From contig OY970061.1 in the NCBI GenBank assembly GCA_963705255.1, positions 1 through 64,000 on the forward strand: 64,000 nt of DNA, in the 5' to 3' direction. Below the pieces are notes generated by a model. That model had not been told where the DNA came from and made no database searches. It saw nothing but the letters and a program-made list of their open reading frames with translations. Origin of the DNA: an uncultured Methanoregulaceae archaeon (GTDB lineage Archaea > Halobacteriota > Methanomicrobia > Methanomicrobiales > Methanospirillaceae). Shown piece by piece: positions 1-64,000 of the stretch; within the stretch, counting starts at the first letter, position 1; every line of letters begins with the position of its first letter. A program made the translations under genes and the position numbers.

Positions 1-675
1 TAGTGTAAACCGGCGCGAGCGAGCTTTGGCCCGGGAAATTTTCCGGCTGCCGGAAAATAATCCGCTGAATTGCCGGGCCGGGTTCTGCGGAGGATGGCCG
101 TGATTGCTCCGGTAACGGCTGCGTGCGTGCGGGGCGGGGCCGGGCTTGTGGTGAGTGAGCGGACCTTGGGACCGGATTGGTACCGAGGCCGTCGTCAGGC
201 GCCGGTGCCAGGGCACTGATGACTGGTCGTTAACGGAGGGGGTCATCTGGATAACACTCGGGAGGGTCTATCCGGGCACGTATCGGGCTCCGATTGCCCT
301 CCGGAGATGGTGTTCCGGCGAATTTCGTGCAAAACTGGGGTAATTAAGTACACGGGTTTCCGGGGCAGCGTTTTACTGCGGATTTTGGGCTATCCGGGCG
401 GGATGCGAGGTGATTTCTGTACAATAATAGACAATAACCAGAGGCAAAAGTCCGATCCGGTCGTGGTGCTATAAGGCCAAATGAAAGGAAGGGCCTTTTA
501 GGAGGTCGGGGATCTCCGGCGGGTGCGGCGGGGCGGGGCCGGGTTGGTACGGATTGGGCGGACCCAGGCGTCTCTTTAAATTGCACCGGAAAAATAAGAT
601 TTTCTTCACGACTAGTTTACCGCTGTCACAATCAGATTTCTTGATTTTTCGAGAAAAATATATTAAATGTAAGAA

Positions 676-704
676 AGGTATATTATAGGTATAAAAAAGG
701 TATA
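676..704 (+). promoter_or_regulatory. Three AGGTATA direct repeats at 11-bp spacing overlapping a BRE/TATA-like promoter; putative operator
   Basis: AGGTATA at 676-682, 687-693 and 698-704; AAAAAAGGTATAT resembles BRE+TATA, about 35 nt upstream of ATG 737. Confidence 0.55.
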
Positions 705-736
705 TGATCAAATTCACTTTCACAGAGTGCACTCTG

Positions 737-919
737 ATGGTTAAAATCACAAAAGTAAACAATCAGTATCGTGTCAACATACCGAAAGAGATCATGCAAC
801 AAACGGGATGGGATGAAAACACAGAATTAATATTCATGCCATATATCAAAGATCCAGATGATATCGTAACTTCAGGGACAACAATCTTGATGAAAAAAAT
901 ACCAGATGGGAAAAAATGA
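737..919 (+). CDS. AbrB/MazE/SpoVT-family DNA-binding protein
   Basis: VKITKVNNQYRVNIPKEIMQQTGW matches the swapped-hairpin pattern; the stop overlaps the next ATG (ATGA). Confidence 0.75.
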   Translation: MVKITKVNNQYRVNIPKEIMQQTGWDENTELIFMPYIKDPDDIVTSGTTILMKKIPDGKK

Positions 920-1471
920 GCGAAAAGAACACTTCACCTGAGACTGAAGAGGAGATCAGAAAAAAAATAATATCTGTCTTACTTGGAAGTGCAAACAAAC
1001 CAATCAACAGCAAAATAAATTTCCAAAAAGAACTTTTTTTGGTTACTCAATCATTCCCAAAATTCAGTTCACTCTTTAATTTCATGCCTCACAAATTCGG
1101 CCCCTATTCAAATTCAGTCTGAATTTACTATTGAGAATTATCCGGAATTTTTTGATTCGGGAAGACCTGGAGTAAAATTAACTCCCGCAGGAGAATGCTA
1201 TTATCAATTGGTACTAGAACAAATGCAACCCGAAAATCGCACTTCTCTTGAAAGAATAATAAAAAATATCCGCTCTCTTTATGACGATCTTTCTGATAAT
1301 GAGTTTATGTTCTTAATCTACAAAACTTATGGTTACACTGAAAAGTCGGATGTTTTTAATAAATTAATGAAAAAAAGAAAGAGATTGGCAACCAGTCTCT
1401 TACATAAAGGAATAATTACCCATCAACGTTATGAAGAATTGATTGTCGAGGACAATGAAGTTACTGCCTGA
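916..1471 (+). CDS. SocA/Panacea (DUF4065)-like winged-helix antitoxin-type protein, split by a 1-nt insertion near 1118
   Basis: KINFQKELFL...FNFMPHKFGPYS motif; removing t1118 gives a continuous frame (SAEFTIENYPEFFDSGRPGVKLTPAGECYYQLVLEQM) joining ORFs 916-1122 and 1208-1471. Confidence 0.6.
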
Positions 1472-2000
1472 TTCTTCGTTTTTTATATGTTTTCTAGGCG
1501 ATTTAAATGAAATTTTAGAGGAGCCGATCAGGTTAAGCTATTTGAACAAATTTTTAGATTCTTTTTCTGTTGAAATTGTACCAAAAGTCTACGATGAAAT
1601 CAATAAACGAAGCAGCAGTAAACCGATAGAAAATAAAATTATTCGACTTATGAATATCCCCTTAATGGAGAAAAACGATCCAATATTAGGTTATTTACGG
1701 CCATTGTTGGGTAAAGGCGAATATGAAGTAATCACATTTTCATTCTTCTATTACAAGAATAACGAAACGAGTTTCTTGTGTGTACTTGATGATGAGGTTG
1801 CAAGAAAAATCGTAACAAAATGCATCATCGAGATAAAACCGAATTTAATAGGAACTGTCGGTCTTATCGGATTTTGCTCATCAAACATTCAATTATTTGA
1901 TCCTGCTGATGCCATAACCTTATTAGAGAAGATAAAAGAAAGTAATTTTAGAATTAATCCGACGATCGTTGACGGAATCATTCAGAAATTAAAAATCTGA
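1455..2000 (+). CDS. PIN-domain ribonuclease (DUF3368-like)
   Basis: PIN acidic motifs LLPDSSFFI, VPKVYDEI, LGKGEYEVI, VLDDEVARK and IGTVGLI. Confidence 0.8.
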   Translation: MKLLPDSSFFICFLGDLNEILEEPIRLSYLNKFLDSFSVEIVPKVYDEINKRSSSKPIENKIIRLMNIPLMEKNDPILGYLRPLLGKGEYEVITFSFFYYKNNETSFLCVLDDEVARKIVTKCIIEIKPNLIGTVGLIGFCSSNIQLFDPADAITLLEKIKESNFRINPTIVDGIIQKLKI

Positions 2001-2012
2001 GCTGGCCCTAGT

Positions 2013-3224
2013 ATGACAAAAATTGATATCTTGAAGGTTGAAGAACAATCAGATTCTCTCCTAACACCCAAACGGTTCAAAATTGGAGACGATACAATTG
2101 AAACTCCATTCAAACCGATAGATTTTAACGATTCTCCAGGAATTAACACGTTAAGAAATATTCATCTGGAACATCTCGAAGAAAATCCTCTCATTGAAAG
2201 AAGCAGATTTGTGGGTTTAGAAACATATGAAAATGCCATTAATGACAGTACTGTAGGTTATTTGAAAGAATCTTATCAATATTTAAGAAATATTCCAATT
2301 TTTAAAGAAAAAATTTTACTAAACACTATCACTTTCACGTTTAATCCATTTTCTATTGAAAAATCCTGTGATAAATTAAGCAGTTTTTTAAGCATTTATT
2401 ATGACAGAAGCGACTTTCTATTCATACCCAATGTCAAAATTATGGCGTATGAGGGTAAAAAGAAAATTCAAATAATGAACCCTGAAGAATACATTGACTA
2501 TGTTGATAGTTCATACGAAAATTTGAGTTTTAAAAACAAAAAACCAATTTTTGTCCCGATCTCTTTGAAACTTGGTGTTTTAAAATGCCAGGACATGTTT
2601 AAAACTTTTTTAGACATGGGTTATAGAAAATTTTGGTTCGATTTTGAAGGATCAGGATCGATGCATTATGCCCCAAACATCCGAAGATTTCATGAAATTA
2701 TTGACAAACCCGGTTTGATTGACGAGGTTATTTTTTATGCCACAAATATCCGGAGAGAAAAAAATCCCCACCCTCCTGATGACTCATGCGGAGCTTCCGA
2801 TATCCTATCCGCACCACTGGGGGTAGATTTTATTGGTGTAAATAGAAGCCCTAAAAGAGGAGGACCTGGAGGAACACCGCAACCTCCAAATGTATCCGTT
2901 GAGCATAGGGCACGATTCTTTGATAGATCCAACTATAATTACGTGAAATACTGCAAGGCTAAAAACAAGAATGAGATTTATTCTGAATATCAAATTACAG
3001 ATAATTTGATCTGGAATCATCCTAAATTTTTATCAAATTATGCCAATTCATTTGGATTGAATAAAGAATTTGAAATCCAGAGGGATATTGTAAGATCAGA
3101 AGAATCAGTGATTCAGTACTTAGGGCAAAAAGAAGCAGTTCAACCCGAAGACTTGAAGCAGTTTGCAAAAATTATTTCGGGAAAATCTAAACCAGAAAAT
3201 GCGAGTTTAGATGATTGGATGTAA
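2013..3224 (+). CDS. Hypothetical protein, probably a divergent tRNA-guanine transglycosylase-like TIM barrel, with a C-terminal PIP-like motif
   Basis: 403-aa AT-rich ORF; N-terminal FKIGDDTIETPF and LGVDFIG resemble TGT motifs; ends NASLDDWM. Confidence 0.5.
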   Translation: MTKIDILKVEEQSDSLLTPKRFKIGDDTIETPFKPIDFNDSPGINTLRNIHLEHLEENPLIERSRFVGLETYENAINDSTVGYLKESYQYLRNIPIFKEKILLNTITFTFNPFSIEKSCDKLSSFLSIYYDRSDFLFIPNVKIMAYEGKKKIQIMNPEEYIDYVDSSYENLSFKNKKPIFVPISLKLGVLKCQDMFKTFLDMGYRKFWFDFEGSGSMHYAPNIRRFHEIIDKPGLIDEVIFYATNIRREKNPHPPDDSCGASDILSAPLGVDFIGVNRSPKRGGPGGTPQPPNVSVEHRARFFDRSNYNYVKYCKAKNKNEIYSEYQITDNLIWNHPKFLSNYANSFGLNKEFEIQRDIVRSEESVIQYLGQKEAVQPEDLKQFAKIISGKSKPENASLDDWM

Positions 3225-3226
3225 TC

Positions 3227-3245
3227 GTTTTTTTCATTTTTCTTC
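3227..3245 (+). terminator. Oligo-T archaeal terminator
   Basis: T-rich tract immediately after the stop at 3224. Confidence 0.45.
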
Positions 3246-3347
3246 GTAAAAAAATTAACGAATACTAAAGGGAACCCCCCCATTCACTTTCACTTACCCC
3301 ATCCTTCACATCTTTAATACCCCACGCCAAACTGTCTCAGCACAAGA

Positions 3348-6156
<2,809 letters not shown>

Positions 6157-6189
6157 TAAAGTCTTCATAATTTTTTTCAAAGAAATCTG

Positions 6190-6400
6190 GATTAAAATGA
6201 GGTCTCCCCGCCTCAGGGCCTCTCCGAGGCACGGCGGGGCGAGTTCGGTTTCATCTAATGCGAAAATTATTTTTCAACCTTCATTGATCCGCCGCGGGGG
6301 CGTCCCGGTGGGGACAGCCGCAGGCTGTGGAGAAAACATAAGTCTTCGACTGCGGCGGCGTTCATCGCAAATCTTCGACTCTGAGGATTTCAACAGAGTT
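6190..6400 (+). mobile_element. MITE-like repeat, family B copy 1
   Basis: Shares CTCCCCGCCTCAGGGCCTCTCCGAGG and CGCCGCGGGGGCG blocks (reverse complement) with 16255-16530, and the latter block with 24855-25200; right end GATTTCAACAGAGTT resembles the family A TIR; left boundary approximate. Confidence 0.6.
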
Positions 6401-6407
6401 TAAAATA

Positions 6408-6605
6408 TCATCGCATCCCGGTATCTTCCGGTTGCCCCTCTTTCTGCCCGTGCCGGATGGTGAGCAGGAGGATGAATATCCCGATTGCAATTATTGCGTA
6501 TCCCTGCGGCTCATCTCCGTAAGGGGGAGTTAATACGACCCAGATGCCATCAGCGATCACAAAGAGACCGATAATGCACCCTTCAACCAGCAGACTCGTG
6601 ACCAT
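6408..6605 (-). CDS. Small two-TM membrane protein
   Basis: 65 aa with two hydrophobic segments; ATG start with an AT-rich promoter-like region upstream. Confidence 0.65.
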   Translation of the reverse strand: MVTSLLVEGCIIGLFVIADGIWVVLTPPYGDEPQGYAIIAIGIFILLLTIRHGQKEGQPEDTGMR

Positions 6606-6821
6606 GGCAGCGTACCCTTTGTATACTTGGATGCGCTGCGGAATTTAAAATAGAGCATTGGTTGTTCTCCCGGGACAGGATATCTTCTATCAGTTTGTTT
6701 CTCTCAGGGCCGGGAACCCGGTCAACCCTTCCGGCCTGCGCCTGAAAAAAAATTCTCCGGAAAACCCGTTACCCTATCCCCATTCCTTATGAGCTTGGAC
6801 AGAAAGACGCTACTCTGCGAA

Positions 6822-8420
6822 ATGTTCGATACTGCTACCCTCCCCAACGACCCCGGCTGTTATCTTTTTTTTGACAAAGGAGAGACGGTCATCTACGTGG
6901 GAAAAGCAAAAAACCTCAGGAAACGGGTGAGCAGTTACTTCCAGAAGAAAGACCATGACGTAAAGACCCGGAGCCTCGTCTCAGGTATCGCCCGAGTCAG
7001 CGTCATGGTGACCAACACCGAGACCGAAGCGCTCCTGCTCGAGAACAACCTTATCAAAAAACACCAGCCGAAGTACAACATCGATCTCAAGGATGCCAAA
7101 CGATATGCCTATATCGAGCTGACAACCGAGCAGTTCCCTCGGATCGGGATTGCACGGCGCACGGCCAAAGGGGAAGCCTCGTATTTTGGTCCGTTCGTTT
7201 CTGCGGCGGAGCGTGACGCCCTCATCCGGGTGATCAAACGGGTCTTCCTCCTGCGTTCCTGCAGGAAACTGCCGAAACGCGCCTGTCTCCGGCGCCACAT
7301 GCACACCTGCAGCGCTCCCTGCATCGGTTCAATCAGCGAGGAAGACTACCGAAAACACGTAGACCGGGCCGCAGCTCTTCTGAAAGGAAAGAGTCATGAT
7401 CTCCTCGTCTCGCTGCGTGAAGAGATGGCCGGATATGCCGCACAGGGGGATTACGAGAAAGCCCTTGTACTCCGGAACCAGATGACCGCGATCGCGCATC
7501 TCGCCGAACGCCAGCATGTCGAAAGGCCAAAGGAGACCGACCAGGACGTTATTGCCTATGCTGTGTCCGATGAAACAGTATACCTGATGGTTTTTTCGGT
7601 GGAGAAGGGCCTGCTTGCCGGCAAACAGGAGTTTTCGTTTGCCAACCGGGAAGATTTTTTCGAGGAGTTCCTCGTCCAGGTACTATGCTGAACGGACCCC
7701 GCCGTCGGAACTCATCGTCCCGCTGGAAGTGGGTGAAGCCATGGCCGAATACCTTGCCGAACGCAAGGGAAGGGCTGTCCAGGTCTCAGGTACCCGATGA
7801 TAGGAGAGAAGAAAAAACTCCTCGAACTTGTGGAGAAGAACATCGAGTACTCGTTCCTGAAAAATGAGCTGAAGGTAAAAGACCTGCAGGCAAACCTCGG
7901 TCTCCCCGGGGCCCCGGAAGTGATCGAATGCTTCGATATCTCGCACCTCTCCGGTACTGCGATGGTCGGGTCGATGGTCCAGTTCCGCAACGGTGTACCG
8001 GACAAGAAGAATTACCGCAGGTTCAGGATAAAGACGGTGGAGGGAATCGATGATTTCGCCTCGATTGCGGAGATTGTCAGACGGAGGTACGACCGTCTCA
8101 TCAAGGAGGACGCCGAGATGCCGGACCTCATTATTATCGACGGGGGGAAAGGTCAGCTCTCATCTGCCCGGAGTTCTCTCAGGGACCTCGATCTCACCAT
8201 CCCGGTGATTGCTATTGCAAAACGGGAAGAGGAGATCTTCATGCCCGGAGAGATGCTGCCACGACGGCTGGATGAAAAGGGGATGGCCCTCCGTTACGTC
8301 CAGGAGATCCGGAACGAGGCCCACCGCTTCGCCATCGCCTATAACCGTCTCCTGCGGAAAAAAACGGTTGTAAGCGATGGAACGCGATCGAAAAAGTCCG
8401 AAAAGAAGTCCGGCGGATAG
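6822..8420 (+). CDS. uvrC: Excinuclease ABC subunit C, with frameshifts near 7680 and 7790
   Basis: GIY-YIG domain (PGCYLF..VIYVGKAKNLRKRV), UVR domain and RNase H-like domain (IECFDISH, DLIIIDGGKGQ, RNEAHRFA) across three frames. Confidence 0.93.
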
Positions 8421-8556
8421 TATCGGAAGAACGGGAAACAATCTGCGTCCTGACGGTCTCATCAGCCGGCTGAAAAAAGATGTATCACAAAATGCTGACG
8501 GGTTGACTGGATACGTGCTGGTATTGCAGAGCCAAAAATTTCAGATATCCTCCGGT

Positions 8557-8946
8557 TCAGACGTCCTTGTCAACGAGGACCTTCCGGGTGCCGTCAGAGA
8601 AATACCCCGTGATAACCACATGGTTTTTCCCGGAATACTGCCCGGTAAATGTCTGGGAGCTGGGGGCCTTCAGCACCGTCACGGTCTCCCGTGATCCGAT
8701 CGACTGTGTCCGGTTCCTCCCCTGGCTGTCAGTTACGGTAATCTCCATCTCGAGGAGTTTATCCATCCCGGGTCCGCCGACAAAAGCGACCAGGATGTGG
8801 AAGTTGTCGGGTTTCGTTACGGTTATTGCCGGATTGTTCTGGCCTGCCAGTTGTGTACATCCGCAGATGCAGGAAACAAGCAACAACGCTGTTACAAAAA
8901 GAACCGCATAATATTTTTCCAAACGAACGGATGACCGCAATTTCAT
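8557..8946 (-). CDS. Predicted secreted lipoprotein
   Basis: Signal peptide with lipobox-like ICGC; beta-rich mature domain. Confidence 0.65.
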   Translation of the reverse strand: MKLRSSVRLEKYYAVLFVTALLLVSCICGCTQLAGQNNPAITVTKPDNFHILVAFVGGPGMDKLLEMEITVTDSQGRNRTQSIGSRETVTVLKAPSSQTFTGQYSGKNHVVITGYFSDGTRKVLVDKDV

Positions 8947-9149
8947 ATAGTTACCATTTGGTCAGGATTTTTTATTAAAATTGCTGCCTGCATCTCATGG
9001 ACGAATGATCCCCGGGCGTGTCCCGGATTGAACGGGACGATGACCGGGGGCGATCAACCGAACGGTGAGCATCGAAAGGAAGCATCATCGTGTTTTTTAT
9101 CCTGCTACAGATGAATCGATGGGATGTTGTAAAAAAGAGAAACTGAATC

Positions 9150-10052
9150 CTAATAACCCCCGCCCCCGCCGCTCATGCCCATATTCGGTGTTGGTGTCGG
9201 TGTCGTGGTCTGGGTGGGTACGATTGCCGGGGCGGGTGGCGGAGGCACGTAACCGGTGATATTTGCAACGTGCCAGAGGTTGTTGTAACCGTTGCCCGTC
9301 ATATCCCCGGGAATCTTATCCCCGGAGAAATAGTAGAGCGGCATGCCCATGTACAATGACTGGTTCATGCCATCAGTCCGGTTCCCCGTGCTGAAATCGG
9401 ATGGTTTGAGTAGAGACGGCGCGACAAGCGGGGCTGTGGCGAATGCGGGCCATTTCGCAATGCAGGCTCCTGTACAGGAGGATACCCCGGGAGAGTCCTT
9501 GGAAAAGAAGTACAGCGTTCTGCCGGTCCCATCGGTCAGGAACGTTCCCGCGCCCGGCTGCTGGGAGACCATGACGGTATAGTCCGGCTTTGCAACAAAC
9601 CAGTTCCCGGTAAACCCGTCGCCTTTCATATCGCCGGGCTGCGCATCGGCCGCGTAATAGTAAAGCGGCCATCCCTTATAGCTGGTCTGGGCAGTCCCGT
9701 CGCTGCGTGTTATCGACGAGAAATCAGCCCGGGCAAGCGGCGGGGAGACGACAACCTGATTCACCGAGAAGACAGGCCAGATCGCTGCACATGCGCCGGA
9801 ACAGGCACTCGTCCCGTTTCCGGGAATGTCCCTGGCAAAGAAATAGAGCGTCATGCCTTTTGCATCGGTGAGCACGGTCCCGAGTGACGAACTTGTCACC
9901 ATGACGGTGTTCGACGACTGCATCTGCCCGGTCGTCATTGCCGGCTGGGCTGTCGGTTGTCCTGTCTGCTGGCTCTGCTGTTGGGCACATCCGGCGATGA
10001 GGAGTGCTGCTGCAATAACCAAGATTAAAACGAGATATCCCTGACTTCGCAT
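9150..10052 (-). CDS. Lipoprotein with Y-x4-D secreted repeats (COG4315-like)
   Basis: Lipobox IAGC; repeated GxTLYFF.kD, CxGACxxxWP and PLYY..D..PGD.xG motifs. Confidence 0.85.
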   Translation of the reverse strand: MRSQGYLVLILVIAAALLIAGCAQQQSQQTGQPTAQPAMTTGQMQSSNTVMVTSSSLGTVLTDAKGMTLYFFARDIPGNGTSACSGACAAIWPVFSVNQVVVSPPLARADFSSITRSDGTAQTSYKGWPLYYYAADAQPGDMKGDGFTGNWFVAKPDYTVMVSQQPGAGTFLTDGTGRTLYFFSKDSPGVSSCTGACIAKWPAFATAPLVAPSLLKPSDFSTGNRTDGMNQSLYMGMPLYYFSGDKIPGDMTGNGYNNLWHVANITGYVPPPPAPAIVPTQTTTPTPTPNMGMSGGGGGY

Positions 10053-10324
10053 ACGATCACCCTGGTGATGATGAGGACATCCTTTGGCACTCTATTTATG
10101 TATTCAGCCAGTTTCTATTTGATGAAACAAGGACTGTAACATCTCCCTCTCTCCATTATCACGAAAATATCGCCCGGTCCTATTCCTGACAGCACGGGGA
10201 AGGTACCCGTAGCATGTCCGGAACGGGAGAACCATATGCCGGAACATCTGCTGTCCAATCTTTCCGATCTCCAAATGTACCCTTATCACCAGGTTTATTG
10301 CGATCCCCGTAACAGTCTTTCCCC

Positions 10325-10738
10325 ATGGCACTCAGGGAACAGATCCTGGAAGTTATGGGTGGTCCCCACCCGGCGGCTGTTGCAACAGTGGCCGGCAAGC
10401 TGCCCGCAGTCCGGTTCATGGTACTGAACGGGTTTCCCGATATGACCCTTGTCGGGGGTACCCTGAAAAGTTCGAAGAAAGTGGCACAGCTCAAAAAGGA
10501 CCCGAACGCAGCGATTGCGATCTGGTCCGGTAAGGAATTCTCAGATCCTTATGTGGGGATCCAGGCAAAGGGGGACGTCCACGGAGATATCCAGACAAAG
10601 AAGAAATACTGGAATCCGATGTTCGAGCAATATTTCAAGACCGTGGACAATCCCGATTTCGTGGTCCTGGTTTTCACTGCGAGAGAGATCGTGTATCATG
10701 GCCGGAACATGCTGACCGAAGAGGTCTGGAAGAGATAA
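10325..10738 (+). CDS. Pyridoxamine 5'-phosphate oxidase-family (general stress protein 26-like) protein
   Basis: AVATV..KLPAVRFM, KSSKKVAQLKKDPNA and YF..DNPDFVVL patterns. Confidence 0.8.
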   Translation: MALREQILEVMGGPHPAAVATVAGKLPAVRFMVLNGFPDMTLVGGTLKSSKKVAQLKKDPNAAIAIWSGKEFSDPYVGIQAKGDVHGDIQTKKKYWNPMFEQYFKTVDNPDFVVLVFTAREIVYHGRNMLTEEVWKR

Positions 10739-10859
10739 TTTCCTTTTTTCTGCTGGCGTTTTTGCAGGTAAACCATCTGAATACCTCAGGATATTTTATT
10801 TTTCAGGGCCGGCATACCGATACGATACCTATTTTGTACTTCCCGCGAAACCAGTAATC

Positions 10860-13811
10860 ATGGCTTCTTTTGTCCACCGGATAGAAGTTCATTATACAAA
10901 AGATCCCCGCCTGAAGACCCGCACGGACCGGATCCGCTCGCTCGGGTTCCAGATCGACGAGTTACATCTCGCGGACGTATATACGATAGAGACCGGTGCA
11001 CGGGACTTTACCCAGGATGAGCTTTTCAGGATCGGCTCCCAGCTCATCAACCCAGTTGTACAGGAGTTCAGGGTGGACGAAGCGACAAAGCCCCTGTTCG
11101 ATTACGCTATCGAAGTCGGCTTCCTGCCGGGCGTGACTGACAATGTAGGGAATACGGCAAAACAGACCATCGAGGATTATCTCCCGATGAAATTTTCGGA
11201 CGGTGAAGCGGTCTATAGTTCCCAGCTCTTTTTTGTCCGGGGGATACTTTCTGCTGAAGCCCTCCGGAGACTGGGGTCGACCCTCGCGAACCCTCTCGTA
11301 AACCGTGTGCTCATCAGGACCAGGCAGGAATATGGTGAGAAGGGCATGGACCCGGTCGTGCCGCATGTCCAGCTCCACGAGTTCCTGAATGCTGAACCAG
11401 TCGACCTTGAACTTGAGGATGCTGAACTGGCACGGCTCGGAAAAGAGGGAATTATGGATCGCCTGACACAACAACGCCGGGGCCCGCTCGCGCTGGACCT
11501 TCCCCAGCTCCATGCGATCCGTGACTATTTCAGGAAGAGCGGGCGAAAACCAACCGATGTGGAGCTCGAATCGCTGGCCCAGACCTGGAGCGAGCACTGC
11601 AAGCATACCATCTTCGCCTCCGCAATGGATGACGATGTCCCCAACGGGCTCTACAAAACGTACATCCAGGCGGTTACCAATGAGATCCGGAAGGAAAAAG
11701 GGGACAAGGACATATGCGTGACGGTCTTTACCGATAACTCGGGTGCGATAGTCTTCGATGACGAATATCTCGTGACCCACAAGGTCGAGACCCATAATTC
11801 CCCCTCTGCTCTCGACCCGTTTGGCGGAGCCCTCACAGGAATTGTCGGGGTGAACCGGGACACAATCGGTTTTGGCCTCGGGGCAAAGCCCTGTATCAAT
11901 GTCTATGGATACTGCGTAGGCGAGCCGGAGTCCGTCCCGTCCCTCTACCGGGGGAAGAACAGATCAAACCCGATCCTTTCCCCGCGTCAGATCCTTGACG
12001 GGGTTGTGAGGGGCGTGGGAACCGGTGGCAACTGCTCCGGCATTCCGACCCCGCAGGGATTCTGCTATTTCAACAACCGGTATACGGGCAAGCCGCTCGT
12101 ATTTGCCGGGACGGTCGGCGTGATGCCCCTCAGTAAAAACGGAAGAAAACTCTTCGAAAAACGGGCACAGCCCGGCGACCATATCGTGATGGTCGGAGGG
12201 CGGGTAGGCAAAGACGGCATCCACGGGGCCACATTCTCTTCCGAGGCGCTCGACCCGGCAAGCCCGGTCACCGCGGTGCAGATCGGCGATCCCATAACCC
12301 AGAAAAAATTCAGTGACGTCATCGTAAAAGAGGCCCGGGACCTCGGCCTCTACCGGAGCATAACGGACAACGGTGCGGGGGGCCTTTCCTGTTCGGTTGC
12401 CGAGATGGCAAAGGAATGCAACGGTTGCCATGTGCTCCTCGATACGGTGCCCCTCAAATATCCCGGTATGGCTCCCTGGGAGATCTGGATCTCTGAGTCG
12501 CAGGAACGGATGACCCTTGCCGTGCCGCCGGAAAACCTCGGTGCGTTCATGGAGCTGATGCAGCGGCGGGAAGTTGAGGCGACCGTGATCGGGGATTTCA
12601 CGGACTCGGGACGGTGCGTTGTCGAATACCATGGCAAAATTGTGATGGAGATCGAACTTGCATTCCTCCACGACGGACTGCCAAAGAAACACCTGAAGAC
12701 GACCTATACGCCGAAGACCTACCCCGAGCCGGATACACCCTGTCCCGAGCGCCTCGATGCTACTCTCCTTTCGATGCTCGGGAGAAAGAACATCTGTTCA
12801 AAGGAGTTCATCTCCCTCCAGTACGACCATACTGTCCAGGGCGGTCATGTACTCGGTCCGGTCCAAGGCAAAGGACGGGTGCAGTCAGTGGCATCACTGA
12901 CAAAAGTGATCCCCGGGTCGAAAAAAGGAGTAGGACTTTCCCAAGGGGTTTTTCCGTCGTATTCCGAGATCGACCCGTACCGCATGGCCGGGGCAGGGAT
13001 CGACACGGCCATACGGGACCTCGTCGCGCTCGGCATCCCTCCGGATGCGATCGCCATCCTCGACAACTTCTGCTGGTGCTCGTCGGATGACCCGGAACGC
13101 CTCGGGCAGCTGAAGCGGGCGGCAAAGGGGTGTTATGACTTTGCAAAAGCGTTCGGGACACCCTTCATCTCAGGGAAAGACAGCATGTTCAACGACTTTT
13201 CCGGTTTTGATGCGGACGACAACCCGGTCAGGGTCTCCGTGCTGCCGACGCTCCTCATCTCATCCATAGGAATCCACCCGGATATATCGAAAGCAGTCTC
13301 CATGGACGCAAAGATCGAAGGTGACCTTGTTTACGTAATCGGCCAGACTTCTGAGGAGCTGGGAGGTTCGGAGTATTTCTCCCATCTCGGAAGTATTGGC
13401 AACACCGTCCCGGGACTGGATGCCGGAGCGGCAAAAATCCAGTACGAAAAAGTCGCAGGCGCGATTGGACACGAGCTCATTGCCTCTGCCTTTCCCGTCA
13501 GTTACGGCGGACTGGGAGTAGCTCTCGCCAAGGTCGCTATTGCCGGACAGGTCGGGATGAACGTGACGATCCCCACCGGTATGCGCCCGGACTACTTCCT
13601 CTTCTCCGAATCGCTTGGCAGGTTCCTTGTTACCATCGCCCCGGACAACAAGAGGGCATTCGAGCGGGTCTTCACCATGGCTGAAGGTGATGCGGTGCTG
13701 CTCGGGAGGGTCGGTGGCACCCGGCTGCGGGTGACGGCCCGGAACCTCCTGATTGATGTGGATGTCGCAGAACTTGAAAAGGCGTACAAGTCGCCTTTCA
13801 GGGGGTACTGA
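10860..13811 (+). CDS. purL: Phosphoribosylformylglycinamidine synthase large subunit with N-terminal PurS-like domains
   Basis: QTWSEHCKH, KVETHNSPS, GRVGKDGIHGA, SESQERM and FISGKDS. Confidence 0.95.
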   Translation: MASFVHRIEVHYTKDPRLKTRTDRIRSLGFQIDELHLADVYTIETGARDFTQDELFRIGSQLINPVVQEFRVDEATKPLFDYAIEVGFLPGVTDNVGNTAKQTIEDYLPMKFSDGEAVYSSQLFFVRGILSAEALRRLGSTLANPLVNRVLIRTRQEYGEKGMDPVVPHVQLHEFLNAEPVDLELEDAELARLGKEGIMDRLTQQRRGPLALDLPQLHAIRDYFRKSGRKPTDVELESLAQTWSEHCKHTIFASAMDDDVPNGLYKTYIQAVTNEIRKEKGDKDICVTVFTDNSGAIVFDDEYLVTHKVETHNSPSALDPFGGALTGIVGVNRDTIGFGLGAKPCINVYGYCVGEPESVPSLYRGKNRSNPILSPRQILDGVVRGVGTGGNCSGIPTPQGFCYFNNRYTGKPLVFAGTVGVMPLSKNGRKLFEKRAQPGDHIVMVGGRVGKDGIHGATFSSEALDPASPVTAVQIGDPITQKKFSDVIVKEARDLGLYRSITDNGAGGLSCSVAEMAKECNGCHVLLDTVPLKYPGMAPWEIWISESQERMTLAVPPENLGAFMELMQRREVEATVIGDFTDSGRCVVEYHGKIVMEIELAFLHDGLPKKHLKTTYTPKTYPEPDTPCPERLDATLLSMLGRKNICSKEFISLQYDHTVQGGHVLGPVQGKGRVQSVASLTKVIPGSKKGVGLSQGVFPSYSEIDPYRMAGAGIDTAIRDLVALGIPPDAIAILDNFCWCSSDDPERLGQLKRAAKGCYDFAKAFGTPFISGKDSMFNDFSGFDADDNPVRVSVLPTLLISSIGIHPDISKAVSMDAKIEGDLVYVIGQTSEELGGSEYFSHLGSIGNTVPGLDAGAAKIQYEKVAGAIGHELIASAFPVSYGGLGVALAKVAIAGQVGMNVTIPTGMRPDYFLFSESLGRFLVTIAPDNKRAFERVFTMAEGDAVLLGRVGGTRLRVTARNLLIDVDVAELEKAYKSPFRGY

Positions 13812-13816
13812 GAACT

Positions 13817-14680
13817 ATGGCTGCATCACGCAGGAACCTGGAGCGGGCGAGAGCCAGACCTTCAGTCTCCGGAAGGAAAGAGATTCCCGAAAAAGCCCTC
13901 ATAATGAGCGGGTTCGGGATTAACTCCGAGATGGAAACCAAGGAAGCACTTGCCCGGGCCGGCATGGCATCCGATATCGTCCACATCAATGACCTGATTT
14001 CAGGAAGGCGGAAACTGTCGGAATACCGGCTGCTGGTCTTCCCGGGAGGATTTTCCTATGGCGACGATACCGGGGCAGGCAACGCATATGCGAACCGGGT
14101 CAGGAACAACCTCAAAGAAGACCTCATGGAGTTCCTGGACGGTGACAACCTTGTGCTCGGCATCTGCAACGGGTTCCAGATCCTTGCAAACCTCGGGCTT
14201 GTCCCCGCATTTGACAAAACCTATGCGCGGGATATTGCCCTGATGCCCAACAGGGGAGGGAGGCTGGAATGCCGGTTTGTCATCCTGAAACCGGCAGCTG
14301 ACAACCTGTGGACCTCCGGTATAGAACGGATCACCTGCCCGGTCGCCCACGGCGAAGGCAATTTCTCGTGTTCGAAAGAGACCCTGCAGAGGATCCGTAA
14401 ACAGAAGATGATCGCGTTCACGTACTGCCGGGAGGACCTGAGCCCCGCCGACGGGGAATATCCTTTCAATCCGAATGGATCGGTTGAGGACATTGCCGGT
14501 ATCACCTCATCGGATGGCAAGGTCCTTGGACTTATGCCACACCCTGAACGGGCAATGGAATTTACGAACCTCTATGACTGGCCGCTCCTGAAGGAGAGGA
14601 TGAAGCGGGAAAGTATACCACTCCCCGCTGAATCCGGAAATATGCAGGTATTCCGGAATGTAGTTGCGTATTTCCAATAA
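13817..14680 (+). CDS. purQ: FGAM synthase glutaminase subunit
   Basis: PGGFSYGD, LGICNGFQIL, AHGEG and GLMPHPER. Confidence 0.95.
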   Translation: MAASRRNLERARARPSVSGRKEIPEKALIMSGFGINSEMETKEALARAGMASDIVHINDLISGRRKLSEYRLLVFPGGFSYGDDTGAGNAYANRVRNNLKEDLMEFLDGDNLVLGICNGFQILANLGLVPAFDKTYARDIALMPNRGGRLECRFVILKPAADNLWTSGIERITCPVAHGEGNFSCSKETLQRIRKQKMIAFTYCREDLSPADGEYPFNPNGSVEDIAGITSSDGKVLGLMPHPERAMEFTNLYDWPLLKERMKRESIPLPAESGNMQVFRNVVAYFQ

Positions 14681-15140
14681 CCGCTCGCCGGGAGGCGACG
14701 GCAAAACCCCTCAATGATATCTTTTCGATCGCTCCGGTGAGTGCCGGATGATCTTCACGCCCTCTGGATGACAGGTCAGGGACCCGACCCGTGTCGTACA
14801 TGCCGTGAAACCGCAGTCCCGCCAATCTCTTCAGAAAAGGTAAAAAAGTGTGTCGGGATTACCCATCCATACACTCTGGAGGGTGGACATTTCTGGTGTT
14901 TGTTGTGCGGTTGTTTCCGCAACCGGGTTTTTACTTCTTAGTGCTTCTTGTGTTCTGCTGTTCTTATGGCTGTGCTCTTCAATACCCGTGCCCGTGAGCA
15001 CCGGTATTTGTAAAGTATATTTAACATTTTGTATTATATACTTTCTGATGCTGCCGGGTCTCCCTGAACCTGTGAGGGGGCAGAAGCGATAGCATAAACA
15101 CCTACTAAATAATTATTCCTACCAACAGACTGGGAGAAAC

Positions 15141-15536
15141 ATGGCTAAGGACCAGGACTGCCTGCAGTGCGGAAGATGCTGTGAGAAGTGGGGGTGGGGG
15201 CAGAACGGGATCCCCGGGGATCTGGCCCCGTGGATTGCCAACCGCCGTACTGACATCCTGCAGCACGTCTCAGTCCGTTTTGCTGACGGGAGACGGGCGA
15301 ACGGTACGGAACTATCCGCATCTGATCTGCCCGCTATATCCAAAATCCGTTACTGGGTGGGGCCGGGTGGCAGGATGCTCGATCACTGCCCGTTTTTTTT
15401 GAAGGGCGATGACGGGAAGGCCTGGTGCGGGATTCATGATACCAAGCCGGCTGTCTGCGTGGGATTTGCCCCGTGGGCTGATATCTGGCACGATTACGCG
15501 CTGGACTGCCCGGCATGCCGGGATACTGCGCCATGA
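15141..15536 (+). CDS. YkgJ-family cysteine-cluster protein
   Basis: CxxCGx[17 protein letters not shown]. Confidence 0.8.
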
Positions 15537-15666
15537 CCGGGACGAAGGAAGAATTTTCGTAGAAGTGACAATTCCTCCTTCTATCCGGCATTCCCCGTCT
15601 TTTATTACGGCCCGGGCGGGGCACCGGCCGGAAGTTAAAGATGAAGCAGAACACATCTTAGTGCCA

Positions 15667-16224
15667 ATGATTCTCGTGGACTGGCAGCTCCTCGATCGCA
15701 TTACGAGGGGCCATATCAAGATCGATCCCTACGATGAAAAACTCGTACAGCCGAACTCGGTGGACATCCGGCTTGGCAGCCACTTTGTCTGGTACCGGCC
15801 CGGCAACGAAGTCATCGACCCGTACAACCAGATCAGCGTGACAAGTGACGTCGAAGAGGCGCACGCTGACTCTTTTGTCCTGAACCCGGGACAGTTCATC
15901 CTCGCCGAAACGCTGGAACGCATTGAACTGCCTGATAACATTGTCGCTACTATCGAAGGCAAATCGAGTATCGCACGCCTTGGCGTCACGCTCCACCAGA
16001 CCGGCGGCTGGATCGATGCCGGCTTCCGTGGGACGATCACGCTGGAGATGTGCAACGTAAACTCCCGCCCGGTCAGGATCTATGCAGGAATGCCAATCGG
16101 GCAGCTTGTCTTTTATACAACCGAGCGTGCACAGAACCCCTATTACAAAAAACACGATGCAAAGTACCTGGACCAGCGTCAGGCAACGCTCTCGCGGTAC
16201 CACGCGAACCGGAAGCGGGAATGA
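15667..16224 (+). CDS. dcd: dCTP deaminase
   Basis: [20 protein letters not shown] and [12 protein letters not shown]. Confidence 0.95.
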
Positions 16225-16254
16225 CGTAAAATAATGGGATATTTTAAAAAAATT

Positions 16255-16530
16255 TTTGATGGGGGTTCCGACCCCATACCCCTTGTGATAGGTGCCGCCG
16301 CTTCGAAGAACCTGATGGTTCTTCTTGAATCAGTCCTCTCAGATGCGACGACAGATTCCCCACCGGGCGCCCCCGCGGCGACCTCAATTACCGGAAATCC
16401 TAGAGACGGAACTTGCCCCGACGTGCAGCGAAGAACTCTGACGAGTTCTTCTCGAATTCGTGGTTCAGACGAACCACTCATTCCTCGGAGAGGCCCTGAG
16501 GCGGGGAGCCCTCCACATTCTGGTTTTTAT
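16255..16530 (-). mobile_element. MITE-like repeat, family B copy 2, carrying hairpin modules
   Basis: Reverse-complement homology to 6190-6400 plus extra GAAGAAC..GTTCTTC hairpins at 16305-16324 and 16430-16451; boundaries approximate. Confidence 0.6.
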
Positions 16531-16650
16531 GTTCTTTCCACCCGTGAAACTCCCATTCATTCCTGCTCCCCCGGCATTCCAGATTACTCACTATATATAC
16601 CGGAAAAACCCATTTTATACGGATGATCCAACCGGACCGGAGATGAATTA

Positions 16651-18486
16651 ATGCGACTTCTTCTCATTCATTCAGATTACATAGAATACGAAGCAAAAAA
16701 GAAGACAAAAATGGCTGAGGAGTGTTCTGTCCCGACGGACAGGATGGAAGATGCACTCACCGTTTTCTGCGCCGTGGAATCGATAGATGAGGAAGATCTC
16801 GAAGGCGTGATCCTTCAGGCCGCCGGGGAAATTATTAAGACTGCCGGTCAGGTCAGAACGGATAAGATTCTGTTGTACCCATACGCCCACCTGTCAAGCG
16901 ACCTTGCTTCACCCGAAACCGCAATCAAGGTTCTTAACGATCTTCAGATGGGACTGGTGGAAGACGGATTCACGGTCAAGCGCGCCCCGTTCGGGTGGTA
17001 CAAGTCTTTCAAGCTTTCCTGTAAAGGCCACCCGCTCTCTGAACTTTCCAAGACTATCGTGCCCGGCGAGGAAGGGGCGGCGAAGAAAGAGAAAAAGGAA
17101 GTTACCCACAACTGGTTCGTCCTGACCCCGGACGGAAAACAGCACGATTACAAGGAGTATCTTGACGATTCCCCGTTCGGCTGCCTGGTGAAAAAGGAGC
17201 TGGGTATTGCCGTCCCGGTTGGCGGAGAACCGGCCCATGTCGGGCTGATGCGCAGCAAGGAACTCGTGGATTACGAACCTGCCAGCGATGTGGGATGCCT
17301 CCGCTGGATGCCAAAGGGCAAGCTGATCCGTGACCTGCTCGCCGATTATGTGCTCCGCATGGTGCTCGAGTATGGCGGCACGCCGGTCGAGACCCCGGTC
17401 ATGTACGACCTTGGCGACAGGGCAATCTTCGAGCATGCCGAAAAGTTTGGCGAGCGCCAGTACCGGTTCAAGTCCAACAACCGGAACATGATGCTGCGGT
17501 TCGCCGCCTGCTTCGGCATGTTCTCTATCATGCGGGACATGCACATATCTCCCAATAACCTCCCGATGAAGATGTACGAGCTCTCCACCTACTCGTTCCG
17601 GCACGAACAGAAGGGGGAGGTCATCGGGCTCAAGCGCCTGCGTGCATTCACGATGCCCGATATGCACTCGCTCTGTACCGACATGCCCGAGGCACTGAAG
17701 TGCTTTGAGGAGCAGCTCGCCATGGGTTGGCAGACCGGCCGGGACTTCGAGACCGAACTTGTAGCTGCGTTCCGGTGCACAAAAGACTTTTATGCCCAGC
17801 ATGAAGCGTGGGTCAAGAAGATCGCGAAGGAGTCCGGCTGCCCGATGCTCATCGAGATCCTCTCTGACAGGGTTCATTACTGGGTGGCGAAGATCGACCT
17901 CGCGGCCATTGACGGCCAGCTCCGCCCGATCGAGAACCCGACTGTCCAAATCGATGTCGAGAGTTCGACCCGGTTCAACATCAAGTACCACAAGGAGGAT
18001 GGCACACCGGTCCACCCGCCGATTCTCCACTGCTCGCCAACGGGCAGTGTCGAGCGTGTCATCTGTGCCATTCTCGAGAACATCTCTACCCGGCAGGTCC
18101 CTGCCCTCCCGACATGGCTTTCTCCCGTTCAGGTCCGGGTCGTACCGGTTGCCGAGCGCCACCTGCCGTATGCCGAAGAGGTCTGCAATGCGATCAACGC
18201 AGCCCAGATCCGCTGCGATGTCGATGACCGCGAAGAGAGCGTGGGCAAGAAAGTCCGCGAGGCAGGTATGGACTGGGTTCCCTACGTTATCGTTGTCGGG
18301 GACGAGGAAGTTGCCAGCAAAAAACTGACCGTAACCATCCGGAAAAAATCACAGCCCAATAAACCGTTCAGGGACCAGATGACTGTCGAGACCCTCGTGA
18401 CCTCGGTCAAGGTGGACACGGACGGCAAGCCATTCCGCCCGCTCTACACGCCCCGGAAGCTCTCGATGAAGGCCCGGTATATCTGA
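16651..18486 (+). CDS. thrS: Threonine--tRNA ligase (archaeal type)
   Basis: [10 protein letters not shown] archaeal editing domain, [17 protein letters not shown] and [10 protein letters not shown]. Confidence 0.97.
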
Positions 18487-18505
18487 ACTTTTTTTTACTT
18501 TTTTT

Positions 18506-18760
18506 GGCTCTATTGAAATTCTCAAAGAAACAAACAGTCGCTCTTGGGGGCTTCAGCACTTTATGCTTCCGCCCCCGCCGCTCGGGCATCCCCCATGATG
18601 CGATAGTCACTCAGAAGGTTGGAGAGAAATTCTCGATAAACGGGGGTCAAGGGGATGCTCCCCTTGGGATGCCTCCCCCTCTGGGGGAGAGAGGGGGTCA
18701 CTCTCCTAACCGCAGCAGAGTATAAACAAATGATCAGAAAAATAGGGTTTCAACAAAGTC
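18506..18760 (+). mobile_element. MITE, family A copy 1 (255 bp, minimal form)
   Basis: Imperfect TIRs GGCTCTATTGAAAT / GTTTCAACAAAGTC; T7 tract on both flanks; collinear with 43549-43928 and 48067-48700. Confidence 0.75.
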
Positions 18761-18896
18761 TTTTTTTGGAAGATTTTGATGGATCCCTAATACGGTCCGG
18801 AACGGGGGGACCGGGCCTGTAACCGGAGGCAAGAATCGTCATTTCATAGTGACAACACGCAAAACAACTGTCCACGATAGGTACCGGCGACCCTGT

Positions 18897-19934
18897 TCAG
18901 TCATTCTTCACATTATTATTTTTGGCCCGGTATCCTTCCTTTGGCACCAGCATATCGAACCGCGCCCCTTTCCCGTGTTTGCCGGTCTCTTTGATGCTGA
19001 TCCCGGTCAGGGTCAGGATCTCGCGGATTAAGAACAGACCAAGACCGGTATTTTTTCCCCGGCCTTTGATAAAAATCTCTTCTTTCTCCTTTGCGGTTAT
19101 ACCTATGCCGTCATCCTCATACGTGATCACAAGACCATCTGCCTGCTCCTCACAGGAGTAATGGATTGCCGAGATGGGCCTGCCGTGCCGGAACGAATTA
19201 TCCATAAGGTTGTAGAAGACCTTGACCAGCAGGGGGTCAGCAAAGACCTCCCTGCCATAACACCCCTTGCAGACGGGGGTAACAACATCCGGGGGGAGCA
19301 TAGACACGGCATGCCGGATCGTGGCTTCCAGATCCTGCCAGACGGGTTTCTGGATACCGAGGTTCTGGTAGTCCTCAGTAAAGTTGACCTGGTCCCGGAT
19401 TGAGGTGAGGATCAATTGCTGTTTTGCGCAATACCCAAGAATTTTTTTATCGGACGAATTTGCCTTTATGATCTCTACGTACCCTGAGAGCGCTGCCACC
19501 TTGTTGAGAAGGTCATGACGGGTGACATCGACGAAAAGATCCAGTTTTCGCCTCTCCTGGTGCTTGCGTACGGCAAACCGTATCTTATGGGAGAGTTCGA
19601 GGAACTGTTCTTCAGGGTCCGGGTGTTTTTTGAGATAATATGCGGCGCCTGCGTTGAATGCCTCGATCACAACATGTTCCGGTCCGCTGCCCGTCAGCAT
19701 GATGAACGGGGTTGGATCACCTTCTGCTTTCAGTTTTTTCAAAAGATCAAGACCGGTCATCACCGGCATATCGTAATCCGACACAACGGCATCATATTTT
19801 TTCGATGACAGGAGATCCAGCGCAGCATGAGCTGACGGGCAGATCTCAACGGAAAAGGAACCGGTCTTTTCGAGATACTCCTTTGCAGTTTCAAGGTGGT
19901 CTGTTTCGTCATCGATAAGAAGAACCGAAATCAT
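18897..19934 (-). CDS. Hybrid response regulator-histidine kinase
   Basis: REC domain (LLIDD, VSDYDMP), H-box TRHDLLN, HATPase (NLMDNS, EDDGIGI, GLGL). Confidence 0.9.
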   Translation of the reverse strand: MISVLLIDDETDHLETAKEYLEKTGSFSVEICPSAHAALDLLSSKKYDAVVSDYDMPVMTGLDLLKKLKAEGDPTPFIMLTGSGPEHVVIEAFNAGAAYYLKKHPDPEEQFLELSHKIRFAVRKHQERRKLDLFVDVTRHDLLNKVAALSGYVEIIKANSSDKKILGYCAKQQLILTSIRDQVNFTEDYQNLGIQKPVWQDLEATIRHAVSMLPPDVVTPVCKGCYGREVFADPLLVKVFYNLMDNSFRHGRPISAIHYSCEEQADGLVITYEDDGIGITAKEKEEIFIKGRGKNTGLGLFLIREILTLTGISIKETGKHGKGARFDMLVPKEGYRAKNNNVKND

Positions 19935-20133
19935 GAGTCTATCACGGGGCCTTGAAAACCTTCAGGCATTCGAACAATACCAATAATTTCATTTATCTAT
20001 ATTTAATTATTGCGTTATTGTAAAAACTTCAATTTTCAGGTTTTACTTAAAATTTTCCATTTGAAATTGGAATTTCGAACCTGGCAAGGGTTGTAAGCCG
20101 CGTCATATAATTTTGTACGCGGGTTGCCGGATG

Positions 20134-20499
20134 TTATGTCAGATAGAGCTCGATGCCCGCCCTGAGCTCAGAAAATGAGATGGGCTTGGTGAGTACACCC
20201 AGTTTTGGATCGCGGACTGTTTTCATCTTCTCTTCGATGTCAGGTGAAGCAGAGAAGATGATGACGGGAATGTCCCTCATGGCATAATCCCCGCGAAGCT
20301 TTTCAAGGAACTCCCAGCCATCGATGGGTTCCATCATGATGTCCAGCAGGATGAGTGACGGCGGATCCTTCCTGGTGGCATCGAGGGCATCGGGCCCGTT
20401 GGCGATCAGGACCGGTTCATAACCGAGTTTCCGGATGAGAATGTCCATGAGCTCGAGAATCGGCGGGTCATCTTCCACAATAAGAATTTTACGTGTCAC
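20134..20499 (-). CDS. Single-domain response regulator
   Basis: ILIVEDD, LLDIMM, TKP. Confidence 0.9.
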   Translation of the reverse strand: MTRKILIVEDDPPILELMDILIRKLGYEPVLIANGPDALDATRKDPPSLILLDIMMEPIDGWEFLEKLRGDYAMRDIPVIIFSASPDIEEKMKTVRDPKLGVLTKPISFSELRAGIELYLT

Positions 20500-22288
20500 T
20501 GGAATACCCTGATTTTTTTTGCTTGGGAAGGTGGATGGTAAACGTCCTCCCGAGGTTCACAATCGAATCAACACTGATAAACCCCCCGTGCATCTGGATA
20601 TATTTTTTTGCGATCGAGAGCGAGAGACCGATACGGTCGTATTTCCGGCTCACATTAGTCGAGTCCGGGAGCTGGAACGGCTCAAAGATCTCGTCAAGCT
20701 GCGTGTCGGTGATACCGATTCCGTTGTCCCGGATGGAGAGACGGTGCATGGTTTCATGGGGTGCCGACTGGTACGCTATCCGGATTTTGCGGGGGGGTTT
20801 GGAATAGTTGACCGCGTTTGAGAGCATCGAATCGATCACAACGGATATCTTGTTCTCGTCGGCATCGAAGGTCAGATCTGCCGGTACGTCAATAGTCAGG
20901 TCTGCTTTCGTCAGGTATCCCCCGGCATCGATAATGGTTTTGATCATCTCAGGTACCGGGAAGACGGAATATTTCAAGGGGATCTTACCGGAATCCAGCA
21001 CTGAAAGTTCCAGCATCTGGTTGATGATCTGGCGCTCCCTGTCCACGTTCTTGGCACACCTGTCGAGGATGGTCCGGGTCTCATCCGTGACCCCGTAGGT
21101 CTTAGGGTCCTGTGTCAGGAGAGAGAGATAGCCCATGATCGGCTGCAGTGGCGTCCGGAGCTCGTGTGCCACCGTGCTGAGGATCCCCCGGCGGCGCTCG
21201 TTGTCCTGCTGGATCGTTGCCTTCAGCCGCTCGTATTCCGTGATATCCACCAGGTTTATGAGGACCGCGGGGTTTCCTTTCTGCTTGATCCTGGTAAAGA
21301 AGAGCGTGGCAAGCCGTATCTCGCCGTTCTTTGTGACGAACCGTAGTTCGGTCATACCGGGAAGGGGCAGCCGGGAATCCGGCGTATCGGAAAAAAGAGG
21401 GAACCTGCTCTGGTCTTCCGGATGGAGGAACTGGAGCAGTTCTTTCCCGGTCAGTTCATCCGGCTCGTAGCCGGTGAATGCCCTGAATGTCGGGTTTGCA
21501 AATACGATCTTATTCGCCCTGAGGATGAGAATGCAGGTCGGGGCGTTCTCCGTCACCTGTTTGTACTGGAGATAATTTTCTTCAGCAGCCTGCTCGGCAA
21601 GTTTCCGCTGGTTGATATCGATGACCGAGCAGCTGACCAGGTTTCCGGTAATCCGGCTCCATGACAGGTTGACCCAGACAGGTTCCCCGTTTTTTTGTGC
21701 AAAGCGTATCTCGAAATTGGTTATATCTTCGTGGGAACCGAGATACTCAAAGAACCTGCGCTGCCCTTCCTTGTCATGGAAGAGCTCGGAAAAGCCCATG
21801 CTGGTAATCTCCTTCTCTGAATAGCCGATCAGCCGCGCAAGATTGGAATTGGCAAGCCTGATGGAGAAGGTGTTCTGGTCGAAGAGGACGATGCCCAGAA
21901 GGGATGTCTCGAAGATGCTGCGGTAGCGCGATTCGCTGCTGTTCACTTTTTCGGTAAAGTACGCCACGAGGGCAGCGACGCAGACAAAGAGAACTGCCTG
22001 CCCGGTGGTGTAGATAAGCCCCCCGGTATCCGGGAAGACATACGCGTAAGCGAGGACCTCGTACACGACTGCGCAGAAACCGGCAAGGTAAAGACCACGT
22101 CTCGGGTAGAAATAGGTAGCGTAGAGGATCGGGAAATAGAAGAGCTGGGCATAGATCGTCTCTACATGCCGGGCCAGGGAAAGCGAGGTGATGAAAATGG
22201 AGGAGATGGTGAGGGAGGTGATGACTACAAGGCGGACAATATCGGTATGTGATACCTGATACCTCCGCATTTGTACGTACCGATCCAT
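20489..22288 (-). CDS. Membrane PAS-domain sensor histidine kinase
   Basis: Four N-terminal TMs, two PAS domains, AHELRTPL and HATPase. Confidence 0.9.
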   Translation of the reverse strand: MDRYVQMRRYQVSHTDIVRLVVITSLTISSIFITSLSLARHVETIYAQLFYFPILYATYFYPRRGLYLAGFCAVVYEVLAYAYVFPDTGGLIYTTGQAVLFVCVAALVAYFTEKVNSSESRYRSIFETSLLGIVLFDQNTFSIRLANSNLARLIGYSEKEITSMGFSELFHDKEGQRRFFEYLGSHEDITNFEIRFAQKNGEPVWVNLSWSRITGNLVSCSVIDINQRKLAEQAAEENYLQYKQVTENAPTCILILRANKIVFANPTFRAFTGYEPDELTGKELLQFLHPEDQSRFPLFSDTPDSRLPLPGMTELRFVTKNGEIRLATLFFTRIKQKGNPAVLINLVDITEYERLKATIQQDNERRRGILSTVAHELRTPLQPIMGYLSLLTQDPKTYGVTDETRTILDRCAKNVDRERQIINQMLELSVLDSGKIPLKYSVFPVPEMIKTIIDAGGYLTKADLTIDVPADLTFDADENKISVVIDSMLSNAVNYSKPPRKIRIAYQSAPHETMHRLSIRDNGIGITDTQLDEIFEPFQLPDSTNVSRKYDRIGLSLSIAKKYIQMHGGFISVDSIVNLGRTFTIHLPKQKKSGYSSDT

Positions 22289-22435
22289 GGCTATAGTCGT
22301 AGTTCAGTGTATGAGTTTATAAATCTAGTATTTCCGGTTCCCGCACAAGGGAATGGATCCTGTCTTGACCGGGTTACGAACCCGGATTGAGGTTTTCGGA
22401 CCCAGCCGGTTTACCGGAACACCCGGCAGGCAGGT

Positions 22436-23776
22436 TTACACAATGAGGGGCGAGAGTTTTTCAATCACCCGCTCTACCTGCCGGACCGCTGTCCCGATGT
22501 AAGCGTCCGGTGAGAGAAGTGCGACAATGTCCGCCCTGGAGCAATAGCGGATTACCTCGGGATCGGCAGAAAGCACATCGGCAAGGGGCCTGCCTTCCGT
22601 GAGGGCCTGCATGCTCGCGAGCCGGACCCGCTCGTGGGAGTCCTGCCGGTTCATGCCACGCCGGGTGAGCTCGATCATCACTGACTCGGCCATGTTGATC
22701 CCGTGGAGGAAACCGAGGTTCCGGCGGATGGCAGCGCGGTTGATGACAAGTCCTTCGAGCACCACGGCCATAAGGCGCAGGCAGTGATCGGTGAGGATGG
22801 AAGCCTCCGGAAAGAGCACCCGTTCGCAGGACGAATTGGTCAGGTCGCGCTCGTCCCACAGGGTGTTGTTCTGAAGCGCCGGTTCGACAGCAGAACGGAT
22901 GATCCGGGCGAGCCCGCAGACCTGCTCGCTCTTGATCGGGTTGCGCTTGTGCGGCATCGTCGAGGAGCCGACCTGTTTTGCCCCGAAAGCCTCCTCGACT
23001 TCGCCGATCTCGGTCCGCTGGAGCGAGCGGATCTCGATGCCGATCTTGTCGAGGGTCGTTGCTATGCCGGCACAGAACATGAAATATTCCGCGTACCGGT
23101 CGCGGGAGATGACCTGGTTGGATACGTCCACCGCATTGATCCCGAGGTTCTCCATCATCGTTGCCTGCACGTCTATCCCTTTTGGCCCGAGGGCTGCCTG
23201 GGTCCCCACGGCTCCGGTCATCTGCCCGACAACTACCCGGGGGCGCAGCTGTTCGAGGCGCTCGATATGCCGGGCGACCTCGCTTGCCCAGATCGCAAAC
23301 CGCAGGCCGTAGGTGGTCGGGACGCCGTGCTGCCCGTGGGTCCTGCCGATGCAGACGAGCGTTTTCGTCTCGGCCGACCGCTTCAGCAGCACGCCGAGCA
23401 GTCTTCGCAGTTTGGCATCGTACAGGTCGAGGCACTGGCCGAGCTGGAGCCCGGTTGCCGTATCGAGGATATCGTTGGATGTCGCGCCATAGTGCACCCA
23501 CCTCCCCGATTCACCGGAGACTTCAGAGACGGCCCTGACGATTGCCATCATATCGTGGCTGATCTCGGCTTCGATCTCCTTGGCCCGTTCGAGCGATGCA
23601 CCGTGGGCTTTTGCATCGATCTCGGCCGCTGCGGCTGCCGGGATCATGCCGTGGGCCGCTTCCGCCTTTGCAAGCGCGACCTCGGCCCTGACAATGCAGG
23701 AGAAGCGGCTCCTCTCGCTCCAGACGGCACGCATCTCTTTTGTGCCGTAGCGCTCCTCGATGGGGTGGACTGCCAT
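22436..23776 (-). CDS. purB: Adenylosuccinate lyase
   Basis: HYGATSND, GRTHGQH and GSSTMPHKRNP. Confidence 0.96.
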   Translation of the reverse strand: MAVHPIEERYGTKEMRAVWSERSRFSCIVRAEVALAKAEAAHGMIPAAAAAEIDAKAHGASLERAKEIEAEISHDMMAIVRAVSEVSGESGRWVHYGATSNDILDTATGLQLGQCLDLYDAKLRRLLGVLLKRSAETKTLVCIGRTHGQHGVPTTYGLRFAIWASEVARHIERLEQLRPRVVVGQMTGAVGTQAALGPKGIDVQATMMENLGINAVDVSNQVISRDRYAEYFMFCAGIATTLDKIGIEIRSLQRTEIGEVEEAFGAKQVGSSTMPHKRNPIKSEQVCGLARIIRSAVEPALQNNTLWDERDLTNSSCERVLFPEASILTDHCLRLMAVVLEGLVINRAAIRRNLGFLHGINMAESVMIELTRRGMNRQDSHERVRLASMQALTEGRPLADVLSADPEVIRYCSRADIVALLSPDAYIGTAVRQVERVIEKLSPLIV

Positions 23777-23960
23777 GGGTAGAAATGGGATGTTGTGGGA
23801 TATAGTGGTTGGGGGGGGTGACAGGAGTTCATGAGTTTTGTAGCATATCCCCCGCAGAGATTTATCGAGTTAGAAATTTCATAAAAATGTTAGTCACTCA
23901 CTTGTTATAGCGCCATTCTGAAAAATGGGGTTCTGAGTTCATGCTTGCGATTAATTTTTA

Positions 23961-24776
23961 TTATAAGACTTTATTGAGATCTATCTCAAATCCTGCTGCT
24001 TTAAGCTCTTTTGCTAATTTAAATTTCCAAGCTTCTTTTTTATCATAAGGTGTATACAAGATTCCATCGTAATTAGAGGGTAAATCTTCAACATCTTTAT
24101 TAATAACGCACAAATGTGAACCATTCAATTTTCCGTAAAAATAGCCCAATTCTAAAATTACATTCTGTCGAGCTCGACTTTTTAATTTGATATCATCAAT
24201 TTTCTTACCTTCATCATCAGGGGAAAGCAATACAATCGCAAAATTTACATTACTATAATCTTTTAATTTTTGGGAAATTGATCTATTTTGATCTGGCTTT
24301 TCATGTAAAATAACAGCTTCCAAGCCTAATTTTTCAACAAATCTTGCAACACTTTCTTTTAACCCTTCATCATGACCGTGTACGATAAATATTTTATTGC
24401 TACTTTCATTCGACGATAGAATTTCTGATATCTGTAACAAATTATTTGATTGATCCGTTTTCAAATCGGAAACATTATTTAAATTACTTATTGTTCCCTC
24501 TTCAATTTCTTTTTGAATTCGAATAAGTATTTGAATACAATCTTTTACATGAATTTTTTTAGGTTCTTCTTTATCTGTCGTGCTTTTGATCTGATTGAAT
24601 AATTTGGTATATTCGTTTAAGGTTGGGAAAATTTCATTGAATAATATGACGATTTCAGCCCTCCAAACATTAAAATTAGATTGATTAACATACGAAGATT
24701 TCGTTCTATTCAAATTGTATCCTTCATCGATTAATCTTACAAATTTTTCTATTAGCAATTTTTTTGTGTATGGCAT
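23961..24776 (-). CDS. TIR-domain (CAP12/Pycsar-effector-type) protein
   Basis: KIFIVHGHD, FAIVLLSPDD, RARQNVILELGYF and LPSNYDG; AT-rich. Confidence 0.85.
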   Translation of the reverse strand: MPYTKKLLIEKFVRLIDEGYNLNRTKSSYVNQSNFNVWRAEIVILFNEIFPTLNEYTKLFNQIKSTTDKEEPKKIHVKDCIQILIRIQKEIEEGTISNLNNVSDLKTDQSNNLLQISEILSSNESSNKIFIVHGHDEGLKESVARFVEKLGLEAVILHEKPDQNRSISQKLKDYSNVNFAIVLLSPDDEGKKIDDIKLKSRARQNVILELGYFYGKLNGSHLCVINKDVEDLPSNYDGILYTPYDKKEAWKFKLAKELKAAGFEIDLNKVL

Positions 24777-24854
24777 CGCATTTTCTATTGAAAAAATGGG
24801 ATGATAATATTATTTGAATCTTATTCAAAATTTTTGTATAATTTTTTTTCAAAA

Positions 24855-25200
24855 ATTTGCGATAGCTCCGCCGCCCTCCGCGGGGCGCCCCCGGCGGCGG
24901 ATCAAAACCCGGAACTTTTTTTCTTGAAGGTAATACAGCACTATCCCTTAACGCAGGATGTTCAGGAGGTGAAGCGCACGCGGCCGAAGGTCATGTCTGA
25001 TGCACGAAGAACCATCGGGTTCTTCGCTGAAGCACGGTTCCCCTCGTCCACGTTCCCCTTTGCACATCAACACCTGAAAATCTCCGACGGAGAAAGCACC
25101 TTCTCCGGCGTGAACCCGGAGCCGGAAACAGGGGTTCCTATCGTAATCGCTCCCAATACCTTGATCGCAAACCCGATCCTCAAATGAAAAGGGTCCTATT
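24855..25200 (-). mobile_element. Degenerate MITE-like repeat, family B copy 3
   Basis: TTTGCGATAGCTCCGCCGCC and GGCGCCCCCGGCGGCGGATCAA match the reverse complement of 6284-6370; GAAGAACCATCGGGTTCTTC hairpin at 25006-25025; boundaries uncertain. Confidence 0.45.
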
Positions 25201-25510
25201 AGCGCAGTTTTACCTTTCCGGCGTAAAATTGAATAAACCGGGGCAGAATTATCCGATTAAAAATCATTTCCGCAGGTGTTTCGTGCGAATTCCGCAGTTT
25301 TTCGGGTACCCAAAATTTTTGCCTTCCGGAAAAATCGTTCATTCCTGCCCCTGTTCGGCAAAATACGGCTGATTTCGATAATGGACGGGATGTGTGGGGT
25401 CTCATCTCCTACAGGGTGTTTGACGCATATGTTTTCCGTCGGAGACCTTGTATATGCACTTCCTATAGGCAGGACCACCGCCAGTATTTATCCTACATCT
25501 CAATAAATAT

Positions 25511-25562
25511 CTTACCAGTAAGCCAATACCTTTATTTTCTTACAAAACAATGAATTTCTTAC
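25511..25562 (+). promoter_or_regulatory. Putative operator of the AbrB-PIN module
   Basis: Inverted repeat CTTAC-CA-GTAAG at 25511-25522 plus TTTCTTAC direct repeats at 25536 and 25555. Confidence 0.45.
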
Positions 25563-25563
25563 C

Positions 25564-25806
25564 ATGGAAATTGTTACCCTGTCCTCAAAAGGCCAGATCG
25601 TCATTCCCTCAAGAGTCCGGAAAAGATTTTCCTTAAAAGAAGGTGACTCGCTAATGATTGTGGAGGAGAAAGACGGCATCCGGCTCCAGCCGCTGGTCAA
25701 CCTTTCAGAGCTCTGGGGTGTCGACAAGCTGAAGAATACGGAAACGATGCTCAAAGAGATGCGGAAGGAGTGGGATGATGAGCTCGAAGACAAGGCAGCT
25801 CTTTGA
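25564..25806 (+). CDS. AbrB/MazE-family antitoxin
   Basis: VTLSSKGQIVIPSRVRKRFSLKEGD. Confidence 0.9.
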   Translation: MEIVTLSSKGQIVIPSRVRKRFSLKEGDSLMIVEEKDGIRLQPLVNLSELWGVDKLKNTETMLKEMRKEWDDELEDKAAL

Positions 25807-26179
25807 TACGCACGCGTTCCTCGCTTTTTTCAACCGCGAGGAAGGATCTGAAACCATCAAAAACCTGATGGACGCGATCCAGAACGGTGATAAGGAAGGA
25901 TATGTGGCAACGATCACGTTAACGGAACTTGCCTATATCTATACCAGAAAAGCCGATGCACCTTCGGCCAGGCTCCGGGTAATGCAGATCCAGCACTCAA
26001 AGCTGAACCTCATCCCGCTGACTGCAGAAATTGCGGTGGATGCCGGCACCATAAAACGGCCGGGAATTTCCGTGGCTGATGCGATCATCGCCGCATCAGC
26101 CCGGTCCGTTGGTGCCTCGGTTGTTACAAACGATCCGTATTTTTCCGAAATGGGCATAGAGGTTACCGGGTACCCGTGA
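25775..26179 (+). CDS. vapC: VapC-type PIN toxin
   Basis: LFDTHAF, ITLTEL, SVADAIIAASA and VTND; overlaps the antitoxin gene. Confidence 0.88.
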   Translation: MMSSKTRQLFDTHAFLAFFNREEGSETIKNLMDAIQNGDKEGYVATITLTELAYIYTRKADAPSARLRVMQIQHSKLNLIPLTAEIAVDAGTIKRPGISVADAIIAASARSVGASVVTNDPYFSEMGIEVTGYP

Positions 26180-26288
26180 TTTTTCTGGATATAATCCAAA
26201 ATTATTGAAAAAATCACCCAACAATTACACCACTATATCTCCCCGCCATGCAGTGCTGGATCAGCCCGGATATTTTTCTTCAAAACAA

Positions 26289-26666
26289 TTAGTACGAGAT
26301 CAGCTCGAGCCCCTCAATCGCTGAAAAATGCCGGTCCCGCGTCACAAGCGGTTCATCATGGCGGAGAGCAATTGCCGCTATCAGCTCGTCAAAGGTCGAG
26401 ATGTGCCGGCCACTTCCGGAAAGGACTGATGCAATATCAGCATAGATGACCGCAGATTCCGCATCGAATGGAAGAACCGGGAAAAAATGCAGGAATTTTT
26501 CCGAGACGTCATACACGTTCTTTTTACCGCTCTTCTTCGCACCATAGAGGAATTCAGCATTGCTGATTGACGTTGTCCTGAGAGTTTTGTGGAGTTTTAT
26601 TACCTCTTCGGTATCCGGATCTCCTTTCATGAGATCGATGAGGAAACAGGTATCCGCGATAGTCAA
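26289..26666 (-). CDS. vapC: VapC-type PIN toxin
   Basis: IADTCFLIDL, AEFL, FDELIAAIA and VTRDRHF. Confidence 0.9.
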   Translation of the reverse strand: MTIADTCFLIDLMKGDPDTEEVIKLHKTLRTTSISNAEFLYGAKKSGKKNVYDVSEKFLHFFPVLPFDAESAVIYADIASVLSGSGRHISTFDELIAAIALRHDEPLVTRDRHFSAIEGLELISY

Positions 26667-26896
26667 AGTGATACCTTCCGGGGTTTGACACGATCAAGCT
26701 CGGATTTTGCCGTTATCACCGATTCCGCAATCTTGTTGCGGACCGCGGGATCAATAGTCTGCAAAAAATCACAGACACTTTTTTCCTCACCACCGGTAAC
26801 CCGGAGTATCACATCGGAATAGCTCTCCCCGGCGCGTTTGTGTGCCTTGAGCGCGTGATACGCGGATTCCTTGATGTTGATGGTCTTGGTCACCAT
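26663..26896 (-). CDS. vapB: VapB-family (DUF217-like) antitoxin
   Basis: TKTINIKESAYHALKAHKRAGESYSDVILR; overlaps the toxin gene. Confidence 0.88.
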   Translation of the reverse strand: MVTKTINIKESAYHALKAHKRAGESYSDVILRVTGGEEKSVCDFLQTIDPAVRNKIAESVITAKSELDRVKPRKVSL

Positions 26897-26907
26897 GATA
26901 GATTTAT

Positions 26908-26919
26908 TGTGTATACACA
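26908..26919. promoter_or_regulatory. Perfect 12-bp palindrome, putative VapB operator
   Basis: TGTGTATACACA just upstream of the vapB start. Confidence 0.55.
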
Positions 26920-26998
26920 GTTATACTTTTTTCGACACACTTCATCTTCACGTCCCTATCCGTTGCCCATAAAGCCCATCAGCACCAACATTCCTGCG

Positions 26999-29008
26999 AT
27001 GGACAGCTTCGACGCCTTCTTCCCGTACAGCGAGTACCGTCCGGGCCAGCGCCACATGCTCGACATGGTGGCACAGATCGCAAAAACCGGCGGGATCGCG
27101 ATGATCGATGCCCCGACCGGCTCCGGGAAGTCGAGTGTCGTTGCCTCGCTCCTTGCCGAGCGGCAGAAACGTAAGATCGTGATCGCGGTCCGGACCGTGA
27201 GTCAGCTCTCCACCTTCATACGAGAGCTCGAGCTGGTGAGGAAAAAACAGCCGCAGATCAAGACCGTGTACCTGGTCGGCAAGGGGAGCATGTGCCCCCT
27301 TGGAGGCAGCGGCGATGTGTACCGCAAGTGTGAGGGAGTCAAGGCGTTCTCGTCCTCGCTCATGCGGGACCGGGCGGAGAGGGGGGCTCTCAACCCCTCA
27401 AAAGACCCGTTCATCCACCAGCAGATCCGGCGGATGGACAAGGAACACCCGCTGCTCTGCCCGTACTACATCAACAGCAAAATGTTCGTGCAGGCCGACA
27501 CCGTGGGCGTCAAGATGGTGCCGTCCACCGCTCTCCGGGCGAAGGCGGAGCGGGTGATCTCCCACCCGGTCCCCCCGCGGGAACTCTCAGAGTTCTGCGC
27601 CGGGATCTGCCCGTACGAGCTGATGATGCACGCTGCCAGGAACACGGATGTGGTTATCCTCAACTACCACCACCTCTTCGACCGGGAGATCCGCGAGCAG
27701 CTCTACGCAAACCTCGGGGTGGAACCGCAGGACGTCCTCCTCCTCATCGACGAAGCGCATAACTGTAGTGACGTGATCACCAGCATCGGGAGCGTGACCC
27801 TCGAAGAGCGTGACCTCGAACAGGCCTCCCGCGAACTCTCGGGCATGCGGAAAAGGCATAAGGGAGCGGATGCGGTGCAGCACGTCCTGCCCCGGCTCAC
27901 CGAGTTCATCCGGGGACTCGTGAACTCAGCCGAGGCCGAGGACTGGTTCGACCCCGCCATCTTCGACCGGATGATTGTCAGGGAGTCGCTCTATAAGGAG
28001 ATGGACGAGATCGTCGACGACCTGATCGGCCTTGCCGAATCGGTCCGGGAGAAGAACCAGAAGGCCGGGGAGTTCCGGGAGACAGCGATCGAGCGGCTCA
28101 CCGAATTTCTCGTGCGGCTCTCCCAGTCAGCCACCGACCCGGCCTACCTCACGGTCTACCGGAAAGAGGAGAGCGGGATCACGCTTGAAGTGCGCAACAT
28201 CGACCCGTCGGCCTCGCTCACCGAAGTCTGCAGCTCGCATGCCTGTGCTGTCCTCATCTCGGGTACGCTCTCACCGGTCGAGAGCTTCCGCCGGTATTAT
28301 TTCGGCGATGCAAAGGTGACCACGCTTGCCCTGCCGAACGCCTTCCCGAGAGAGAACCGGCTCGTGGCCTGTGCGACTGATATCACGACCGCGTTTTCGA
28401 TGCGGCAGAACAGGGAGAATACCGAAAAGATCACCGGCTATATCCGTGCATTCTCCGCACTCAAGGGAAACCGGGCGATCTACTTCCCGAGCTACCAGAT
28501 CCTCGAGTCCTTTGCCAGGCTCGCGGTACCCCATATACGGGGCCGTAAGACCTACATCGAACCGCGCGAGGCTGCAAGCGCAGGTACTGCGCTGAACGAG
28601 TTTCTCTCCCTGCCTTCACGCGGGGAATCGGGGGTGATGTTCGCAGTCTGCGGCGGGAAATGGAGCGAAGGGCTCGATTACCGTGGCGAGATGCTGAACG
28701 GTGCGATGGTGATAGGGCTTCCTCTTGCCCCGTTCAACCGGGTCCGGAAAATGACGATCGAGTACTTCCGGCACAAGTTTGGCGCGGAAGGGGAGTTTCT
28801 CTGCTATACCCTGCCCGCAATAAACCGTTCCCTTCAGGCGCTCGGACGCGTGCTGCGAACTCCGGAAGACCGCGGGGTGCTGGTGCTCGGAGAGAAACGA
28901 TTCCTTGAAAAAAGGGTTAAGGAGGCCCTTCCTTTATGGATACGGGAAGAGATGATCGAGTGCGATGCAGCAAAGTTCAGGGATGTGCTGGCTCAATGGA
29001 GATCCTAG
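26999..29008 (+). CDS. XPD/Rad3/DinG-family Fe-S DNA helicase
   Basis: Q motif RPGQ, APTGSGKS, Fe-S cysteines, DEAHN, SGTL and QALGRVLR. Confidence 0.92.
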   Translation: MDSFDAFFPYSEYRPGQRHMLDMVAQIAKTGGIAMIDAPTGSGKSSVVASLLAERQKRKIVIAVRTVSQLSTFIRELELVRKKQPQIKTVYLVGKGSMCPLGGSGDVYRKCEGVKAFSSSLMRDRAERGALNPSKDPFIHQQIRRMDKEHPLLCPYYINSKMFVQADTVGVKMVPSTALRAKAERVISHPVPPRELSEFCAGICPYELMMHAARNTDVVILNYHHLFDREIREQLYANLGVEPQDVLLLIDEAHNCSDVITSIGSVTLEERDLEQASRELSGMRKRHKGADAVQHVLPRLTEFIRGLVNSAEAEDWFDPAIFDRMIVRESLYKEMDEIVDDLIGLAESVREKNQKAGEFRETAIERLTEFLVRLSQSATDPAYLTVYRKEESGITLEVRNIDPSASLTEVCSSHACAVLISGTLSPVESFRRYYFGDAKVTTLALPNAFPRENRLVACATDITTAFSMRQNRENTEKITGYIRAFSALKGNRAIYFPSYQILESFARLAVPHIRGRKTYIEPREAASAGTALNEFLSLPSRGESGVMFAVCGGKWSEGLDYRGEMLNGAMVIGLPLAPFNRVRKMTIEYFRHKFGAEGEFLCYTLPAINRSLQALGRVLRTPEDRGVLVLGEKRFLEKRVKEALPLWIREEMIECDAAKFRDVLAQWRS

Positions 29009-29460
29009 AAGGCTCATGCCGGTTCGGGTTGTGGTTTGTGCAGGTGCGGTGGAGCGGAGATACAGTCCACCGGGTCCGTTTCGCTGAGGCAGGGATCCCG
29101 GGAACCGTGCCGGAACCTGTCAGGAAATACTGTGCCGGGTTGCCGGTTGACCTTACATCCCTTGCAAGTGTGGCCGTCTGTGATGACAGTACCTACGGGC
29201 GTATCTACCAGGCCGTGCGGCAGGTACCCTATGGGAGGACTGCTACCTACGGAGAAATAGCACGGGTCGCCGGTACCGGGCCGAGGGTGGTCGGGCAGGC
29301 CATGGCGCGCAACCCCACGCCGCTGATCATCCCATGCCACCGGATCGTTGCGGCTCATGGGATTGGCGGTTTCTCTCCATCAATTGAGATCAAGGAGGCC
29401 CTGCTTGCGATGGAGAACAAAAGGCTGCGTAAAATTCTAGTGGGAAAAACCACCAACTAA
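28996..29460 (+). CDS. ogt: Methylated-DNA--protein-cysteine methyltransferase
   Basis: VPYGRTATYGEIA and IIPCHRIV active site. Confidence 0.9.
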   Translation: MEILEGSCRFGLWFVQVRWSGDTVHRVRFAEAGIPGTVPEPVRKYCAGLPVDLTSLASVAVCDDSTYGRIYQAVRQVPYGRTATYGEIARVAGTGPRVVGQAMARNPTPLIIPCHRIVAAHGIGGFSPSIEIKEALLAMENKRLRKILVGKTTN

Positions 29461-29522
29461 TAACCAGGGGTCTTTTAATCACGAAACAGGATCTGGTTTT
29501 CCTGACAGGAGAGACGCATACC

Positions 29523-29825
29523 GTGAACGTTCTCATGCATCGTGCCGGTACTCTCGGCCTATCGGCAGGGGAAAAACTCTCCCGGGTCTGCAGGAATAAA
29601 ATCGTAGATTACCTGACCTGCTTTCGGGATGTCCAGATCCCGTCCACGCCCCGCCACTCGCCCATACTGCAGGAACTTTCCCGGGGCAGGGTGACCGGGA
29701 TCGGTTTCCTGGACGGAGCTGTGGTCAGGAAAGGGAGGGAACACGGCGTGGCGGCACCCGTCAATACCTGTATTGTCAGGCTGGCATACTTTCGCGAATC
29801 GCCCGAATCACCCGGTGAACGATGA
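29523..29825 (+). pseudogene. Internally deleted, degenerate ketopantoate reductase (PanE/ApbA) relic
   Basis: N-terminus MNVLMHRAGTLGLS resembles the GAGAxG Rossmann start, joined directly to a C-terminal block resembling SMLQD..RGR.TEIDFLNGAVV..G..HG...PVN with decayed residues. Confidence 0.65.
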
Positions 29826-30481
29826 GATCCGCAGTCATCCTTGTCGGGGGTGAAGCCCGGCGCGCAAACGGGAAGGAGAAGTATTTCTTCGTGTACCAGG
29901 GCAGGACATTTATCGAGAGGCTGATCGATTCGCTCAGGGAGGTTGTCGAGGAGATCATACTCGTTGCCCGCGACCCCGAGCAGTGCACGCGGTTCCGCCA
30001 TCTTGACGGGGTACGCTGCATCACCGATATCCGGACCGGGATCGGTCCGATCGGCGGCCTGCACGCCGGGGCGCTTGCAGCACACGGAGATGTGGTTTTC
30101 GTATCAGCCTGCGATATGCCCTGCATCCAGACCTCGGTGGTCACGTACCTCTTCGAAACACTCGGGGAGCACGATGCGGCCATCCCCTGCTGGAACTATG
30201 ACATGATCGAACCCCTTCATGCGGTGTACCGGAGATCTGTTCTCATGGGATATCTCGAAAGCCATGATTCACTCTCGCTCCGCCCCCTCATCCGCAGTAT
30301 CAATACAAAATACGTTCCCGTGGAGGAGCTCAAACAGTTTGATCCGGAACTCAGAACCTTCATCAATATCAACAAGGTCGAGGATCTGGAGCGGATTAAT
30401 TCCGGGATCCCGGAAAAAAATGAGCCTTCAATGGACCCTGAAACGGCCCGCGATCGCGTGGCCGGCAAAACCGGAAGGTGA
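29822..30481 (+). CDS. mobA: Molybdenum cofactor guanylyltransferase
   Basis: AVILVGGEARR, GPIGGL, ACDMP, EPLHAVY and NINK. Confidence 0.9.
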   Translation: MRSAVILVGGEARRANGKEKYFFVYQGRTFIERLIDSLREVVEEIILVARDPEQCTRFRHLDGVRCITDIRTGIGPIGGLHAGALAAHGDVVFVSACDMPCIQTSVVTYLFETLGEHDAAIPCWNYDMIEPLHAVYRRSVLMGYLESHDSLSLRPLIRSINTKYVPVEELKQFDPELRTFININKVEDLERINSGIPEKNEPSMDPETARDRVAGKTGR

Positions 30482-30571
30482 TCAGGACTCCACATACTTA
30501 TATGCAATAAGATCATCGACTAGTACTGAAGTACATTCGGGACACAGCTGGATGAGTGCAGGGAAGATGGA

Positions 30572-31420
30572 ATGACGCATATGCCCAGCAGCGGTGAAGA
30601 GGTAATCCGCCTTTTCATCATCGTTTCTGCGTATTTCGGGGCTGTTGCTTCCACGATCTTTTCCCTGACACACGGAATTTTTGCGGTGTTCCCGTTTCTC
30701 TACATCCTCCCCATTATCCTTGCGGTCTATTTTTACCCCAAACGGTCTGTCATCATTACCCTTGGCATCAGCCTGACCTACATCGGTCTCATCTATCTGC
30801 TGGGTTTTACCAACCCGTCCCTGATCGCGATTGCCACGGCATGGTTTGCAATCTTCATCACCATCGGGGTCGTATTCTCTTCGTATGCAAACCAGCTCTA
30901 TGAGGAACGGGAACGGATCCGGAAGATCCTGGACAATTCGCAGGACGGGATCTTCTGTTTCGACGTCCGCACCCAGGCAATCCTGGACATCAACCTGAAA
31001 TGTGCCGGGTGGTTGAGGTACAAACGGCCGGATCTGGTCGGGAGGCCCCTTGCCATTGTCTGGGCCGACGGTTCTGAACGCGAACGGTTCATTGCCGGAG
31101 TGAACTCCGGCGAGCTGGGATCTGAGACCGAAGGTGTTTTCCGGGCAAAAGACGGCACGCTGCTCAGGCTGGTGGTCTCAACCGTTCTCGTTTCAGGCGG
31201 GAGGGTGCTCTGTTCTGTCATCGATCTCACCGGCAGCAAGATAGCGGAAGAAGAGATCCGGAAGACCCTTGAGGACCTCGAAGAGCAGGTCAGGGCCCGC
31301 ACAGCACACCTTGAACGGATAAATGAAGAGCTCCATGCGGAGATCCTCGAGCACCGGATGTTCGAACGCATGATCCTTTCCGAAGAAGGGCTCCCCCTGC
31401 GTGACGAGGATGACGAATGA
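30572..31420 (+). CDS. Membrane PAS-domain protein without a kinase domain
   Basis: Four TMs with LYILPIILAVYFYPKR, one PAS domain and coiled coil LEEQVRARTAHL. Confidence 0.8.
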   Translation: MTHMPSSGEEVIRLFIIVSAYFGAVASTIFSLTHGIFAVFPFLYILPIILAVYFYPKRSVIITLGISLTYIGLIYLLGFTNPSLIAIATAWFAIFITIGVVFSSYANQLYEERERIRKILDNSQDGIFCFDVRTQAILDINLKCAGWLRYKRPDLVGRPLAIVWADGSERERFIAGVNSGELGSETEGVFRAKDGTLLRLVVSTVLVSGGRVLCSVIDLTGSKIAEEEIRKTLEDLEEQVRARTAHLERINEELHAEILEHRMFERMILSEEGLPLRDEDDE

Positions 31421-32889
31421 TAACTCATCCGGCGCTGAAAAAAAGGCTCTACCAGTCAATGGCAGTCCTTGCCATCCTCGTAACTACCCTGGTTGCAACC
31501 GGTTCTACCGTGTACTGTCTTACTCACGGTATCTATGACATTTTCCCGTTTCTCTATTTTATGCCCCTCATCCTTTTCGTCTATTTCTATCCCCAGAGGG
31601 GTGTCCTTTTCTCACTTTTCATAAGCACCATCTATCTCCTGCTGGTCTATTCGTTCAGTAATTTTGACCCGTCCCTGCTGGCGGTGTCCACGGCATGGTT
31701 CGTGATCTTTATTACCATCGGTGTCGTCACGTCGTCGTTTGCCGAGGAACTCAGGGCCGAGGAGAAGAAATACCGGGGAATCTTTGAGAACTCGCAGGCA
31801 GGAATTTTCACGTTCGATCTTGTCACCCTCCGTATCGGGGAGATCAATGCCAAGTGTGCACGGATGCTGAAATACGAGACGGATGAACTGACCGGCAGGG
31901 ACATCTCCCGGATCCTGCCCGGATCGGCCGGGCGCGATTCTTTTATTGAGAAGATCCGGGAAAATATGCTGTCCGGGGATGTCGAACTCCTCTTCCAGAC
32001 CCGGGACGGGGAAGTCCGCCAGTTTCTTGTCTCTGCCTCGCTCGGCGAAGGCAGCGCGGTGATATGTTCCGCTATCGACATTACCGACCGGCGGCTTGCC
32101 GAGAAGGTTATCCAGAAAGCACGGTACGACCTGGAGCAGCGGGTTACTGAGCGGACCGAAGAGCTCCTGAAAGCCAACAGTATCCTCAAAGCCGAGATCC
32201 AGGAGCGCAAACGTTTCGAAAATGCGATCCAGCTCGCCAACCGCAAGCTCAGTACCCTCTCCGCCATCACCCGTCACGATATTCTCAACCAGATCACGGC
32301 AATCGTGATGTACCTGTCTCTTGCCGAAGATACGATCACGGATCCCGGCGCGATCGAATACCTCAGGAAGACCGAGTACATCATCCAGCTGATCCAGAAA
32401 CAGATACGGTTTACCCGCGATTACCAGACTATCGGAGCACGTCCGCCCCGCTGGCAGAGCCTGCATGAGGTGGTCGGGCGTGCCATCCAGAACATTGACC
32501 CTGGCCGTGTGAGGGTGGAAAAAGACCTCGGAATTGCAGAGATTTATTCGGACTACCTTTTCGCCAAGGTGTTCGTTAACCTTGTTGATAATTCCCTCCG
32601 CCATGGAGGGAACGTCACGGTCTGCAGGTTCCTGTTCCAGGAGACGGGCTCCGGTGCAGAGATTGTGTACGAGGATAACGGCATCGGCATCCCGGCAGGC
32701 GCGAAAGAGAAGATCTTCAGACGCGAATATTACCGGAACACCGGGTATGGGCTCTTCCTCGCGCAGGAGATCCTCAGCATCACGGGCATGACCATACGGG
32801 AGAGCGGGGAACCGGAAAAAGGTGCCCGTTTCGTGATCCACGTCCCCAAAGAAGTATACCGTCTCGCAAAGGACGGAGATGACGCATGA
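31417..32889 (+). CDS. Membrane PAS sensor histidine kinase
   Basis: Four TMs, PAS, TRHDILN, NLVDNS, EDNGIGI and GYGL. Confidence 0.9.
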   Translation: MITHPALKKRLYQSMAVLAILVTTLVATGSTVYCLTHGIYDIFPFLYFMPLILFVYFYPQRGVLFSLFISTIYLLLVYSFSNFDPSLLAVSTAWFVIFITIGVVTSSFAEELRAEEKKYRGIFENSQAGIFTFDLVTLRIGEINAKCARMLKYETDELTGRDISRILPGSAGRDSFIEKIRENMLSGDVELLFQTRDGEVRQFLVSASLGEGSAVICSAIDITDRRLAEKVIQKARYDLEQRVTERTEELLKANSILKAEIQERKRFENAIQLANRKLSTLSAITRHDILNQITAIVMYLSLAEDTITDPGAIEYLRKTEYIIQLIQKQIRFTRDYQTIGARPPRWQSLHEVVGRAIQNIDPGRVRVEKDLGIAEIYSDYLFAKVFVNLVDNSLRHGGNVTVCRFLFQETGSGAEIVYEDNGIGIPAGAKEKIFRREYYRNTGYGLFLAQEILSITGMTIRESGEPEKGARFVIHVPKEVYRLAKDGDDA

Positions 32890-32944
32890 TCCCGTCCATG
32901 TGGAAAAATTTCCCCGAAACGGGAGGTCTTGCCCGGGCCGGTGC

Positions 32945-33709
32945 TCAAATGCTCTTTTTAAGGCCGCTTGCATCCCGAAGGTAATGCCCGAACTCACCCT
33001 TCTGGAGGAGGTCACCGGAAAATACCGGGCCGTCTTTGCAGGTCCGGAGCCCCGAAGGATCGATGCAGCAGGACCCGCAGACTCCAACGCCGCATTTCAT
33101 GTACCGGTGGAGAGAGAATTCTGTTTTGTGGGCAATCCCTTTTTCCGCAACTTTTGCCAGAACTGCCCTCATCATGACCTCGGGACCGCAGACCGCGATC
33201 CGGTCGTACGCCCCGAGGTTGAGTTCGTCCATCAAGTCTGTCACAAAACCGTGGTGACCCTGGGAGCCGTCATCGGTTGCGATCAGGACGTCCGTGCACT
33301 CGTCCAGCTGGTCGAGGAAGAGAAGCTCGGACTCGGTCCGCGCCCCGAGCAGGAGCGTCATGATGCAATCGGCTCTCGCAAGGGGGAGGAGCGGGGCGGC
33401 CCCGACGCCCCCGGCAATTGCAAGAACTCTCTCACCTCTCGAAAACCCGTTCCCAAACGGGCCGCGGATGCCGATCGTGTTCCTGGGTTTGAGCCCGAAA
33501 AGGGCGGCCGTGGCATCGCCGACCTTCTGTACGGTGATGCTGTTTGGTGACGACAGGGCCATGGGAATTTCGTCAACACCGGGGACCCAGACCATGACGA
33601 ACTGCCCCGGTGAGAACGTGAACGTCCTGTCAAGGAAGAACGTGCGTACCTGCAGTGTCTCTTTTTTCACCCGGACAATTGCGACGGTCTCCGGTATTCC
33701 TTCATCCAT
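32945..33709 (-). CDS. pyrK: Dihydroorotate dehydrogenase electron transfer subunit
   Basis: PGQFVMVW, RGPFGNGF, AGGVG and CGVGVCGSC. Confidence 0.93.
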   Translation of the reverse strand: MDEGIPETVAIVRVKKETLQVRTFFLDRTFTFSPGQFVMVWVPGVDEIPMALSSPNSITVQKVGDATAALFGLKPRNTIGIRGPFGNGFSRGERVLAIAGGVGAAPLLPLARADCIMTLLLGARTESELLFLDQLDECTDVLIATDDGSQGHHGFVTDLMDELNLGAYDRIAVCGPEVMMRAVLAKVAEKGIAHKTEFSLHRYMKCGVGVCGSCCIDPSGLRTCKDGPVFSGDLLQKGEFGHYLRDASGLKKSI

Positions 33710-34589
33710 GGGCGCACCCCACGATCTTCCCGGGACTGACCCCGTCCTTTGCATAGAGATCCCCTGCGATTGTCTCAAATACCTTCACATCATCGATCAC
33801 TGCGCTCCCGATCTCCACGGCACATGCTCCCGCCATCATCATCTCGATGACATTGTCCGCGGTCGAGATCCCGCCGCAGCCGATGACCGGAATTTTCACC
33901 GCGTCATACAGCTGGTACACGCACCTGACTGCTATAGGAAAGATCGCTCTTCCGGAAAGGCCTCCGAACCTGTTGCCCAGCACAGGACGGCGCATACCCG
34001 TCGAAATCCGCATGGCTTTTACCGTGTTGATCGCCACGATCGCGCTGGCCCCGCCGGCTTCGGCTGCTTTTCCAATCGCAGTGATATCCGTCACGTTCGG
34101 GGTGAGTTTTACCCACGTCGGAACGCCGGTCCTGCTCACCGCCCGGGTGCAGGCTTTAACAAGTCCGGGGTCAGAACCGACCGCTGCCCCGTATCCTTCG
34201 GCATGGGGACACGAGAGGTTCAGTTCAAAGCCGGCTACTTTCCCGGAGAACCAGCCGGCTACTTCTGCAAATTCCTCCGGGCCCCCGCCAAAAATGCTTG
34301 CGATGACCGGCTTTTTTGCAAGCGGGGCGATTTCATCAACAAACTCTTTTGACGGGTTGGGAAGGCCCATTGCATTGAGGACCCCGCCATCCAGTACGAC
34401 AAGACACGGTCCGGCATGCCCTTCTTTCGGGCGGGGGCCGATTGACTTTGTCACGACGCCACCGGCTCCTGAAAGAAGCATCCGCGAGAGCGATGACCCG
34501 GTTGTACCTAACACCCCGGCAGCCAGCAGCAGGTGATTATTGAGGGCAACTCCTCCAACCGTGACCGGGCCTGGCCTGATCGATACCAT
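33702..34589 (-). CDS. pyrD: Dihydroorotate dehydrogenase (family 1B)
   Basis: NAMGLPN, ELNLSCPH, VKLTPN and GGLSG. Confidence 0.95.
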   Translation of the reverse strand: MVSIRPGPVTVGGVALNNHLLLAAGVLGTTGSSLSRMLLSGAGGVVTKSIGPRPKEGHAGPCLVVLDGGVLNAMGLPNPSKEFVDEIAPLAKKPVIASIFGGGPEEFAEVAGWFSGKVAGFELNLSCPHAEGYGAAVGSDPGLVKACTRAVSRTGVPTWVKLTPNVTDITAIGKAAEAGGASAIVAINTVKAMRISTGMRRPVLGNRFGGLSGRAIFPIAVRCVYQLYDAVKIPVIGCGGISTADNVIEMMMAGACAVEIGSAVIDDVKVFETIAGDLYAKDGVSPGKIVGCAHG

Positions 34590-34862
34590 TCATCAGGAAA
34601 TGGTCGTTATTTATTATAAAGAGCATCTTTTTTTAGGTGGATAAAATAACCCAGTGTTCGTTCCGGATTCTGTTGCATCTGCGGGACGTTTAAATAGTGA
34701 ATATTGATGGGTTACGACGATATCATTTCCATTAGGTCTCGTTAACGCAATAGCACCTTCATGAGAAAGAGTTAGATTGGTCAACGCGCGATTCAGATAC
34801 TTCTTATTCTTGAAGTTATACTTTAGATTGATTCAAAATTTTACGATAAAAAAGAGGTCAAA

Positions 34863-36041
34863 ATGTCAAATCAAGACATTCTCTATGAATTATGGATTAG
34901 TAAATACAAGCATTGTGATTCTATAACTCTTGGTCAAATAGAAGACTTTGCAATAGAGAACCGGCCCTCATTGAAATCATGGGATCGAAAAGTTATCCCA
35001 ACTTTCAGTGGCTTAAATTACGCAGTCTTGAAGTTTATCCTTGAATATTGTTCTCCAGTGAATTGGCCGGATGGATTATGGGACGAATTTCAGCAGGCAG
35101 CACATCCAAAAAAAAGTAAATATTTGATATGGCGAAAATACCCAACGCTTACAGTTAATATCAATAATGTAAAAAATACAAGGGTTTTGGAAAAATCATC
35201 AAGAACATCGATGATAACGTCAGATGCAACTATTCAAAAAACCGATAGTGTAGTATCTATTAAAGAGACTGACGATTTGCGCAGATTCACTGAATATATA
35301 GTAGCCAAAATTGACCTGATCGAATGCTCTGCTGGTACGGGTTGGACCGCACTTCTTTCAACATATCAATGGCCACCGGGTAAAGGGAGTTACGCTTCAG
35401 GAATTGAGATTCGGAGGCACTTCCATTTTCTTGTTAATGATGCATCTGAAGCAAAAGGGAAAGGAGCAAAGACATACCGCCAAGGAATATTCAACGCTAT
35501 TTCCGGATGGGCTGGAATTAAGGATAAATTTGGTGATGAAGATAGCAACCAAATTTTTTCAACTGTTAAATATCTAAAAAGGGTTTCAAGACAAAACGAA
35601 ATCGATATTAGCCAAATCTTTGATAGGAGAATTTCAACAACATCAAAGATTTACTACTTTAGTGATCCCTTGAACTGGACTATCTACGATTCTCGTGTAG
35701 CTTTTGCACTTTGCAACCTCGCCAATCTTTTCAAACACGATGATCTTGCAACATATTCACGTCTTGGTTCTATGATTCAGTTTCCAGTACCGAGAAACGA
35801 TCAAGAAAGAGAAAATCCTGATATTCCATGGAGTAATCGTTTAGCTGCAGCGTCGTTTGTCCGTGCGAGTTTCATTCTTCGAAACATAACAACAATTTTG
35901 AATGCGCGTCGGGTTTCACCACCTCAAATCGGGATCTTTTCATCCAATTCATGGGAATTATATCACGTGGAAATGGTGCTATTCATAATTGGGAAGGATT
36001 GTGGAATTATCACGAATAATACGACGAAAAGCGTTGAATAA
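34863..36041 (+). CDS. AT-rich hypothetical protein with a C-terminal helix-hairpin-helix/OGG-fold glycosylase-like domain
   Basis: ISGWAGI, RISTTSKIYYF, IYDSRVAFAL and VEMVLF motifs. Confidence 0.6.
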   Translation: MSNQDILYELWISKYKHCDSITLGQIEDFAIENRPSLKSWDRKVIPTFSGLNYAVLKFILEYCSPVNWPDGLWDEFQQAAHPKKSKYLIWRKYPTLTVNINNVKNTRVLEKSSRTSMITSDATIQKTDSVVSIKETDDLRRFTEYIVAKIDLIECSAGTGWTALLSTYQWPPGKGSYASGIEIRRHFHFLVNDASEAKGKGAKTYRQGIFNAISGWAGIKDKFGDEDSNQIFSTVKYLKRVSRQNEIDISQIFDRRISTTSKIYYFSDPLNWTIYDSRVAFALCNLANLFKHDDLATYSRLGSMIQFPVPRNDQERENPDIPWSNRLAAASFVRASFILRNITTILNARRVSPPQIGIFSSNSWELYHVEMVLFIIGKDCGIITNNTTKSVE

Positions 36042-36130
36042 TGTCAACAGCTAACAAGTGAGAATTTTGCTGATTAATTCACCTGATTCGAGGCTTGTAT
36101 TTATTATTAGCATACCCATATTGGTACCAG

Positions 36131-36997
36131 ATGGCGCGCCTTGCAGTAGTGGGGGTCGGACGTGTCGGGGGCGAGGTTGCGTATCTTGCGGCGTCCCAGG
36201 GCATCGCGGACGAACTGGTCCTCTATGACAGCGCACCCGACATGCTGCAGGCGCAGGTGCTCGATATCAGGCACACCGGTATTGATGTCGCGATCGGCAC
36301 TGACATACAGGAGATACAGACTGCAGACGTCTGTGTTTTTTCCGCGGGACTTCCGAGGACCCCTTCGGTAAAGACCCGTGCTGATCTGCTTGCTGCCAAC
36401 ATACCGGCGACACGGGAATTTGCAGGAATGCTGAAGGGGTTTTCCGGCATCCTCATAACGGTTACCAACCCGATGGACATCAATAATTATTATCTCTGGA
36501 AGAAGACCGGCATGCCCCGGGAGCACTGCATCGGCTTTGGCGGCCAGCTCGACAGCGCCCGGTTCGGTATCGCGCTCCGCGAGAGGAAGATCGATGGTCT
36601 GCCATTTGTCCTTGGCGAACACGGAGAGCACCAGGTGCCGGCCTTTTCCCGGCTTGACCAGCCGGTTGAAGTTCCGGTCCGGGAAGAGATCCTATCAGGG
36701 CTCCGGGGCATCAGCATGGAAGTGATACGGGGCAAGGGAGGCAGCGTCTTCGGCCCGGCATTCCACATTGCCCGCCTCATCCGGATGATCGTGTCAGATA
36801 CCCGGGAACTGGCAGCATGCTCAGCGGTGCTGGAAGGCGAATATGGCGTGAGCGGTTGTTCCCTCGGCGTCCCGGTCCGGGTCGGCCGCGACGGTATCCT
36901 GGCGATCGAGGAATGGGAGCTGGATGCATGGGAATCCGGGAAGATGAACGAAGCCGGTACGTTTGCACGGAATCTCTGTGGACAGGTGGTCTCCTGA
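36131..36997 (+). CDS. Lactate/malate dehydrogenase-family protein
   Basis: VVGVGRVG, AGLPR..TRADL, VTNPMD, LDSARF and LGEHG. Confidence 0.92.
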   Translation: MARLAVVGVGRVGGEVAYLAASQGIADELVLYDSAPDMLQAQVLDIRHTGIDVAIGTDIQEIQTADVCVFSAGLPRTPSVKTRADLLAANIPATREFAGMLKGFSGILITVTNPMDINNYYLWKKTGMPREHCIGFGGQLDSARFGIALRERKIDGLPFVLGEHGEHQVPAFSRLDQPVEVPVREEILSGLRGISMEVIRGKGGSVFGPAFHIARLIRMIVSDTRELAACSAVLEGEYGVSGCSLGVPVRVGRDGILAIEEWELDAWESGKMNEAGTFARNLCGQVVS

Positions 36998-39466
36998 TGG
37001 CTTCGCAGGCACAGTCGCCGGATGCGTGCACCAGCGCCCCCTGCCCACCCGAAGCTTCTGACGGGCTGGTCCTTGCCATCAACCAGGTGGAATACAGCAA
37101 TGCACCGGGCGGTCCGCTGATCCACATCTTCGGGAGGGATGCAAAAGGAAGGGCAATCCGGGTTGAGGTCACCGGTTTCATGCCGTATTTTTATGTACCG
37201 GCCGATCAGGCCGAGACCGTTCCGCTTCCTTCGCAGGCCACGCTCGAGACGGGGACGCTCTACCGCTCGATCAGGGACGAACCGCTCCGCCGTCTCTATA
37301 CCCAGCGCCCGTCCGATGTCAGGGACGTGCGCGACCGCTACCGGCACTTCGAAGCCGACATCCCGTTTGCCACACGGTTCATGATCGATACCGGCCTGAC
37401 CGGAGGCGTATCGGTCTCCTCCGCCTCAGTTGACTATCACGATATCCGGCCTGCCGAGGTCGATGCTCCCGCACGCGTCTGCATGGTGGATATCGAATGC
37501 GAAGATGAACGCGGTTTTCCTGACCCCCAGCGGGACAAGATCATCTGCATCACCTGCTTCGACTCGTTTGACAATGACTATACCACGTTCCTTCTGTCCG
37601 GGGCCGGCCCGTCCCCGGATATCACCGCAAAGGAACGGGAAGGCGGGCTTGCCAACGGATGTTTCCGGAAAGGGACGCACACCATCTGCACGTATGCGGA
37701 TGAGACCGCCATGCTCCGGGCGTTTGCCGCTTATATCCTCGAACGTGATCCGGATGTCCTCTCCGGCTGGAACTTTGTCGAGTTCGACATGCCATATATC
37801 CGGGGAAGGATGGAGAAACTGGGACTGCGGCCGGATTCCCTTGCCCGCATCCCGGGACAGACTGAGCGCAACGCGCTGAGGGGGAGGGCACTCTTCGATC
37901 TCCTGACTGCATACAAGAAGATGCACTCCAATCTCAAGGAGTCATACCGGCTCGATGCAGTGGCCATGGATGAGCTGGGCGAGCAGAAGGTCCGTTATAC
38001 CGGCACGATTTCGGACCTCTGGAAGAAAGAACCGGCACTCCTTGTCGAGTACAACTTCAAGGATGTGGAACTCTGCGTAGCGATAAACAAAAAGGACAAT
38101 ATCATCGAGTTCTACCGGGAGATTGCCCGCTATGTCGGATGCCCGCTGGACAAGACCCTGAACTCCTCAAGTGTCATCGATGTATACGTTCTCAGGAAAG
38201 CCTACGGCCGGTATGTCCTGCCCTCCAAAGGGTTTGCAAATGCCGAAGAGTTCGAGGGCGCTACGGTGTTTGAGCCGAGCAAAGGGGTGAGGGAGAACGT
38301 GGTCGTGCTCGACCTCAAGTCGCTCTACCCCATGGCCATGATGACGATCAATGCCTCCCCGGAAACCAAAGACAAGGACGGGGAGCTCCGGGCTCCCAAC
38401 GGGATCCGGTTCCGGAAGCAGCCTGACGGGCTGACCCGGAGCATCATCGCCGATCTCCTGAAAGAGCGCGATGAGAAAAAACGCCTGCGCAATTCCTTTC
38501 CCTTCGGATCTCCCCAGTATATCGTCTATGACATGCAGCAGAATGTACTCAAGGTGATCATGAACACCTACTACGGCGTTTCGGGGTATACCCGGTTCCG
38601 CCTCTTCGACCGGGAGATCGGGTCAGCGGTTACGTCGGTCGGCAGGGCGATCATCGAACACACCCGGAGCGTGATCGAGGAGCAGGGATACAAGGTCATC
38701 TATGGCGATACGGATTCCTGCATGGTGCAGCTCCCGCCGCTTGGACGTGAACAGACGATCGAAGTGGCCCGCACCATAGAAAAACGCCTTAACGGGAGCT
38801 ATTCTGCCTTTGCGAAGAACGAACTCAACGCCGATACCCATTTCTTCTCCATCAAGTTCGAGAAGATCTATGCACGGTTTTTCCAGGCCGGCAAGAAGAA
38901 ACGCTACGCGGGCTCCCTTGTCTGGAAAGAGGGAAAAGACGTCAAAGAGACCGATATCGTGGGATTTGAAATAAAACGAAGCGACACCCCGCAGATTACG
39001 AAGATAGTGCAGATGAAGGTGATGGAGATGATCCTTGCAGGCGAGGACTACCAGGGGATCAAGAGTTATCTCTCTGACGTGATCAAAAAGTACCGGGCGG
39101 GAAAATACTCGCTGGATGAAGTCGGCATTCCCGGCGGGATCGGGAAGTCTCTCGACGATTATGACAACGATGATGCACAGGTCCGGGGCGCGAAGTACGC
39201 GAACGAGAACCTCCACACGGAGTTTGGTAAAGGCAGCAAGCCAAAGAGAGTCTACATCAGGACCGTGACGTCAAAATATCCCAAGACGGATGTGCTCTGT
39301 TTTGAGTATGCAGACCAGGTCCCGCCGGAATTTGTCGTGGACTGGGAACTGATGCTGGAAAAGACCATCAAGCAGCCAATCTCGAGGATCATCGAGGCAC
39401 TCGGATGGCAGTGGAACGATGTCGACCCCTCGCGGACAACGCTCGCCCAGTGGGGGTCTCGGGTAG
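36997..39466 (+). CDS. polB: Family B DNA polymerase; an extra G near 39455 causes read-through to 39585
   Basis: ExoI DIEC, DLKSLYP, KVIMNTYYG and YGDTDS; the corrected end is RTTLAQWGLG*. Confidence 0.95.
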
Positions 39467-39730
39467 GATCCCGGTTTTTGCAACCTTCTGCTCCTACGTT
39501 GTGCCGGAGTACTGCATCCATTATCCTCCCCACCGGTTATTTTTTATCAGGCCCGGTACTGTCACCAATCCCCTGTAATTTATAAAATTCCTATACCCAA
39601 TCACTTTTTACGTTTGGAACCGGAATAGCTATCGTATTTATCAGATGTTCCGGGATTTGAAATTCACGTCAGAATAGCGCTGGTCGATGGCGGGAATGTT
39701 TTTATCGATGCAGAGAAAGGGGAGATACCG

Positions 39731-41089
39731 ATGACGAATGAGAAAGTATTTGTAGACCGGGAGGAGAGCCTGGTCGACCTCTGGCTCTTCATCATCGTCA
39801 ATACCACGGTTCTTGCATTAATGATCAACATCCTCAGCCTCCATTACGGTAACAACCCGGTCGCCCCCCATCTCCTGTACATCCCGGTTGTGATCGCAGC
39901 CTATTGGTACCCTCACCGGGGACTGCTCTTTGCCGGTCTGATCTCTGCAGTCTACCTTGGCATGGTCTGGTTCTTCTCCATGGGATCTCCTGAGTATTTC
40001 ACAGCGGCATTCATCATCTGTATTGTCCTGATCGGAGTTGCAGCTGTTGTGACCAACCTCTCTTCCCACATGCGCAGGAACGAAGTAAAGTACCGAAGCC
40101 TTTTCAACCATTCCGAATCGGGAATCGGGCTGATCGATCTCGCCACGCTGTCGATCCGGGAAGGAAACAAGCGTTTTGCCTCCATCCTCGGGTATGAGCA
40201 CACCGGACTTGCTCAAATCCCCTTTGCCGATCTCTGGATGGAGCCCGAATCAAAAGACCTCTTTCTCCAGGCACTCAGGAACCATGGCAGCGTTGAGAAC
40301 CTTGCGACACAATTCCACTCCAAGACGAGAGGTCCGCGCTGGGTCCTCATCTCTGCGGGAATACTGCCTGACAACCAGTTTGTTGTCACCCTCGTCGATA
40401 TTACCGACCGGAAATCTGCCGAAGAGGCACTGCTGATCAAGGACCATGCCATCAGTTCCTCCATCAACGCCATCGCGATCCTTGACCTTGACCTGAACAT
40501 CACGTATGTTAATCACTCACTTCTCCGGATGATGGAATACCCCAATGAAACGGAGATCATCAGGAAAAACACCCGGCACCTTATGGCCTCCCGCCAGGTG
40601 TTCGAGGAGATCCGGGACCAGTTGCCGGACAAGGGAACCTGGTTTGGGGAAGTCACCCTGCTGAAATACAACGGGAGCCCGTTTCATGTCCAGTTCTATG
40701 CCAACCTGGTACGGGATGAGGCGGGAAAGCCGGTCTGCGTGATGTTCTGGTTCATTGACATCACTGACAGGAAACAGATGGAAGTCGCAAAACGCACAGC
40801 GCTCGAACAGGTGGAGAAGAACATCGAGCAGTTTGCTATCCTTGGCGATCATATCCGCAACCCGCTCGCGGTGATTGTCGGTCTGTCAAGCCTGGCACCC
40901 GGTGATATCACTGACAAGATCATCCTGCAGGCCCGGGAGATCGACCGGATCATCACCCAGCTGGATATGGGCTGGATCGAGTCCGAGAAGGTCCGCGAAT
41001 TCATCAAGCGTTACTATATGGTAGGTACTGCGGAAGAAGCCGGGACAGCTGAGAGTTCCGGTGCGGCAGCGATCCCTGACAAAAAATAA
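39731..41089 (+). CDS. Membrane PAS-PAS protein with an HisKA-like helix but no HATPase
   Basis: TMs with LYIPVVIAAYWYPHRG, two PAS domains and DHIRNPLAVI. Confidence 0.8.
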   Translation: MTNEKVFVDREESLVDLWLFIIVNTTVLALMINILSLHYGNNPVAPHLLYIPVVIAAYWYPHRGLLFAGLISAVYLGMVWFFSMGSPEYFTAAFIICIVLIGVAAVVTNLSSHMRRNEVKYRSLFNHSESGIGLIDLATLSIREGNKRFASILGYEHTGLAQIPFADLWMEPESKDLFLQALRNHGSVENLATQFHSKTRGPRWVLISAGILPDNQFVVTLVDITDRKSAEEALLIKDHAISSSINAIAILDLDLNITYVNHSLLRMMEYPNETEIIRKNTRHLMASRQVFEEIRDQLPDKGTWFGEVTLLKYNGSPFHVQFYANLVRDEAGKPVCVMFWFIDITDRKQMEVAKRTALEQVEKNIEQFAILGDHIRNPLAVIVGLSSLAPGDITDKIILQAREIDRIITQLDMGWIESEKVREFIKRYYMVGTAEEAGTAESSGAAAIPDKK

Positions 41090-41141
41090 CCGGCCAACCT
41101 TGTTACCCGGCCGGTTTAAAAACCCTGCCCCGCGTTTCCGG

Positions 41142-43097
41142 TCATCGCCCTGTATGGTGCCGGGCCGCCTCGCTCATCCGCTCATTCAGTTTCCTGACCT
41201 GGTCCCGAAGGGCAATTGCCCGCTCGAAGTCAAGATTCTCCGCAGCGTCCCGCATCTGCTTTTCGAGTTCGATGACCACGTTCGGGATCTCCTTTCTTGG
41301 CACGTGCCGGGTATCCCTGATATCGACTTCTTTTTCCTTGACTGGTTTGACGATGGTCTGCGGGATGATGTTGTGCTCTCTGTTGAAGGCGACCTGCAGG
41401 TCCCGGCGGCGCTTCGTCTCGGCGATCGCGCGTTTCATCGAATCGGTCATCGTATCAGCGTACAGCACGACGTTCGCATTCACGTTCCGGGCTGCCCTGC
41501 CGATGATCTGGATCAGGCTCCGGGCATCGCGGAGAAACCCTTCCTTGTCGGCATCCAGGATACCGATAAACCCGACTTCGGGGATGTCAAGTCCCTCCCT
41601 CAACAGGTTGATCCCTACCAGCACGTCGAATTTCCCGAGACGGAGCTCGCGGATGATCTCGCTGCGCTCGAGGGTCTGGATCTCCGAGTGAAGGTAGCGG
41701 GTCCTGATCCCCTGCTCCGCAAGGAACTCAGACAGTTCCTCTGCGAGTTTCTTGGTGAGCGTGGTGATGAGGACGCGGTCTCCCCGCTCAACGGTTGCCC
41801 GGACTTCCCGTATCACGTCCCCGGTCTGACCCTCGATAGGACGTACCTCCACACCCGGGTCCACAAGACCTGTCGGGCGGATAATCTGCTCGACGAGCCT
41901 CGAGGATTTTTTCAGTTCATAGTCACCCGGGGTTGCGGACACGAAGACAACGTTTCCCATGTACTGCTCAAACTCATGGAACCTCAGGGGGCGGTTGTCG
42001 TACGCACTCGGGAGCCGGAAACCGTAATCCACGAGTGCTTTTTTCCGCGAGCGGTCGCCGTTGTACATGCCGTGCAGCTGCGGGATCATCTGGTGGCTCT
42101 CATCGATGATCATCAGGAAGTCGTCCGGGAAGTAGTCGAGCAGGCAGTAGGGTTTCTCGCCCGCTTTCCTGCCATCGAAATGCCGGGAATAGTTCTCGAT
42201 CCCCTTGCAGGAGCCGGTCTCCTCGATCATCTCGATATCGAACCGGGTCCGCTGCTCGAGCCGGTGGGCTTCGATCATGCCGAGCGTGGGAAGTACTTCG
42301 TCGAGTTCCTTCCGGATCGATTCTATCGCCGTTCTGCGGGTGCTCTCCGGGGTGACAAAGTGCCGGGCGGGGTAGACATAGAAATACTTCATCTCCTCTT
42401 TTTTTGCTCCGGTATTCTTGTCCACCTCCCGGATGCGCTCGATCTCCTCGCCGAAGAGCTCGACCCGGATGATGTCGTTGAAGTAGCCGGGTACGATGTC
42501 GATGGTGTCCCCTTTGACCCTGAACCGCCCCGGGGCCAGATCGATATCGTTCCGCTCGAACTGGATATCGAGGAGCCGGCTCAGGATCCCGCTGCGGCCA
42601 ATCTTCTGGCCGACAGCGAGTTCGAACCCCATGTTCCGGAAATTTTCCGGGTTGCCAAGGCCGTAGATGCAGGAGACCGAGGCGACCACGATCACGTCGC
42701 GGCGGTAGGAGAGCGAAGCAGTGGCGGAGAGCCGGAGCATCTCGATCTTGGGATTGATGGCAGAGTCTTTCTCGATGTACTGGTCCTTTGCCGGTATGTA
42801 GGACTCCGGCTGGTAGTAATCATAGTAGGAGACGAAGTACTCGACACGGTTGTGGGGGAAAAAGTCGCAGAACTCCTGGTAGAGCTGGGCCGCAAGCGTC
42901 TTGTTGTGGGCGAGGACGAGCGTTGGCTTGTCCGCTGCTACGATCACGTTTGCCATGGTGAACGTCTTGCCGGAGCCGGTGACACCAAGAAGAGTCTGGC
43001 ACTGCTCGCCCGAATTGAGTCCTTCGGTTAACTGCCGTATTGCTTCCGGTTGTGAACCGGCCGGTGCAAACGGGGAGGTGAGCTGGAATCCTGTCAC
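41142..43097 (-). CDS. uvrB: Excinuclease ABC subunit B
   Basis: GVTGSGKT, YYDYYQPE, DESH, GINLLREGLD and C-terminal UVR domain; GTG start inferred. Confidence 0.96.
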   Translation of the reverse strand: MTGFQLTSPFAPAGSQPEAIRQLTEGLNSGEQCQTLLGVTGSGKTFTMANVIVAADKPTLVLAHNKTLAAQLYQEFCDFFPHNRVEYFVSYYDYYQPESYIPAKDQYIEKDSAINPKIEMLRLSATASLSYRRDVIVVASVSCIYGLGNPENFRNMGFELAVGQKIGRSGILSRLLDIQFERNDIDLAPGRFRVKGDTIDIVPGYFNDIIRVELFGEEIERIREVDKNTGAKKEEMKYFYVYPARHFVTPESTRRTAIESIRKELDEVLPTLGMIEAHRLEQRTRFDIEMIEETGSCKGIENYSRHFDGRKAGEKPYCLLDYFPDDFLMIIDESHQMIPQLHGMYNGDRSRKKALVDYGFRLPSAYDNRPLRFHEFEQYMGNVVFVSATPGDYELKKSSRLVEQIIRPTGLVDPGVEVRPIEGQTGDVIREVRATVERGDRVLITTLTKKLAEELSEFLAEQGIRTRYLHSEIQTLERSEIIRELRLGKFDVLVGINLLREGLDIPEVGFIGILDADKEGFLRDARSLIQIIGRAARNVNANVVLYADTMTDSMKRAIAETKRRRDLQVAFNREHNIIPQTIVKPVKEKEVDIRDTRHVPRKEIPNVVIELEKQMRDAAENLDFERAIALRDQVRKLNERMSEAARHHTGR

Positions 43098-43295
43098 GGT
43101 TCTTAGGATCTCGGGTTTTGATATTAAAAGGGATCGGGATATGGCATGAAGGCGAAAGGGAGGGGGCTGCCAGATTGGTGACAAGGAAATGTGCCGGAAT
43201 TGCAGCGCGGGGATGCCCAATGCGCATTATACTGCAGAATATGTTCTCATCATTATGCACACACGGCATACGGCAGCACGAAAAATAAAAGAGGA

Positions 43296-43490
43296 TTATT
43301 TCTTTGAGATAAGTGTGTGTTTATCTTCATCGACTTTGTAGGATTTCGGACGGTCAAGGAGATCAAGCGCGTTGATCTTCATGTCGATAAGCTCGGAATA
43401 ATTAAACGACTCGTACTCCTTTTCGCCCTTCTCATCCCAGAAAACGACAATCCCGTTCTCCATCTTCTTGCTGCTGACAATATCGTGCAT
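43296..43490 (-). CDS. Small hypothetical protein
   Basis: 64-aa ORF with natural composition and an ATG start. Confidence 0.65.
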   Translation of the reverse strand: MHDIVSSKKMENGIVVFWDEKGEKEYESFNYSELIDMKINALDLLDRPKSYKVDEDKHTLISKK

Positions 43491-43548
43491 ACTGTCAAAT
43501 CGGGGACGTGAGCACATGAATTTTTCTGCGTCAGAAAAATATGAAAAA

Positions 43549-43928
43549 GGCTTTGTAGAGATCCTATTTTATCCTGTAATTTGATTATATTCTCCGCTGG
43601 TTATGAGGGTGACCCCCTCTCTCCCCCACTGGGGGAGGCAGCGAAAGTCTGACGACCTTCTCGATTTCGTAGTCTGATGACTACTCAATCAGCCCAAGGG
43701 GGGTATCCCCTTGAATCTCTGAGAGGTCTTCAGACCTCGAAGAGGAGAAGGGAGGCAAGAGCCGACCTTCGACCCGTCTATTATTCCTCTCCTTATCTCA
43801 GTGGTTTTTCATCAACCTTCTGAGGGGCTATCGCAATATGGGGGGCCCCGGCGGCGGGGGGGTGGAGGCATCAGATGCCGCAGCCCCCAAGAGCGTCTGC
43901 AATGAAAACCAATGATTTCTGCAGAGCC
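43549..43928 (-). mobile_element. MITE, family A copy 2 (380 bp)
   Basis: TIRs GGCTTTGTAGAGATC / GATTTCTGCAGAGCC; A tracts on both flanks; collinear with copy 1 plus two inserted hairpin blocks. Confidence 0.8.
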
Positions 43929-43951
43929 AAAAAAAGAATTTGGTTTTCCTC

Positions 43952-45244
43952 TCACATCGGTTTATAGTGACCCCATTTCTCCAGCGCTTCCCTCAGGGCT
44001 TGTGCGTTCCTGGCTTTCTCATCGAGCGGTATGCCCTCTTTCCAGGCCTCGATTGCCTGCATGGTAGCCTGTGCCCCGGCCCGTGTCCCTTTCGGGTGAC
44101 CGTGGATGCCACCGGACACGAGCAGAACCATTTCCGTCCCGTAAATATCGAGCACATCGGGCACAAGACCCGGATGCAGCCCACCGGACGAGACCGGGAA
44201 CGCAGTTTTGATCGTTCCCCAGTCCTGTTCAAGCAGCATGCCATCCACCGCCTTGATCTTCTTCTCCCGAAGGATATCCGCAAGCGCCATGGACTCCCTC
44301 CGCGAGCCGGTCAGTTTTCCTACTGCGGTCCCGGTATGGATTTGCGTGACACCTATCAGCCGCATGAGCTTTGCGAGGAACTGCATGGTTATCCCGTGCT
44401 TCCGGTTGCGGTCGAACGTGGCATGCATCGCGCGGTGCGCGTGGATCGCGAGGCCGAGATCGGAACAGTAGTCCCGCATCGTCATGACTCCTGCAGTGCC
44501 GGCAACGACGACGTCGATCATCGCGTAGTTCCAGCCGTTCTCGGCAAGCATGTCAGCCCGTTTCTTCATCGTCTCCACATCGGCGGTAATATTGAGGAAC
44601 GCAGACTTTTTCTCCCCGGTCTCTTTCTCGGCCACATCCCGCAGTTTCGTCATGTGCTTAACCCGGTCGTCGAACTGGTTGAACGAGGTGGAGGTCAGGT
44701 TTTCATCGTCTTTGACAAAATCAAAACCGCCCATCCAGGTCTCGTACCCGATCTTTGCGTGCTCCCGTGCCGAGAACCCGATCTTGGGCTTGGGCACCGC
44801 GCCGGTGAACGGCCGGTCGGTGATTCCCATCATCTTCCGGATCCCGTCGTTGCCGAAATGAGGGCCTTTGAAGTGTTTTATATAGGCAGGCGGGAGCGAG
44901 ACATCGATCAGCCTCAGGTTCTTCAGGGCTTTCATGCCAAAGATGTTCCCTGCGATCCCGCTCAGAAGCTGAACGGCATTCCCCTCTTCCCAGAGGGCCA
45001 GCGGGTATGCGATCTTTACCACGTTTCCTTCTATGTCAAACGCCGTTGCCTGCAGGGCTTTCATCCGGGGCGGCATGGTAAAGAGGGTGGTCCATGTCCC
45101 GGTCGAACTCTCGGACGCGATCCGCCCGGCTGCTTCCCTGCCGCTGATCCCTGCAGCGGGTTCAAAATAAAAGAGGCAGATGAGTTCGTTCTTTTCCGGC
45201 TCGTAATTCAGGTTGACAAATTCGTTGTACCAGTCAATTGCCAT
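43952..45244 (-). CDS. rbcL: Form III ribulose-bisphosphate carboxylase
   Basis: ESSTGTW, KPKIG, GGFDFVKDDE, HAHRAMH and SGGLH. Confidence 0.95.
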   Translation of the reverse strand: MAIDWYNEFVNLNYEPEKNELICLFYFEPAAGISGREAAGRIASESSTGTWTTLFTMPPRMKALQATAFDIEGNVVKIAYPLALWEEGNAVQLLSGIAGNIFGMKALKNLRLIDVSLPPAYIKHFKGPHFGNDGIRKMMGITDRPFTGAVPKPKIGFSAREHAKIGYETWMGGFDFVKDDENLTSTSFNQFDDRVKHMTKLRDVAEKETGEKKSAFLNITADVETMKKRADMLAENGWNYAMIDVVVAGTAGVMTMRDYCSDLGLAIHAHRAMHATFDRNRKHGITMQFLAKLMRLIGVTQIHTGTAVGKLTGSRRESMALADILREKKIKAVDGMLLEQDWGTIKTAFPVSSGGLHPGLVPDVLDIYGTEMVLLVSGGIHGHPKGTRAGAQATMQAIEAWKEGIPLDEKARNAQALREALEKWGHYKPM

Positions 45245-45636
45245 AGATATTCCTGTACCTTTAAAGGCGATTCCGGGTAAAAAAAGGTGCTCAAGAGATG
45301 TTTGCCGCAAGGCCATGGTGGAACGAACCATGTATGATCACCGGGAGACGGACGTGCAGGATACCGTTCAACCTTTCGTCCGGAAACACCACTATTTCTG
45401 AAATGGACCCACGCCCCATCCCTGTTCATTCTCGCTATCGGTGATACTGCCCTGTTCATCGATTATGTGCAATGGGCCCGGGTCATGACGGCCTCGCAGC
45501 CTTGCGCAACCGATGCCGTCGCGGTTGCCAACCGGCTGACAGCAGGATCCCGACCAGGGAAAAACCGTGCATCTCAGGATCCCGCAAGTTTATGCGGGGG
45601 ATGGCGGACCGGTTCACGATAAAAATCCCGGCGCAC

Positions 45637-46943
45637 TCATTTTCCGGATTTCCCGAAACGACCACGGAGGGATCCCGAAATCGTTGAAAAAATGCCTGTT
45701 CGGGACGAGGGGGACTCTTCCTTCCCGAACGGCTCCGGCTCTGCCATGCCTGCAGATTCTTCCGGAGGGACAGGACCTGCCGGTACATCCGGCATAGCTT
45801 CGGGCAGGATTTCAGGATCCTGAATGACTGCAAGTGCCCCGGAACTTGGTATTTTTTGGATTGATCTCCCCGCCGGGGGCTCCGGATGATCCATGATGTC
45901 ACCGGAAGGTGGCTGAACCGGAACGAATGCAGGCTCTGCCATCACCGTTACCGGAACTTCCTGTCCGGCAGAAGTTGAAGGTCGGGCGGATTCATAACCG
46001 ACCTCCGGGGGCAGTGTACCCTCCGTGTGATCGATCGGTACTCCCTCATGGCCTGACTCCACGGAAGGTACAGCAACGTCTTCCCCCCCGGTGCGAACAT
46101 GAGTTTCCGTGGCTGCCGCCATCAGGGTGATCGCTCCAGGATCGGGTGTCACGGGATCTGCAGGGCCGGTTACACCGGATACGATTTCCGGTGCCTGCAG
46201 GATGATGCCAGGAGAAGCATTGTCAGGGGCACTCTCTCCAGCGGGCAGATCTCCCGGCCCGGTTGGAGCAGCTGGAACCGGTACCATGACTGGCTCGGGA
46301 GGTACCGTTGCTATCGGACGCGGGGCATCATCCATCTCCCGGGAAAGTTCACTGGCAAGACCGCTCTGTTCGGTTATCCGGTTTCCGATCACTGCGATGG
46401 AACTCATCAGTTCGTCACGGTTCGGCGCATCGCGATGAGCGAGATCGAGCTCCTTCTGCAGGGTGTCCCTGAGGCTGGCGTCCACATCAAGCGTTGTTTT
46501 GAGCGCAAAATATTCGGAAATTTTTTCCGGTCGGATCCCTGCAGCATGGAGCGCACCGCTCTCCTCCCTCGCCGTTTTCCTTCTCGAAAGCACCTTTTCA
46601 ATAGCCGCGACGAGCTGTTTCGGGTTCACCGGTTTTGAAATGAAGTCATCGATAGTAATCCGGTGAGTTCGGCCTCTTCCGGAGTGATCTTCTTTGCAGA
46701 GAACATGAGAACCGGTATGTCCCGGGTTCTGGGGTCTGCCTTGATCCGCTCCAGTGTCTCCCAACCGTTCATGGGTTCCATCATAATATCGAGAATGATC
46801 AGGTCCGGTGTCTCCCTGCTCAGGATGTCAAGACACTGCTCTCCACCGAAAGCGGCAAGGGGGCGATAGTATTTTTTCAGGATCAGGACGAGCCCTTCGA
46901 CAATCAGCCTCGTATCGTCAACGATAAGGATGGTATCGGTCAA
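45637..46943 (-). CDS. Response regulator with coiled coil and a long Pro/Ala/Glu-rich tail; frameshift near 46665
   Basis: REC domain (ILIVDD, ILDIMM) in ORF 46626-46970 continues as IDDFISKP in ORF 45637-46764. Confidence 0.75.
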
Positions 46944-47124
46944 AGGTATCCTCCTCCTCGTCCCGGACACACATACCTCTGACGCTTTTATCAGGGAGGG
47001 ATTTTGTCAGGGACAGAGTATCTCTTCATTTATGAAAACCGGTGAAGGGTCTCTCAATTCTCCAGTATATATTAGGTAAAATGAAATTTAAATGATCTTG
47101 TAAATGAATCCGGGTTCCTGAGGT

Positions 47125-47140
47125 AAAAAACCTTTATAGA
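47125..47140 (+). promoter_or_regulatory. BRE/TATA-like archaeal promoter
   Basis: AAAAAACCTTTATAGA. Confidence 0.45.
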
Positions 47141-47413
47141 CCGGGTCAGCGAAGGGGACAGGGTTGAACACGTTCTCCAGACTTGTCAGGGAGGGTCGTC
47201 AGCCAGTCAATCTCGTCATTGCTCGACCGGTGGGGCACGGGCACTTTGGCAGGGCAGACAGAACAGAACAGTAAATCCGGATTTTTATACCCGGGTGTAC
47301 GACACAACTCCGGATGAAAGCCAAAGCCATGGACGCCCGGCAATCCCATCGGCCTTTTGCTTGAACGACCGGATACTTCATGTGATGCAAAGACCAGCTG
47401 ATATGGAATAATC

Positions 47414-48060
47414 ATGGGCGAGCGCAGACCTGAGGCCCCGGAAAAAGCCACGCGGCCGTCCTGACCGGCCCCCCGTTCTACCTCCCGGAATTCGAGGAGT
47501 CGTACCGGTACATTATCGATGAGTATGACATTGGCCCCCGGGACATTGCCATTTTTATTCCCTGTGCGGTCCGGAAACCCTACAGCCAGAGCCCGAGCCA
47601 CCAGCTGATCCGGATGATCATATCGCAGGTCCTCGAACCGTCACAATACCATATCGTCGTTTTCGGGACATGCGGGATCGTCCCTGCCGAGCTTGAGGAG
47701 ATGTACCCGTATGCCCATTACAGGTACATGCTCGGGAAATGCCAGGACGAATCGGTGAAGGAGGACTTCCTCAGGATCGAGACCGAACGGGTTGCGGGCT
47801 ATCTCGAAAAGACCCGGCATACCTATACCTACCGCATCGCGTACTGTATCGGGCTCTTCCGCGAGGCGCTGGTCCGGGGGTCAAGGAAAGCAGGGGTCGA
47901 TATCGATCTCCTCCTTCCCAGCCGGGACATGATCAACCGGATCATCGAGGAGGAGGAGTGCGCGTTCCAGGAGGGCAACCTCTCCATGGAAGATTACCTG
48001 GGGGAGTTCTGCGACGGGCTCATCCGGTTCCGGAATGATCACTATGGGATGGGGAAGTGA
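47414..48060 (+). CDS. DUF5591-like protein (related to the archaeosine synthase/TGT central domain); frameshift in an A-run near 47445
   Basis: IFIPCAVRKPYSQSPSH motif lies in frame upstream of ORF 47614, followed by GIVPAELEEMYP. Confidence 0.75.
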
Positions 48061-48066
48061 GAGGGG

Positions 48067-48700
48067 GGTCCGGCAGATCAATATTCTGACGCTCTTGGGG
48101 ATGTCGACATGACAAAGTCATGGAGACAAGAGAAGAACGCATAAGCGTTCTTCGAATTTTCTGCAACCTGGGCACAGCGAAGATGCTCTCGAATCTTCTC
48201 GAGCCTGCCATGCCTTTGGCGATGGCAGCATCCCCCGAATTGCGATAGTCACTCAGAAGGTTGGCAGGAAATTCTTGAGAGAATGAGAGGAATAATAGAC
48301 GGGTCGAAGGTCGGCTCTTGCCTCCCTTCTCCTCTCCGAGGTCTGAAGACCTCTCAGAGATTCAAGGGGATACCCCCCTTGGGCTGATTGAGTGGTCATC
48401 AGATCACGAAATCGAGAAGATGCGTTAGCATCTTCGCTGCCCCCCCCTTCGGAGGAGACTGCTCTTCCCGAAGGGAAGAACAGGCTGGAGAATGTCGAAA
48501 GTCATCAGACTTGAGACAGGAGAAGACCGTAGGTCTTCGATCGAACTCGTCAGAGTTCTTCGATCTCCGAAGAGGTTCAACAGGACCTCGAGGATAAGAA
48601 GAACTCATCAGAGTTCTTCGATGTGAGAGAGAGGGGGTCACCCTCATGACATCTTCAAATGGTTTACAAAAAATGAACCGTGGAAGATTTCCACAGAGCA
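48067..48700 (+). mobile_element. MITE, family A copy 3 (about 635 bp, hairpin-expanded)
   Basis: Skeleton blocks CGCTCTTGGGG, GCGATAGTCACTCAGAAGGTTGG, TCAAGGGGAT..CCCTTGGG and GAGAGAGGGGGTCAC; right TIR GATTTCCACAGAGC; left end degenerate. Confidence 0.75.
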
Positions 48701-48707
48701 GAAACCC

Positions 48708-49457
48708 TCACTCCTCCTCTCCCTCATCCTGCCCGGCCTTCTCCCCGATATCCCGGTCGAGACTCGACGGATCGATGTGCCACTCGCTCCTGCGGAGCAG
48801 CCCGTGCAGGGTGCTGGCCTCCCGGATCGTGAGGTTCGCCCTCCCGAGGATCCTGCGGATGAGGACCATCGTGTTCTCCCGCTTGAATGCCGGGTGATGG
48901 ATGGTGTCGAGATACCGGTCGATGTGGCGGTAGAGGTAACCCATCTCGGCAGGGGAAGCGAGCGCATAGGACGGGAGCGGGAGATCGGCCAGCTCGTAGC
49001 AGACGACCCCAACGGCATGAGAGAGGTTGAGGATCGGGTACTTCTCAGTAGTCGGGATGGTGCAGATCATGTCGCTGCGTTTGACCTCCTCGTTGCTGAG
49101 CCCCCAGTTCTCGCGTCCGAAGAGAATGGAGATGCGCCCGTCGGTATCCTTGATCCGCCCGCGGAGTTCTTTTGGCGAGTAGAATGGCATCCGCATGGAA
49201 TGGCAGACCGATTTGCTCACGGTCCCGGTGGTCGCGACCACGATGTTACTCCGGGCGAAGACGTCTTCGACGGTGCAGACCTCTGCATTCCTGAGCACGT
49301 CCTGCGCATGACTGGCCCGGGCCTTAGCCTCCTCGCCAAGCGGGCATGGATCGATGAGCACGAGCCGCAGGAACCCGAAATTTTTCATCACGCGTGCGGC
49401 AAAGCCCACGTTGCCTTCGTAGATGGGGGCAACGAGCACGATGTCAATGACGGGCAT
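48708..49457 (-). CDS. trmJ: TrmJ-family SPOUT tRNA methyltransferase
   Basis: GNVGFAARVMKNFG, LFGRENWGL and ILNLSHAV. Confidence 0.9.
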   Translation of the reverse strand: MPVIDIVLVAPIYEGNVGFAARVMKNFGFLRLVLIDPCPLGEEAKARASHAQDVLRNAEVCTVEDVFARSNIVVATTGTVSKSVCHSMRMPFYSPKELRGRIKDTDGRISILFGRENWGLSNEEVKRSDMICTIPTTEKYPILNLSHAVGVVCYELADLPLPSYALASPAEMGYLYRHIDRYLDTIHHPAFKRENTMVLIRRILGRANLTIREASTLHGLLRRSEWHIDPSSLDRDIGEKAGQDEGEEE

Positions 49458-49464
49458 AAAAAAA

Positions 49465-50154
49465 TTACTGGACTGCGTCGACCGTCGCTTTCAGGACGAC
49501 TGCGCCCTGGTCGTATACTGCATTGCCGACGACAATCGTGTCGGCATACCTGCTCATCTGCGCTGCTTTCTCCGCAGAGTTGATCCCGCCGCCATAGTAC
49601 AGCACCGACTTGTCAAGGGCCTCGGATACGGCTTTCACAACGGCCGGATCTCCGTAGATACCGCTGTATTCGATATACACAACAGGGAAATGGAAATAGT
49701 GATCCGCGACGCTTGCAAAGGCAGCGACCTCCTCAGCTTTGAGACTGCACATTGCCTTGGTCATACGGCCGACTGATGAGTCCGGGTTCAGGACAATATA
49801 AGCTTCCGGAACGATGAAGTCCCACGGGATTTTGCCTTTCTGCATCTGCACCCACTCCCGGTGCTTGCCGACGATCCATTGCACATCAGTAGTGTTCATG
49901 ACGCTCGGGACAAAAACAAAATCGATCCCCTGCATCAGCACGGCATCCGGTCCCGCAGGCTCCATGACGAGCGGAAGGTCATAGGCACCTACCTGTTTCT
50001 GGAGTGCGGAGAGGTTCTCCTGCGTGACATTGAGTGTTCCCGAGAGCATCAGGGCATCGGTACCGCTCGCGGCAATAGCATCAATATCCCCGGGCTTCAG
50101 CTGCTTGTCAGGATCGAGTTTGGTCACATGCACCCAGTCTTTCCATTTCATCAT
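49465..50154 (-). CDS. pcrB: Geranylgeranylglyceryl phosphate synthase (PcrB family)
   Basis: HVTKLDPDK, EAYIVLNP, YIEYSG, YGGGI and VVGN. Confidence 0.9.
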   Translation of the reverse strand: MMKWKDWVHVTKLDPDKQLKPGDIDAIAASGTDALMLSGTLNVTQENLSALQKQVGAYDLPLVMEPAGPDAVLMQGIDFVFVPSVMNTTDVQWIVGKHREWVQMQKGKIPWDFIVPEAYIVLNPDSSVGRMTKAMCSLKAEEVAAFASVADHYFHFPVVYIEYSGIYGDPAVVKAVSEALDKSVLYYGGGINSAEKAAQMSRYADTIVVGNAVYDQGAVVLKATVDAVQ

Positions 50155-50328
50155 AATCACAGTACCTCTTGGCGTTCCATCCCCATAAACCGGTATCCTG
50201 CCCGGTGATCACACCCAACCTGCACGAGATTGTCTTGAATCAAATGCAGCAGTTCATCGGTTCCGGACAACCAATGGAACACTTTATATGAAAATAACCG
50301 TAATCGGGAACATACCCGTACGATATTC

Positions 50329-53148
50329 ATGAAACTTCAGGAAAAAACCAGTCTGATCCTGGTGGTACTGCTCATCCTTGTCATCTCGCTTATCAGCATC
50401 TTTGTGTCAGCTATTTCTCTTTCAAGCGACAGCTCACTTGAGCACAAGTATGTCATCCAGGAAACCGGCCAGGTCGCAGGGAACCTGAACACCGAATTCG
50501 CATCGCTTTCTGCTATCACATCCGGCTGGGGTCCATGGAATGACACCTACAACTTTGTCATCGGGAACGAACCGGATTATATCCGGACAAACCTCGTCCC
50601 GGAAACCTATCACAATCTCAGGCTGGACGTAATCGCCATCACCAACCGGGATGGCGATGTCGTGTACGCCGGTGCCTACGATCAGGCAAACCATCTGATA
50701 GTTGCTGTCCCTGAATCGTTCCGGCAGCAGCTGAGTCCCGGAAACCCCCTCATGAATATGACCGATCCTCACCATTCAGTGACCGGGATCCTGGTTGTGG
50801 ACAAAAATCCCCTTCTTGTTGCATCGCAGCCGGTCATCCACTCGGATTTTTCCGGGACCCCGGATGGTGTCGTGATTGTAGGAAGGTACCTCCATGAAAA
50901 CGAACTGGCGGGTCTTGGAAGTCCTGCCAGTCCGTCAGTCAGGGTACTCTCTGTCGGCGATCCTGTCATTTCACCCTCATTGTTATCACAGATAAAGGAT
51001 GATGCAGCAGAGGGCACAGATACCGTCGTCCCGCTGGATTATACTACCGTAGCTGGATACACACCCATCCGGGATATTTACGGGAATGACGCGTTCGTTC
51101 TTCAGGTAGTCCAACCCCGCGACATTTACCAGCAGGGAGTTACCATGACCTTCTATTATATTCTCATTGTGCTTGGGTCCGGTCTCCTGTTCGGGATCAT
51201 CGTCCTTCTCCTCCTCGACCGCCTTGTCCTCTCGCGGGTCAGTTCCCTGAGCCTGCAGGTGTATACAATCGGAAGGGATGAGGACATATCCAGGCGGATG
51301 GTTATAGACGGGAATGACGAGTTCACAGGGCTTGCCGTGGAGATCAACCACATGCTGGAGACCCTTGAATCAACGCAGAAAGGGCTCCAGGAGAGCGAAG
51401 GCAGGTTCCGGGAGCTTGCGGAACTGCTGCCGCTGATTGTCTTTGAGATGGACACAGCCGGGAACCTCAAGTACGTCAATAAGGCCGGCGTTGAACGATT
51501 CGGGATTACCGAGCAAAAAATCCTGAAAGGAATAAATATACGAGATTATTTATCTCCGGACAATATCGAGATGATGCAGCATGGACTTTCTACCGTGATA
51601 TCCGGAGGCAAATCTCCCGGGGAGATCTACACCTTAAAGCAATTTGACGGCAACCTGATGCGGGCTATTGTGTATACTTCACTCATATACCGTGAAGGCA
51701 AGATTACCGGGTTCCGGGGTATTGTTCTTGATATCTCAGAACGGATCAGGCTTGAGGAGGCGCTCACCGAGAGTGAAGAATACCTTCGGGCACTGATAAG
51801 GTCAATCCGTGTCGGTATCTTTGTCATCGATACAAAAACCCATAGGGTCATTGATGTAAACCCGGCGGCTCTTGAGATGATGGGCACCGGAAGAGATGCC
51901 GTTATCAACCAGCTATGCCACGAGGTAATCTGCCCGGCAGAAGTGGGAAGGTGCCCGATCACCGATCTGAACCAGGCCGTGGATAATGCTGAGCGAACCC
52001 TTCTGACACCGGACGGCAGGGAGATCTCGGTCATAAAATACGTTGTTCCGCTGATGCTTCACGGCAAACCCTGCCTGCTCGAAACGTTTATCGACAATAC
52101 GTACCGGAAACAGATCGAACGGAAGCTCGCAGAGAACGAGGAAAAATACCGCGCGCTTGCCGAGAACTCTGCAGATATCATCTTCTCGCTGGATATGGAG
52201 GGCATTTGTACGTATATCTCACCGCAGGTCAATACCTATGGTTTTCTTGAAGATGAGATAACCGGAAAACCGATTCGTAATTTTATCCATCCCGAAGATA
52301 TCGACCGGGTCGAACAGGACCTTGCCCGTGATCTTGAAAAGGGTGCCCAGTTCCATTCCACGTTCAGGACGCTCGATAAATGGGGAAATGTCAACTGGTT
52401 TGATGAAAAAGGTACCCTGCGGCTCGATCAGTCCGGAAAACCCATCGGAATATACGGAGTGCTGCGGGATGTAACCGAACAGAAGCGGGCGAAGGACGCA
52501 ATCGAGCTTGCCAATAAGAAACTCAACCTGATGAATAATATCACCCGCCATGATATCCTTAACACCATTACCGGGCTCCTGGGTTGTGTGGATATGGCAA
52601 ATGCCACTACCACACCGGAGGGAAGGGATCAGTTGCTCAGGGACATCAGGGAACTGACCCGGGTGATCCAGTGGCAGATAAGTTTCACGAAAGAATACCA
52701 GGAAGTGGGTGTACACCTGCCCCTCTGGCAGAACGTAACGGATGTAATACAGCGAATTCTGGTGAACTTCGAAAAATCAGGGCTCCAGTTTATCATCGAT
52801 CTTGAAAAAACTGAAATATATGCAGACCCCCTCCTCGAAAAAGTGTTCTATAATCTCGTGGACAATGCAATACGGTACGGTGAAAAAGTCACCACTATAA
52901 CGTTTTATTTCCAGATCTCGGACAAGGGACTGTCCTTAACGTGTGAAGATGACGGAGCAGGAATACCCTCGGAACAGAAGAGGCAGATCTTTGAACGGGG
53001 TGTGGGCAGAAATACCGGCATGGGCCTGTTCCTGACACGGGAGATTCTGGCGATAACCGGAATAACGATTGTGGAGAACGGTGTGTACGGGAAAGGTGCC
53101 CGGTTTGAGATCCATATCCCCCGCGGTACGTTCCGGTTTGTCCGTTAG
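50329..53148 (+). CDS. CHASE4-HAMP-PAS sensor histidine kinase
   Basis: WGPWNDTYNFV (CHASE4-type), HAMP, three PAS domains, TRHDILN and HATPase. Confidence 0.9.
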   Translation: MKLQEKTSLILVVLLILVISLISIFVSAISLSSDSSLEHKYVIQETGQVAGNLNTEFASLSAITSGWGPWNDTYNFVIGNEPDYIRTNLVPETYHNLRLDVIAITNRDGDVVYAGAYDQANHLIVAVPESFRQQLSPGNPLMNMTDPHHSVTGILVVDKNPLLVASQPVIHSDFSGTPDGVVIVGRYLHENELAGLGSPASPSVRVLSVGDPVISPSLLSQIKDDAAEGTDTVVPLDYTTVAGYTPIRDIYGNDAFVLQVVQPRDIYQQGVTMTFYYILIVLGSGLLFGIIVLLLLDRLVLSRVSSLSLQVYTIGRDEDISRRMVIDGNDEFTGLAVEINHMLETLESTQKGLQESEGRFRELAELLPLIVFEMDTAGNLKYVNKAGVERFGITEQKILKGINIRDYLSPDNIEMMQHGLSTVISGGKSPGEIYTLKQFDGNLMRAIVYTSLIYREGKITGFRGIVLDISERIRLEEALTESEEYLRALIRSIRVGIFVIDTKTHRVIDVNPAALEMMGTGRDAVINQLCHEVICPAEVGRCPITDLNQAVDNAERTLLTPDGREISVIKYVVPLMLHGKPCLLETFIDNTYRKQIERKLAENEEKYRALAENSADIIFSLDMEGICTYISPQVNTYGFLEDEITGKPIRNFIHPEDIDRVEQDLARDLEKGAQFHSTFRTLDKWGNVNWFDEKGTLRLDQSGKPIGIYGVLRDVTEQKRAKDAIELANKKLNLMNNITRHDILNTITGLLGCVDMANATTTPEGRDQLLRDIRELTRVIQWQISFTKEYQEVGVHLPLWQNVTDVIQRILVNFEKSGLQFIIDLEKTEIYADPLLEKVFYNLVDNAIRYGEKVTTITFYFQISDKGLSLTCEDDGAGIPSEQKRQIFERGVGRNTGMGLFLTREILAITGITIVENGVYGKGARFEIHIPRGTFRFVR

Positions 53149-53213
53149 GCTGCCTACATGGGTAAAGATATTACGTGAAATGACAACATCATGGTATAAG
53201 GAATGGTATATAA

Positions 53214-53582
53214 ATGGCAGGTGAATCAGTACTCATCGTCGAAGACGATGATATCATTGCACGGGTTGAAGAATGGCGCCTGAAAAATCTTGGGTATGGG
53301 GTGTCCGGCAGGGCCAGGACCGGCGCCGAGGCCATGGAACTGGTCGGGAAAAGCAAGCCGGATCTGGTACTGATGGATATCAACCTTAAAGGGGATATCG
53401 ACGGGATTGAAACTGCAAAACTGATCAAAAAAGGGTTCAATATTCCCGTGATTTATGTCACCTCGCACTCGGATGGCCCCACGCTTGAACGGGCAAAGGC
53501 AACCCGCCCGGATGGTTTTATCAACAAACCGTTCGACGATAAGGATCTCCGTGTCGCTATCGAACTCGCCATGAAAAAATAG
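53214..53582 (+). CDS. Single-domain response regulator
   Basis: VLIVEDD, VLMDINL and INKPF. Confidence 0.9.
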   Translation: MAGESVLIVEDDDIIARVEEWRLKNLGYGVSGRARTGAEAMELVGKSKPDLVLMDINLKGDIDGIETAKLIKKGFNIPVIYVTSHSDGPTLERAKATRPDGFINKPFDDKDLRVAIELAMKK

Positions 53583-53592
53583 GATCTTCTCT

Positions 53593-56420
53593 TTAGAGCT
53601 GGATCACAGCAGTCTCCTTTCTTTTCCGGATACTCTTCTGGTAATCGAGAATTTTCTGTTCGGGAATCCCGGACCTGGCAGCGAGTTTTGCGGCATCTGC
53701 AGAGAGCAGGGTATCCGCGTCCGTGATATCGGCACGGAAGAGCTTTTCAAGAACGGGCTCGCCCAATCCTCTGACGGCCAGGAGTTCCTTTTTGCCACGT
53801 TCCATCTGGGTTTTCGAGATCTTCTTCGGGACCGGTTTACTGAGGTGCCTGCAGACAAGCTCTACGTGGCGCTGGACCGTGCTCACCGACATGCCGGTCA
53901 GGTCGCTCAGGGCCCCGGGGGAGTGGACACAGAATGCTTCCGGGTCGATGATCCCTGCGGCGAGATATTTTTTCAGGCTGACGGCAGGGATACCGATCTC
54001 CCTGAGCACCTGGCCATGGTATACGGTCTTAGCCCGGGTGAGGAGTTGCTCCGCTTCATTCTCCCCGATCCCCGCTCTCGTGAGTGTTGCGATGTCAACC
54101 CTCGCGAGACCGGAGAGTTCGGAGATGCCGGATTCCTTGAGGGCAGAAAGGATTTTTGAATGGCTGCGTCCTTTCCTTGGGATCAGGTTATCGCGCATGA
54201 ACTTCCGGCACTCTGACCGCTTTCGCAGCCTTTCCAGCACACGCCCTGCTTCATGAACAAGCAGGCTGGCCTGGCCGCTGTCGAGTTCCAGTCTCCTTGC
54301 AAGTACCTCAGGTGTGCTATGCGCCAGTTCTGCCACGGAATAGATATGGTGGGACTGGATCTTTTTTGCCAGGGCTTCGTCCATGGACGGGATTTCGGCG
54401 AGCGATTCGAGGTTGGACTCGATATGATGACAGAGCGGACAGCCGATCTCCCACGGGCGGCCCCCTTCCGCACAAGCCGGACATACTTGAGATGGTGTTG
54501 TTCGCACACTTCGTCGGTCCGGACTGCAAACCCCCACTGGGCCATCGGGAGCCCGATGTTGAACGAGCAGTCCGGGTACCGGGAACACCCGATGAACTGG
54601 GTGTTGCCCCGGAGGTGCTTGATAGCCAGGGTTCCTCCGCAGGCGGGACACTTCCCCAGGTTCATCTCTTCTGCCGTCTTCCCCCGTATATCCTCGCCGA
54701 TCACCTGTTCGTTCGCCTCGAGCTGGTCGAAAGCATGGTGGAGCATCTCCCGGGATTCCCTGACCACGTCTTCCCGGGTCCGTTTGCTCTCCTTGATCTG
54801 CTGCATGTGCGCTTCCAGCGTCTGGGTCATGCCTGGCCGGGTGATCGTATCGGCATGCTGCTCGAGCGATTCCGTCACTACCCTGCCGACCAGCGTCGGG
54901 CGCAGGGGGTTGCCCTCGACATATTTCCGGGAGACCAGTTTTGCGATCACTTCGTGCCGGGTGCTTTTTGTCCCGAGACCGAGTTCTTCCATCCTCTGGA
55001 TGAGTTTGCTCTGCGTGTAGCGTGCGGGTGGCTGGGTCTCCTTCTCATCAAGGGTGACTTTCTTCACCGGGAGGTGCTCGCCCGTTTCGAACGCGGGCAG
55101 GACCACTTCTTTTGCCTCGCTGAACGGGTACACCCTGTGCCAGCCCGTTTCGAGGAGTTGTCCCCCGGTCGTGGTATATTCCTCGCCGCCTGCAGAGAAG
55201 AGGATCTTCAGTGTCTTCCACTGTGCATCGGGCGAGAGCGTCGCGAGGAACCGGCGGAGCACAAGCTCGTAGATCCGGAACCCGTCCTCTCCGAGTGCTT
55301 CGCGGGTTGCCCCGCCGGTCGGGTGGATAGGCGGGTGGTCCGTGGAGGACTTCTTACCCCGGGTAGGGACTGCCCTCCGGTGTGTCATCACCCATTCCAC
55401 GTCTTGCTGGAAGGATGAATTCCGAATGGTCTTCAGGATCTCATCGAGGTCCAGGGAATCCGGGTATACGGTATTGTCGGTCCTCGGGTACGAGATGAAA
55501 CCGTTCATGTACAGGTCTTCGGCAATCCGCATCGCATTTGCCGCGGATAACCCGAGCCGCGCTGCTGCAACGATATAGGCCGTCGTGTCAAAGGGTGACG
55601 GGGCCCGGTCCTGCTTGGTGCCGGTCCTGACATCCGTTACGACGAGCGGGGCCTTTGTCCGGTCCCGGGCAGCAACTGCCGCCGCCTTTTCATGGAACCT
55701 GCCTCTGGTGTGCCGGGCCTCAATAGTCTCCGCGGACTTCTCGGTAGTGCAGGACACCTGCCAGTACTTTTCCGGGACGAATGCCTCGATCTCTTTCTCC
55801 CGGTCCACAATCATGCCAAGTGTCGGGCTCTGCACCCGTCCCACGGAGAGGATGTTCTGGCCGCCCCTCCGTGCAGCAAGGGAGATGAACCGGGTGAGGG
55901 ACGCCCCCCACATCAGGTCGATGGACTGCCGCGCCTCCCCGGCTGCGGCAAGGGCAAAATCGAGTTCGGTTGTATGGGAGAATGCATGTTTCAATTCACC
56001 GGGAGTGATAGCAGAGAAGCGGGCCCGGTCGATCCCGACGTTCTTGTTGGCTGCCCGGACGAGTTCGTAAGCTTCCTTGCCGATCAGTTCCCCTTCGGTA
56101 TCGAAGTCGGTGGCGATCGTGACCCGGTCCGCCTGCCTGGCCAGCTTCTGGAGGAGGGAGACGATCTTCTTCTCGGTCGGGATCTTGATGGTCCTGGCAT
56201 CGATCAGGCTCCGCGGGGTATACTGCTCGCTCCTCCAGTTCTTGTACCCCGGTTCGAAATCGATCTCCACCACGTGCCCCCGGAGCCCGACCGTGGTTGT
56301 ATCCCCGAAACTGTACGTCGACACCCCGCCGTCCCTGTGTTCGGTGACTTTCTTTCCTTCGCTGAGTATCTGTGCAATGCGGCGTGCTGAAATGTTCTTT
56401 TCGGCAACAATGAGGTGCAC
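53593..56420 (-). CDS. topA: Type IA DNA topoisomerase with a Zn ribbon and C-terminal HhH repeats; frameshift near 54460
   Basis: LIVAEK, ATDFDTEGE, SVGRVQSP, ISYPRTD and GLGTKSTR; adding one C restores KGARPWEIGCPLC. Confidence 0.92.
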
Positions 56421-56425
56421 GGCAG

Positions 56426-57875
56426 TTACGCCTCCCGGTCCTTGAGCGATTCGGTGAGCAGCCGGTTCAGTTCGCCCGGGTCGGCTTTGCCCCGGGTCTT
56501 TTTCATGACCTGCCCCACGAGGAAGTTGAGCGCCCCGCCCTTTCCGGCCCGGTAGTCGTCTATCGCCTTCGGGTTCTCCGCTATCGCTTCCCGGATGGCT
56601 GAAGCGATGGCGCCGGTGTCCCCGGCAGTCTTTGCAAGGTTCAGGCGCCCGACGATATCTTCAGGAGTTTCACATGCCTCTTTCCTGAACCGCTGGTCGA
56701 GCATGAGCCGCAGGACCTCGACCCCGCTCTTGTCGGTAATCGTGCCCTCCTTCAGGAGAAGGACCAGCATGGTGAAACTCCCGGGGTCGACGGGATCGAA
56801 GCTCATGTCCCGGTAATTCAGCTCGCCGATGAGGGTGTCGGCTATCCACGTGGCGGCAAGCGCGGAGAGCCCTTTGGGATCGGCAGCGACCACTTCTTCA
56901 AAGAAGTTTGCCAGTCTGAGCTCGCCGGTCAGCGTCCGTGCGTGACTCGGGGAGCAGCCGGTCCTGCACCATGAACCGCTCCCTTCGCGCATCGGGCAGC
57001 TCCGGAAGGACAATCCCGTCCACCCATGACCGGACATGGAGCGGTCGGAGGTCGGGTTCCGGGAAGTACCGGTAGTCGTGCTCCAGCTCCTTGCTCCGGG
57101 CGGACTGGGTGACGCCCCGCGCTTCGAGGAAGTGCCGGGTCTCCCTCTCTACGTTCTGCCCGCGACGGAGCAGGTTCTTCTGGCGGGTGATCTCGAAAGT
57201 AAGCGCCTTTTCAACCCCCTTGTAGGATGTAATGTTCTTGACCTCCACGCGCGCGCTTCCCCGAATCGAGATGTTGGCGTCGACCCGCAGCGAGCCCTCC
57301 TTCTCGGAATCAAAGACGCTGAGGTATTCGAGCGTGGCGCGAAGCTTGTTGAGGAACTTCCGCGCCTCCTTCGGCGATCGCAGGTCCGGCTCGCTCACGA
57401 TCTCGATCAGGGGGATACCGGAACGGTTGTAGTCCACCAGCGAATATTTTCCCCGTTCAGTATTTCCCATGTGCACGAGCCTCCCCGGGTCTTCCTCCAC
57501 GTGGATGCGCGTGATCCGGATGCGGCGCTCGCCGCCTTCGTCGCTGTCGATCTCAAGGTACCCCCCTTCCGCGAGCGGCTTGTCGTACTGGGTGATCTGG
57601 TACGCCTTGTCGAGGTCAGGGTAGAAGTAGTTCTTCCGCGCGAACTCGGATTCGTCGAGCACTGCACAGTTTAAGGCCTTTGCGACCCGCATCGCGAACC
57701 CGATTGCCCTCCTGTTGAGGACCGGCATCGCGCCGGGCAGCCCGAGACAGATCGGGCAGACATGGGTATTGGGGCCGTCGGCACGGTAATCGGTCGAGCA
57801 GCCGCAGAAGAGTTTGCTCTTCGTATCGAGCTGGCAGTGGACCTCGAGGCCGACGATAACGTCTCCTTCCGCCAT
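56426..57875 (-). CDS. gatB: Asp/Glu-tRNA amidotransferase subunit B; frameshift near 56962
   Basis: [28 protein letters not shown] and NFLVGQVMK. Confidence 0.95.
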
Positions 57876-57876
57876 A

Positions 57877-59178
57877 TCAGGTCACCGCCTGCTCGTATGC
57901 ATACGCGACATCGATGACACGCTCGTCGTCAAACTGCCTGCCCATGATCTGGAGACCGACCGGCATCGCCCCGGCCCTGCCGCAGGGGACCGAGATGGAA
58001 GGGATGCCGGCAAGGTTTGCCGGCACGGTGAGGATGTCCGCGAGATACATGGAGAGCGGGTCGCTCTTCTCTCCCAGCCGGAAAGCGACCGTGGGCATGG
58101 TCGGGCCTGCTATCACGTCCACTTCTGAAAAGATGCGCTCAAAGTCTTTTCTCACGTTCTCGCGGGCGACCTGCGCCTTTGCATAATATTTCCCGTAGTA
58201 CCCGCTGGACAGGGCAAACGTACCGAGCATGATCCGCCGGCGCACCTCGGTGCCGAACGCGGCGGCCCGCACTTCCTGGTACGCATCGTGCCAGGACTTT
58301 TTCGTGTCCGCGGCAGGTCCGTACCGGACGCCATCGAACCGGGCGAGGTTGGAACTCGCCTCGCAGGTACAGGTCACGTAATAGGCGGCCAGCGCGTACT
58401 CCATAGAAGGGATGCTGCAGGGAACGGTGGCTGCACCGAGTTCTTCCAGTTTGGCGATGGCGGATCGTACCACGGCCGCTACGGCGGGGTCGACCCCGGC
58501 GCCAAAATACTCCTGCGGGATGCCGATCTTCAGGCCCCTGATGTCTGCTCTTGGCGTGTGGGTATAGGGCTTGTCGTGGGAAGTCGAGTCATGCCGGTCG
58601 TAGCCTGCGATGACCCCCATCAGAGTCGAGACATCGCTGACGGTCTTGCCCATGGGGCCGATCTGTTCAAGCGAGTTCGCGTACGCGATCAGGCCGTAAC
58701 GCGAGACCCGGCCGTAACTTGGCTTCAGGCCGACGATACCGCAGAACGCGGCCGGGCAGCGGATCGAGCCCCCGGTATCGGTCCCGAGTGCCATTTGCAC
58801 CATGCCGCTCGCGATCGCCGCAGCGCTCCCGCCGCTGGAGCCCCCCGGGACGCGGCCGGTATCGCAGGGGTTGAGGGTGGGACCGAACGCCGAGTTCTCG
58901 GTTGTTGTCCCCATCCCGAACTCGTCCATGTTGGTCTTGCCCACAATTGCGGCTCCGGAGCTTTTCAGGAGTTCAACAACCCGGGCGTCATAGGGTGGGA
59001 CATACCCTTTGAGGATCTTTGAAGCGCAGGTGGTCTCAATCCCCCGGGTGGAGATATTGTCTTTGACCGCGACCGCGATACCGGAGAGTTTCCCGTTCCC
59101 GTGAGGCGCGTGGTTACATACCGTGAGGAAAGCGTTGTACCGGTCGTCAGGTTCGAACAGGATCGTGCCGGAACTCAC
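57877..59178 (-). CDS. gatA: Amidotransferase subunit A
   Basis: [19 protein letters not shown] and GTDTGGSIR. Confidence 0.96.
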
Positions 59179-59447
59179 TACATCACCCGCGGCGCCCTGA
59201 TGAACCCCTCTTCCTGTGCCGGTGCATTGCGCAGCACCTCTTCCTGAGAGAGGGATGGCTCGACCTCGTCCTCGCGCATGATATTGTAGAGATCGCGCGT
59301 AACCGCCGCATCCCCCTGGACACGGTCGAGGATATCGAAATATTCGAGGATTGCGTTGAACTGGTGAGTAAAGGGGCCCAGTTCGCCCGGGCTGATGCCG
59401 ACATCGGCCAGCTCCGCGATATGGTGTACGTCTTTTTCAGTGACCAT
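59178..59447 (-). CDS. gatC: Amidotransferase subunit C
   Basis: DVHHIAELA, MREDE and FIRAPRVM; directly upstream of gatA. Confidence 0.92.
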   Translation of the reverse strand: MVTEKDVHHIAELADVGISPGELGPFTHQFNAILEYFDILDRVQGDAAVTRDLYNIMREDEVEPSLSQEEVLRNAPAQEEGFIRAPRVM

Positions 59448-60465
59448 GGTCCACCCTGATGATGTGGCCTATGTAATCTTGCACGGACGATTTATATCCA
59501 TTTTTACTGGCAAGCTTCTGGAGCACTCTCCATACGCCGCTCCCGTATTGCATCGCTTTCTTCTCTTTCCATGCGAGATCCCGGGAAATGTAGCGTTCTG
59601 CGACCGTCCTGAGCGGGATCTTACGCCGGCCGTGCTGCACTTTTTCTTCTGCGGGGATCTGCTGTGCAGCGCGCACCACCCGCAGGTCAAGGTAGGGCAT
59701 GGAAAGGTACGTGCTGTGGAGGGCGGCGACCGACTGGTCACGCGCCGCCTGCTGCCCGAGGCCGGCAAAGTCCCGGGCCAGGTCGGATTCGAGCGTGGTG
59801 GTCTCCAGGTAGCGGGAGTATCCCCCGAAGAGTTCGTCGGCACCCTGCCCCGTGATGATGCGCTCGTGACCGTGTTCCCCGGCCCAGCGTGCGATGAAGT
59901 ACTGGGTGAGCGCGATGCCGGTATTGACCGGGTCTGTGTCCGGAATTGTCCTGACAACCTCAGGAAGTGCTGCTGCTATTTCTTCCTGGGTTATCGTGAC
60001 GAACGTGCAGGAGAGCCCGAGCATATCGGCAGCCCGCCGCGCCTGGACGAGGTCGTGGGAGCCCCCGACTCCGACCGCAACGCATTCGCGTTGTGCCAGG
60101 AACGCGACGAGCGTCGAGTCCACGCCGCCCGAGAACGCAACCACTCCCTCGTCCGAACGCAGGCTTACCGCGGTGACGATCGCTGCATCCAGGGACATAT
60201 CAGGAACTTCAGGTTTGATGACTCCCCTCACCTCGCCATTGCAGACCATGGTCCCTTTCCGGCAGTCACCCTGCATGATGCCGAGATGGTCGCGTGCACG
60301 GCACCCGTCCCAGGAGAGGAAGAACTCGCCCCCGAACCTGAGGATATCGGACGGGTGGTCCCTGATAATGTGTTCAATTTCGGGAAGGGTGAGGCGGTGC
60401 CCGTCGAGTTCGACCCACCCGGCAAGTTCAGGTCTGTTCAGGGGTACATCACACGGTGCTACCAT
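59437..60465 (-). CDS. Asparagine synthase-like protein with a truncated glutaminase domain
   Basis: AFSGGVDS, TGQGADELFGGY and KKAMQYGSG. Confidence 0.85.
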   Translation of the reverse strand: MVAPCDVPLNRPELAGWVELDGHRLTLPEIEHIIRDHPSDILRFGGEFFLSWDGCRARDHLGIMQGDCRKGTMVCNGEVRGVIKPEVPDMSLDAAIVTAVSLRSDEGVVAFSGGVDSTLVAFLAQRECVAVGVGGSHDLVQARRAADMLGLSCTFVTITQEEIAAALPEVVRTIPDTDPVNTGIALTQYFIARWAGEHGHERIITGQGADELFGGYSRYLETTTLESDLARDFAGLGQQAARDQSVAALHSTYLSMPYLDLRVVRAAQQIPAEEKVQHGRRKIPLRTVAERYISRDLAWKEKKAMQYGSGVWRVLQKLASKNGYKSSVQDYIGHIIRVDHGH

Positions 60466-60778
60466 TCACACTCAGTACCCCGGCATTCTCATTAAACATA
60501 TTGTTCAGGCCCTGCGGCAGGACGTGGAGGTTCCGGCCCAGGTATCTCCGGTGGCGCTGGCCGCAGCGCCCGGAGATACCGTACGGAAAAACGTGGGGTG
60601 GAGGCGGGGAGCCCTGATTGAATGCCAGACCCTCGGTTGTATGATATCAATAGCAACGGATGAAATGGTTTCCCAAAACAGAATCAAAGAGTCAAGAAAG
60701 AGCTGCAATCTTTTTTTGTAACAAGGTTAAAAAAAAGGTGCAAGCTTTTTTTGTAGTCTCCGGTCAATACTGTAGAGC

Positions 60779-60818
60779 GCGAGGGCAGCCAGGCCGGCCA
60801 ACGGCGCTGGACTTAAGA
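60779..60818 (+). pseudogene. 5' half of a tRNA-Leu(UAA)
   Basis: GCGAGGG CA GCC..GGC G CTGGA CTTAAGA, then homology stops; C at the position of U8. Confidence 0.7.
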
Positions 60819-60849
60819 CCTCGTCGTGATAATTGGTATAAGGGTTAAT

Positions 60850-60933
60850 GCGAGGGTAGGAAAGCCGGCCAACTCCGCCGGACTTAAGATCCGGTCCTGC
60901 AGAGGTTCATGCGTTCAAATCGCATCCCTCGCA
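60850..60933 (+). tRNA. tRNA-Leu(UAA)
   Basis: Acceptor GCGAGGG/CCCTCGC+A, D stem GGA/TCC, anticodon stem CCGGA-CTTAAGA-TCCGG, long variable arm, T arm ATGCG-TTCAAAT-CGCAT. Confidence 0.93.
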
Positions 60934-60947
60934 TCTTTGCCCGGAGA

Positions 60948-61271
60948 TCAGCCGGGTTTACTCTCACCGGGCTTTGGTTCTTCTCCTGCTTTCTTCCCGG
61001 CTGCGACCACATTCTTCTGGGGATGTTTCTTCTGGTGAAGCCCCGCACGACGTTCCGCTTCCTGGCGGGCTTTCTGCCTGTCCCGGAACCCGGTGAAGAG
61101 GATCCGGACACCATCGATGTCGTCCTTGAGATATGCCGCCTCACGGTATTCGATGAGCATGATCTGTCCGTCCGGGCCGAAGTGGCGCTCTTCACTCGTG
61201 CCGGCCATATACCGTTCCCGCTGCTCTTTGGTCGGGGCCGCATACCTGTTCTCGTACCGGAAAACACCCAT
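60948..61271 (-). CDS. Hypothetical protein
   Basis: 107-aa ORF with an ATG start and natural composition. Confidence 0.6.
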   Translation of the reverse strand: MGVFRYENRYAAPTKEQRERYMAGTSEERHFGPDGQIMLIEYREAAYLKDDIDGVRILFTGFRDRQKARQEAERRAGLHQKKHPQKNVVAAGKKAGEEPKPGESKPG

Positions 61272-61404
61272 TGAGATCCCCCGCGTTACATGATGATATC
61301 ATTACGGCATGATAAACTGCCGGGTGCCCGGTGCCACCTCCCGTGGCGGGATGTTGACCGCTGAGGAAAAGAGTCCGGGGATTGAAATTTCCTTCTGTAC
61401 AGGT

Positions 61405-62820
61405 TCATGACGATTTTCCGGTAAACCCGTACGCACCCTGCGGCACCAGGATCTCGAATCGTGCGCCCTTTCCCGGAATACCATTCTCCCTTACCGTAAT
61501 CCCGGTGATGGAGAGGATCTCCCGGATCAGGAACAGCCCGAGCCCGGTATTCTCCCCGAACCCCCGCTCAAATATCCGGTCCTTGAATTCCGCCGGTATT
61601 CCGGTTCCGTCGTCCTCCCAGGTGAGGACGAGCCCGGACACGGTCTCCTCTGCGCTCACCGATATCTTCGTTACATGCTTTCCATGACGGATAGAATTGT
61701 CCAGGAGGTTCTCGAAAACTTTCCCCAGCATGGGATCGGCAAATATCTTCAGGCCCTCAGTTCCGGCATCGATGCGGACAGGCCCGGCATGCAGTCTGCC
61801 GATCAGGGACGTGATATCCTGCCATTGCGGGGCTGTGCGTCCAAGGTTCTGGTATGAGCGGGTGAACTCGATCTGTTCATTCAGATCGTCTACGATGCTG
61901 CGGATCTTGTCAACATACCCCTTGAGTGCGGGGTCGTGGAGATTCTCTTCCAGGAGAATCAGGTAGGTCAGGATAGCAGTGATCTTGTTGCGGGCATCAT
62001 GCTGGCTGATGGAGTTCAGGAGGGAGAGCTTCCGGTTGACCTGTTCAAGCAGGTACTGTGACCGTTTCTGCTCGGTAATATCATGGGCAATCCCCAGCGT
62101 CCCGAGGACCTCATTCTTCTCATTATGGAGCGGTTCGATATATGATACGAACGACCGGCCATGGTATTGGGATTCGAAGGTTGCCTTTTCACCCTGCAAT
62201 GCGCGCTGGTGAGCCGAAACCGCGGCCTCTCTCTCCGGCTGCCCCTCATAGAATTCGCCGACAGTCAGGCCGACAATCTGGCCTGGTTCCAGACCCCACC
62301 TCTTTCAGGCCGGAGCGGCTGAGCTGGTGTACCGGAGATCGCGGTCCGTCGACCAGATCGAGCAGGGCAGCTGTTCCAGGAGAAAGCGGTACCGCCGGGT
62401 GATCTCGGTTGCAACCGTTTCTTCCTGTTTCTGCCGGGTGATATCCGTAGCGATATGAACAAACCGGGTCACGGACCCTGTTGCATCACGGACCGGGGTA
62501 CATACGACAAGGAAGATCTTCCCACCGATCAGTATCTCCCGTTTCTTGGGATGGGTGGTGCCTTCCGCCGTACCCGCTTCCATGGGGCACTCCGGCACCG
62601 GAGTATGGGAATCATGAAACAGCTCGTAGCATTTTTTCCCGATGATATCCTTTTCCGGGATATGGAGCAGATCGGCTGTTGCACGGTTCAACGCAAGGAT
62701 CCGGTGGTGCAGATCCAGAATCATTGAGGGATGGGGTAATGCAGTGATCATCTCCTCCCAGTCCAGGCATGCAGCAGATGCATCTCCTGGCTGCCCCTCG
62801 TTTCCCGGTATCTTTCCCAC
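61405..62820 (-). CDS. PAS-PAS histidine kinase, interrupted by an in-frame TGA at 62305 from apparent compensating indels
   Basis: PAS (GKKCYELFH..CPM), second PAS, SQHDARN and HATPase; both ORF pieces are in the same frame. Confidence 0.8.
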
Positions 62821-63082
62821 GGTTCTCCCCCCGGACCTTTTTCCGGAACTCCTGTTGTATTTATGGAAAATTGCCTGATACCGTTAAATTTGTTTTTATA
62901 CGGTCACCGGAAAGACGAAGGAATACGCGGCTTCAGGTTTGCGTGAGAACCGGTACGCTTCTCCGGGCACAGCAATTCCGGACCGCGCGCCTTTCCCGGG
63001 ATACACTTCACCGTAACCGTCAACCTGGCTATGGAAAGGATCTCCCGCATGGGGAACAGTCCATGCCATTTCCCCCCAATCC

Positions 63083-63442
63083 CTACTCAAATTCCAGCAG
63101 CACCCGGATCTTCCGCTCGATATGGCCGGACATCTGGTACCATCCGTCCTGGCAGCGATCACCGGTCATGGTGCGGATCGCGTCTTCCAGTTCAAGGTCG
63201 GAGATGCCATGGTTTTCGTGGTCCAGTACCTCTTCCCAGCAGTCATTCCCGGGTCTGGCAGGGATCCTGCACAGGGACGGCATTGCATCCAGGACCCGGA
63301 TGAAATAGTAGTTACTGCCGACAAGGGACCGGCGGTCATCTTCCAGTCGTTCAAAGAGGAGTCTCTGCTCTTCTTCGCCGCCTTTCCCCGTCCTCTCCCG
63401 GAGCACGACCCAGCAGGATCTTTCCACATTAATGTAGCCCAT
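63083..63442 (-). CDS. Hypothetical protein
   Basis: 119-aa ORF with an ATG start. Confidence 0.55.
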   Translation of the reverse strand: MGYINVERSCWVVLRERTGKGGEEEQRLLFERLEDDRRSLVGSNYYFIRVLDAMPSLCRIPARPGNDCWEEVLDHENHGISDLELEDAIRTMTGDRCQDGWYQMSGHIERKIRVLLEFE

Positions 63443-63716
63443 CGGCCCTGCCTCACAACACCCTTAACCGGAACCCTCTTTATCCCTGCGTTCCGGCCCG
63501 CATTTGCTTTTCAGGAAGGAATTTGTCCCTGACTCTCCCTGTCCGGATTTTTCCCGTCTGATACGCTTGGGTTCCGGGTTCCGGAAGATGATTCTTGTTC
63601 CGCTGGCAGTGTAATGAGAAAACACCTTCCCGTGAATGGAGGGTAGTCAGTGTCCGGCAGCATATATTTTTGGTCATATGCATTTCCGGCAGGATCGCCA
63701 GACCCCGTGTCCCGGC

Positions 63717-63956
63717 TCAATTACCGGATGCGTCTTTACTACCATCATCCGTATCGATGATCTCCGCAACCCGTCCGACCCGGCCATCGGTGAGCCGGAC
63801 CTTGATCCCGTGCGGGTGGAACGCGGATCTGGTCAGGATTTCCCTGACGATCCCCCGTGTCCTGTTGCCGCTGCGCTGGTCTGCTTTCTGGATGATCTCT
63901 ACGGTCAGGCCGGGCCGTACTTCTGCCCGCTGCTGCGACTTCCGGTCTCCGTTCAT
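63717..63956 (-). CDS. YwbE (DUF2196)-family protein
   Basis: VEIIQKADQRSG..TRGIVREILTRSAFHPHGIKVRL.DGRVGRV. Confidence 0.88.
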   Translation of the reverse strand: MNGDRKSQQRAEVRPGLTVEIIQKADQRSGNRTRGIVREILTRSAFHPHGIKVRLTDGRVGRVAEIIDTDDGSKDASGN

Positions 63957-64000
63957 GGTCGTGAAAAAATGCGGTTATTTCCAATGTTGTCCCGTCTCGG

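Follow-up and report, generated by a model that had tools for sequence, protein, structure and literature searches.

Repeats of the REP type, imperfect palindromes of 20-40 nt, the BIME mosaics that contain them and the REPIN doublets are moved by Y1 transposases of the RAYT (TnpA-REP) group, whose genes typically have REPs on either side, and both the repeats and the transposases are regarded as a bacterial feature. Miniature elements of the PATE type, derived from IS200/IS605 and dependent on a Y1 transposase (TnpA) provided in trans, have been described in archaea. Pneumococcal BOX and Neisseria Correia elements are assembled from short hairpin-forming modules, variable in number and framed by constant ends. 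In RNA, the K-turns and K-loops place tandem sheared G.A pairs between two helices, the K-turn being defined by a 3-nt bulge. According to Di Nocera 2013 (PMC3733652), one end of the REP palindrome bears a conserved tetranucleotide, GTAG or CGTC, and Quentin et al. 2018 (PMC6006769) report only the IS200 subclass among the Y1 proteins of Archaea.

The repeats analyzed here were recognized in a 64-kb window, i.e. the whole stretch of DNA under study, of a methanogen genome of the order Methanomicrobiales. Their GAAGA..TCTTC hairpin is the second hairpin (H2), and the conserved core, of a non-coding and strand-polar unit of ~50-60 nt in which another hairpin (H1) comes first. Like bacterial REP, BIME and REPIN sequences, these are short, imperfect palindromes whose stem base is invariant and whose top varies, present in hundreds of intergenic copies, grouped in mosaic clusters that include convergent doublets at 14-25-nt spacing (many of them copies of one doublet), provided with strand-specific non-canonical features and patchily distributed among relatives. 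They differ from REP/BIME by their archaeal host, by the association of two unlike hairpins per unit instead of one, by their tag (GA-GAAGA, with no GTAG or CGTC present), by their location in MITE scaffolds of the TIR type and by the lack of a detected Y1 transposase in six of six hairpin-rich genomes. With the PATEs they share unlike ends that lack terminal inverted repeats, hairpins close to both ends on the same strand and, perhaps, insertion beside a short fixed sequence without obvious duplication (after GAA in 16 split stems, other inserts being flanked differently); unlike PATEs, the unit reaches only ~50 nt, no TnpA was detected in any of the six hairpin-rich genomes and target specificity is only putative, since the copies share ancestry. 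The unit also departs from a MITE, as its ends differ (H1 side versus H2 side), it has no TIR and its only flanking repeats are variable and 2-4 nt long. As in BOX and Correia elements, a variable number of hairpin modules is assembled between constant ends, but here the modules are a family of their own, which occurs in several scaffolds unrelated to one another, spans three families of the order and shows nesting of units in each other's stems. Tandem 5'-GA/3'-AG mismatches that separate two helices and are confined to one strand recall the K-turn and K-loop, a likeness to be taken as a lead and not as a test; the 3-nt bulge of the K-turn is absent, the internal loop being a symmetric 2x2.

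An earlier note on this window had listed 11 hairpins of 14-22 nt and proposed that they represent an archaeal REP-like micro-element, or the product of a hairpin-adding mechanism, parasitizing MITEs. Reading of the sequence confirmed a hairpin at all 11 positions, with perfect stems in nine of them (the exceptions being 43643-43660 and 48543-48561), as well as the reported 21/22 identity between the reverse complement of 16430-16451 and 48598-48619, whose sole mismatch falls in the loop. A free module of 14-22 nt was not upheld, the block that is gained or lost being the two-hairpin unit of ~50-60 nt. The window contains 12 matches to the pattern GAAGA-N(5-14)-TCTTC, where 1.30 would be expected, and none of 100 shuffles reached 12; eight matches lie within the named elements, and the four outside them (5703, 8226, 55197, 57807) have 5-6-bp stems or form no hairpin. 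The asymmetric GA..GA flanks of the hairpins, the partner hairpin located 5' of each GAAGA..TCTTC hairpin and additional copies at 48179-48198 (imperfect), 48102-48128, 48386-48413 and 16454-16483 had previously been overlooked. The elements and units of the window are the following:

16305..16324, minus strand: H2 hairpin in a family-B scaffold (perfect 8 bp, loop TGAT), kept in G041 except for one loop base
16430..16483, minus strand: family-B unit, H2 16430-16451 (perfect 9 bp, loop TGAC) and H1 16454-16483; in G041 this site is occupied by another hairpin (7-bp GAAGTTC stem) with another neighbour
18530..18710, plus strand: hairpin-free ("empty") family-A copy, whose orthologue in G041 has 5 GAAGA hairpins over three slots
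25006..25025, no strand assigned: solitary hairpin (perfect 8 bp, loop ATCG) with C..G flanks and without the GA..GA tag; no repeated sequence was found beneath it and the region does not align with G041
43586..43896, minus strand: second family-A copy, in opposite orientation, slot 1 empty, outer limits approximate; it contains a degenerate H2, 43643-43660 (6/7 pairs), and its H1, 43663-43690
48066..48703, plus strand: loaded copy of the family-A MITE-like scaffold, with ends matched by eye to G000/G041 presence/absence insertions and outer limits approximate; it fills the entire gap between ORFs 47614..48060 (+) and 48708..49457 (-) and has an orthologous copy in both G041 and L179
48102..48153, plus strand: slot-1 unit, H1 48102-48128 (outer TGTC/GACA, GA, inner CATGAC/GTCATG, GA) then H2 48132-48153 (perfect 9 bp, loop ATAA); at this site H1 differs in G041 and L179, and H2 is identical in L179
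48179..48198, minus strand: imperfect H2 of an oppositely oriented unit, forming a convergent doublet with the preceding unit; perfect versions of the doublet lie at genome positions 1027247, 2071990, 2209485 and 2244593
48332..48359, minus strand: H1-type hairpin in slot 2 (outer helix, GA, GAGGTC/GACCTC, GA)
48386..48435, plus strand: unit, H1 48386-48413 (GATT/AATC outer, one internal G.T wobble) and H2 48416-48435 (perfect 8 bp, loop GTTA); it is missing from the orthologous MITE of G041 and L179, the indel being flanked by a CTG/GCTG repeat
48459..48483, plus strand: H1 of the slot-3 unit, containing 48463-48479 (perfect 7 bp, loop GAA, arms TCTTC..GAAGA)
48493..48542, plus strand: 50-nt two-hairpin unit, H1 ~48499-48512 (5 bp, loop ATCA) and H2 48522-48538 (7 bp, loop GTA), both stems perfect; it interrupts the 5' arm (GAA^GAACTC) of the slot-3 H2, which is uninterrupted at the orthologous L179 site and in the paralogues 2577881, 2244701 and 1027355
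48543..48561, plus strand: 6-bp hairpin with an unpaired 3' TTC, read as the 3' remainder of the split slot-3 H2, the missing 5' GAA being 48490-48492
48567..48619, plus strand: unit, H1 48567-48593 (one T.G wobble) and H2 48598-48619 (perfect 9 bp, loop ATCA), found in G041 and missing in L179

H1 and H2 are alike in build and lie on the same strand, each with a short outer helix, a 2x2 internal loop, an inner helix and a terminal loop. The internal loop consists of tandem G.A mismatches (5'-GA/3'-AG) and is symmetric, without bulge; the inner helix covaries, its sequence being free provided that pairing is kept, and the loops are GNA, GNNA or NTCA. The outer 5 bp of H2 (GAAGA/TCTTC) are invariant and palindromic, and by flank consensus the stem is preceded by W-G-G-A and followed by G-A-C-W. 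Among the 206 perfect hairpins of the genome, 182 have A..G flanks and 141 the full GA..GA, directly outside of which a Watson-Crick pair is present in 96. A perfect H1 (outer helix, GA, inner helix, loop, inner helix, GA, outer helix) precedes 54 of 191 H2. The corresponding figures were 0-1 with any of nine other dinucleotides, 0.0 for shuffled sequence and 0.03 for randomly chosen genome positions, and a hand tally of 62 listed rows gave ~36 different H1 helix combinations. With the strand orientation set without using H1, the GA strand gives this hairpin the more stable fold in 137 of 151 distinct cases, and the other strand in 11. On the GA strand, GNA accounts for 39 of the 54 triloops, and GNNA and NTCA for 40 and 58 of the 106 tetraloops, while no TNC, TNNC or TGAN loop was found. 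The G.T pairs are likewise polarized (33 on the GA strand versus 7 on the other, against 71 versus 69 in the downstream control), and RNA folding parameters also give the GA strand as the more stable in 134 cases versus 25. Such a strand asymmetry is compatible with RNA as well as with ssDNA.

Over the whole 2.6-Mb genome the pattern matches 326 times, including 206 hairpins of 15-24 nt whose stem pairs perfectly over 7 bp or more, and GAAGA-bearing stems represent 186 of the 744 perfect hairpins with a stem of at least 8. The tagged form GAGAAGA..TCTTCGA is present in 165 copies against one for the reversed control pattern, and GA/GA or TC/TC flanks accompany 302 perfect hairpins with a stem of at least 6 against 43 in a Markov simulation. 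The REP-like family put forward by the earlier note is borne out, far above chance. Its confinement to MITEs is not, since only ~46 hairpins lie inside the 26 anchored family-A cores; scaffold-free arrays exist between ordinary genes, e.g. at 2469 kb, and single units are found in tandem (6 x 49 nt at 1668314, 58-nt repeats at 1212414). Intergenic hairpins number 192 of 206, a figure that is approximate because genes were called only crudely (2001 genes, 67% coding). Adjacent hairpins are oriented '+-' in 14 pairs (10 of these spaced by 14-25 nt), '-+' in 9, '++' in 15 and '--' in 19, many of them being copies of one doublet. Unit orientation revealed no bias relative to flanking transcription (53 sense, 43 antisense), and the units are in mild excess in convergent gaps (34/112 versus 312/1650 gaps overall). 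No clear replichore pattern of unit orientation was apparent; a lagging-strand ssDNA mechanism might have left a replichore or orientation pattern.

The tagged hairpin is abundant yet patchy across three families of the Methanomicrobiales. Within the genus, 21 of 24 genomes have at most 3 copies and the three others 26-168, so that close relatives range from 0 to about 170, and relatives assembled in a single contig with 0-3 copies exist (e.g. G020). By our own tally, at least 20 copies are present in 5/54 genomes of f1, 6/12 of f3, 15/51 of f5 and 0/83 of f2, f4 and f6 together. The f5 genomes display the same two-hairpin build with other sequences, and the scaffolds that house units are not related to one another, being of families A and B here and of other kinds in f3 and f5. 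In G193, many copies are located at contig ends.

Several comparisons document the gain of units. Of the 26 family-A cores, 16 are loaded and show all combinations of three intervals, and nine are empty, with uniform interval lengths; together with an orthologous MITE having no hairpin here and five in G041, the empty cores show that hairpins entered scaffolds already in place, as proposed earlier. Units lodge in few slots of these scaffolds and inside one another's stems: 16 H2 stems, whose copies share ancestry, are split after GAA by an inserted unit, and other nested inserts lie between repeats of 2-4 nt that vary in sequence. Discrete insertions are shown by the interrupted hairpins and by the sites that are empty in paralogues and orthologues. 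Neither a uniform target nor a uniform target duplication was seen among the flanks (AGA, CTG, GAA, TTC, TG), for which no statistics on target choice are given because the copies are not independent. Hairpins interrupted by inserted units, and the same slot occupied by different units in G000, G041 and L179, go against a single long ancestor followed by simple deletions. As a whole scenario the latter fails; what stands of it is that part of the variation is due to slippage deletion and recombination at conserved borders. Two 99%-identical duplicates of 2.8 kb differ by a 56-nt unit bounded by a 13-nt direct repeat, which fits loss by slippage, and a crossover located precisely at the GGA|GAAGA border in L179 shows shuffling of units. 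H1 and H2 are moreover combined differently at one orthologous slot in G000, G041 and L179, and among 11 orthologous hairpins that could be aligned, 5 show differences in both arms yet remain paired. Units also reach new loci carried on MITEs, as shown by whole elements of 281, 734 and 276 nt present in one of G000 and G041 and absent from the other; the host scaffolds combine TIR-like ends with this whole-element insertion polymorphism. The same unit composites recur in 6-7 MITE copies, so many apparent gains at a locus could have come from a paralogue by gene conversion instead of by fresh insertion.

The search for a mobilizing enzyme did not support the RAYT/IS200 Y1 mover suggested earlier. 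No Y1_Tnp domain (PF01797) was detected in the genome itself (0/1), its hairpin-rich relatives (0/5) or the hairpin-free genomes (0/5), with a control search finding it in 6 of 14 known genomes. No link with a reverse transcriptase was found either, the one such gene of the genome not being flanked by hairpins. TnpB-like genes are equally frequent in the hairpin-rich and hairpin-free sets, and the genes flanked by hairpins are ordinary, none resembling a transposase.

Taken as a whole, these units probably constitute an archaeal REP/BIME-like selfish family, with a two-hairpin unit of ~50-60 nt and an H2 core, recognized as a folded single strand by an enzyme other than Y1/RAYT transposases. 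They behave as selfish DNA filling and reshuffling the intergenic gaps of this methanogen and some relatives, being gained as discrete blocks, apparently lost by slippage between conserved borders, recombined at the GGA|GAAGA border and carried by MITEs. Recognition as a folded single strand, here taken as ssDNA, is suggested because all the non-Watson-Crick features are on one strand, and the invariant GA-GAAGA/TCTTC-GA stem base may be the recognition site of the putative enzyme. We would advance more tentatively that they represent an archaeal micro-transposon of a new kind, ~50 nt long with two tandem-G.A hairpins, moving as folded ssDNA, preferring the stem of its own hairpin (after GAGAA) and dependent on a non-Y1/RAYT mover common to several families of Methanomicrobiales; such a preference, if true, would explain the nested, self-building mosaics.

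The REP/BIME-like reading has to be weighed against an origin by recombination only, in which hairpins built into few ancestral long MITEs were remodelled by slippage deletion, tandem duplication and gene conversion, with neither unit mobility nor a dedicated enzyme. We consider it unlikely: the 16 stems interrupted by a whole unit require that a unit truly inserted, at least once, into a hairpin already present, the nine empty cores of identical interval lengths would require repeated exact deletions, units occupy unrelated scaffolds (A and B, others in f3 and f5) and scaffold-free arrays, and ~36 H1 types are too many for any single element, the longest found being ~730 nt. Recombination would nevertheless account for the 56-nt indel between 13-nt direct repeats, the L179 crossover exactly at the GGA|GAAGA border, the tandem arrays at 1668314 and 1212414, the identical composite in 6-7 MITE copies and the lack of a transposase correlating with the hairpins. 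The units could alternatively be structured RNA modules, transcribed for example as tandem-G.A protein-binding hairpins that stabilize, process or terminate transcripts, and merely spread by DNA repeats. The concentration on one strand of the tandem G.A, of the G.U-type wobbles (33 versus 7) and of the GNA/GNNA loops, the stability under RNA parameters (134 versus 25), the strong covariation in both helices and the mild convergent-gap excess all suit such modules, which we hold to be quite improbable in view of the two unit orientations adjacent within one element, the lack of orientation bias to neighbour genes (53 versus 43), the near absence of units from most species of the genus, the missing K-turn-defining bulge and the lack of any matching Rfam family. 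The Rfam 15 covariance models gave no match at gathering score in the window and, at E<=1 on 48000-48760, only one chance-level miRNA hit (18.9 bits versus a gathering score of 95.5). That the palindromes are operators or chromatin-protein sites read as double-stranded DNA is hardly credible: asymmetry is strict in both flanks and loops, the inner stem is free to vary with pairing kept, G.T is tolerated on one strand only and copies vary from 0 to about 170 among close relatives, the invariant and palindromic outer 5 bp (GAAGA/TCTTC) being the feature in its favour.

An archaeal order thus harbours REP-like repeats whose structural signature is sharply delimited and specific to one strand, with no detected Y1 enzyme. 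Either host recombination alone builds and spreads such mosaics, or a structure-specific enzyme of a new kind exists, which can be searched for by gene-content comparison since hairpin-rich and hairpin-free species coexist in one genus. The units break assemblies, as at the contig ends of G193, and alter intergenic regions far faster than the surrounding genes.

All 11 coordinates listed in the earlier note, which had proposed from the sequence a GAAGA..TCTTC micro-element colonising MITEs, contain hairpins, and the 21/22 identity it claimed is correct. Stems are perfect over 5-9 bp in nine of the 11, and two hairpins of the list deserve separate description:

43643-43660, imperfect hairpin, 6/7 pairs formed
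48543-48561, hairpin of 6 bp, with the 3' TTC unpaired

Searching the window for GAAGA-N(5-14)-TCTTC gives 12 matches where 1.30 would be expected, and none of 100 shuffles attained 12. The window is the opening 64 kb of one 2,600,650-bp contig (C1) of the genome under study (G000). A genome-wide search of the kind that the note had asked for returned 326 matches, including 206 whose stem is perfect over 7 bp or more; GAAGA-bearing stems represent 186 of the 744 perfect hairpins with a stem of at least 8 bp in this genome. Away from repeat elements, the window has at 57807-57822 a hairpin of 6 perfect pairs (GAAGAG/CTCTTC) with TTTG as its loop.

The flanks of these hairpins (H2) are asymmetric, an A preceding and a G following the stem on one strand in 182 of the 206, with the full GA..GA context in 141. 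In 96 of these 141 a Watson-Crick pair lies just outside GA..GA, so that the stem extends across a 2x2 internal loop of tandem G.A mismatches. The orientation of the hairpin loops tracks the flanks with zero exceptions: on the strand carrying GA..GA (the GA strand), 39 of 54 triloops are GNA, 58 and 40 of 106 tetraloops are NTCA and GNNA, respectively, and TNC, TNNC or TGAN loops are absent. A partner hairpin (H1), built on the same plan, is located upstream of H2. Its perfect form (outer helix, GA, inner helix, loop, inner helix, GA, outer helix) was found at 54 of the 191 tagged H2, versus 0-1 when nine other dinucleotides replaced GA, 0.0 in shuffles and 0.03 at positions drawn at random from the genome. 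A tally of 62 listed rows gave about 36 distinct combinations of helices, so that both helices covary around a constant GA/GA. With orientation set without any use of H1, the GA strand gives the more stable H1 fold in 137 of 151 distinct cases and the other strand in 11, and G.T pairs number 33 versus 7, the downstream control giving 71 versus 69. Folding of the whole unit (H1 then H2, around 50-60 nt) favors the GA strand by 155 to 8 with DNA parameters and by 134 to 25 with RNA parameters. We conclude that the conserved entity is one strand folded on its own, and movement of the units may involve a single-stranded-DNA step.

Beyond the window, six identical 49-nt tandem repeats, each with a terminal hairpin of AACC stem and TTAT/ATAA loop, are found at G000:C1:1668285-1668578; this array is one unit amplified to a minisatellite.

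The relation of the units to MITE-like scaffolds was examined with G041, a syntenic genome of the same genus sharing 92-97% identity with G000 across long blocks. Whole elements of 281 and 734 nt are specific to G000 and one of 276 nt to G041, their ends being TIR-like as judged by eye. Among the 26 family-A cores possessing all anchors, nine are empty, their three inter-anchor intervals being all minimal, of uniform length and devoid of hairpins, and 16 are loaded, with between one and three of their intervals (slots) occupied and every combination represented; core 277333 departs from the empty form only by a first interval 18 nt longer. Two family-A copies of the window are referred to here:

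18530-18710, empty copy, the G041 orthologue of which contains 5 hairpins across three slots
about 48066-48703, the 48-kb copy

Units are also found within each other. In the 48-kb copy, the 5' arm of an H2 is interrupted by a 50-nt unit (48493-48542), which separates the first three bases of the arm (48490-48492) from the remainder (48543-48561). The unsplit version of this H2 is present in paralogues, and L179, a metagenome contig with a flanking gene whose protein is 95% identical, has it at the orthologous position. Sixteen such split stems occur genome-wide, leaving out a coding-like case without upstream unit at 1779470, and further nested inserts, with 2-4-nt repeats at their flanks, break either the stem of an H1 or a further unit. 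Neither G041 nor L179 has the unit at 48386-48435. Two 2.8-kb duplicates, 99% identical, differ by one 56-nt unit between 13-nt direct repeats, of which deletion by slippage is the simplest reading. In slot 1 of the 48-kb copy and its orthologues, G000 has one H1 and an H2(AACGC/ATAA), G041 differs in H2 and in the second unit, and L179 combines the G041-type H1 with the H2(AACGC/ATAA) and the downstream part of G000, which implies a crossover at the GGA|GAAGAAC border. Alignment blocks with G041 cover 11 of the 29 G000 hairpins of the aligned region, and five of these 11 have changed in both arms while keeping their pairing; no unit event was found within the gaps of the megablast alignments, the events lying between alignment blocks. 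This gain, loss and shuffling excludes one long ancestor followed by simple deletions, the scenario named in the earlier note as refuting its proposal.

The same results show that recombination accounts for a good part of the turnover, and it is conceivable, if rather unlikely, that recombination alone is behind the hairpin mosaic. An RNA role of the two-hairpin units appears less likely still. Rfam gave no match at gathering score in the window, and only a chance-level match (E<=1) for the 48-kb element. The hammerhead and K-turn readings of the hairpins were also rejected, as the flanks lack the core positions of the former and the bulge of the latter. That the units act as duplex binding sites seems highly improbable beside their strand polarity. 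We rather consider the two-hairpin units to be probably selfish, entering MITEs and each other and being afterwards reshuffled by recombination.

Most of the hairpins (192 of 206) are intergenic, a figure resting on rough gene calls (2001 genes, 67% coding). The 112 gaps holding them are co-directional in 61 cases (27 ++, 34 --), convergent in 34 and divergent in 17, versus 1019, 312 and 319 in the background, a slight enrichment toward the 3' ends of genes. Orientation of the units bears no relation to the adjacent genes (sense 53 versus antisense 43) and has no clear replichore pattern in G000, where GC skew is weak. A 2.8-kb cluster of small ORFs without Pfam match, adjoined by a PIN-domain gene, is present in two copies (G000:C1:2057880-2060727 and 2467529-2470970) sharing 99% identity across the first 1.6 kb; additional hairpin units and a MITE occur between the genes of the second. 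Three window blocks missing from G041, 23816-25077 (AT-rich, with the ORF 23961..24776), 26184-26940 and 34618-36097, look like small gene insertions.

The units may depend on a dedicated enzyme. The RAYT/IS200 gene that the earlier note proposed to look for did not emerge: PF01797 (Y1_Tnp) was undetected in G000, five other hairpin-rich and five hairpin-free genomes, and was found in 6 of 14 control genomes. Likewise, the only reverse transcriptase gene of G000 (315961-317547) is not flanked by hairpins as the note had envisaged, the nearest hairpin being separated from it by another gene. The reverse transcriptase gene encodes 528 aa and has, some 2 kb away, a KilA-N domain gene of 311 aa (319538-320473), with three hairpins nearby; the region (G000:C1:315961-320473) could be a small mobile or defence island. 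TnpB-like proteins (PF07282) give 1-3 matches in hairpin-rich and hairpin-free genomes alike and thus have no link to the hairpins; G000 has three matches, one being TFB. G000:C1:2543266-2543988 encodes a protein of around 250-280 aa that strongly matches the Cas12f1-like TNB domain (E ~1e-23), with counterparts in 8 of 10 relatives examined, whether rich in hairpins or free of them; this has the appearance of a short, conserved TnpB-like gene rather than of an active IS. IS110 (PF01548) gave no match, DDE_Tnp_1 is limited to two short fragments and G000 has no multi-copy IS among its long repeats, a 1.26-kb triple repeat being an ordinary paralogous gene. No transposase or nuclease is bracketed by hairpins (16 intervals examined, 11 ORFs scanned), the ORFs encoding OCD, methyltransferase, TPR, VTT, rhodanese, KilA-N, DUF4411 and M78 proteins; a 179-codon frame between inverted hairpins, Cys/Trp/Arg-rich, looks non-coding.

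Tagged hairpins (GAGAAGA..TCTTCGA) are patchily distributed. Within the genus, 21 of 24 genomes have at most three and the three others 26-168; G041 has 161 and G137, another hairpin-rich genome, 106. In a survey of 200 genomes from the order, 20 copies or more are present in 5/54, 6/12 and 15/51 members of families f1, f3 and f5, and in none of 83 tallied for f2, f4 and f6. The f5 genomes G038 and G193 share the two-hairpin build with tandem G.A on different helices, and in G102 (f3) a short H2 is located within the loop of a GC-rich hairpin. In G193, contig positions 5-25 or 52-90 hold many of the tagged hairpins, and the repeat evidently interrupts the short-read assembly of this genome. 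An exact-pattern scan of wider genomes, one per species, retrieved among the matches listed mostly Methanoregula/Methanoregulaceae records, and scattered single bacterial matches at about the estimated chance level (~9). One record set titled 'bacterium' (L048, L061, L069, L077, L098, L114) has at least six exact Methanoregula-type tagged hairpins and may contain archaeal contigs.

The family resembles REP/BIME, being a hairpin defined by its structure, invariant at the base and free at the top, which is intergenic, patchy, mosaic and probably selfish. Neither its tag nor the transposase search places it within REP/RAYT. The unit is not a MITE, having no TIR of its own. Polarity and, in the split stems, insertion beside a fixed short sequence recall IS200/IS605-type miniature elements, from which the units differ in having no TnpA present with them. 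The accessible text of PMC6006769 assigns archaeal Y1 proteins to subclass 1.1 (IS200) only, and the archaeal MITE hosts listed in that of PMC10969869 do not include Methanomicrobiales. No description of these repeats was found in the literature on Methanoregula/Methanomicrobiales repeats and MITEs or on archaeal and methanogen REP. Besides the negative Y1 result across six hairpin-rich genomes, the present analysis adds the order-wide survey of these repeats, the anatomy and strand polarity of the two-hairpin unit and the evidence for its nesting.
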